Positions 1-64,000 of a DNA stretch of 64,000 nt are shown here, piece after piece. Origin of the DNA: Salpingoeca rosetta (taxonomy: Eukaryota > Protista > Choanoflagellata); contig JAWQFM010000014.1 of NCBI GenBank assembly GCA_033442325.1, positions 495,265-559,264 of the forward strand, given 5' to 3'. The notes beneath the pieces were generated by a model, which was given only the letters and a program-made list of their open reading frames with translations, had not been told where the DNA came from and made no database searches. The position numbers were made by a program, and so were the translations under genes. How positions within the stretch are numbered: the stretch's first letter is position 1; every line of letters begins with the position of its first letter.

Positions 1-284
1 CTTCATTACATAAAAAATAAAAATAAAGAATACTGTACTACCGCATCATGCGTACCGTTGCGCGTATTTCTATATGTCTCTCCTCGCTCTTAGGGAAGCT
101 CTAAGATATGGCACCTTACACAGCGATGAACTCTAACTATTTCTTCATGCTAGTCTTTAACAAAAGTGCAGGATAAATTCCCACCACCACAACCCAACCT
201 CCACATCTGCTGCCCCCGCCCCTAGAGTTATTGCACAATAGTAATATTTTTTCTTTGATTACAATATGTTTCATTTTCTGCTGT

Positions 285-383
<99 letters not shown>

Positions 384-625
384 TTTGTTTCTGTCGTTGT
401 TCCGCCTTTCTAGTTGATCCTTGGCGTGTTTGTTGACCGTGCTGTGTTTGTTGTGCTCGTTGACTCTCCTCCTTTCCTCGTTGCTTTTCCTGTCACTGCC
501 GTTGCTTTTGCCACACACCTATGCTCGCTTCTCTATTCACACAACCTCGTTCATCAACAACACACGCACAAGCAAGGGGCATCCCCCCAATAGACGACCT
601 GACCATCAACCGAGAACAAACAAAA

Positions 626-2242
<1,617 letters not shown>

Positions 2243-2418
2243 GTGTGCGGTTGTTGGATTTTGTGCAGAAGAGAATGAACGAGATACTTTGGTGCGTGTG
2301 GTGCTGACATGTGTTGTGTTGATTGCAGTGCTTTCAACCACTTCCACGGTGTGTTTCGTTTAATGATGATGGCGCGCCACAGGCAGCGAGCCAGTCGGTG
2401 AATGGGTCAGTGAGTGGG

Positions 2419-4086
2419 TCAGTCCCTCTCTCTTTGCCGTTTCTCCCCTCGCTTGGAGGACGACTTCTTCTTCTTCTTCTTCTTCCTTTTCTTCTCCTTC
2501 TGCTTGTGCTTCTTGCGACCATCGCGCCTGCTCGCCTCGTGTTCGGCCACCGCCACTTCCTCCTGCCTGCTCTCATGCCCCCTGTCTCCCCCTCTTCTCT
2601 TGCTCCTCATCCTCCTACTCCGTCCTTCCGACGCTTCCGTGCCATCATCATCACCGCTGACCCTGCTTCGACTTCGGCTTCGGCTGCGGCTTGTGCTGCT
2701 TCTCTTCTTCTTCCTACTCCTGCTCCTCGTCCGCCTGCCGCTTCTTCTTCTTCTTCTTCTTTCACGCTCCCTATGCTCGTCGCTCTCATCCCTGCTGCTG
2801 TCACTGCTGCTGTCACTGCTGCTGTCACTGCTGCTGTCGGAGCTCGAAGCGCTTGTGCTGTGCCGACGTCGATGCCTGCAGCGCGAGTGCGCAATGGGAC
2901 AAGAATGGATCAGCTATGCAGGAGTGTGTCGTGAGCATCAGCGGGAGGCACAGCCAGCAGCGCGCCAGGACGCATACCTGCGGGCGACGTGGCCGCGCCG
3001 GGCGATGGCGGCGGCAGTGCGAGACGGTTGCGCCCTGTCATCTGATCCTACTGCATACGGTGGGGAATGAGTGCAAGAGCAGAGACATGGGAAGGAAAGG
3101 TGAGGGGGAAAGCGGATGGCGTGAATGTACTTCCACTTTAGCTTGCACATGCATCCGCATACACACACGCACGCACGCACGCACGCACACACACACGCAC
3201 ACACGCACGCACACACGAACACACACATACGCACACACGCACACACGCACGCACATACGCACACACGCACACATATGCACACACATATACACACATACAC
3301 GCACGCACCTGCAGTGCGTGGGAATGCTTCTGGGTAGAGTTCTTTGAAGCCAGCATGGCCCCATCTGTATCATGACCCACTCCCCAGCTCAGGCACATGA
3401 GCAATCATGTCGTGCAGGCACACACAAAACACATATGCAGAGTCGGGTATTGCCACCTCACATGTAAACCAGTTTGTCTGACCGATTAGGCGCATCGTCT
3501 TCTGTGTCAAAGCGGCGTGAAACGTCTCGCTGAGTCCGTGGCGCGTCATCCATTCGAAGGCGACCGGTCGACCTGTGAAACCAACACAGGTGTGAGCACG
3601 TGCGTGTGTGTGAAGGTGTGTGTGCGGGTGGCATTGAGCATAACCCACCGACACACACACACACACGCACGCACGCACACGCACGCACACACGCATGCAT
3701 CCACTGGTGTTACCGTGCAGAGTGGGTGACTGTGTCGCGACCTCGCGGCTCTGTCCGCTGAGCCATAGATGCGCTCTTCGCAGCGTCTCGTCCCTGCTCC
3801 TTCTTCTGCCGTTCCCATTCCTCCCACATGACTTGCTCTTCCAGCATCTGCAAAGAAGCGCGGTGACACATGAGCGGCGCGAAAGATGACGCTCCGACAA
3901 CCCCCCCCCCCCCCCAACGGCAGCGACCGACATCACAAGCACACGCGCCTCGCACATGCAGACCTTGTTGTGCGTCTCCGTCTGCCGGACGAAGCCATTG
4001 AGGAGGTTGGTGTTGACGGTGCGGCGCACTCGCCGCCCTCGCACGCCTTCGCCAAGCAACCCGAGCTCAGCCGCGTAACGCGACAT
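2419..4086 (-). CDS. NKAPD1: NKAPD1/C11orf57-like nuclear protein with RS/K-rich C-terminus (multi-exon)
   Basis: Spliced product contains [14 protein letters not shown]|[12 protein letters not shown] and APNR|[14 protein letters not shown]. These match the animal C11orf57 motifs [22 protein letters not shown] and MPDRWGHSGYKELYPEEF (recalled). C-terminus has SSSD repeats and is RS/poly-K rich. Confidence 0.75.
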
Positions 4087-4331
4087 CACAAGATGTCAGT
4101 CAGATAATTCTATGAAAATGCCCGCTAATCTTCCACATCCTTGGCAAAACAAAATGCTTGCTTGTTGCTTGAAAGCACAAGGACAGCAGTTGTGTTGTTC
4201 CCTTCCTTCTGCAGTTCTTTCCTTTTCATCTCCACCTCCTCACCTCCTCCACTCACCTCGACCTACTTACTGCTCTACTGACCTCCTCAGACGCACTCCT
4301 ATTCTCCGTCTCTCCCACCCACCAGACGGCA

Positions 4332-7300
4332 ATGATGCGTGGTAGACGCTTGCCGACAACGGCAGGCGTTGCCGGCGCCTCACAATGGACAACCTTCCTT
4401 CTTTTGTTCCTGTTAGTGATGGTGGCCTCGGCGTCCTCCGCAAAACGGCAACAACAAGCGCACCAAAACGACTCCTTGCCCCACAGAGCGCACAGGGCGC
4501 AGCGTGGCAATGGTTTACATCCCACTGCTGAGCTGAGGGATCCTGCGTTTCATCGTCCACTTCCACGATCTATGACAACGCAACCAAGAACGCACAAACA
4601 GTCGCAGTCATGGATGTCCCAAACGCACGCACTGGACAATGCCTTTACCGCAGGCCTTGCATGTTCAGCAGAGAACGCTGCGCAGTGGATTCCCACTGGC
4701 TGTGCCAAAGACTTGTACATCTGCCACGACGCCCGAGTTGCCCTTGAGGTCGTCACGGAGGCAATTCTCTTGACCACAAGGAGCGAAGAGGAAACGCAGG
4801 AGGAGAATTCGCAGGAGGAGGTGGTTGCAGACCACAACGGCGACAAGCTCCCCATGCATGCGCACTTGCATGCGTTGCAGCGCGTCATCAACGCCCACTG
4901 CCAACAACAACAACACCAACAACACCAGCAGCAGCAAGGAGGGCAAGGAGAAGACACCGACGACAACAGCAGCGCCATCCACAAGGCTGTCGCACGAGCT
5001 GCTCTTCCGCTGCAACATGCCTCGCCTTTCCCTCTCCTTACCCAGCAGTATCAGCGTCAACAACAACAGCAGCGGCGGCGGAGAGACGTTGTGGCAGAAG
5101 CAGAGCCCCCCGCGGACTTTGTCTTTGACCGCTGCACCGCTTCAGCGATCATCAAAGGCAATTGCACGGTGCCCGCTTCTGAAGACACCATCGCTGGCGG
5201 CACGTTGACCATTGCATTTGATGCACCAAACGACGCCACAGCCCTGCTGGAGGAGATCGAACCCAGCTCGGAAGCTGCCACTGCCGCAGCTCAACTCTGC
5301 AACTCATTGCAGCCGCGTGCCTTGGTTATCGCGGGCACCGTGCACAACACCGATTTGGAATGGGTACTGAGCCACACACAGTGCACAACAGTCCAGCGTG
5401 TGAACGTCACAGGCCTGCTTGGGCTAGAATTCTTCTGCAATGCCTTCAACCCGCTGATGAGTATTCTAAAAATCGAGATCCGTGATAGCAAGACGATACG
5501 CCTCATGGAACGCGAGAACAATACGCAGCCGCATTTCGTGTTGGCACACCAGGTCACCCGCTTCACGCTGGAGGGCACGCGCGTGCGGACAGTGGACCCC
5601 AGCTTGTTGAACGCCATGCACAAGCTCGTGCACCTGCGTATTCGCAACAGCCAACTGACAGAGCTTTCGCCCGACATGTTCTTGAACCTGAGCTCTCTGC
5701 AAGTCCTCAATTTGAGACGCAACCTCATTTCATCAATTCGCGAGCGTGCTTTTGACTCATTGACGTCACTTCGCAGCTTGAGCCTTGGCCATAATGACCT
5801 CACCGCCTTGCCAGAGGCACTGTTCCGCCGAACAACCAACCTGAGGGTTCTCGTGCTCCAAATCAATCAGCTCAGCACGCTGCCACCACAACTACTGGCA
5901 TCTTTAACACGACTTGAGAGGTTGTTATGCAGCCACAATGTCCTGAGCTCCCTTCCAGCGAAGTTGTTCAAGGCAACCTCAGCATTGAAATTCTTGTTCT
6001 TGGATTGGAACAGACTGGCACGACTTCCAAGCGGCGTGTTCTCGCCTCTGACAAACCTTCGCGAGCTCAGAATCAGAAACAACGTGCTCACCGAGGTCAA
6101 TCAGGCATGGTTCGCGCCGCTGCATCCAGAACTGACGCGCCTTTGGCTGACCAACAACCTCATCACGCGTATCAGCGTACACGTTCGCCGCGTGTTTCCT
6201 GGATTGATGTCGCTTCATCTCCAACACAATCGCTTAAACTGCTTGGAAGCAGAGTAATTCCGGAATCTGACGCGCCTTCAAGCGTTGCATGTGAGCAACA
6301 ATAGACTGACATTCATCCCCAACACGGCTTTACAGAACATGCCTTCTCTGGAGCGCCTATCTCTCGGCAACAACAAGCTCACAGTGTTTCCCCGTCGATC
6401 GTTTCCGCGCCTCTTATCCCTGCGCCTGGACAACAATCCACTTGAGCAGGTTCCAGACGTGACGGGCCTCACTCAGTTGCAGGAGCTTCGCTTCAACAAT
6501 CACAAGATGACCAACATTGACATGACCGGCATCCTTCAGCTGCAAGAGTTGTGGTGGCTTGAGCTCACTGCCCACGCAAGCGTGAAAGATGCAACCCTGG
6601 ACATTGGTTCTCCGAGAGGCAGTGGTGGCGGCCGTGGGGCAGGGAGATCACAACTCAAATGGAGACGTGTAGATGCACGCAACATCAACTTGCAGCCCTT
6701 TTTTGGATTGGATCGGTCGACACGCCTTCAGCTGACAACCCTTTATCTCGGATGGCCGGGCATGAACAACCACGCTGTCCAGCTCAACACCCTGTGCAGC
6801 GTTCTTGCCCCTTCAGTTGAAAGTTTCGGGCTGGAGAACACGGCCTACACGCATATTGAGCTGTGCGAAGGACACACGTTTGACAACGTTTTCCTCACAC
6901 GCAACACTCACCTTCAGTCCGTGGCGCTCTACTCTCCGGTCCAAGTCCTCAATGTCTCTGGCTGCGCAAGCTTGGAAGACTTGCGTGCTCCCTCCATTCA
7001 AGTGTTCGATTTGAGCCACACGCGTCTTTCCAATACGCGTCAGCTCTGCCGAGACTGGGGTTCTCTGACGGTTGTGGCACGCAATTGGCAGCTGCCAGAG
7101 ATGGAAAGACTGGACAAAGCTCAGCGACTTTTGTTGCAGTGTCTCGCCTTCAGTGAGGTTGAATTGTTGGACCTGAGCCATAACCTGTGGATTTCACACT
7201 TAACGCGAATCAGCACGGCAATCTCCAGGGTTGTTGTCTCCAACACCCGCGCCGTCTACACGACAGATCAACGTGTGCGTATCCCAGCTCGTGAGAAGAT

Positions 7301-9205
7301 GCCTTCCCTGGCATTGATTGGCTCGCCTGTGACATGTCAGGTCAAGGCAGAGACAATTCGCACCTTGCACTTCCGCACTGTATCATACGAGCTGGGATTC
7401 GGCCTCGATTGTTTGTGCTCGAATGGATATGAACTGCGTGGCTCAGAGTGCAAGGAGCAAGGATCTGACCACCTCGCCGTTGCGTTGGGCACTGTTGCCG
7501 GTGTCTTGGCGCTGCAAGGCGTGCTGTTTGCGCTGTTCCGCTGGTATCGCCGGCACAAGCAGTTGCGCGCCGAGCACGCCCTCAACATGCAGCTGCTCTC
7601 CGAGAAGGACGCGGAGGTGCTGGCGCTCAAGGCAGTGTGGGACATTCCGTTTGAGGAGCTTGACCTGTACCGCGAGCTGGACAGTGGTGCGAGCGGCGAC
7701 GTGTGGGAGGGCGAGTGGGACTCGGTGCATGTGGCGGTGAAGGTGCTGAAGCTGGGCAACGTGTTCCTGGACGCTGCGACGCAGCAGGAGTTTGAGAAGG
7801 AGGTGGCGTTCTTGCAGCGCACGCGGCACCCGCACCTGGTTCGCTTCTTTGGCGCTGGCACAAACCCGGTGACTGGCGCGCCATTTCTGGTGCTGGAGTT
7901 TATGGCGCTCGGATCCTTGCGCCAGCTGCTGCAGCGCAACCTACGAAAGGTGTTGGCAGAGACCAACAGCACCAGCGCTTCCACAAGCGCAGAAACTGCT
8001 GCACCGACAAGTGAGGACTTGGATGACTACACAGTCGTGTCATCAACCAGGCACTCGGTGCAGCCTGGTCTCTTGACTGTGTGGGCGCTGAAAAAACGCC
8101 TCGCTGCGGACATTGCATCTGGCATGGCGTTTATCCACAGCCTCGGCAAACTCCACAGGTGACCTTGCGTGTTTTGTTGGGGGGGGGGGGTTTGGGGGTT
8201 GGTGAGTGTGTGATGCGTGTGTGTGCATGTGTGATCTGTGCGTGTGCGTGAGTGTTGTGTATGTGTGTGAGTGTGCGTGCGTGACATGTGCGTGCGTGCG
8301 TGTGTGTGTTATGTTATTTCCTGCTTGCGCCCTCCTTTCTTTTCCATATGCCTGCACTCAATGCACACATTCTGCACACAACGTAATGCACGCATGCACC
8401 CCATCATACACAGAGATCTGAAGAGCGGCAATGTGCTGGTGTCGGCGAACCTGCGGGCAAAGATCACGGACTTTGGAACCGTGACCCAGCGCCTGAGTTC
8501 ACAGCAGGTGCATTCTGCGGGGCCACACCGCAGCGGCGGAGGCGGCTGGTTTGGCCTTGGCTTTGGGCTCCCCGGCACCCACAATCACAGCAGCGACAGG
8601 AGAATGAGCAACAACAACAACGACAACGACGACGACGACGACATAGGCAGCAGCGGCAACGACAAAGACAGTAATGGCAGTTCAAGCGTGCTGGCTGGGG
8701 CTGGGTTATCGTCGTTGACCACACCAGCGTCGTCGTCACGTGGTGGCGATTCAGAGGCAGCGCAGGCTATGCTGCTTGCGGCGGCGGCTGATGGTGCTGC
8801 TGTGAATGACGATGTTGCGTACGACGAGGAGGTGGCTGGCATGACGATGAGCATGACCATGACAGCCGCTGTTGGCACGCCGCTGTACACTGCGCCAGAG
8901 GCGCTGACGGGGACAGCGTACGACACCAAGGCCGACGTGTTCAGCTTTGGGGTTGTGCTGTGGGAGATTGTGACGCAGCGGAAACCCGACTTGATCAAGC
9001 AAGAGTTTGGGGACGGGTTCTGCGGCCCGATGCTGTCCACCCTCGCATCCTTGCTTGCATCCGGCAAGCGGCTCCGCTTCCCTCCATCTTCAGGTGAGAA
9101 GGGAGGAGGGGATGATAAGAGACGGGGGTGAAGAGGAGTTTGGGGGTTGGAGGGGTGAGGAGGAGTTGTGGAAGTTGTGTGTGTGTGTGTGTGTGTGTTT
9201 GTATG

Positions 9206-9244
<39 letters not shown>

Positions 9245-9579
9245 TATGTGTGCTTGTGTGTGTGGTGTATGCTGTTTGTACTGCGCTGTGTTAGTATGCT
9301 CTTTGTTTTTCTTTTTTCAACACTCCCCTGCCAGCCTACCTGCCTACCAGCCCACCGTCCTGCACCCCAGTGCATGCACAGCACAGCACCTCTTGTCCCC
9401 AGCTCCTCATAATACCAGAACATCACAATGCCTACTGCTTTGGTTGTGCAGGCAATGAGGAAGCGGCGGAAGTGCTGTTGCGCAACCTGGCGCAAGAATG
9501 TATGGCACAGGAGGCCAGGGAGCGCCCCACCTTCCAGCAGCTGAAGGAAAAGCTGCTCGCAGCTCTACCCGGCTCTTAG
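4332..9579 (+). pseudogene. LRR-TM-protein kinase (TKL-type) receptor, copy 1, interrupted by one in-frame TAA at 6255-6257; exons 4332-8158, 8414-9093, 9452-9579
   Basis: Signal peptide (FLLLFLLVMVASASS), RRRR site, multiple 24-aa LRRs, EGF-like CLCSNGYELRGSEC, TM (VALGTVAGVLALQGVLFALF), VAVK, HR|DLKSGN, DFG, APE, DVFSFG. ORFs 4332-6257 and 6285-8162 are the same frame and the LRR register continues across the stop (LEAE*FRNLTRLQALHVSNN). The stop could be a sequencing error. Confidence 0.8.
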
Positions 9580-9994
9580 GCTGCGATGCTTGACATGACT
9601 GGGGCTACTGCAGCCCCCTTGTTCCTTGGAAGATTGGATCTTTTGCTTGTGGCGCCTTAGCGCCTTGTTGTGTTCTCTTCTTGAGTTGTCCGTGGTGCCT
9701 TAACTGTGACACAACCCACAAGTCGTGTTCCTTCAACATTGTTCTTGTGTTCTCCTGTTGTGCCACGAGTAGCACTGCGTTCTTGCGTTGCGGCGTTCAA
9801 CTGAAGTGAAGTGAAGCGAGGAAGCGCGCTCCCCTTTCTTTGCAGCCTCTTCGCAGCCTCTTTACGACCACGAGTGTCTGACCCTGAGTTTAGGGTCCGT
9901 TTCCTTCGCCCTCCTCCAAAACAAACCCCAAAACAGCACAGCAGCACAAAACCAGCAGCACTGCCTCCATTTCCTCTGCAACCAACCCCCGAAG

Positions 9995-10636
9995 ATGAAG
10001 CTGGCTGTTGTTGTTGCTGTCCTTGCCTGTGTGGCTGCGGCCAACGCCGTCCCCACCAAGACCCTCCGCTTTGCTCACGACATCCTTGGTCTCGAGAGCA
10101 TCGCCAATGACATCAACGCACGCAACGTCGGGTGAGTCGGGCATCAATCAAGCGCTGCAGCCCACCGTGTTTCCTGGTTTGCCATGCACGTCGCCCGTGT
10201 TCACTGGCAAATGAATGTCGGTGCGATTGATCCACATCTCACGTCGTGCCGTCGTGCCGTCATGTCGTGCCCACCACCACCACCACCACCACCACCACCA
10301 CCACCTTTGATGGTTCATGTTGCTTTAGCTGGAAGGCCGGCGTGAACGAGCGCTTTGTGAACGTGACCATGGACTACATTCGCAAGCAGATGGGTACCCG
10401 CCTGGAGGGCTCCCCTGTGACGCTGGATGTGAAGCACGTTGAGGTCCCCGCCGATCTTCCCACCTCGTTCGACTCCCGCACCCAGTGGGGCAGCATGTGC
10501 CCCAGCGTGAAGGAGGTCCGCGATCAGGCCAACTGCGGTAGCTGCTGGGCCTTTGGCGCCGTCGAGGCCATGACCGACCGCACGTGCATCGCCAGCAAGG
10601 GCGCCCAGACCCCCCACATCTCCGCCGAGGGTGCGT

Positions 10637-10681
<45 letters not shown>

Positions 10682-11489
10682 GTGGGCACACGGCCCTTTT
10701 CCTGTGCTTTGTCGCCTTCTGCTCTTGTATTCATGTGTGGCATTGGCGTCGTTCCATTGCCTGTATCTGTCTGTCTGTCTATCTCTCTGCCTGTCTCTCT
10801 CTCTTTCGCTCTCTCTCTGTCTCCCCTCCCCTCTCCCTCTCCCCTCACTCACTCACCCACCCACTCACTCACTCACTCACTCACTCACTCACTCACACGC
10901 AGATCTGCTGACGTGCTGCACCTTCACCTGCGGTGATGGCTGCAACGGTGGTTACCCTGCCGCTGCCTGGGAGTACTGGAAGAACCAGGGCATTGTCACC
11001 GGTGGCCAGTACGACTCCAACCAGGGCTGCCAGCCATACAGCCTTGCCAAGTGCGAGCACCACACGACCGGCCCGTACAAGCCCTGCGGCGACATTGTCC
11101 CCACCCCTGCCTGCAAGCGCTCCTGCCGCCAGGGCTACAACGTCACGTACCCGAACGACAAGCACTTTGGCGCCTCCTCGTACGGCGTGCGCGGCGTGGA
11201 CCAGATTGCCACGGAGATCATGACCAACGGCCCCGTTGAGGCCGCCTTCACCGTCTACAGCGACTTCCTCTCCTACAAGTCTGGCGTGTACCAGCACACC
11301 TCGGGCCAGCCCCTTGGTGGCCACGCCATCAAGATCATCGGCTGGGGTGTCCAGGACGGCACCGACTACTGGATCGTCGCCAACTCCTGGAACGATAGCT
11401 GGGGGAATGACGGGTTCTTTTGGATCAAGAAGGGCACGGACGAGTGCGGCATTGAGTCCCAGGTCGTCGCTGGCCTGCCCAAGGTCTAA
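9995..11489 (+). CDS. CTSB: Cathepsin B (papain family C1A), 3 exons
   Basis: Signal peptide MKLAVVVAVLACVAAANA; QANCGSCWAF catalytic Cys; GCNGG; occluding loop CEHH; GGHAIKIIGWG; YWIVANSW. GT-AG introns at ~10132-10328 and ~10631-10902. Confidence 0.96.
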
Positions 11490-11862
11490 ACCCATCTCTC
11501 CCTCCCGCACCACCCCCACCTTTTCATCGTGACTGTGACATCCCTCGCACACCAATTTGCTGTGTACCTGTGCTGTTTCGTGTTGCGCATGTGTGCACTT
11601 GTGGCCAATCGAATGCTGCTGCGTTTGTTTGCAGATGCCCCTGTTGTGTCACGCTTGCCCAGCATTGCTTGTTTGTTTGTTTCGTTGCTTCGTTTTGTCT
11701 CCACCACCTCGAGACGGATTACACACACCAAGCCGAGAGAAGATGACACTGCAGTCCGAACGAATGGTGTTCTGTGTGTATTGAGTCGTTAAGTTTGAAC
11801 GAGCAACAACGCAAGGGCCAGTCTAACATAACGGGAATATGTTGTTGTGTTTGGGGTAACAG

Positions 11863-11890
11863 CTACGATGATGGTTTCCTGTGAGTGAAA

Positions 11891-11949
<59 letters not shown>

Positions 11950-12204
11950 CGAGTGAGTCGACGACGTCGTTTGCATGACACTGCGGTCTTGTGAGCACCA
12001 TTAGAACTAGTCCCTAAGCTCTGTTAAAGGACCATCCAACTATACGACACCCCTAAACAGTCTACTCGTGAGGTTTCTCCCGGGCGGCTTTGATGCGAAC
12101 GAAATTTAGACTGTCACACCTCTTAGAGGATAATATGTTCAAAGTGGCGAGCCCACTATCCGCCGCCACACCCGTAAGCGGTTTCTAATTGACTGTCTAA
12201 AAGT

Positions 12205-12263
<59 letters not shown>

Positions 12264-12435
12264 CGAGTGAGTGACAGCGTTCAACAAAACAGCACACGCA
12301 CACACGACGCAGCAAGCGAGAGCAGCCACCACAGTGTTCGTACCTGTGCGGCAGCATTGGCTTTTTGATGTTGAACGCCTGACCAAGCAAGGAAGCGAGT
12401 GATGTGTGAGTGAAAGGAAAGAGAGCCGGGTTCTG

Positions 12436-12533
<98 letters not shown>

Positions 12534-13435
12534 CCCCACCTCGATGATTGCCTTCCACTCCTGGTGCGACATTGACATGACGTGCTGGATGCGTCCTTGT
12601 GGCCCCGCGTTCCCGCCGTGCCAGCCCTCATCTGCTCCATCGTCATCGTCATCATCGTTGCCGTTGCCGTTGTCCGCACCACCGCGGGCTGGCTTCATCG
12701 GCTTGCCTGTGTACATGTGTGCGTATGTGTACATGTGTGTGTGTGTGTGTGAGAGTGTGTGAGAGAGAGTGAGAGTGAGAGTGAGAGTGTGTGTACATGC
12801 GTGTGTGTGTCGTCACCTCTACTTCACCCTGCGGCTGTCCCTCTTCTGCTCATGCTGTGGACTCACGGATACAGGGCAGGCCAGCTTCGTCCAGAAACAG
12901 CTCCACGGCGCCGTCTTTTACCTGCAAGCAGGGATCACTCGGAGTACATGAGCGTACAAGCGAGTGCTTCATGTCGGTAGTGTTTCAACAACAGACACAA
13001 ACAAACAAACAAACAAACAAACAAACAAAACAAGCAAACAAACAAACAGCCCCCCCCCCCTGACCAGGAAGCTAAAGTGGAAGATGTTCTCGACCGTCTG
13101 CCCAAAGTCGCGCGGATTGACAAGAAACTCAAAGTAGCCGACGCGCGGGTACCGCTCCGGGTGCCGCCGCTTCGACGCAGCCAGCGCCTGCGCACACGCA
13201 CCGTACATGATAAGGTGAGTTGGCGTGTATGTATCTGTGTGTGCATGTGTCTGTGTGTGAGAAAGTAACAAGCACACACACACACATGCGTTCGCATACA
13301 AACACATTGCACACATGTACCTTGCCGAGGTACTTTGTGACCTCTTTTACGCGTGCTGCCGTCAAGTCTTGCTCGTTTTCAAGATCTGACAAGTTCTGTT
13401 CACAGGCGTTTGAACGAGGGTACCGCGTCAATGGA

Positions 13436-13517
<82 letters not shown>

Positions 13518-14928
13518 ACGTGCTTGTGTGTGGTGACAACCTGTTGAAGCATGTAACAGCAACGACAAAAGGGAAACTCCTCAGCCCACAACACTGCCTG
13601 TGTGCATATGCGAACCAACACCCCCTCCCCCACAAACACGGCACGTACAGAGGAAGGGACGACCGCCTTTGATTTGTCGAATGTGGTGCGCTGTGTGGGC
13701 TTGGCGACTTGGCGTTTCGACAGGTCCATGCTCAAGGGGCCGTACCTGGCATGGAGGTGTTGATGCAGGGATGGTTGAATGGAAGGAAGAAGAAGAGGGG
13801 GTAGGGGGGTTTTGAGTTGTTGAGCTGTTGTGTGCAGTGGTGGAAAGATACGTGCAGCTTGCCAAAACGCTGCACGTGCACGTGGTGGTGGTGGTGGTGG
13901 TGGTGGTGGTGATCATGATTGTGGAGGGAAGTTCCGCAGCACACACATACACACATGCATGCACACGCACACACGCACACACACACACCAACATACACAC
14001 ACATACATACAACACAACACACACCACGCACATCATGGAAACGAGGGGAAGTGGCTGTGCGATTGAGGAAGCAACTTGACCCACGACGGCCCAGTCCAGC
14101 TTGGCACGCTTCGCTGGCTGAGCACCACCCTATCAAACACCCGCACCACAAACACAGACGTGAGGAGGATGCAGCACATATCATAGGCACATAACATGGC
14201 GTACACCATGCGTACATTTACACTCACGTGCATGCTCGCACTCACACACACACACACAGGCATACACTCACACACACACATATACTCACACACACGCGCG
14301 CACATACACATGTACAAACCACCCCCTATGACTCCCACCAAATTAACACACTTTGAATGCGAGTTGTGTCACTTGCTCGGCAAAGGAAACCTTGTCCAGT
14401 GGCACGTAGGTTGTCTCCAGCGCTTGCGTCTGAGCGTCATGCACGTGCAGTGATGGTCATAGTGAGAATCAAGACCTCTCCCATCACAGCAGCAAACACC
14501 CATCCGCCTGCCCACATTCACATTCACACTCTCGCACACTCACACGCACACGCATACACGCACACGCACGCACAGACCTGCCGATTGACAATCTTTGACA
14601 GCTTCAGCAGCGCGTGTGTCTCGAGAAGGCCCTCCCTTGTGGTGCTTACTGCATATATTGCAATGCGCATCAGGCAAATCGCGTCACGACGCGGTGCACA
14701 ACCGCATCATCGCACAAAGCACACACACACACACACACATACACACACACAGTGATTGCTGACCGTTCTTGCGCTGAGCATCGAATCTGTTGAACACTTC
14801 TTGATAGTGAGGGTTTCCCGGCACGCTCAGATCCTCCTGTCGCTCTGCACCCAAAATCGAAACAGCGGTCTCGATGGTCAGTAAACACACACGTATGCAC
14901 ACACACATCACACATCACACATCACACA

Positions 14929-14966
<38 letters not shown>

Positions 14967-15116
14967 ACACACATCACGCACATCACATCACATGTACACA
15001 CCGTCAATGTCTCGGAGGATGTTGCGGAAGTCTTGGCGCACTTTCCTTTGCTCGGCATTCTTTTGCGCCTGTTTCCGCCGGGCCTCCATGCTCGGCACCA
15101 GCGACGCCTCAGACAT
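11863..15116 (-). CDS. NSE4: Nse4/EID-family kleisin of the SMC5/6 complex (multi-exon)
   Basis: Exons encode YFEFLVNPRDFGQTVENIFHFSFL|VKDG and QHVMSMSHQEWKAIIE|AFNIKKPMLPHR, typical of Nse4_C. N-terminal RKVRQDFRNIL helix and TREGLLET. Last exon (RKPSS*) inferred from an AG acceptor at ~11879. Confidence 0.85.
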
Positions 15117-16048
15117 GACGCTATGCTTCGTCAACTACGCTGCTTCCTCTCGTCCTCTGCACTTGTGTCTCACAACAACAACAGGCACAACAACGTCTGC
15201 TCCTTGTGCTTGGCGCGCTCGTTCCGTTTTGCTCGTTGTTTTTTTTTTTGCCACGAGTGGTTTATGAGGTTTTACCCACTGCGCAAAACCTTGAAGCTCG
15301 TTTTTGTGGGGTCTCCGACGTCATTTTGATTGACGAGCATTTGCTGGCATCTTCAAAGAATGCTCTGCGCCCTTTCGCTTCACAAAAAATGACGTCAGCG
15401 TGCCCAACCTTTGATCGCATGCACTTTTAACTTCAAATTTTTCTTCTTTTTTTTTTTCCCTTCCTCCACCCAACCAGAAGAAACCAAAAGCAACAAAGCA
15501 GAGACAGAGCGCCACCTGTTTCCTGCAACAGGTCTGCTGGTATTCTCTCTCCTGTTCTTGCTTCATGGCCCTTGTTTGCTTGACAGTGCTGCGACCAGAC
15601 GGCCACGCAATCGAATGCGCCTGCCACCCGCCAGCATTCAATCTTACACCCATTTGCACACCCCTCGCGTTGTCGCCTCGCTCATCTCAGCGCTATCATC
15701 ACATCACATCATCAGCCTCGTCCGTGGCTGCGCTGGCGTTGCTCCTGCTTCGTTTGCGTGTGTGTATGTGTGTGTTCCCTCAGCCACGCACACTTGGATG
15801 CATTCTCCCATGAGCCAAACAACAACAGCTGGGCCTGAAACCGATCTCTGATTAGCCTCCCACACCTTTTGTTTGACATTGTTTTGGTTGTTTTCAGCCT
15901 TACTTGCCTTCCTTGCCTTCCTTGCCTTCCTTGCTTCCATCCGTTCCCTTCCCTTCCTCCCTGAACAACCAAGTTAGCAAGCCAGCGAGCCTTGCACCCA
16001 GCAACACCCCCCCCCCCGAACTGCTCACATTCAGTGCATGCAGAGTGC

Positions 16049-17492
16049 ATGCATAATCGTGGGCCCCACCGCGTTCCCTCCACCTCGCAACTACAACATA
16101 CACAGCTGTTTGGCATGCCGACTTCCCCATCAGCTACAGCAACTACAAAGGTGGAGAGCCTGCTGTCGCCGTCGACCATCAACGGCGCTGCGTTTGCACT
16201 GAACGGCAGCTCCTTCAACACCGCTCACAACACTACCAGCAGCAAAAGCAACAGCAAGAGCAACGGCAACACCAACAGCAAGAGCAACGGCAGCAGTGGC
16301 ACCAACGCCACCGAAGACGACAGCAGCGATGGCAAGCACGTTTGCCACGCCTGCGGCAAGGACTACTCGCGGCGATCGGACCTCGTCGTGCACCTGCGCA
16401 CCCACACGGGGGAAAAGCCGTTTGTGTGTGACAAGTGCAACAAGTCCTTCACCAAGAAGAGCCACCTCACGCGCCATCGCAAGATCCACACCGGCGAGAA
16501 GCCCTTCTCCTGCGGCTTCTGCGGCAAGAAGCACGCGCGCATGAGCGACCTCAAGGTGCACCTGCGCACCCACACGGGCGAGCGGCCATACTCGTGCTCC
16601 ATCTGCGGCAAGTCGTTTATCACGTCCAGTCACGTGCGCATGCACGAGCGCACGCACGACGACGCGCGACACTTCTCCTGCCCGCTCTGCTCCAAACCGT
16701 TCAAGACAAAGCCGGGCCTGAAGCAGCACCTCAAGACGGGGCACAACGCAGACCCCGAGCGCGTGAAGCAGCTGTGCGTCGGCATCCCCTACGCTCGAGC
16801 TGTCGCACCCACCCCTGCAAAGCAGAACCGCGCCAGCACCGGCTCATCCACTGCATCCAGCACACAAGGTCGCCAGGCAGACGCCACCACCGCTGCGGCT
16901 GCCAGCGACCAGAAGCGTTCGAGGAGAGGCCGCAGCACAAAGGCCGCATCACATGCGTCCGCATCGTTGTCGTCGACAGCAGCAGCCGGCACAACGGCGA
17001 TACCAACGTGTTTGGCATCTGCGCCCCCCTTGTCGAGCAGTGGCCTGCCCCCGCTGTTCACCTCCGCGTCTGCGTTTCCATCAACGCCCATGTCGCCCTC
17101 CGATGTGTTGCTGCAGTCGTTGACCAGCGGCGCCACCGCAGCCACGACCACCGCACAACAGCAGCAGCAACCACGGCAGCAACAGCGACAGGGAAGGTTT
17201 GAGTTTCCGTCAAACACCATGGCACCCTCTCTCTCTGCCGCAAGCCTTCAGCAACAACAACAACAACAACAATCGCAACCACCGCAACAGCAGCAGCCGG
17301 CGGGGCTAGTCATGGCGGATGGGGACACAAAGATTTCGCTGTCGACCCTGCAACAGCTGTCGCCGCAACTCATTGCACAGCTGCTGCAGCTTGGCATCAT
17401 CTTACCCACGGGCCAGGATGCTTTTGCTCTCGCGCCACACATGGCGGCAAACGCAAACGCAAACGCCATTAGACAACCACAACAACAACAGC

Positions 17493-17573
<81 letters not shown>

Positions 17574-18232
17574 CGCAGCTTGCAGAGCCGTGGCTGTTGT
17601 CGTTTGAGTCGTCAGAATTGAACCAGCCGCTCATTAATCCATTTGATGGTGAGAGCCCCTTCTCCCTCTCCCCTCTCGACTCGCCAACCCCATCCTCCAG
17701 TGCCGCCAACAACAACACCAACGCCCTGCCGCCGCTCGTGTTCCAGTCGGCCAACACCCCCCACACTAACACCAACACCGCCAATACCCCCAACCCCGAT
17801 ATCAACACCAACACCAACACCAACACCAACACCAGCATCAATGCCGCCACCAATTTCACCACAAACAACAACAGCAATATGTACAACACCAACACCAGCT
17901 CTGCAGCTCAGGCAAGCGCATACAGCACCGCCAGCGTCACTGATGGTGGGGGTGTGGCCGACACCATCCCCATGATCCCCAGCTTCACTTCCAGCCGCAA
18001 CATCAACACGCTTGGCATGTCGTCTGTCTTTGCGCCCGCGCTGTCCCCCGTCACCATGCCTGAGGAAGCGGCGTTGGCGCCAGTGGCGGGCGGAAACACG
18101 GAGAGCGACGAGCTGGCTGCGCTTCTTGACTCGGACTTTGCCGCTGATTTTCCGCTCTTTGACGACTTTCCCCTCTCCCCCTCGCCCACACAGGACACCA
18201 CTGGCGCAGCCGCCAACCAGAGCACAGCGTGA
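16049..18232 (+). CDS. C2H2 zinc-finger transcription factor (5 fingers) with poly-Q and acidic C-terminal region; single exon
   Basis: Five CxxC...HxxxH fingers with TGEKP/TGERP linkers (~16340-16745); (CAA)n poly-Gln at ~17480-17572; C-terminal ELAALLDSDFAADFPLFDDF. Start may instead be the ATG at 16115. Confidence 0.92.
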
Positions 18233-18296
18233 CCTGTCAACTTGCTGCCGTGTCGTGCCATACACACGCCCATGTGCATTTGTGTGTATGTGTGTG

Positions 18297-18351
<55 letters not shown>

Positions 18352-18803
18352 CGTGTGTGTGTGTGTGTGTGTTGTGTGTGCTTTTGCACACGCAATTGCA
18401 TGCATGCATGCATCTTTTGAAAGCGTGCTTTCTGTTATTGCCCCCACCCTTCGTGTTTCGTTTAGGTTTTGGCGACAACATGTGCCTGCAAGCAATACTC
18501 GTCTCATCCTGTGACAGAACCCACACGCCTGCCTGCCTGCATCCCTCGTCACTATTGAACTCCAACAGCACATGTGTTATTCCACAATACACGATACGAC
18601 TATGCATCTTTCTTGGCTCGTGCATATTATTGTCTATCTTCCGTGTGCCAATTAAGCAAGCAAACAAGACCCTGCTGGGGATGTAACGTAGCCGCCGCCG
18701 TACATACATGCATGCATGCATGTATGCGTGCGTGCCTCAAGCTTTCCTTCTCATCTTGCGTGCAACCCTTGCACGAGTCAGCTCGTGCGCAAGTAAGGTC
18801 GCA

Positions 18804-21168
<2,365 letters not shown>

Positions 21169-21320
21169 CCTTTTGTCCGCTTTTTGCTGATGTCAAGATT
21201 GAATGAATGCAAACATGCGTGCACGCACACAAACACACAAGCGTTTGTCCACATGCACACACACATACACATACACACACACACGCGCATCCACACACAG
21301 GGTAACAAGCAAAGCAGCAG

Positions 21321-23605
21321 CTATGTGAAGACCACTTGTACGCCAGCAAAAGCATTGGGGTCAAGCGCTGTGCACAAGCGAGCAACATCCACGCCTGCGT
21401 GTGTATGGAGATACAGCTTGCGGGGACGGACGAGCGAGTTGAGCAGGTATCGCCGTGCATTGTCCATGCCATCCCCACCACTCAACCGCACGTCAACAAA
21501 CACATCGCCGCCGTACGCCGCAAGCGCATGCAGCATTGCCACCACATAGCAATCAGTGTGCAGGCCTAGTGGCTGCACATCTGCATGCGCTGATGACGAC
21601 GATGGTCGTGCAGCGTGACGCGTGTCGTCAGACCACACCATATGCGGTGCATGAGAACCATGACGCAACGCCCCTCTCCCATCTGCCTCATCAGCGTCAC
21701 CACGCCCACCACGCCCATCAAGCCTGCCATCATCACCGTTGAGCCCATCCACTTGCGGGCTGCACACGCCCTGGTCAGCACTACTCTCCACTTCGCTGGT
21801 CGCATGTGCTGCTCCTACGGGAACACGCACGCGCATGCGAGCCCGCCGCGATGATGCTGGCCGTGCCAGTGACGACGCAGCGGCGGCAAGCACTGCTCGT
21901 GCAAGGGTGACGCTGTCCGCACCTGCCTCACGCGTGGAGGGCGATGATGCTCGTTGGCCGGACGCGCCAAACTGGGCCAGCACGTCTGATAAGGATAGCA
22001 CCGTGCGCATTGCAGCTGCTCTCTTGCCGTCGTTAGTACTGCCGTCATCGCTTCCGCTGCTGTTGTCGCTGTTGTCGCTACTGTCGTTGTCGTTGTCACT
22101 GGGTACATCTGTGGTGGACACGTGGTGGCATGTGCTGAGCCACGAGGCCGCAGCCCGCATGGGCCTGGTCCATGATGTGAGCGCAAACGTCAGCGTTTCT
22201 TCAGGTGAATCTTCAACCACAAACTCAATCACGTCGCCCAGGCACACGCGGTGCATGCGTGTGCAGTCGTTGTCATCGTCACCAAGCAGGTACATCCGCA
22301 CACCCACGCGCCCGGGGCGGCGCACACGCGCACCGTCAACCCCTACGCCGTGCTGCACACCACCACCCACAACCCTTCTCCCATCACCACGCCAATCTGC
22401 TTCATCACCATCGCCATCAACACAGCCGAAACCCTCCTCGTCTCCTTCTTCCGGCTGCTGTTGATGATGATGCTGATGATTGGGATGTCGGTGTTGCTCC
22501 CGTACTCCTTCTGCAACATCGCCACCATCATCTCCATCACCACTGTCATCACCACCATGGCCTACCTCCTCCCCTTCTTCCTCATTGCCGTCACGGCTGT
22601 TGTTGTGGTCGATATTGTCACCACCAGCAGTAGCGCCGGGCAGTCGAAACTGTCTGGAGAGCGTCGTGCCAAGCAGCTGATGTGCGGTGAAGAATGGCAT
22701 GAACGCGAGGCGCCCAAGCGCAGCCACAACTGCTCGGTGCTGTGTGCGCACCACAACGCGCATCGGCAAGCAAGCACGCTTTGCTGTGGTGTCCTGGGTG
22801 GTGGTGGTTGGGGTGGCGGCTGGTTCCTGCAGCTGGACATTACCACCATTACCACCATCATCATCATCATCATCATCATCATCTTCACCATCATCACCGT
22901 CACCAGCATCAGCATCAGCATGGGATGATAGGTGTGGCCGCTTGCTGGACGCTGTTGCTGCTTGTGCCCTGCGTTTGGCCTGTGCTGCCTCTGCGTCCCT
23001 CTCCCTTTCGCGTGCAGCGGCATGCAAGGCTGGTTGCTTCGGTGCCGTCGCCAGAAGGCGTGGCTGGCGCGTGGGGGACTGACGGCTCCACACGGCGAAG
23101 CGTGGCGTGACAATCCAGCCGTACACTGCAAAGCGCGGTCGCTGCGTGCTGCCGCCGCCCAGAACAGGTGTCACCTCGTGCAGGCGGGGGACAGCAAAGT
23201 GGACCAACATGTTGTGTTGTGGCACAATCTGCTGCCCAGTCTCGTGGTCCACAAACAGGCCACCATCCTGCCGGCTGTATGTGGCATGCACGAGGTAGAG
23301 GACAACCGCCCTACGCCTTCGAAACGAGCGGCAGAGCGCATCCTCGTCGCGATGCGAGGCCAAGTAGCAGCCGCGCGTGTACTTGGACACATTCAACAGC
23401 AGTCGTTCATGGTCCTTGTTCACGCGCAGTCGCTGCTCCAGGTGGCTCCGAATCCTCTTCATCAACCCGCACAGCACCAATCTCTGTTCCTCGCACTCAT
23501 CGCGTTGCGAGTCACCATCATCACTGTCGTTGTTGCGGTCGTCGTCGCTGTTGTTGCCGTCGTCGCTGTTGTTGTTGTTGCTGTTTTCGTCGTCGTCGTC
23601 GTCGT

Positions 23606-23694
<89 letters not shown>

Positions 23695-24080
23695 GCTCTA
23701 TCGCTGCTATTACTGTCCTCACTGCCTTGCCCTTGCCATTGCCCTTGTCTCCGGCTTCCTTCAACAACCTCTCCATGATAACCACTATCGCTGCCACGGT
23801 GACCACGATGACCATGTGCTGCGATCACGATTGGCGGCGTCTGCAGATCCGACCGCAGCCGATAGAACCGCATGGGCTGCTCGGTTTTTCTTGTTTCCTC
23901 AAGTTGCCATGCCGCATCCGACAGGGCATCCAGCGTGTTGAACATTTCGCTGGCGAGCGCAGCTGGAAGCACGCCGGCCTCCGTCACCGTCAACCCAGCG
24001 GCGCCATGCCGCCGCGCTTCCTCCTCCTGCACCCGCGTCGCCCCAGCCGCCACAACCGCGTCCGATGCCAGTCGTTCCAT
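21321..24080 (-). CDS. 2OG-Fe(II) dioxygenase (prolyl-hydroxylase-like) with poly-Asp tracts and long unknown C-terminal region
   Basis: Single ORF with SKYTRGCYLASHRD (HxD), RRAVVLYL, DGGLF, P.HNMLVHF, LHEVTPV (distal His) and RFAVYGW (2OG-binding Arg). Confidence 0.8.
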
Positions 24081-24290
24081 GAGCAGGTAGCAACAGCATA
24101 AATTGTGATGTAGATGTGCCTGCAAGCTTTTGCGTTTTGCTCTTCCTTGCTTGTTTTCCTCTCAAGCAAGCAAGCAAGCGAGGCGCATTGTCCACGCCCA
24201 CCAAACCCAGCACCTCATGCAAAACAACAAGCAGACGAGCAGGAAGACAAGCACAGCGGTGTATTTGAAGGAAGCGAGGACCTCAGGACA

Positions 24291-24869
24291 ATGGCTGCTG
24301 GTAGTGCTTGTAGTAGTGGTGGTGGTGGTGGTGCCTCTTCGACGCGATGGTGGCATGTGTTGGCAGGGATCATGGCAGCCGTTGCCTTGCTCGCTGCAAG
24401 ATTCAGCACACAGGCTGCTGCACAGTCTTTTCCAGATGGCGATACGTACACGCTGGAGTTGACTGTGTTGAATACTCTGACTTGTGCCACACAGCCGATA
24501 TCCTTGGGTGCGCTGGCCAACAGCGTCAACCCAACGCTTATTGTGACAGGGCGATCGTCGGTCGCTTCTTGCACGGTGATTGTTGAGTTGCCAACGATGG
24601 TGGACAGCTTCACCATTGACGTTGCTGGAGACGCTTCGGGGTCAGCCGTGACGATCCGTGTCAACACCTTGGAGACTGTCAATACATTGCACATCATCGA
24701 TGAAGCAGGCATCATCAATGTGGACATGCCTTCGCTCGGCACTCTGGATTTGTTGGTGGTCTCCAGTTCCAACGGAGCAGAACTTTCAGTGGCCATCGGT
24801 GAATCAGCATCGTACGTGTCACGCGGCGTGTGTGTGTGTGTGTGTGTGAGGTGTGTGTGTGTGTGTGTG

Positions 24870-24947
<78 letters not shown>

Positions 24948-26172
24948 GTTGATTGGCGTTCCTTGCCACAATCGTTTCACTACTTCTCCTCACTCAGTCA
25001 CACCCCACTCACTCCTCGTGCGCCTCACCACAACCACACACCATGACAATAGGAGCGATGTCCCAGATCTGTTTGGCATCTCGCGCCTTGGAAGCTTGAA
25101 TGTGGGCGATGGCACTGGTATCCTCGAGTTGCAGCTTCATGGAGCATGCGCCACTGTGGATGCGCTCAAAGCAGTAACGTCAAGCACCACAACCGTCCCC
25201 AAGTGGACCGTCACCTTTGATACCTTTGTACGGGCAATGCACGAGCAGCTCCCCTTTGCTCGTTTGGGGGCTGTTGTTGTTCTGTTTTTGTTGGCTTTGT
25301 CTATTTGTTGATGTCGTGCGAGAATGACGACAGACTAACCAGAGCACTTGGCTGAGGCGTGCTTGGAGTGTTCAGCGGTGTCTGTTTTGCTGCCACGTTT
25401 ACACTTCGTTCTCACTGCATAATCCTCGCACATGCACAATTTAGGTTGGCATTGCTGATGTGGCGACCTGGCCAGAATTGTTGGTGGCTTGGAACGGGCA
25501 ATTCACACCCGTGTCGGATGTTGTGGCAGGGGTACCTGAGGTGCCCCAGATTTGCAGCGCGAATGGGTTTGACCCGCTGGTGTCACAGCCGCCAACCTAC
25601 TCCCCAAACACGACCACAGCGACCGCAACAAACACGACAAACGCAGTGAACACAACGACCACAACGACAGTGACGGGCAACGATCGCATTCCAAAGCCAA
25701 CTACGCTGCCTCCGCCTCACTTCACGACGACCACAACGACTACAACCACAACACCGACCACGATCATAAACACAACCACAACACCGGCAACCACAACAAC
25801 CACAACCACAACAACCACAACAACCACAACAACCACAACAACCACAACAACCACCACAACGTCACCTCAGCAATTCACCACAACTACAACCACGACTACG
25901 CAGCCACCAACGACAACGACAACCACGACTACGCTTCCACCAACAACCACGACCACAACAACAACCCTTCCCGTCACAGTTACACAGACGACGTCCTCGT
26001 CGCCTTCGTCCAGCTTGAGCGTCAATCCAGCACTTGGCTCGACGTCGGGCACGGGCGTGGGCATGAACGCCGCTTCCTCTTCGTCCTCAACGACGACTGC
26101 TGGGCCCGGTGGGCCCGGGTCTTCTCCCTCAAACTCAGATGCCTCCAAATGGGCTGTTCCTGCCGGCGCCGC

Positions 26173-26244
<72 letters not shown>

Positions 26245-26824
26245 TTTATTAAGTGTGAGTCAAAGATGGTGCATTGTTATAGGCCTAACAGCACAGAGCT
26301 AGAGGCACGAAACAGATACAGACATAAATAAAAATTCACTCTACTAAATCGCATATCATCATACTCATATACTCATGAGTTCACTCGCACCTATACCCGA
26401 CGACTAACAGATGTGTAGACGAGAGACTGTATACGTGCTCAGCAAGTAGAAATAAAAATAAAAAAAAGACGNNNNNNNNNNNNNNNNNNNNNNNNNNNNN
26501 NNNNNNNNNNNNNNNNNNNNNNNNNNNNNNNNNNNNNNNNNNNNNNNNNNNNNNNNNNNNNNNNNNNNNNNTGCGTGAGGCCTACAGACACGCACAGAGA
26601 GACAGATAGACAGAGAGAGAGAGACAGACAGAGAGAGAGAGACAGAGACAGACAGAGACAGAGAGACAGAGACAGAGACAGAGAGAGACAGAGAGAGAGA
26701 GACAGACAGACAGACACACACACACACACAGCCACACAGGACTGACAATCCTTGGCTCTCCCCCTCACAGATAGAGAGTGAAACAGAGCCACGCACTCAC
26801 ATACCTTGCCCTGCACGTACTCTG

Positions 26825-26908
<84 letters not shown>

Positions 26909-27077
26909 CGCTCCCGTGCAGCAAACCATGCCGCCCAACAACGGCACGGCCATGCCTGTGCTGTCGACTGTCTCTGGCTGCATGCATGCCCAAAACCGCG
27001 GGTTTGATCCGTTGTGGCTGGAGGACAACCCATTGTACGAATCCACAGACAGGCGCGCATCCGCCTCGGAGCTGTAG
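24291..27077 (+). CDS. Mucin-stalk type I membrane protein A (TM exon mostly lost in N-gap)
   Basis: Signal peptide, beta-rich ectodomain exons, Thr-rich stalk at ~25610-25990, WAVPAGAA| start of TM, last exon QTMPP...[18 protein letters not shown]. Exon structure mirrors paralogue B. Confidence 0.75.
26472..26571. other. Assembly gap (100 N)
   Basis: N run. Confidence 1.
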
Positions 27078-27834
27078 AAGGATTGCTGGATTGTGTCGAG
27101 GAGTTTTGGGGGCCGGGGGCGGTAGCTGAGTGCGTGGGTGGGTTTGTGGATGCATGAGTGTGAGTGAGAGTGTGAGATTGCGCGCGCGTGCTCGCGTGGG
27201 TGTATGATAGTGAGAGCGCTAGAGCGAGTGACGGTTTAATGTGTGCGTGCGTGTGTTTCTTGACGTTGTATCCTTCTTTGCCTGCCTTGCATTGCCTTTT
27301 CACAACGTTTCAACATTCTGTATGATGACCTACCCCTTCTTTCCTTCAGTGAGTGTAAAAGCCATGCATGATTGAATGATGATTTGCTTTGTATGGACGG
27401 CAGGGACTTTGCCTTCCCGCCCAAGTGATGTTTAGTTTGTTTGCCTGCGGAGCCGGCCACGATGACATCATCATCATCCGCATGACGTCGCGCCTGGCGA
27501 CATCACAATGTGGCCCCATGCCGCGCGACATTGGGACGTGGTTCCTCCAATTTTATGTTACATGATGAGTTTCGTTTGGTGCCTCGTTTTTCCCACACAG
27601 CTGCTGCCACCTCCTAGTCGGCAGAGCAGAGCGTCTCTTCCTTTCTTGTTCCTCTCGAGCAACGACGACAAGTTATTGTACATTATCCCTCCTGAGGTCC
27701 GAGGCTGGGAGCAAGAAGCCATCACCATCTCACTGCAGTGAATGCTGCTTTGCGGAGTTGCCCTGGCTGTCCTGCTGTCAGCCCCAAGCCACCCGGCCAC
27801 AGAACACACACAGCAGAACGGACACACACACACA

Positions 27835-30940
<3,106 letters not shown>

Positions 30941-31595
30941 GATCACCGGTGACAGAGGTCTAGAGAGTTACAGGGTTACGGCCGTCAGCCAAGCTTCTGC
31001 AAGTCGGAATCGATGGTCACAAACATCCCTTCCCTTGCTTGCACTCCAGCCATGAGATTTTGGAGGCAAGTTGTTCAAGTGGTCAGTTCCGAGGGCGAGG
31101 GCGGCCCACGCGGCTTGTAGCTCAACACCCTCCTGCAACGCATGCGTATTTCAGTCTTTAGCACCTGTTCTTCGCTTCTGCGTTCGGTTTTACTTTGTTT
31201 CTTAGCTCGTCACCACTGCCTGCGGCAGTGGCAGGTGCGACGTGTGATGGCGCCCTCAAGGTGGTGTCATGAGCCAGAGAACACGCTGTCATTTCTATCA
31301 TTTGTTGCTGCCCGTTGTTGTGGCCGTTGTGCGTGCTCTTTTTGCCTTGTTAGCCTTGTTAGCTTGCTCACCTGATGGCACTTTGTGTCACAGTCATGCT
31401 CATGTGTTGTGATTCCGGACCACAAAGGCAGTTGGTACTCCATTCGTGTAATTGATATATACAGTCAGGTTCACCGACACAGGCGTTGCTTTGTTACAAA
31501 TGAGCTTCAACGAAGGGAGGGAAACAAAGATGAGGGCAGCCACAGGGTGTGTAATGTAACACTACGAGGCACGGTGACGTAGGTGTTGGTCGACT

Positions 31596-34356
<2,761 letters not shown>

Positions 34357-34509
34357 TCACATGACAGTCCTTCTTGACGCGGTTCATTATTGACTCAGAC
34401 ATAACATGGCCATGGTGTGTACGTGTTATGTAACTGCGCACCACATCTTGGGTGAGGCGAACAGCGCCTGAGGGCTTTCCTCGCCATCTGGTGCTCTGAA
34501 ATGAAGCCT

Positions 34510-34719
34510 CTACTTCTGGCGCGTGTTGTTGCAGCGGCGCTCCTTATCGGAGATGGGGCCGAAAGCATTGTCGAGGTACGTGAAGAACTTTTGAAAGTAG
34601 TGGCGGCCATCAAGATGGTGTGCGTCGTGCCGCACGGGGCCTCCCATCAGCCCGCACGGTACAACATTGTGCAGCATCCACGGCATGTCGTACCTGTGTG
34701 CAAGTGTGTGTGTGTGTGT

Positions 34720-34793
<74 letters not shown>

Positions 34794-36848
34794 CGTAGTG
34801 TGTGTGTGTGTGTGTGNNNNNNNNNNNNNNNNNNNNNNNNNNNNNNNNNNNNNNNNNNNNNNNNNNNNNNNNNNNNNNNNNNNNNNNNNNNNNNNNNNNN
34901 NNNNNNNNNNNNNNNNNNNNNNNNNNNNNNNNNNNNNNNNNNNNNNNNNNNNNNNNNNNNNNNNNNNNNNNNNNNNNNNNNNNNNNNNNNNNNNNNNNNN
35001 NNNNNNNNNNNNNNNNNNNNNNNNNNNNNNNNNNNNNNNNNNNNNNNNNNNNNNNNNNNNNNNNNNNNNNNNNNNNNNNNNNNNNNNNNNNNNNNNNNNN
35101 NNNNNNNNNNNNNNNNNNNNNNNNNNNNNNNNNNNNNNNNNNNNNNNNNNNNNNNNNNNNNNNNNNNNNNNNNNNNNNNNNNNNNNNNNNNNNNNNNNNN
35201 NNNNNNNNNNNNNNNNNNNNNNNNNNNNNNNNNNNNNNNNNNNNNNNNNNNNNNNNNNNNNNNNNNNNNNNNNNNNNNNNNNNNNNNNNNNNNNNNNNNN
35301 NNNNNNNNNNNNNNNNNNNNNNNNNNNNNNNNNNNNNNNNNNNNNNNNNNNNNNNNNNNNNNNNNNNNNNNNNNNNNNNNNNNNNNNNNNNNNNNNNNNN
35401 NNNNNNNNNNNNNNNNNNNNNNNNNNNNNNNNNNNNNNNNNNNNNNNNNNNNNNNNNNNNNNNNNNNNNNNNNNNNNNNNNNNNNNNNNNNNNNNNNNNN
35501 NNNNNNNNNNNNNNNNNNNNNNNNNNNNNNNNNNNNNNTTCACCTTGACAACACAACACTGCGCGCAATTCACCCTCGTCACGGGGTGTGGATGTAGTCC
35601 CACCTGGCTTTGCGTGGTGCAGGGCGTGGAAGCGGCGATAGAGGGGCTTGTGCATGTGCATGGTGCGGTGGCAGAAGAAGAACAACGCGTCGTACACAAT
35701 GAGGAGGCCCACAACCTCGCCCACCAAGCGGGGCGCTGTTGGCGCCTGCAATGGGAGTCGTCGTCGTGGATACAGCTGGTCAAACACCAGCAGCGGCAGC
35801 AGGTACCCAAGCAGGATGGGCCAGCCTGAAAACGAGCCCTTGCCGGTGTTCTGCCAGCAACAATGGTGAAGAGGTAACGTGTAACGGACAGCGACCGTTA
35901 ATGGGGAGGGCGTGTAACGTGACAATCGACCACAAGAGCAAGCATACGTATTAAAACCACGTACAAGAAGAACAAACGCAAACACAGACAGACATACACA
36001 GACACACAGACCGACACGCCGACGCACCGTCCAGTTGCTCATGTCGTTGCGGTGTTGCTGGATGCGAAATGCCTTTGCCGAAGGGGTATGCATGTCTAGA
36101 ATGTAGAAGAGCGCTAGCCATGGAAAGAAAGACACCGTCGCAAGGACTGGTTCAAACGAGTCGTGCTGGAACCACCACGCCGTGCGCAGCCCTGCACAAT
36201 ACAGAAAAGGTTACAGCTTATTAGCAACACGTGTTCAAGTACAACCTGAAGAAGCGTGCGTGTTTGCCTGACACAGACAAAGACATAGACGCACGCACGC
36301 GGAATGCGCACGCACACACATTGACACACACAGACACAGAGACACACGGACAGACACAGGCAGACACACGCACGCACGCACACTCACACACACACACACA
36401 CACANNNNNNNNNNNNNNNNNNNNNNNNNNNNNNNNNNNNNNNNNNNNNNNNNNNNNNNNNNNNNNNNNNNNNNNNNNNNNNNNNNNNNNNNNNNNNNNN
36501 NNNNCTCTAGCGGATATCACTCGGCACTGGCATCATCTTCACGTTTCTGCGACACACACACACACACACACACACGCACGCACGCACGCAAAACACGCAC
36601 GCAAAACACACGGACGTACATGACCAGGCGTTGGCAACAGCGAAAGTACACTGTTGCTCGAAAAGCACAAAGATCGCTCCAATCACGAGAAGTGCCACCG
36701 CACGGCAAGTGGTGGTGCTTGGCTGTCGTCTCACCAAGGGCTCAACCACCTTCACCCCCAGCAGGCGCGCAACCCTATCAACGACACCTTTCCCCACATC
36801 TCCCCCAGCTCCAGCTTCCTCTCGCATCTTCTCCTGGCTCATCCTCAT
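34510..36848 (-). CDS. Fatty acid hydroxylase/sterol desaturase family, cholesterol 25-hydroxylase-like (part lost in N-gap)
   Basis: Three His boxes HRTMH, HALHH and HDAHH. C-terminal YDMPWMLHNVVPCGLMGGPVRHDAHH resembles CH25H (recalled). Hydrophobic segments present; middle exon(s) presumably in gap 34817-35538. Confidence 0.8.
34817..35538. other. Assembly gap
   Basis: N run next to (TG)n. Confidence 1.
36405..36504. other. Assembly gap (100 N)
   Basis: N run next to (CA)n. Confidence 1.
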
Positions 36849-37051
36849 CGCTCCGGTGCTTGCGTATGTCTGGGATGTGATGCCACGGTGACGCCAACTG
36901 CTGCCACTGATCTCCACCAGCAGCACACCCAAACAACAACAACTGTCCTCCCATTTTTTGTGCTGTTGTGCGCTGTTGTTTGTTTTGCCTTTTGCCACCC
37001 ACCCACGACAACCACAACCACGACAACCCACCCACGTACAAAACCACCACG

Positions 37052-38815
<1,764 letters not shown>

Positions 38816-39381
38816 TTCACAGACACCCATCTCGACCCAACAAAAGCCATCATCATCATTCATCATTCATTGGCAAACCCCCCTACTCTTGCGTGCGTGC
38901 GCCTGTTCTTGCTTCCCCCTCTTCCCTTTTTTTTTTTTTTTCCGATGCTTCTGACCCTCAAGACCGCAACGGGTGCACCACATGCATGTATGTTGAACAC
39001 CCTTCACGTCCCCCCCCCCTCCGTGTTTACATGTGTGAAGCTTGCCGTTCCTGTTTTTGTGTTGTGTGCTTTCTCTTTCTCTCGCTGATTACGAACACAA
39101 AGCAAAAAGTCCAACAAAGCACAGCCATCAGAGTACATGCACAACACATGGGAAACTCATCACACACCAGCCGTGTGTGGGGTGAAGAGAAGGAAACGAC
39201 ACAGCCTAGGGTTCACAGTAACTGCGCCAACTGGCTGTTTTGAAACTCCCAACAAACACCCAGGTTGTCAAACAACTCAACCACAACACAACCATGTCAA
39301 ACCAGTAAACACACAAACCTTTCAGCTAACACCCACACACCCACACACCCACACCCACACCCACACCCACACACACGCACG

Positions 39382-42333
39382 CTAGGCAACGACGCCTGTG
39401 AGCGAGGAGCACATGAGGGCAACGCCGCGGCGGTAAAACACCTGCGGATCATCCACCCCCTGCGGCTGAAACTGCACCACCGCAATCAGGTTGGCGCGCG
39501 TCACGTTCAGGTACAGCGGTATCTGCACCGAGGTGGGCAGGTCTGTCTCGCCCTCCTTCGTGTACACCCAGCGCACGATCGTGAGCGCGTGGTTGGTGAA
39601 CGGCGTCTCCTCAAGATGCACGGTGCGGTTCTTGCACGCCGCGCCCTCGATCCGCAGGGCCGTCACAAAGAAGCTGTTTTCAACATCGCTCGGCACGTCC
39701 TTCTCCGACGCGCGCACATCCAGCGCAAGGGTGAGTGCTTCGAGCGGCCAGCTGTTGCGCTGCGCAACGGCCTGGCGCGTTGCGGTGATAAACGCCTCTG
39801 GCACAAACAGGCCGCCAATCCACACGCGGAAGGAGTCCAGGGACGCGCCGCGCTCCATGTGTTGCGCAATCTCATGCAGCTGCTTCACGCGCAGGGAGAA
39901 GTCGGCAATCCACAGCGTCACGGGCATGCCCTCAGGCACCTTGTAGCGGAGCCACGTCTTGTACACCGTGCCTGCAGCACGCGCGGGGATTTGGGAAAGG
40001 GTGGTGGTGTGAGAAGGAGCGAAGAGGGCGGCATGAAACAATTCGAGTGGGACCACATACGCAGCAGGAAAACAGGAAGACGAATACACACACGCACACA
40101 CACACGCACACACGCACACCCACACACCGACACACACACATCGACACACACACACACACACACATCGACACACACACACACACACACACCTTGTACGAGG
40201 GTGTGCATGAGGTTTCTCATGTGGTTGGTCTGCTTGATTTCGCCCTCGCAGCACTGGATGACGTTCTGCAAGTCTGTGCGCACTTGCTTGAGCAGGCTCA
40301 CGCCAATGGTCGTCTCGCGCTCGTAGAAACGGAACATCGGGTCCTTGATAGACGCCTCTGTGCGCTTGAGGTTGTGCAGCGTGGTGGGCAAGATGCCCAG
40401 CCACTGGTTGGCCTGCTCCTGCAACTGCCGCATCCACGCAGCCGTTGATGCTGCGCCTTCATCGGCAAGCTCGCCAAGGTCCGCAGTCACGTCTGTCGTC
40501 GTCTGTGGGTTGGGGCGAGGGGGAGGGTCGAAGTGCCGAAGGTGGTGAGGGTTGCGCAGTTGAGAATGTGATTCACAGAAGACACAAACGAGATGGAAAC
40601 CGAAGCTGTCGCCCACAATCACAATCACACACACGGACACGGACACAGACACAATCACACACGCACGCACGCACAAACGCACACACACACACACACACAC
40701 ACGCGCGCGCACACACACACATAGACACACACATCCCCTCCCCACACACAGCCTGCAGTGCGCATACCTGGAGCTTCATGGTGTTTACTGTGAGCATCTT
40801 GGCACGGTTGGTGAGGAGAACAACCTCTGCGTTGGCGGGGAGACCGAGCCACGTCGGCAGCTGTCCATCCGGCAGCGAATCGGCCCAGTGCAGCAGCTCC
40901 GTGCGTGTGGTCCCCTTTGGCGGCTTGATGGCAGACACGTTCGAGTCCTTGCCCGCCTCCACAAAGCAGAACTTGGGAGAGAAGCTGCAGACGGTCGCGC
41001 GGGTGTGTGTGTGTGAATGTGGGTGTGAATGTGGGTGTGAATGTGAATGGGTGAAGTGTGAGTGAATGAGACTGCAGCACACGTTGCAGGCTCAAACGAC
41101 GAAACCTCATCTCAACATCGACAAACATGTCGACGCAGCAACGCCATGTGTCGCCCACCTCTTCTGTGTAAAGAACTGGTCGACAAAGGCATCGAGGAGG
41201 CGCTGGTCAATCTCGTTATCGATGCGACCGCCGTACACAGACTTGGACAGCAGCGTCCGCATCGCCTCCCACGGCAGGTCCGCCGCATCCACGCTTGCCC
41301 TGTCCAGGGTGGTGCGAGGTTGAGACGGGACAACGCGCAATTGCATGGGCAAGGATGGTGTGAGTGGTGGATGCCTGGCAACGGCCAATCAGACGACCTC
41401 AACACAAACAGGAACAAAGCAACAATACAAGCAGAAACAGCAGCAGCAACAACGGCGACGACAATAACAACTTAAACAACAACAATCTAAACAACAACAA
41501 CAACAACAACAACTTAAACAACAACAACAACAACAACTTAAACAACAACATCATCATCATCAACAACAACAACAACAACAACAACTTAAACAACAACAAC
41601 TTAAACAACAACAACTTAAACAACAACAACAACAACCTTCCAGCTCAAAAACCAACATCTCCTCCCCACGTGTCCAAAAACGTACTGTCCGTTGGAGGTG
41701 CGATCAATCCACTTGTCGATGGTGTCAGCGGAGGTGCGCAGGTCCGGCTCGCCAAACTCGTAGCGCTTCGACCAGCCGAGCGGCGCATACCGCAGGCGCT
41801 CCTGCGTCACGGCGTGGAACCAGGCCAGCAGCAGGTACACCATGCCGCGCTGCTTGGGGGCGGCGTCGACGCGGTCGTGGAAGTTGAGTAGCGTTCGCTT
41901 GACCGACGCCTTCACGCCCGCCGCGGCCTCGTACAGGAACACGCGGGCAGCGCGGATCATGTTGATGGGCAGCTTGGGGCTGATCTCCGAGGTGAGGAAG
42001 AGGCGGAAGTCCGGGTGCGGCGTTGTGGACGTAAGCTTCTTCTCAACCACGGTCAGCAAGTCTGGCGCGAGGTGCACGTTCTTCAGCATGACCCAGCGGC
42101 CGGAGGAGATGCCCGCCGTCACAGCAGCAATCGCCTCCCGTCGCGCCTGCACAGAAGCATGGAATGAGGAGGAAATGAGAGGAGGGGAGCGGGACGAGTG
42201 TGATGAGAAGGGGTGAAGGGGTTGAATTGGGTTTGAGGCTTGAAGTGAGACACCAAGGGTTCATGAACAACGCATGAAAGCGTCACAAACAACATCGATC
42301 AAGCAACGCACACACATGCAGCATGGATACACC

Positions 42334-42422
<89 letters not shown>

Positions 42423-42615
42423 NNNNNNNNNNNNNNNNNNNNNNNNNNNNNNNNNNNNNNNNNNNNNNNNNNNNNNNNNNNNNNNNNNNNNNNNNNNNNN
42501 NNNNNNNNNNNNNNNNNNNNNNTTTGGACATACGGCAGCAGCGCTCGTCACCATCTATAACCCCTCTCACAAGACCGCATCAGCAACGGTGTGCTTTTGT
42601 GTGACCTGCCAATGT

Positions 42616-42660
<45 letters not shown>

Positions 42661-45600
42661 GCACGCACGCACGCACGCACGTCAGCACTGCCGACGGCAA
42701 TGGGCAGAATGTCCTTTCCAGCGGCAGCGGCGCAGTCGTCAACCTTGACGGAGGTGTCAAAGCCCTTGACACCACACAGGAGCACAGGCACGCTCGCCTT
42801 GATCTCCGTGGTCACCACATGCTGCAGATCGGCCTCCGACGAGGAGCTGGCAAAGCCCTTGCCCAGAATGTGCTCCACAAACACGTGCATGTGCGCCAGC
42901 AAGCGGTCTGGTCGTGCGGCCTGCAGGAACAGCAGCTCCCGCAGCAGCCGGTACGGCACAGACTGCGGCGCGTCGCTGTGCAGCGCAGACACAAACTTGG
43001 GCAGCTCAAGCTCCGGCCGCGCCAGCGCTATCCAGTGCGCAAACTCACCCTGGTGGCCCTTGATCTCCGCCAGGAGGTCTCCAAACGCCGGCACGTTGTC
43101 GCGCAGCTGGTGCAGCGCGTTGGCCTGCTCCTCCGTGGCCGCGCTCGGCACCAGGAAGGCAAAGTCGGACTTGCCCAGCAGCACGCCGCCGCCAGAGAGG
43201 AAGTAGCGCAGGTCCTTCTCCGGCAGCTGGTCGTCCGTGCCCTCCACGCGGAAGCGCGCAAACGTCAGTGCAAGTGGCAGGCGGTGCTCGTGCATCATGC
43301 CTGGTGCAACGCGCTCGTACACAAACTGGAACAGGCTGTCATTGATCACGCGCAGCCGCTCGTCGTGGTCTGTCAGGCCCTCCAGCCGCGGGTTCGCCTG
43401 CAGCGTCTCCAGGAAAATGTCCAGGAAGAAGCGCAGCGAGTACTGGTAGAGAAAGTGCATGTGCGCCATCTGCTGCAACGTGAAGTAAATGGAGCTGCAG
43501 CGCTGCGCCAGCGGCTGGTACATGCGGCTCGTCTTCTCCACCGTCGCCATCACCGTGTCTGTCTCGTCCACCTTGGCCTGCACCTCCATGGCGCGGTTCT
43601 TCAGCTTCTCCAGGTGCGTGATGACCTTGTCGTCGTCCAGGATGCTGCCCTCCGCCTTGTTCAGCGCGTCCAACAGCTGGTTCTCCAGGTTGAGCAGCTC
43701 CAGCCTAAACTCGCCCTGCTGCCGCAGCAGGTCTGTGCGCTGCTCGTCAACGTCCGGCCGCTCGTACCGCAGCGCCTGGTTCAGGCACTGCGTCTGCAGC
43801 GACCCGGGCGTGACGGTGAAGTTGATGAGCGTGACGCGGCTGCAAATGTCCATGGGGAACTGCACCGCCGGGTTCTTCGTGATGAGCTTCATGGAGAAGG
43901 TGGGCGAGAGGTCAATGTCCTTGCCAGCCAGGTTGATCATGATGCGGCCGCCCTTGCGCTGCACGTCGTTGGTCAGGATCGGGTTCAGCAGCGCATCAAA
44001 CTTCTCCGCGTCCTGGATCAGCAGGTCCGTGCCAAACCGGATGGCGCTCTCCACGTCCTTGCGCAGCTTCACGGGGTCCAGGAACGACGTCACCACCATC
44101 TTGTTGTCCGCGTTGTACTCGCGCATGATAAACTCAGCCGCCTGCCCCGCCGGGTCAATCACCAGCGGCGTGCGGATGCTGCGGCTCAGCATCACCGCGT
44201 TCTGCGAACACAGCTCGTCCTCCGGCAGCGCGTTTGTCTTCCAGCGCAGCCGGTCGTCCGGGGAGGACAGGTACTCCGGGATGCCGTCCTCGACCCCCGG
44301 CTTGAACTCGATGCGCGCCTTGGACAGGTGCGTGATCCAACGCGCGAGGAGGGCGCTGCGGTAGCTCTGGTCAAAATAGCCCGCGTATCCAACAAACGCC
44401 GCGCTGATGAGGCAGTCGCCGATGATGGTGGACATTTGTGCGTCAAAGTCGGCGGCGCTCGTCGTCCAGCGGTCCTTCTCGCTGGCCAGGTTCTCCAGCA
44501 GCTTCTCGCTGCGCGACACCTTGTCCGACACCGTGGTGAGGTCGTTCTTGATGGCCTCCTGCTCGCTGATGAGGACGGCGTACTCCGCCTCGTACGTCTT
44601 GATGGTCTCCTCGAGCTCCGCCACCAGCACCTGCAGCGCGTCCTGCTGCTCCCGCATGGCCATCGACTCCTCCTCCAGCTGCCGCAGCTCGTTGTTGAGC
44701 GGCTCCACCTTCAGCAGCTGCTTTGCGTACGCCATCTGCGCGTTGGCCCACTTGACCAGCGGGCCTGCGGCCTTGCTGGCGCGGTTGGCCTTCTCAAACG
44801 TAAACAGCTCGTTGGTCAGGTACGAGCTCTCCATCTTGCCCATAATCTTGCTGGTGATGGAGTTGGAGTCAAAGTTCATCACGTCCGAGGTGAAGTGGTC
44901 CTGGGCGATGATGCTGCGGATCTTCTTCCAGTCGGTCGTGTGCTTGCCCAGCAGCGTCACCACGCCCTCCAGCGCCACCTGCACCGCCTGCGGCGGCTTG
45001 GCCAGCGTGCGAATCTCCTGCAGGTCGCGCTTCTTGATGCCCTTGACGGCCGCCTTGGCTTCCTCAACAGCGGGCGCAACCGCCGCCAGCTCGGCCTCCA
45101 CCTCGGCCTTGCGCGCGTCCGCCTGCTCCTGCTTCGCCTGCAGCTCCTTGTCGATGTTCAGCGACTCCTCGCGCTTGGCGTTGGCCGCCTGCTTCTTGCT
45201 CAGCATCAGGTCCAGCTTCTCCTTGGCCGCCTTGGACTTGGCCTCCAGCTGCTGCTTCTTCTCCGCCAGCGTCACCTGCAGCTCCGCGACCGTGTCCCGC
45301 GTCTCGTCAATCTTCGTCACGCCGTTCAGCAGGTGGCTCTTCTGCGCCTCCAGGTCCTTGCGCTTCTCCGTGTGGAAGCGCGACAGCTGCGCCACAAACT
45401 CCAGGAAGTGGCGCGGCGTGATGTCCGTGGAGCGGCCCTCCTGCTTCAGCAGCTGCCGCGCAGCCGCCTTGGCCGTCTTGTGCACAAACACGGCCGCGTT
45501 GTGCACGGCGTCCGCGTGCGACGGCGTGGCGTCCTGCAGGGCGTCCACCACCACGGGGAAGTCCATGGGCGGCTCGTACTCCGGCTTGGCGAGCGGCACC

Positions 45601-48600
45601 TGCGCGGAGAGCTCGGCCGCCACGCGGAACAGCGCAGAGTCGGGCCAGTCGCCAAACCAGTCCAGCACGCAGCGGTTGAAGAGGGCGGGCGAGGTGGTCG
45701 CCCGGTCCTGCATGCCGCCTTCCGCCGGGCACATGGTAAACACAATGTGCAGGTTGTCCATGACGTTCTGGGAGAACCAGCGGTAGAGCTCCTCGTTGTC
45801 GTCCAAGTGCAGGTTCTGCCGGCGCGACGCCTCCTTGCACTTGGTCATGAGGGCGGAAAAGTCGTCCCCTTCAAACAGGCCCGGCACCTCGCCGTTGGCC
45901 AGCAGCGTGTTCATGCGCTCCAGGAACGCCGTGTCGGTGATGTTCGACTCGTCCAGGATGAACACAATCTTCTCGCCCTCCACACCGGAGCGCTTGAGCA
46001 GCTCGCGCAGGTCCGCATCAAAGTCGTCGGGCGTGTACAGGTTGTGCGACTTGATCTGCACCACGGTGAGCTGGTTCATCCATGCCACAAAGCGGGACAG
46101 CGTTGTGCGGCCGCACCCGCTCACGCCAATGAGCAGCATGTGGCCCTGGTTCTGGCGGAACACGCGGTCGATGCGCAGCACGTGGTCCAGCACCTCGTCA
46201 AACAGCACCAGGTTCAGGTCCACCTGCTCCTCCGTAAACGACTTGAGCTTCTCCCGCACAAACTCGCGCAGGTCCTCCTGATCCACGGGGCCGTACTCGT
46301 GCGTGAGCCAGTCGCTGAACAGGATGGGCCGCTGCAGCGCCGCCCGCATGTCGATGCCGGGGAAGTGCTCCTTGGCCACGTCGTCCACCTTCTCGTCCGT
46401 CCACTGCCGCTCGTCGTCGCCGACCAGGCGGTCCTGGAACAGCCGCAGCGCCTCGTGCGCCCACACGCGCACCAGCCCGTTCAGGTCCAGCGGGGTGCCG
46501 CTGCGGGCGAGCGGGGTGATGGCCTCCGCCACGCCCTTCACCCAGCGCGTCATCTCGCGCGGGGAGTAGATGTAGTGCGGCTGCACGTCCGCCGTGAACC
46601 GCCGCTGCGACTGCGAGTAGAAGGACACCATGGCGTCCGTCAGGTTGTCCGCGTAGCGCTCGAGCGACGGGTGCATGCGCAGGATGGCGCGGTTGAACGT
46701 GCCGTAAATCTGGCGCAGGGACTCCGCGCCGGGGTAGTCCACGTACACCACGGGCACGTGGCGCAGAAAGCGGTGGGCGAGCGGCACGCGGCCAGGGTCC
46801 GTCGGCGGGTTGCACGCGCCAACAAACTGGATGCGCTCCAGCTTGACCCAGCGCCGGTCCTCCGTGCGCCAGAACCCGCCGTGCTCCACCAGCTGGCGGA
46901 TGAACGTGATCACGCGCACCGTGTTGTACTTGTCGGGTGCGGGCAGGTTGCACTCGTCCATGAAGATGACCAGCCACTTGTTGAGCTGCGCGGGCGCGAG
47001 CACCAGGCCGTTGGGCGTTGTGCGGTACTCGCAGTACTGGTCAAACGTCTTCATAATCAGCTCGGGCGTCGTGCTGCTGCTGAAGTTGAGGCCGGCCACC
47101 TCAAAGTGCGGCAGTGCGCGCAGGGCGCTGAACAGCGTCATGGTCTTGCCGGAGCCCGGCGGGCCACAAAGCACAATGGGCAGGTGCTCGCTCAGCCACG
47201 TGTACAGCAGGTCCTCGTGGCGCACCGTATCCAGGGTGGGCACGACGACGCTGGTGCCGGACACCTTCTCCGCCTCAATCTCGATGCGCGGGACGTCGTG
47301 GGTCCACGGCTGCCACTGCGCGTCCGGCAGGGTGACCTTGAAGTCGATGATGGCGCCCTGCTCCACGGGCGGCAGCTCCACGGTGGTGCTCTCCGTCAGG
47401 AAGCGGCTCAGCTCCGTGCGCACGTCCCCGCGCGAGTCGCCGACGAGGCACCACATGAGCGAGTACATGAAGCGCTTGCTCGTGTACTCCTTCACCTGGT
47501 CCTCCGTGAGCTGGAAGTCCGGGTGTGTGGCGTTGTACTCCGTGATGGAGCGCGCCGTCTGGTTGAGCATGCTGAAGAGTGCGTTGATGCAGCGGCCGTC
47601 CGTGTAGTCCATCACGTGGAACAGCGACCTGGCGTACTGCAGGGAGCGCGTGACCAGGCCGTCCTCCTCAAAGAAGGGCTCCAGCGTGTCGGCCACCTTG
47701 CGCTGCGCAGCCAGGCCCTCGGCCTTGTCTGCCTGCGTCTGGCTCATGTCGCTGTCCACGGGCACGTTGCGCAGGAGCCGCAGGAAGCGCTTGTAGTGCA
47801 CCTGCAGCGTGAGCACGTCCTCGCTGAACCAGATCATGCCGCAGCGCGAGACGGTGGCCAGCGTGGCGTTCTTCAGGTCCTGCACCTCAAACAGGATGCG
47901 GATGTTGCTGGGCAGGTTGAGCCGCTCGCCGTTGGGCAGCGTCAGCAGCTTGTTGTCGTCCAGCACGCTGTTCAGGTTCTCCACCCACTCCGGGTCCACG
48001 TCGCCGTCAAAGATGATCCACTGGCGCCGATTGCGCTCGCCACGCACGTCGTCAATCACCTTGCGCACGATGGAGGTGAACAGGCCGTCTGTCCACTCGC
48101 GCGTGGTCGGGTCGAGGAAGCCGTACAGCTCCTCCTTGGTGATGGCCTTGGGGTCAATCACGTACTCCTCGGCCTCCCTCTGCTCCAGGCGCCGCAGGGC
48201 CTCCAGCAGCACGCGCCAGGCAACCGACTTGCCGACGCCAGAGGGGCCGACCAGCATCAGCCCGTGGTTGAGCTGCGTCACCTGGTACACCTGCAGCACC
48301 TTGTTGAGCCACGTCTTCGAGGGCACGTAGTGCTGCTCCTCGCACACCTCCAGGATCTTGGCCTCCAGTTCGGCCAGCGGAATTTCGGGCCGCTGCACCC
48401 CGGGGAACACGTCGGTCAGCAGGCTGTCCAGCAAGGGGATGTCCTGGGCCACCAGCTTGGGGATCATGGTCTGGGTGATGCTCTGAATTACCACCTCCTG
48501 CTCGTCAATGGCGGAGGCCACTTCCTCCTCATCCACGCTGCCGCGCTCCTCCCGCATCTTCTGGCGCAGCGCGGCCAGGCGCTCGCGCTTGATGTTGCCC

Positions 48601-51600
48601 GCGCTGACGAGCACGGCCTTGAGGGAGCGCAGGCCAAAGTCGTAGTGCGACTGCGCGGAGAGCTGCTCCTGGCACAGGATGAACAGGGGTACGACCTTGC
48701 GCGAGAGCTGCTCCGCGGTGCGGAACCCCTGCGAGAAGAGCATAACCTGGGCAATCAGCTGCCTGTCCGGCTTGGTCATGGCCAGGTTGCGGAAGAGCTT
48801 CTTGAGGTTGTCCGGTAGCGGGGAGCGGCCCGCGTAGCCCGGGTTCATGGTGATGAAGATGGCCATGCTCGGGTTCACGGACACGGTGCGGCCTTGAAGC
48901 GACACGGTCATGGCCTGGCGGGCGGCCTCGCCCTCCAGCATGCCGCCGGCCTTGATGGCCAGCTGGATGCTCTCAATCTGCTGCGACACCGCCGAGAGCA
49001 TGCTCTCCTCCAGGCGGTTGAACTCGTCAAAGCAGCCCCACGCGCCCACCTGGCACAGGCCCACGAAGATGCGGCCCATGGCGTGGTTGTCAAACGTCTC
49101 GTCGCAGTTGAACACCAGCACGAAGCGGCCCAGCTGCGCGCCAAGCGCCTTGACAGACTCCGTCTTGCCCGTGCCTGCGGGGCCAAAGGGGCTGCCGCCC
49201 TGCCGGGCAGCGAGGGCCTGTGTCATGGTGAGGAAGCAGCGGTCCGTGAGCGGCGTCTGCACAAGCTTGTCCACGAGCCCCAGGTACTCAAACCCGTAGA
49301 AGAGGCTCACGTCCGCCATCTTGATGGACAGCTGCTGCAGCACGTCCGTGTTGTACGCGTCAAACTCAAAGCGCATGTTCTGCAACCACCTAAAGTCGGT
49401 GACGGCCGCCACGCGCTCGTCAATGAGGCCGCGGGTGAGGTCGCGCTTGTGCACGAGCTCCGTGATCATCTGCTCCAGCTTCTTGCGGCGGATGGGCGGC
49501 TGGTGCTGCAGCACCGTGTCGGCCAGGGCGTTGAGGGTGGTGATGACGGCGTCCAGTTGCTCCTTCAAGCCCTGCTTGCCGCCGCCCGAGACGAGCGCCT
49601 GCTGCACGCTCTCGGACCACGCCACCTGCGCGCTGAGCACGACAATCTGCGCCTGGAAGGCGTCGAGCCACTTGAGGTAGGAGGAGAGCTCAAAGGAGGT
49701 GGCCAGGTGCTTGATCTGCGTGGTGGAGCGGTTGAGCAGCGAGGCCAGCGCCACCTTCATCTCCTCCTCCAGCGCGGTGAGCCAGGCGTTGATCTTCCTG
49801 TCCTTCACCTGCACGTTGTTGGTGAAGGGGACCACCTCGCCCTCGCGCGAGAGCAGCGCCTTTGCGGCGTCGCCCTGCTCCGTCAGCTCGACGCTGTTCA
49901 GGCCCGCGAACATCTTGCGGAAGTGCTTCTGGATGCGGTCCACGTTCTTGCCGTTGCCGATAATGTCAAGCAGGTCCTCGTCGCCCACAAAGTAGAAGCG
50001 CGGGAACGACGCGCGCTCCTGCTCCAGGTACTTGCTCAGCGCCTTCTGGATCTTGTCCAGGACGTCCTTGAAGTGGTGCAGCGTGCGCTCGAGGTTGGGG
50101 ATGTTGAGCACCTCCAGCACCATCGGGTTCTTGGACACCTTGCGCATCAGCGCCACAAACTCGTTGCTCAGGCCCATAAACTTGTTTGTCTCCGTGGGCA
50201 GGAGGACCTTGAGGTCAGCGCTGCCGGTGAAGATGCCCTCCAGGTACACCCACTGGCGCTGCACGTCGATCCACACGTCGTAGAAGAGGGTGTACAGGGT
50301 GTTGAGGCGGTTTTCCCAGGCCAGGGCCTCCTCCTCAAACACCTTGTAGTAAGGGGACAGCTTCATCTGCGCCAGGTTGTTGATGTGGTCCTTGGCCAGC
50401 GTGAAGAGGTCGTCCCAGCCCTTGATGAGCTTGGTTTTGTTCTGGTAGTTGACCATCTCCAGCTCGTACGCCTGCCAGGCCTCCTTGATCTGCTTCAGGA
50501 ACACCTCCAGCGCCTTCTCGCCCTGCGCCTGCAGCACGACGCGGTTGATGGCCTCTGCGTTGCGCTCCAGGTCCACCGCCCACACCTGGCCCAGCGTGAG
50601 CGTGACCATGTCCCACGACACGCCCAGCTCCGAGGTGAGCATCTTCCAGTGGCGGCTGGTGAGCGTGTCGCCGCGCAGCACGCTGATGGTCTCGTTGACC
50701 TTGATGTAGGAGCGCGCCTGCTGCAGCAGGTACTCGTAGGCCTCGTACGACTTGACGCGCGCGGGCATGCGCTTGAGCTCGTCCACGATGCCGTTGAGCT
50801 GGCTGCGCAGCTTGGTGGGCACGACGGCGCCCCACTCCGTGGCCTTGAGGTCGGACATGTGCTCCACGACGCGCGACAGGTCGTGCCAGGAGCCCTTGAG
50901 CTCCATCAGCTCCTCCATGCGCGAGGGCAGCCGCGTGTCCTCCTTGATGTCCAGGTCGAGCGCCGTCTTGGCGCGCACCAGGTTCTCGTACTCGTCCCTG
51001 AGGCGGGTGAACCTGCCCTGGAAGATGTTGAGCACGTTGACGGCCTCGGCCGGGTTGACGTCGCCGCCCATGGGCTTGTTCTTGTCCCAGTCCGCCACCA
51101 GCTCCGCAATCTGCGCCTCAATCTGCCGCTCCTCGGAGACGACGCGCATCTGCAGGCTGGTCACCTGGCCCGCAATGGCCGTGTGCCTGCGCTCCAGGAT
51201 GCTCAGGAACGCCTCCCACTCGCCCTCGAGCTGCTGCACGCGCAGCCAGTCGCTGGGGAAGGGGAACCGCTGCCGCTCCAGCAGCTTCTCGCCAGAGACG
51301 AAGCACTCAAACTGGGCGGTGAGCGGCTTGACGCGCTTCTTGGCGCCCTGGATGACGCCAATGTAGGTGATGCTGTCGGATGTCTTGGCAGCCTCCAGCG
51401 ACATGGCCTCCAGCTTCTCCCGCAGGCCGTGCACCTCGTTGTAGAAGCGGGACATGTGGTCGGCCATGGACGTGGCAAAGTGGCCGATAATCTCGCGGTG
51501 GATGGCGTCGTACTTCATGGCCACGCGCGTCTGCACCTGGCTGTACTCAATGTCCACCGCCGCCAGCGCCTTGCTCGTCTCGGACGTGTCAAAGTGGCGG

Positions 51601-54284
51601 CGCGCGCGCTTGATCTCCGTGAGCAGCTGCTGCCACGCCATGAGGTCGTCACCGAGGGAGGCAAACACGTTCTCCATCTGCAGGTCCCACAGCGACTGGT
51701 ACTGCAGCCACTCGCCCACGTACGCGTCAACCTTGCCCGTCTCCACGTCAATCAGCCGGTGCGCCTGCACCAGGTCGGCGCCGTCGTTGGGCAGCTTGGC
51801 CAGCAGATTGCCGTACTTGGCCACAGACTTGGTGGCGTTGGCCGTGTCAAGCGGGTCCGTGTGCAGGCGGGCGAGGCTGGTGACCACGGACAGGTGCACC
51901 TGCAGCTGCTGCACCAAAGCCTGGCGTGCGCTCTCCACCGGTGGGGTGAGCATGATCACCTGGTTGCGAATCTGCAGCTCGTGCTTGGCGCGTGCAATCT
52001 CGGGCAGGTCCTCGTCGTCCTCCACGTCCGCGTCCCAGCTCTCCGCTGCACGAGAGGCGTGGGCGAGCGCCTTGGTCCACGCTACGAGCGCGTGGTGCAG
52101 GCGTGCCGCGAGCTTCTGCTCCACCTGCGCATTCAGGTCATCACACCACTGCTGCAGGTTGACGTACTTCTCGGCCTTCATCTTGTTCAACACGTCCTGC
52201 CCACGCTTGATCAAATCCTGCAAGGTGAAGAAAACGGGGGGGAGGGGATGTTGAGTGAGGTGAAGGAAGAAAGAGTGTTGAAACAGGAGAAGAAGGAGAT
52301 GCGAGGGAGTGTGGAGTGTGTGTGTTGTTGTTGTTGAGAGGCAGGGAAAACGCATGAACCAAACACGTGCACACATGCACAACACAGGCACGCACAAAAC
52401 CAAACACGCAAACACAAACACACAACCCCAAACACATCAACACACATAAGCACACAACCCCAAACACATCAACACACATAAGCACACAACCCCAAACACA
52501 TCAACACACATAAGCACACAACCCCAAACACAATTAGCACACCAACACGGGAGCGGAACGCACTTGGAATTTCTTGTTGCTGTAGTCGCAGGTGGTGAGG
52601 GAGGTGAGCATCTTCTTGATGCGGTCGTCATAGCCAAAGAGCGCCTGCACGCGGCGGTGCAGCTCGGTGACGTTTCGTGAGAGCTCGTACGCATACGCCT
52701 CCAAGGGGCTCTCCCAGGTGAGGTCCATGCCGTAGGCAATCTGGTCGTGCACGCGGTTGTACCAGCGCGCAACGAGCGGGGTGAGGTGCGGCCTGTCGTC
52801 CAGCTGGTTCATGGCGATGGAGTACGTCTTGATGCTGTTCTTGAGGGAGATGACATACGGGTACAGCATGTTGGCCTTCTTGGCCTTGACGACGGCGAGC
52901 TTGGGCACGCGGGGCACGTTCTTGAGCCAGCCCATGATGCGCACCTCCTTGGCCATGGTGATGAGGCGCTCGTGGAAGTTGACAAACATCTCCAGGCGCG
53001 TCTTCTCGCCGCGGAACAGCTCAATGTCGAAGATGGTGTTCTTGAACGTGATGTCCTGCGTCTCAATCTCCTGCAGCCAGAGGTCGTACGGGTTGGCCTG
53101 GCGCAGCTTCTCCTTGAACGTCTCGCCGCGCTCCTTCAGCTCGCGCCCGTCCACGTGCTTCATCCAGTTGGGCCCGAGCACGTGCCCGACGCGCTCCAGG
53201 TAGTCGTCGAGCTGCCGCTCAATCTGCGCCATCCAGATGATCTGCCCAGAGGTGGGCGGGATGTCGCGGGCCGCGCTCATGTGGCTGTTGTTGCTGTTGT
53301 GGTACTGCATCTTGAACTTCTTGTGCAGCTCGATAATGTCGTCCTTGACGTTGGACATGAGCTGCTTCTGGTACGAGCGCACGGCGTTGCGGATGCGCGG
53401 GCGGTCCAGCAGCGCGTAGTAGTGGCGGAAGATGCGGAACATGTCCGACGACTTGGCTGCATGGTCAAGCTCGTGGCACAGGTGCTTGATGATGGTGTCC
53501 TCCACCTGGTTCACGCGCGCCTCATAGCTCTCGCAGGCGCGGTCCCACGCCCGCTGGCCCTCCTCCTCCAGGTCAAGCACGTCCACGCTGCGCATCTCGT
53601 CGTACGCGTTCTCCACCTCGGCCAGCGCGTTGTCCTCGTCCGCGTCGGGCTCAATCCCGCGCTGCTTCAGCACCACGGAGATGCGCTGTTTGAGGTCGTC
53701 ATGGCGCAGCCGAAAGTCGTGCACGAGGGCAAGCCGCTCCTGCAGGGCCTTGTGCTCGGGGACCACACGCCGAGCAGTGGCCCGCCCGCCGCGCTGGGTG
53801 CTGCGCAGCTCCTGGATGATGGTGCGGAAGTCGGACTTGTCGTTCCACTCGCGGAAGAGCTGGTTGCACTGGTTGTACAGGTTCTCAAACTCGGGGATGG
53901 GCATGTGCATGAGCTTCTTCTTGGAGAGGATCTTGAGCAGCTGGCTGTTGACGTCGCGGGAGATGGCCTTGATGAGCTCAATAAACCGCTCGCGCGGGTA
54001 CCGCGTGTGCTTCACCTTCTTCATGTGCTGGAACACCTCCAGCATGGCCTCCACAAGCTTCTTGATGTCCGTGGCAATGAGGATGGCGTTGATCGGGAAG
54101 TCCTTCATCAGCGTGTTGTAGTCCAGCACGGTGTCGTACATGGACAGGTTGGTGTCTGTCTCAAAGCTCTTGAGGATGGTCAGTCGCTTGGCCTCCCGCA
54201 GCACTGCCAGCGTCAGCGTCACGTCGTCCTCGGCCAGCCGCACCTTTAGCTGCGACAGTGCGCGCTCCATCGACAGCCAGAACC

Positions 54285-54349
<65 letters not shown>

Positions 54350-55225
54350 CGTGCGTGTGTGTCATGTGTGTGTGTCATGCACGTGTCATGCACGAGCCAT
54401 GCGCGTGAGAGCAACTTACAAGCGTCAACAAGGGCCATGCAGAGCTTGTAGTACATGCCGGCCTCGTAAGGAGTGTGCTCAATCTGCACCGCACGACACG
54501 ATTGGAATGTGTTTGTTTTGGAGGGAGGGAGGAGCAGCAACCGTCGTGGGAAACATCATGCATGAGGCACCATGCGGTGTGTTGACGCACACACATGCGT
54601 AGCAGCAGCAACAGCAGCAGTAGCACCAGGGCATGTGGGGGACAGACAAGCACGCACACACAAGCACAGACAGACATACACACCCACACCCACACATACC
54701 CACACATACACACACACACACACATGCAAACACACACACGCCCGCACACATCAAATACACAAGCAACACACGCCATAGCAGCACATACGTCATTCACATC
54801 GAAACATGTAGCGGGGGGAAGCACACCGCATTCTTCGGGGATGGGCATGTGCATGAGCTTCTCTGGAGAGGATCTTGAGCAGCTGCTGTTGACGTCGCGG
54901 GAGATGGCCTTGATGAGCTCAATAAACCGCTCGCGCGGGTACCGCGTGTGCTTCACCTTCTTCATGTGCTGGAACACCTCCAGCATGGCCTCCACAAGCT
55001 TCTTGATGTCCGTGGCAATGAGGATGGCGTTGATCGGGAAGTCCTTCATCAGCGTGTTGTAGTCCAGCACGGTGTCGTACATGGACAGGTTGGTGTCTGT
55101 CTCAAAGCTCTTGAGGATGGTCAGTCGCTTGGCCTCCCGCAGCACTGCCAGCGTCAGCGTCACGTCGTCCTCGGCCAGCCGCACCTTTAGCTGCGACAGT
55201 GCGCGCTCCATCGACAGCCAGAACC

Positions 55226-55302
<77 letters not shown>

Positions 55303-57329
55303 AAGGGGGTTCGTGTGTAAATTGGTGAGCGTGTGTGGTGAGAACTGAGTGCGAAGAAACAGCATTGTGACAAACTCACAGATGAAGCCACAGCCTCAGA
55401 GATATGTGGCACACCCACACCACATAAATGCACACGCACACAGGTTGCGCACAGGTTACGCACATGCATGCACACATGCACCCACACGAAGACGGACACA
55501 TGCACACTGCACCTGATTTCCTGGCGCGCGCTGCCTGTGGAGAGGTCGCGTTCGAGGCGGGTGACCTGCTGAATGTCCTTGATCCAGCGCAGCACCACCC
55601 GCTCAAGCGACTTGACGTACGCGTCGTCGTGCACCAAGTCCCCCATGTCAGCAAGCGTCGGGCTGCGACCGGCCTTTCGCGCCTGTTTGGGAAACACAGA
55701 GGAGGGATGGGCGGAGAAACGTGTATTGGTGCGTCCGTGAGGCAATTGCTCGACCGCGCAGTCATCATCACACGCACACACGCACACGCACGCACGCGCC
55801 GCACGTGCGCGCGCGCGAACATAATGCACCGACGCAGACACACACGCGAACGCACACACGCATACAGATCACGCAGCGCCATGCACCGCACCTCGGAGAC
55901 CGCGGCGGCGATGGCCTTCTCAGGCACAATCTCAATCTGGGGAATGTCTGTATCCTGCTGCAGATGCGAGAGGAGTGTTTCCAGCTCGTTGATGGCCTTG
56001 CTCGCAGGCTTGATGCTCTCCTTGTCGGCAGCACCGGACCCTTTTGCCAGGCTGTTGAAGAATGGTTGTACGTATTGCTGCACCAGCGCATGCAGCATCC
56101 CAAACGGCTTGCCTGGCGGGTTGTGCGTGTATGTATGAGAGTGTGTGCATGAGTGTGTGTATTTGTGAACGTGTGTTCGTGTTTGGTCGTGTGTGTGTGT
56201 ATTTGTGAACGTGTGTTCGTGTTTGGTCGTGTGTGTGTGTGTGTGTGTATTTGTGAACGTGTGTTCGTGTTTGGTCGTGTGTGTGTGTGTGTGCTTGTTT
56301 CTGTTTGTTTGTACTTGTTAAGACGACGTGTGTGAGGGATGCAGTCAGCATGGCCAAAGTCTCCAGTACATGCACAGGAATGGCGCTCGATCCTTGGTCA
56401 TGTGCACCACAACTCACCGTCAGAGAAGACAACACAGTGCAGCTGCAGCGCCAGATCGTTGGGCGCGAGCGGGTCTTTGGGATTCTTCTTCACAAAGGCA
56501 CATGCTGCGTAGCTTGCACCTAAGCTCTTGATCTGTGTGCGTGTGTGTGTGTGTGTGTGCGTGTGCGTGTGCGTGTGCGTGTGTGTATGTGTGTGAATAC
56601 GTGAGCGAGTGTGGTTGTGTGTAAAGGCTGCCATGGGTCAGTGTCAACACCTGCGAACACAATACTTCAGCAAACCCACCTCATCCGTGATGATGATCTC
56701 TTGTTGGTCGTCTTGGTCACCTAGAGGTTCAATTGAGCCAGTGGATGCAAAATGTGAGCACAAGCGCAAACACACAACATACACACATATACACGCACGC
56801 GCACACAGACTGGGATGGGATCCAACCAAACACTGCTGCGTCAAACGCAAACAGCTGCCAAGAACGCACTTTTGCCTGTGTTTCGGTGGACCATGAGCGC
56901 TCGCTTGTTTGGATCGGCGGCAAAGCTACACAAGTGGAGAGAGTGCGTGTTTGTGCGCACGTGAGGGACAAGAGTAGGTGTGGAGTGCGAGAAGCGTGTG
57001 TGTGTGTGTGATGTGAAAGTGCAAGCGACCCAGCAAGACATGGCAAGAAGGGGGGGGGGGTTCACTTGTTTGTGCCGCACACCCAGACACAAAGCACACA
57101 CACGCACGCACAACACAAACACCACATATGGCCATAATGAATGCACAGAGGTTTGCTGCAAAGGAGTTCACCTGGTGAGGAGTGGCTCTGCCTCTGCCAG
57201 CGTGTCAGCGAGGCTGGCTTCGCCGCCACCAAGTAGAAGTGGCACAACATCGCGAAGATAGTCCACAATCTCTTTGGTATCAATGACCTCGGCAACATGA
57301 TCCGTGCCGTTCAGCTCCTCCGCACTCAT
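39382..57329 (-). CDS. DYNC1H1: Cytoplasmic dynein-1 heavy chain, multi-exon with a ~9.5-kb central exon (~42681-52217)
   Basis: P-loops [73 protein letters not shown]; C-terminal FYRRGVALMC; N-terminal tail exons up to MSAEELNG at 57329. Confidence 0.97.
41460..41636. repeat. Intronic (AAC)n microsatellite with periodic TTA interruptions
   Basis: aacaacaacttaaacaac units in a dynein intron. Confidence 0.85.
42423..42522. other. Assembly gap (100 N), intronic
   Basis: N run; flanking dynein exons (..GSAD|ARRE..) join without apparent missing residues. Confidence 1.
52421..52532. repeat. Intronic 32-bp minisatellite x3.4 (cacaaccccaaacacatcaacacacataagca)
   Basis: Units start at 52421, 52453, 52485 and 52517 (partial). 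Confidence 0.9.
54834..55300 (-). repeat. Tandem partial duplicate of a dynein exon 5' part plus upstream (CA)n (intact copy at ~53890-54345)
   Basis: About 390 bp (RFWLSMERAL...KLMHMPIPE) occur twice; the upstream copy has small deletions near its end and then runs into unrelated sequence. Confidence 0.93.
56153..56292. repeat. Intronic repeat: atttgtgaacgtgtgttcgtgtttggtc x3 separated by variable (GT)n
   Basis: Directly visible in a dynein intron. Confidence 0.9.
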
Positions 57330-57916
57330 CGCGCTGCTGCTGCTGCTGCTGCTGCGCCTGCGGAGTGCCGTCTCTCGTTCCCAACACGCTTCCTCTTCCT
57401 CCTCTACTTCTCCTCTTGTCTCTGAACTTCAGTCCACTCTACAGCAATGCACACAAAGAAGCAAGCAAGCAAGCAAGAAGCGAGCGAGCCTTCTCCGTCG
57501 TCGTTGCAGTGGCGGAGGAGAAGCGGCAAAAATAAACAATTCTCTATTTTATCGTGCCGTATGGAACGGGCCCAAACAAGGGGAAGGGAACAACAAGCGA
57601 ACCATTAAGAGAACCTTCACAGAGGTCAGACAGTCATTTGTCGTTCCACTGCTTCATGCACAAGAAAGTCGAGGCACACTGCAGGCACTGAGGTGAGGCG
57701 GAAGCCAGAGAGGGTCATCCCTTCTTCCCTTCATCCGCACACACACACACACACGCCACATACCACCTGTGGTTTTCCTTCAAGCCTTCAGGGCGCGCAC
57801 ATGCGTGCACAGCTCGACCTCAAAGCAAAAGCTCAAAAGAAAGAAGCAAAGGACTCTAAGGACTGGAAGCAAGACAAGAAGCTTAGAGGAGACTGAAACT
57901 CCTCACAAACTGAGGC

Positions 57917-60900
57917 ATGGCGACCAGCAGAAGCAAGATGACTAAGGCACAATCCAGACGAACCATCCAAGGCCGATGTAGAGTTGCCGTCAGCCCCAAC
58001 AAGCAGGCTGTTTTGGTCCTGGCAGGTGTCCTGCTATTCTTGCTATTGCCCTTACTCTCGGCAGTTGCCACGCCTGCTACTCCAACTCCTGCCCAACCGC
58101 TTGGCGATGTCGACCTGACAGCGGATGCCCATGAACAAGCCTTGCACGAAGGCAGCACTAGCACTAGCACCAGCACCGAGAGCACCGACAACCACTTCCA
58201 CAGCACCGACGACAACAGTGCAGCCATCTGCCACGACGCCCGAGTCGCCCTTGAGGTCGTCACGGAGGCAATTCTCTTGACCACAAGGAGCGAAGAGGAA
58301 ACGCAGGAGGAGAATTCGCAGGAGGAGGTGGTTGCAGACCACAACGGCGACAAGCTCCCCATGCATGCGCACTTGCATGCGTTGCAGCGCGTCATCAACG
58401 CCCACTGCCAACAACAACAACACCAACAGCAGCAGCAAGATGAAAAACAACAACAACAGCAGCAGCAAGGAGGGCAAGGAGAAGACACCGACGACAACAG
58501 CAGCGCCATCCTCAAGGCTGTCGCACGAGCTGCTCTTCCGCTGCAACATGCCTCGCCTTTCCCTCTCCTTACCCAGCAGCATCAACGTCAACAACAGCAG
58601 CGGCGGCGGAGAGACGTTGTGGCAGAAGCAGAGCCCCCCACGGACTTTGTCTTTGACCGCTGCACCGCTTCAGCGATCATCAAAGGCAATTGCACGGTGC
58701 CCGCTTCTGAAGACACCATCGCTGGCGGCACGTTGACCATTGCATTCGATGCACCAAACGACGCCACAGCCCTGTTGGAGGAGATCGAACCCAGCTCGGA
58801 AGCTGCCACTGCCGCAGCTCAACTCTGCAACTCATTGCAGCCACGTGCCTTGGTTATCGCGGGCACCGTGCACAACACCGATTTGGAATGGGTACTGAGC
58901 CACACACAGTGCACAACAGTCCAGCGTGTGAATGTCACAGGCCTGCTTGGCCCAGACTTCTTCTTCAACACCTTCAACCCGCTGACGAGTATTCTAAAAA
59001 TCGAGATCCGTGATAGCAGTTTTGTGCGCTTGGCTCAGAACAACCAGGATGCATCCCCCCATCAGACGTTTGCGCACGCTGGCCAGATCACGTCCATCCT
59101 CACCCACAACACCCTGGTGGGTGGCATAGACCAAGGCGCTTTTGCAGGCATGTCGCAGCTACGCTCACTCACCCTGCAGCGCGGGCGGCTGCGGGAGATC
59201 ACAGCAGAACACTTTGCGGACTTGACCAATCTTCGCACGCTCACTCTGCGCCGCAACCTCATCACACGCATTGCGCCTAACGCCCTCAGCTCAACAACAG
59301 CTTTGGAAAGCCTGGACCTGAATCAGAATGGCTTCGGAGAGCTGCCCGCCACTTTGTTCGAGGCCCCAGTCAATCTCACCTCCATCAACATCGGGGTCAA
59401 CTTCATTGAAACCCTCCCCGAAACCATCTTCTCGAACCTCGCCAAACTGAAGCACCTATCCATCAACAACTGCTTCCTCACCACGCTTCCGCCCACGCTG
59501 CTCCATGCCAACACCATGTTGCACCATATCCACTTGCGAGAAAACAAGTTGGAGGTTCTCCCGTCTGCCGTTTTCTCCAACCTTTCGGCATTGGAAGAGC
59601 TTGACCTGCGCCGCAACTATTTCACAGAGATTGACCTGTCTTGGTTTGCGGCCGAGATGCCAGCTCTGAAGTCGTTTGACTTGAGCCAGAACAACATCGA
59701 GGTACTGCCACAGAACTTGCTGGCAGCTTTCCCTGCCCTTCGAACGCTCCAGCTCCAATCAAACGCGCTGACGAATCTTCAACCAGGAATCATTTCTGAG
59801 CACTCCCAGCTTGTTTCCATTGACCTCAGCTACAATCAATTGGTCCAACTTCCACCTGATTCGTTTCGCAGCTTCCCAAACCTTGAAAGGCTCGCACTCT
59901 CCAACAATGCATTGGAGGTCTTTCCTCACAATGTGAGCCTGCCCCAGTTGAGAATTCTTCGACTTCTGAACAACCCCCTCAAAACAGCGGTTGATGTGCA
60001 AAGGCTTCAACGCTTGGAGGAGCTCCGTTTCAACGGGCACTTGTTGTCAAAAGTTGACATCACACCGTATTTGAACCTGCATCGACTCCACTCCCTATCG
60101 GTTCGACCAGCCACTTCTCTCGAGAGCACTCTCATTTTTCACGAAGGCAGGATCAACACCACGAACCTTTGCCGCCTGCGACACCTGAACATTCGGAACA
60201 TGCACTTCTCTGGTTTCCTGAGATGGCTGGTTCAGCACCAGGTTCAACTTCGCAGCCTCTACGTCGGCGCCCCACATATGAATGCCATGACAGCCCCTGT
60301 TAGTGAAATATGCAGTGCGTTGGCATCAGACGTGGAAAGCCTCGCCATCATCAACACCGCTTACGAAGAACTACGTCTGTGTCCAAACACCTCCATCCAA
60401 GCCGTGTTTCTCGATCAAAATCACGCTTTGACGACCGTTGAGGTGGAGTCTCCGACTCGCACCTTAAACGTGTCATCCTGCCCAAACCTGGAGACAATTC
60501 ACGTGCCAGTGGCCGAGGTGCTAGACATCAGTCGCACCAAGGTCCCTTTCCAACGCGGGTTCTGCCGCACACTCGGCACGCGCGTCCTGGTCGCACAGCA
60601 GTGGCAAGAGCGCGGCAAGCCCGACGTTCAGCGGCTCTCGCCATTGCTTCTGCAGTGCATTGTGTTTAGCGACGTTGAGGTTGTGGACCTGAGCGACAAC
60701 GACTGGATCGACCAGCCGCACCTGCTCAATGCGCCACTCAACAGACCGGTGGCGTTTCGGAAAGACCAGCCAGACGCTGCATTGTTTGGGGTGGTGCATT
60801 TCCGGCAAGTTATCCCCAGCATTGAGCTGTTTCGATCCCCGGTGGAGTGTCGACTGCGTGTTACGACTCAACCTACGGGGGAATCACGCACCATCCACAC

Positions 60901-63111
60901 AAGAGTATGGGACACAGTGTTCCTGTTTCGCTGTCAGTGCTCATCTGGTTATATCGCAAGAGGAGACAAGTGCATCAAGCAGACAGACAACCCCGTGCCG
61001 GTTGCGTTGGGCACTGTTGCCGGTGTCTTGGCGCTGCAAGGCGCACTGTTTGCGCTGTTCCGCTGGTATCGCCGGCACAAGCAGTTGCGCGCCGAGCACG
61101 CCCTCAACATGCAGCTGCTCTCCGAGAAGGACGCGGAGGTGCTGGCGCTCAAGGCCGTGTGGGACATTCCGTTTGAGGAGCTTGACCTGTACCGCGAGCT
61201 GGACAGTGGTGCGAGCGGCGACGTGTGGGAGGGCGAGTGGGACTCGGTGCATGTGGCGGTGAAGGTGCTGAAGCTGGGCAACGTGTTCCTGGACGCAGCG
61301 ACGCAGCAGGAGTTTGAGAAGGAGGTGGCGTTCTTGCAGCGCACGCGGCATCCGCACCTGGTTCGCTTCTTTGGCGCTGGCACAAACCCGGTGACTGGCG
61401 CGCCGTTTCTGGTGCTCGAGTTTATGGCGCTCGGATCCCTGCGCCAGCTGCTGCAGCGCAACCTGCAACAGGTGTTGACAGAGACCAACAGCACCAGCGC
61501 TTCCACGACCGCAGAAACTGCTGCGCCGACAAGCGAGGACTTGGATGACTACACAGTCGTGTCAACAACCAGGCACTCGGTGCAGCCTGGTCTCTTGACT
61601 GTGTGGGCGCTGAAGCAGCGGCTCGCTGCGGACATTGCATCTGGCATGGCGTTTATCCACAGCCTCGGCAAACTCCACAGGTGACCTTGCGTGTTTTGTT
61701 TGGGGGGGGGGGGTTTGGGGTTGGTGAGTGTGTGATGCGTGTGTGATCTGTGCGTGTGCGTAAGTGTAATACGTGTGTGTTGTGTATGTGTGTTGTGTGT
61801 GCTTTTGTGCGTGCTTTTGTGTGCTTTTGTGTGTTGTGTATGTGTGTGAGTGTGCGTGCGTGACATGTGCGTGCGTGCGTGTGTGTGTTATGTTATTGCC
61901 TGCTTGCGCCCTCCTTTCCTTTCCACATGCCTTCACTCAATGCACACATTCTGCACACAACGTAATGCACGCATGCGCCCCATCGGACGCAGAGATCTGA
62001 AGAGCGGCAATGTGCTGGTGTCGGCGAACCTGCGGGCAAAGATCACGGACTTTGGAACCGTGACCCAGCGCCTGAGTTCACAGCAGGTGCATTCTGCGGG
62101 ACCACACCGCAGCAGCGGAGGCGGCTGGTTTGGCCTTGGCTTTGGGCTGCCCGGCACCCACAATCACAGCAGCGACAGGAGAATGAGCAACAACAACAAC
62201 GACAGCGACGACGACGACATAGGCAGCAGCGGCAACGACAAAGACAGTAATGGCAGTTCAAGCGTGCTGGCTGGGGCTGGGTTATCGTCGTTGACCACAC
62301 CAGCGTCGTCGTCACGTGGTGGCGATTCAGAGGCAGCGCAGGCCAGGCTGCTTGCGGCGGCGGCTGATGGTGCTGCTGTGAATGACGATGTTGCGTACGA
62401 CGAGGAGGTGGCTGGCATGACGATGAGCATGACCATGACAGCCGCTGTTGGCACGCCGCTGTACACTGCGCCAGAGGCGCTGACGGGGACAGCGTACGAC
62501 ACCAAGGCCGACGTGTTCAGCTTTGGGGTTGTGCTGTGGGAGATTGTGACGCAGCGGAAACCCGACTTGATCAAGCAAGAGTTTGGGGACGGGTTCTGCG
62601 GCCCGATGCTGTCCACCCTCGCATCCTTGCTTGCATCCGGCAAGCGGCTCCGCTTCCCTCCATCTTCAGGTGAGAAGAAAGGAGGGGGTGATAAGAGACG
62701 GGGGCGAAGAGGAGTTTGGGGTTGAGGGGTTGGGAGGGGGTTGGAGGGGGTGAGGGCGAGTTGTGGAAGTCGTGTGTGCTGTGTGTGTGTGTATGTGTGT
62801 GTGTGTGTGTATGCTGTTAGTACTGCGCTGTTATGATGCTCTTTTGTTTTTCTTTTTCAACACTCCCCTGCCAGCCTACCTGCCCACCGTCCTGCACCCC
62901 AGTGCATGCACAGCACAGCACGTCTTGTCCCCAGCTCCTCACAATACCAGCGCATCACAATGCCTACTGCCTTGGTTGTGCAGGCAATGAGGAAGCGGCG
63001 GAAGTGCTGTTGCGCAACCTGGCGCAAGAATGCATGGCACAGGAGGCCAGGGAGCGACCCACCTTCCAGCAGCTGAAGGAAAAGCTGCTCGCAGCTCTAC
63101 CCGGCTCTTAA
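57917..63111 (+). CDS. LRR-TM-protein kinase (TKL-type) receptor, copy 2, intact; exons 57917-61680, 61993-62669, 62984-63111
   Basis: Uninterrupted 1255-codon first ORF with signal peptide, RRRR site, LRRs, CQCSSGYIARGDKC, TM and kinase N-lobe; HR|DLKSGN, DFG, APE; same intron positions as copy 1. Confidence 0.92.
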
Positions 63112-63966
63112 GCTGCGCCAGACAGCTAGACAGCCATTGCTTGAGCCAATTGCTCTGTGTGCGCAATGATGAGGGTTCATCCTGGATAAGATGCTTGAAG
63201 GTGTTTGTGTTTGTTGCTCGGTGTATTGAATTGTGTTTGTGGTTCCCTACTTGCCTGCTTGCCTACTTGCTTTGTGTTGTTGCATTTTTGTACAATGTTC
63301 AATTGCGCGATCTGTGTCATTTTCATTTCACGTGGTGTGATGTGATGACTTCACCCAGCAAACACAAAACACACGGTGATACAAACGCGGGCGTGTAGGC
63401 GCGCGGCATAAAACAAAACAATGAAACGCAATAACAACGCAGGCAAGCCAGCAGGCAGGCGATGAGGCAGACATGGAGCATGCAGACTATGAATGAAAAA
63501 AAAAAATGCACGAGAAGAAACGATCGCATGGGCAGTAGAGAAAGCATCAAGTTCAAGTTCCAGTGGGTGAAAGTAACAAACAGCACCACGCAGGCAAGAT
63601 CGGACGCAGCAAAACAAGGCAGAAATCAAGTGCACAGTTGACAGCAACGCCAGCCACAGCAACGGGTCACAAGAAGGGGCTTGAGGGGTAGGGAGGGAAG
63701 CAAAAGTCGTGCTGGGGTGGTTGTGGTGGTCGTAGGTGTTATGAAAGGGTGAGGGAGGGGGACAAAGTAGGCTGCAGCACCAAAGAGGTGGACGGCAGTG
63801 GCAGTGTGATGGGCGAGAAGCAGAGCGCAGCAAAGTGACTCAGCGAGGCGTAAAGAAGAAAGAAGGAAGGGGTTGGGGTTGGCTAAGAACGACCAGGAAC
63901 CCGAGCGGGGGGAGGGGTTGTTGCTGATTTGAATTGGCGGGCGTAAACCGGTCCATGTGCGTGAGT

Positions 63967-64000
63967 TCACAGGTGCAGCTGGCGCAGAATGTCCTCCAGT
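63967..64000 (-). CDS. Possible 3' end of a gene entering from beyond the window (...LEDILRQLHL*)
   Basis: Short frame of GC-ending codons ending in TGA, followed by UTR-like sequence; too short to verify. Confidence 0.3.
   Translation of the reverse strand, partial: LEDILRQLHL

Follow-up and report, generated by a model that had tools for sequence, protein, structure and literature searches.

Two LRR receptor kinase genes of Salpingoeca rosetta, here termed A and B, share two stretches of closely similar DNA, the second with both introns included, on either side of an LRR block that has diverged to saturation. A and B are probably an old duplicate pair: on this reading, interlocus gene conversion has time and again made their flanks alike but has not reached the LRR block. 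Both genes lie in the 64,000-nucleotide stretch of DNA that was analysed (the window), and both are members of a large choanoflagellate LRR receptor kinase (TKL) family. Their features, with the evidence for each in brackets where it was recorded, are as follows:

4332–9579, + strand: gene A, LRR-TM-TKL kinase (ORFs, translation, Pfam, annotated protein)
4332–8158, 8414–9093 and 9452–9579, + strand: exons of gene A (splice sites read from sequence)
8159–8413 and 9094–9451, + strand: introns of gene A (splice sites read from sequence)
4332–4717, + strand: 5' coding part specific to gene A, with a signal-peptide-like hydrophobic stretch (translation)
4718–5490, + strand: constant N block of gene A (blastn, dS/dN, AF2 model)
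5491–7478, + strand: variable LRR block of gene A (amino acid identity to gene B, pS)
6255–6257, + strand: in-frame TAA within the LRR block of gene A (translation, comparison with paralogues)
7479–9585, + strand: constant 3' block of gene A, comprising TM helix, juxtamembrane region, kinase, both introns, stop codon and 6 nt
57917–63111, + strand: gene B, LRR-TM-TKL kinase (ORFs, translation, annotated protein)
57917–61680, 61993–62669 and 62984–63111, + strand: exons of gene B
61681–61992 and 62670–62983, + strand: introns of gene B
57917–58224, + strand: 5' coding part specific to gene B, putative signal peptide or anchor
58225–59018, + strand: constant N block of gene B (blastn, dS/dN)
59019–61000, + strand: variable LRR block of gene B (amino acid identity, pS, AF2 model)
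61001–63117, + strand: constant 3' block of gene B, comprising TM, kinase, both introns, stop codon and 6 nt

Pfam detects LRR_8 and PK_Tyr_Ser-Thr/Pkinase in both genes, with the extracellular LRR array recognised over eight stretches (LRR_8, E = 1e-57). The LRR ectodomain is predicted by AF2 as a solenoid (pLDDT >90), and its fold matches the LRR structures of TLR, LGR and SHOC2. In gene A, the N block contains helices, a low-complexity poly-Q/acidic stretch and an RRRR motif, as well as the irregular N-terminal cap repeats of the solenoid, while the variable block has 14 regular LRRs of 24 residues each, with C-terminal repeats that are irregular and a stalk rich in Cys. A single TM helix separates the LRRs from the kinase and in gene B reads as the hydrophobic VALGTVAGVLALQGALFALF, then RWYRRHK. 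The kinase domain is of the TKL type, with catalytic motifs VAVK, HRDLKSGN, DFG and APE, and its best solved-structure match is CTR1, a Raf-like TKL, with Src-type kinases, not RLK/Pelle, coming next. A 150-residue insert is predicted in the activation loop. Both proteins stop about 35 residues past the kinase (C terminus ...KEKLLAALPGS), and the hydrophobic N terminus of each is, judged from the sequence, a putative signal peptide. Each gene is predicted to encode a type I membrane protein in which a signal peptide, an LRR solenoid of TLR length and a stalk rich in Cys are joined through one TM helix to the kinase.

The public models need revision. That of gene A, P0002 (1302 aa, 'TKL protein kinase [Salpingoeca rosetta]'), is without a signal peptide and conceals the TAA at 6255–6257 in a doubtful 159-nt GT..AG 'intron' at 6177–6335, a segment that is coding in all paralogues; this TAA, like the block junctions of both genes, was read from the reference assembly. 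The public model of gene B is P0001 (1522 aa). A look-up in public assemblies for exact matches to the products of the long A and B ORFs was negative.

When A and B were compared by blastn, A 4718–5490 matched B 58225–59018 at 94.6% identity, A 7476–8314 matched B 60997–61843 at 93.7% and A 8249–9585 matched B 61828–63117 at 93.5%, with gap columns counted in each case; nothing aligned in the interval that separates the N block from the 3' block. With gaps excluded, mismatches amounted to 2.2% in the N block and to 3.5, 0.9 and 2.3% in exons 1, 2 and 3 of the TM-kinase part, while the introns, both of which lie inside the shared 3' block, differed by about 8–12%, partly through microsatellite misalignment. 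These values bear out the near-identical DNA flanks, shared introns included, of the preliminary description; the blocks are real, but the wording should not be read as identity, given about 1–3.5% exon substitutions together with indels. In the constant coding blocks dS was 0.054 and dN 0.012 (omega 0.22), with corresponding values of 0.046 and 0.015 in the N block. The amino acid differences between A and B fell at positions that are unconserved in the family, and its consensus therefore did not polarise them.

The LRR blocks are of almost the same length (1988 nt in A, 1982 nt in B), and their DNA is 53% mismatched, with 34.5% protein identity over 653 aligned residues, in agreement with the one-third identity and little DNA similarity estimated earlier by eye. 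The proportion of synonymous differences (pS) is 0.78 in the LRR block, which is saturated, compared to 0.05–0.09 in the flanks, and dN in the LRR block is 0.76. In the shared tracts dS is 0.02–0.09, while adjoining sequence of the same genes is saturated. Duplication followed by drift alone had been judged insufficient, and this holds: a flank dS of about 0.05 stands beside a saturated middle, and intron sequence is common to both genes.

The transitions are abrupt and occur at four edges (4718/58225, 5490/59018, 7479/61001 and 9585/63117), the last of which lies 6 nt beyond the stop codon. The 3' switch falls where the TM helix begins, at B aa 1029, within the first residues of a helix that AF2 starts at aa 1026, and this is where it had been placed originally. 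The UTRs and the signal-peptide region are also unalignable between the genes, the comparison of A 4332–4717 with B 57917–58224 giving p = 0.63. Furthermore, divergence is patchy within the constant blocks, being 0.9–1.3% in 4718–5400, 7479–7882 and 8414–9101 versus 5.8–7.8% in 7883–8413 (Fisher p 1e-5 to 1e-8). Sub-blocks of about 1% and 6–8% divergence lying side by side indicate several exchange events of different age.

In a genome search the constant blocks were present only in A and B, and the next-best DNA match to the kinase was 75%. A family-wide constant module was thus rejected, the other matches of the N block being CAG repeats. The N block has no DNA homology with any other paralogue and is bounded on both sides by unalignable sequence. 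Other paralogues share DNA homology with A and B from the TM onwards (A 7477 / B 60988), with none upstream of it; since the 3' switch coincides with the start of this family-wide homology, its position may reflect homology and not function. Six-frame genome searches gave no donor for either LRR block, with a best match of about 42% amino acid identity, and no partial LRR cassettes, only full-length paralogues at 26–42% identity.

The family includes at least 52 annotated proteins, and about 75–80 genomic loci match; it was analysed at the DNA level in 14 loci and at the protein level in the 52 annotated proteins. The LRR tree groups A and B as sisters, but weakly (support 76/86 in the 14-taxon tree and 84.8 in the 52-taxon tree). 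The path between them is 2.3 in this tree versus 0.036 in the TM-kinase tree, about 65 times deeper, and their end branches are 1.0–1.3, versus a family median of 0.67. The A/B topologies are congruent between blocks, and depth alone differs. Congruent trees combined with uniform dS had been named as signs against a mosaic history; the first is seen for A and B, but dS is far from uniform.

Mosaic structure is found across the family. L023 and L028, 23 kb apart, are at random-level similarity until about 80 nt before the TM and then 90–100% identical over 1.7 kb, and for L064 and L065 dS is 0.049 in the TM-kinase part versus 2.96 in the N-domain. The pattern of A and B is repeated in further pairs whose members lie far from each other and in opposite orientation. 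The reverse mosaic also occurs: the LRR blocks of L067 and L069 are 91–92% identical and their kinases 67%, while L066 and L069 have kinase-like sequence in common and different LRR blocks. AU tests reject congruent placements for other family pairs (p 2e-43 to 0.02), and the kinase N- and C-lobes disagree even within the 52 annotated proteins.

We observed the block pattern and the dS contrast, introns shared between the genes, constant blocks of patchy age, no donor for the LRR blocks and mosaics throughout the family; from these we infer the conversion mechanism and its direction for A and B. On this account A and B would derive from an old duplication within the LRR receptor kinase (TKL) family, and non-crossover recombination between the two loci would have repeatedly overwritten two stretches, the 0.77-kb N block and the 2.1 kb that run from the TM helix to the stop with both introns. 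No overwriting would have reached the signal-peptide region, the UTRs or the 2-kb LRR block, and these would have diverged to saturation. An LRR block too diverged to pair would halt conversion tracts at its edges, giving the sharp boundaries, and would place the 3' edge where family-wide DNA homology begins. Selection on the ectodomain may help to keep the LRR middle apart. Two points weigh against this account. The A/B topologies are congruent, and the N block has no paralogue homology and unalignable borders, so that homology-driven conversion there would require an N block that had been kept from diverging throughout.

The preliminary description had offered gene conversion or cassette exchange. 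The dS contrast, the introns and the family-wide mosaics favour the former, and the second is unlikely. It would have most of the gene duplicated recently (dS about 0.05) and one LRR block then replaced from another paralogue, a true segment exchange that fits the sharp edges and has precedents in the family (L067/L069 and L066/L069). However, no donor above about 42% amino acid identity exists in the genome for either LRR block, and the LRR tree, too, joins A and B as sisters, so that their LRR blocks look like old resident sequence and not like swapped-in cassettes. The signal-peptide region and the 3' UTR are unrelated as well, and this would take three replacements, or an in-frame landing inside another gene.

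It is very unlikely that A and B are anciently diverged alleles of one locus, caught in cis by duplication, with balancing selection acting on the LRR blocks and population recombination on the flanks. Their sister relation in all blocks, the very deep LRR divergence and the young flanks are consistent with such an origin, but the copies are separated by no fewer than five unrelated genes, one of them for a dynein heavy chain, and the 5' coding part and UTRs are also unalignable. The patchy age of the constant blocks fits repeated exchange after duplication, and the same pattern recurs in pairs that are far apart and in opposite orientation.

An assembly artefact, either a wrong pairing of constant blocks with LRR blocks or the collapse or duplication of a paralogue, is highly improbable. 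There are four scaffold gaps (26472–26571, 34817–35538, 36405–36504 and 42423–42522), but all lie between A and B and touch neither gene, so only the 53-kb spacing and the scaffold linkage are uncertain. The copies of the constant blocks differ by 1–8% with many indels and so were assembled separately, and exchanging the LRR-flank joins still gives two mosaic genes. In addition, 16 independent runs from 8 studies hold 85–94% of the 31-mers of gene A (4300–9700), and other loci have this pattern as well. Targeted hypermutation acting locally on the LRR block alone in recent duplicates, which could be read from the sister position of A and B in the LRR tree and their end branches of 1.0–1.3 against a family median of 0.67, is hardly credible, since LRR scaffold positions are still conserved (pN/pS 0.30 core versus 0.84 exposed), the signal-peptide region and UTRs are equally diverged, other pairs have intermediate, shifted boundaries as conversion tracts predict, and we know of no germline mechanism of this kind in holozoans.

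Recombination and gene conversion shape plant LRR-RLK/R-gene clusters, for example the rice Xa21 family and tomato Cf-4/9. The family of A and B resembles them in having germline multigene LRR receptors that exchange segments, with sharply bounded chimeras and with blocks that differ in age. The plant LRR-RLKs probably differ in belonging to another kinase lineage, the A/B kinase having CTR1 and not RLK/Pelle as its best solved match, and a further difference is that exposed LRR residues in the A/B family gave no signal of positive selection. Lamprey and hagfish VLRs, like A and B, have constant ends around a variable LRR middle, but their genes are incomplete in the germline and are completed somatically with partial LRR cassettes drawn from arrays. 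The VLR analogy drawn in the preliminary description does not carry over: both germline genes are complete, with the full LRR block in one long exon, there are no cassette arrays or donors above about 42% amino acid identity, and the constant ends are common to two genes only.

Among choanoflagellates, seven LRR-RKs with LRR ectodomain, TM helix and kinase, as in A and B, have been reported in Monosiga brevicollis, and form a lineage-specific clade apart from plant families (Dievart et al. 2011, PMC3268121); S. rosetta has at least 52 annotated, with about 75–80 matching loci. Four Monosiga proteins (MONBRDRAFT_37923, 36839, 25375 and 34096) match the TM-kinase part at 36–39% identity (E 3.5e-56 to 5.9e-51), and homologues were also found in other choanoflagellates. 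The 'Kinase TLRs', with LRR, TM and kinase in that order, are likewise choanoflagellate-specific (Richter et al. 2018, PMC6040629), and the A/B ectodomain superposes on TLR7/8/9 and Toll ectodomains over 720–760 columns. Identity with Kinase TLRs (LRR-TM-kinase-TIR) was nevertheless rejected, as Pfam finds no TIR in any piece and both proteins end soon after the kinase. In Capsaspora, LRR receptor tyrosine kinases have expanded, and ichthyosporean RTKs are reported to have evolved by gene conversion along with duplication and domain shuffling (Suga et al. 2014, PMC4342544). In these unicellular holozoans, too, receptor kinases with variable ectodomains have radiated within single lineages, and conversion has been invoked, but these are tyrosine kinases, whereas A and B are TKL kinases with an HRDLKSGN catalytic loop. 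Conversion was inferred in that study from non-monophyly, and tracts, introns and dS were not mapped. In the literature searched we found no description of block-wise homogenisation in choanoflagellate LRR-RKs and nothing specific on gene conversion in S. rosetta kinases.

Positive selection was looked for in the closest pairs at the exposed x positions of LxxLxLxxN, where pN/pS was 0.37–0.83 and no higher than at other positions; the test, being crude and pairwise, may miss selection at single sites. Kinase-domain trees of the S. rosetta LRR receptor kinase family do not record gene history. Block-wise evolution, known from plant and animal immune-receptor clusters, takes place in a unicellular relative of animals as well. 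Specific bacterial molecules elicit responses in choanoflagellates, and few of the receptors for them are known. We suggest, tentatively, that the 50–80 S. rosetta LRR receptor kinases might be a germline-encoded repertoire for recognising bacterial prey or cues, with a signalling module homogenised by recombination and ectodomains kept diverse by selection and reshuffled. A large receptor-kinase family with homogenised signalling halves and diverse LRR halves is a plausible place for receptors of bacterial cues.

Gene models for the LRR receptor kinase genes A and B were read from the sequence and from annotated S. rosetta proteins. In a protein search, gene A matched P0002 (1302 aa, 'TKL protein kinase') and gene B matched P0001 (1522 aa, 'serine/threonine protein kinase'). 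They are the only family members in the window (C14:495265-559264; genome 55.4 Mb). The genes lying between them have no relation to this family, so A and B do not form an adjacent tandem pair.

Genes A and B and the genes between them
4332-8158, 8414-9093, 9452-9579 (+): gene A, three exons
10584-11486: papain-family cysteine protease
15992-18229: C2H2 zinc-finger protein
21324-24125 (-): 2OG-Fe(II) oxygenase
42570-55859 (-): dynein heavy chain
57917-61680, 61993-62669, 62984-63111 (+): gene B, three exons

The 5' part of the dynein gene (-) contains a 471-bp direct repeat, 98.7% identical (53891-54361 and 54835-55301), and two neighbouring ORFs that each match the start of DHC_N1; the repeat reflects either an exon duplicated in part or an error of assembly. 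The 3' end of this gene lies within ~50 nt of an assembly gap (42423-42522), and the ORFs at 34501-35829 and 42274-43206 are artefactual, produced by translating runs of N across gaps.

The two near-identical blocks of the preliminary description were recovered by blastn and global alignment: an N block (A 4718-5490, B 58225-59018) and a TM-to-stop block (A 7479-9585, B 61001-63117). The transition was sharp at all four edges, the third coinciding with the start of the TM helix, where the 3' switch had been placed, and the last lying 6 nt past the stop codon. Neither the 5' coding parts (A 4332-4717, B 57917-58224) nor the 3' flanks could be aligned. The LRR middle (1988 nt in A, 1982 nt in B) gave no blastn match between the genes and had 34.5% protein identity over 653 positions, confirming the one-third estimated by eye. 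Against other family members the A and B middles were 28-38% identical, the A/B pair being no closer. As claimed, the genes have intron sequence in common: both introns lie inside the 3' block and differ by ~7-8% outside microsatellites.

Divergence was far from uniform across the blocks; the preliminary description had named uniform dS, together with congruent trees, as the outcome that would count against its reading. By the Nei-Gojobori method, all constant coding sequence had dS 0.054, dN 0.012 and omega 0.22, versus a saturated pS of 0.78 and dN of 0.76 in the LRR middle.

Divergence within the constant blocks
N block: dS 0.046, dN 0.015
TM-kinase part of exon 1: dS 0.094, dN 0.016
Exon 2: dS 0.018, dN 0.006
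Exon 3: dS 0.070, dN 0

The constant blocks are themselves patchy, with only 0.9-1.3% divergence at 4718-5400, 7479-7882 and 8414-9101 but 5.8-7.8% at 7883-8413 (Fisher p 1e-5 to 1e-8). Several exchange events of unequal age would fit this pattern better than a single event.

Regional concerted evolution is the best-supported reading of A and B, and we consider it likely. A and B would be an old duplicate pair in which interlocus gene conversion repeatedly homogenises the N and TM-to-stop blocks. The LRR block, signal-peptide region and UTRs would escape conversion, diverge to saturation and then stop conversion tracts at their edges. Because the direct repeats A and B flank an essential-looking dynein gene, crossover products deleting the interval would probably be lost, leaving only non-crossover events.

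An unlikely alternative is replacement of a segment by a donor lost since. A and B were sisters in both trees, firmly in that of the TM-kinase part (100/100, path length 0.036) and weakly in that of the LRR block (76/86 with 14 taxa, SH-aLRT 84.8 with 52 taxa; path length 2.3). The per-block trees proposed earlier are thus congruent in A/B topology and differ only in depth, ~65-fold. This argues for LRR blocks that have long resided in an old pair, and against a young duplicate that received a foreign block. The capture in cis of anciently diverged alleles appears quite improbable. An assembly artefact is more improbable still. The four gaps (at 26-42 kb) all lie between A and B and spare both, so that only the 53-kb spacing and linkage hinge on them. 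The sole independent support for the assembly of gene A is the presence of 85-94% of its 31-mers in 16 runs from 8 studies. The least probable reading is hypermutation confined to the LRR block.

Under concerted evolution, the edge at the TM helix can be explained by homology alone, with selection as a possible contributor. The family locus L003 resembles A and B in DNA from the TM helix onward (A 7477, B 60988), other family loci from 30-130 nt further on; kinase exons have 67-80% DNA identity to A/B, with essentially no DNA similarity to these loci upstream of the TM. Pairing with paralogues therefore remains possible for A and B only within the TM-to-stop stretch.

A whole-genome DNA search found the constant blocks in A and B only; the next-best kinase match had 75% identity over 458 nt, and the remaining N-block matches were CAG repeats. 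A shared-module repertoire built on these blocks was accordingly rejected. A six-frame protein search of the genome detected ~75-80 full-length paralogous loci with 26-42% identity to the LRR blocks and no relative above 42%. Since only these paralogues matched, the search yielded no donor and no cassette array. Of 'gene conversion or cassette exchange', conversion is thus supported by the dS contrast and patchy blocks, while cassette exchange is not; the proposed likeness to lamprey VLRs fails on the VLRs' own defining features.

Mosaicism is general in the family, as judged from 14 loci at the DNA level and 52 annotated S. rosetta proteins.

Block-wise comparison of family loci (N domain; LRR N half; LRR C half; TM-kinase)
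L064/L065, dS: 2.96; 2.1; 0.44; 0.049
L067/L069, % aa identity: 70; 91; 92; 67
L066/L068, % aa identity: 80; 78; 82; 59
L066/L069, % aa identity: 30; 29; 38; 78

L064 and L065, separated by 557 kb and oppositely oriented, encode identical TM-kinase proteins. AU tests rejected the discordant groupings: L067+L069 (p 2e-43) and L066+L068 (p 2e-6) for the kinase block, L066+L069 (p 0.002) and L064+L065 (p 0.02) for the LRR block. In a sliding comparison, L023/L028, 23 kb apart on contig C24, independently repeated the A/B pattern, with ectodomain DNA at random level until ~80 nt before the TM helix, then 1.7 kb of 90-100% identity, then random level again. Many pairs among the 52 proteins had kinase N-lobes 85-97% identical and LRR blocks 30-45% identical, and the two kinase lobes could also disagree (97% versus 71% in P0099/P0114, 68% versus 95% in P0079/P0081). 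L065 (C15:1525969-1530921) has two apparent tandem kinase N-lobe copies (L065:3577-3937 and 4316-4646), a segment matched twice by several paralogues.

The LRR block of gene A carries an in-frame TAA (6255-6257). P0002 drops it through a 159-nt GT..AG 'intron' (6177-6335) whose counterpart encodes two LRRs in B and every paralogue, and begins at an internal Met, without the signal peptide encoded by the ORF from 4332. The omega of the constant blocks implies that purifying selection has acted on both copies during most of the period after their last exchange. The TAA therefore either arose recently, is an error of sequencing or is spliced out. In a crude test on the closest pairs, pN/pS was 0.37-0.83 at exposed x positions of the LRR motif versus 0.13-0.22 at scaffold positions, pointing to purifying selection with relaxed exposed positions; the test, which the preliminary description had proposed for solvent-exposed LxxLxLxxN positions, gave no evidence of diversifying selection.

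Both genes matched LRR_8 (up to eight stretches) and PK_Tyr_Ser-Thr/Pkinase in Pfam, which detected no TIR domain. The kinase retains VAVK, HRDLKSGN, DFG and APE, its closest solved relative being the Raf-like TKL kinase CTR1. The activation segment (DFG to APE) of both kinases holds a low-complexity insert of ~150 residues (8414-9093, 61993-62669), kept in P0001 and partly spliced out in P0002; the unspliced form fits the family consensus directly after DFG. B residues 95-1060 were modelled with AlphaFold2 using 45 family members as input (mean pLDDT 84).

Predicted structure of B (residues)
95-244: two helices and a disordered poly-Q/acidic stretch
245-364: irregular cap repeats
364-700: 14 regular 24-residue LRRs
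~702-950: more irregular repeats
961-1021: Cys-rich stalk, beta-hairpin
1026 onward: TM helix

TLR7/8/9 and Toll ectodomains aligned with this model over 720-760 columns (Foldseek), and the ectodomain is therefore predicted to be a single long LRR solenoid. In the N block, QQQQRRRRDVV (~5030-5060 and 58560-58590) places four arginines after the poly-Q and before the folded cap; this motif could be a furin/kexin-type cleavage site freeing an N-terminal pro-region.

Seven LRR receptor kinase genes have been described in Monosiga (PMC3268121), and ichthyosporean RTKs have been loosely linked to gene conversion (PMC4342544). Choanoflagellate 'Kinase TLRs' are LRR-TM-kinase-TIR proteins (PMC6040629) and, unlike A and B, end in a TIR domain. 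A literature search found no published description of the S. rosetta LRR receptor kinase expansion or of its block-wise homogenisation. Such homogenisation is well known in clusters of plant LRR receptors and in immune-receptor families of animals, and the S. rosetta LRR receptor kinases would be a further instance of this phenomenon.
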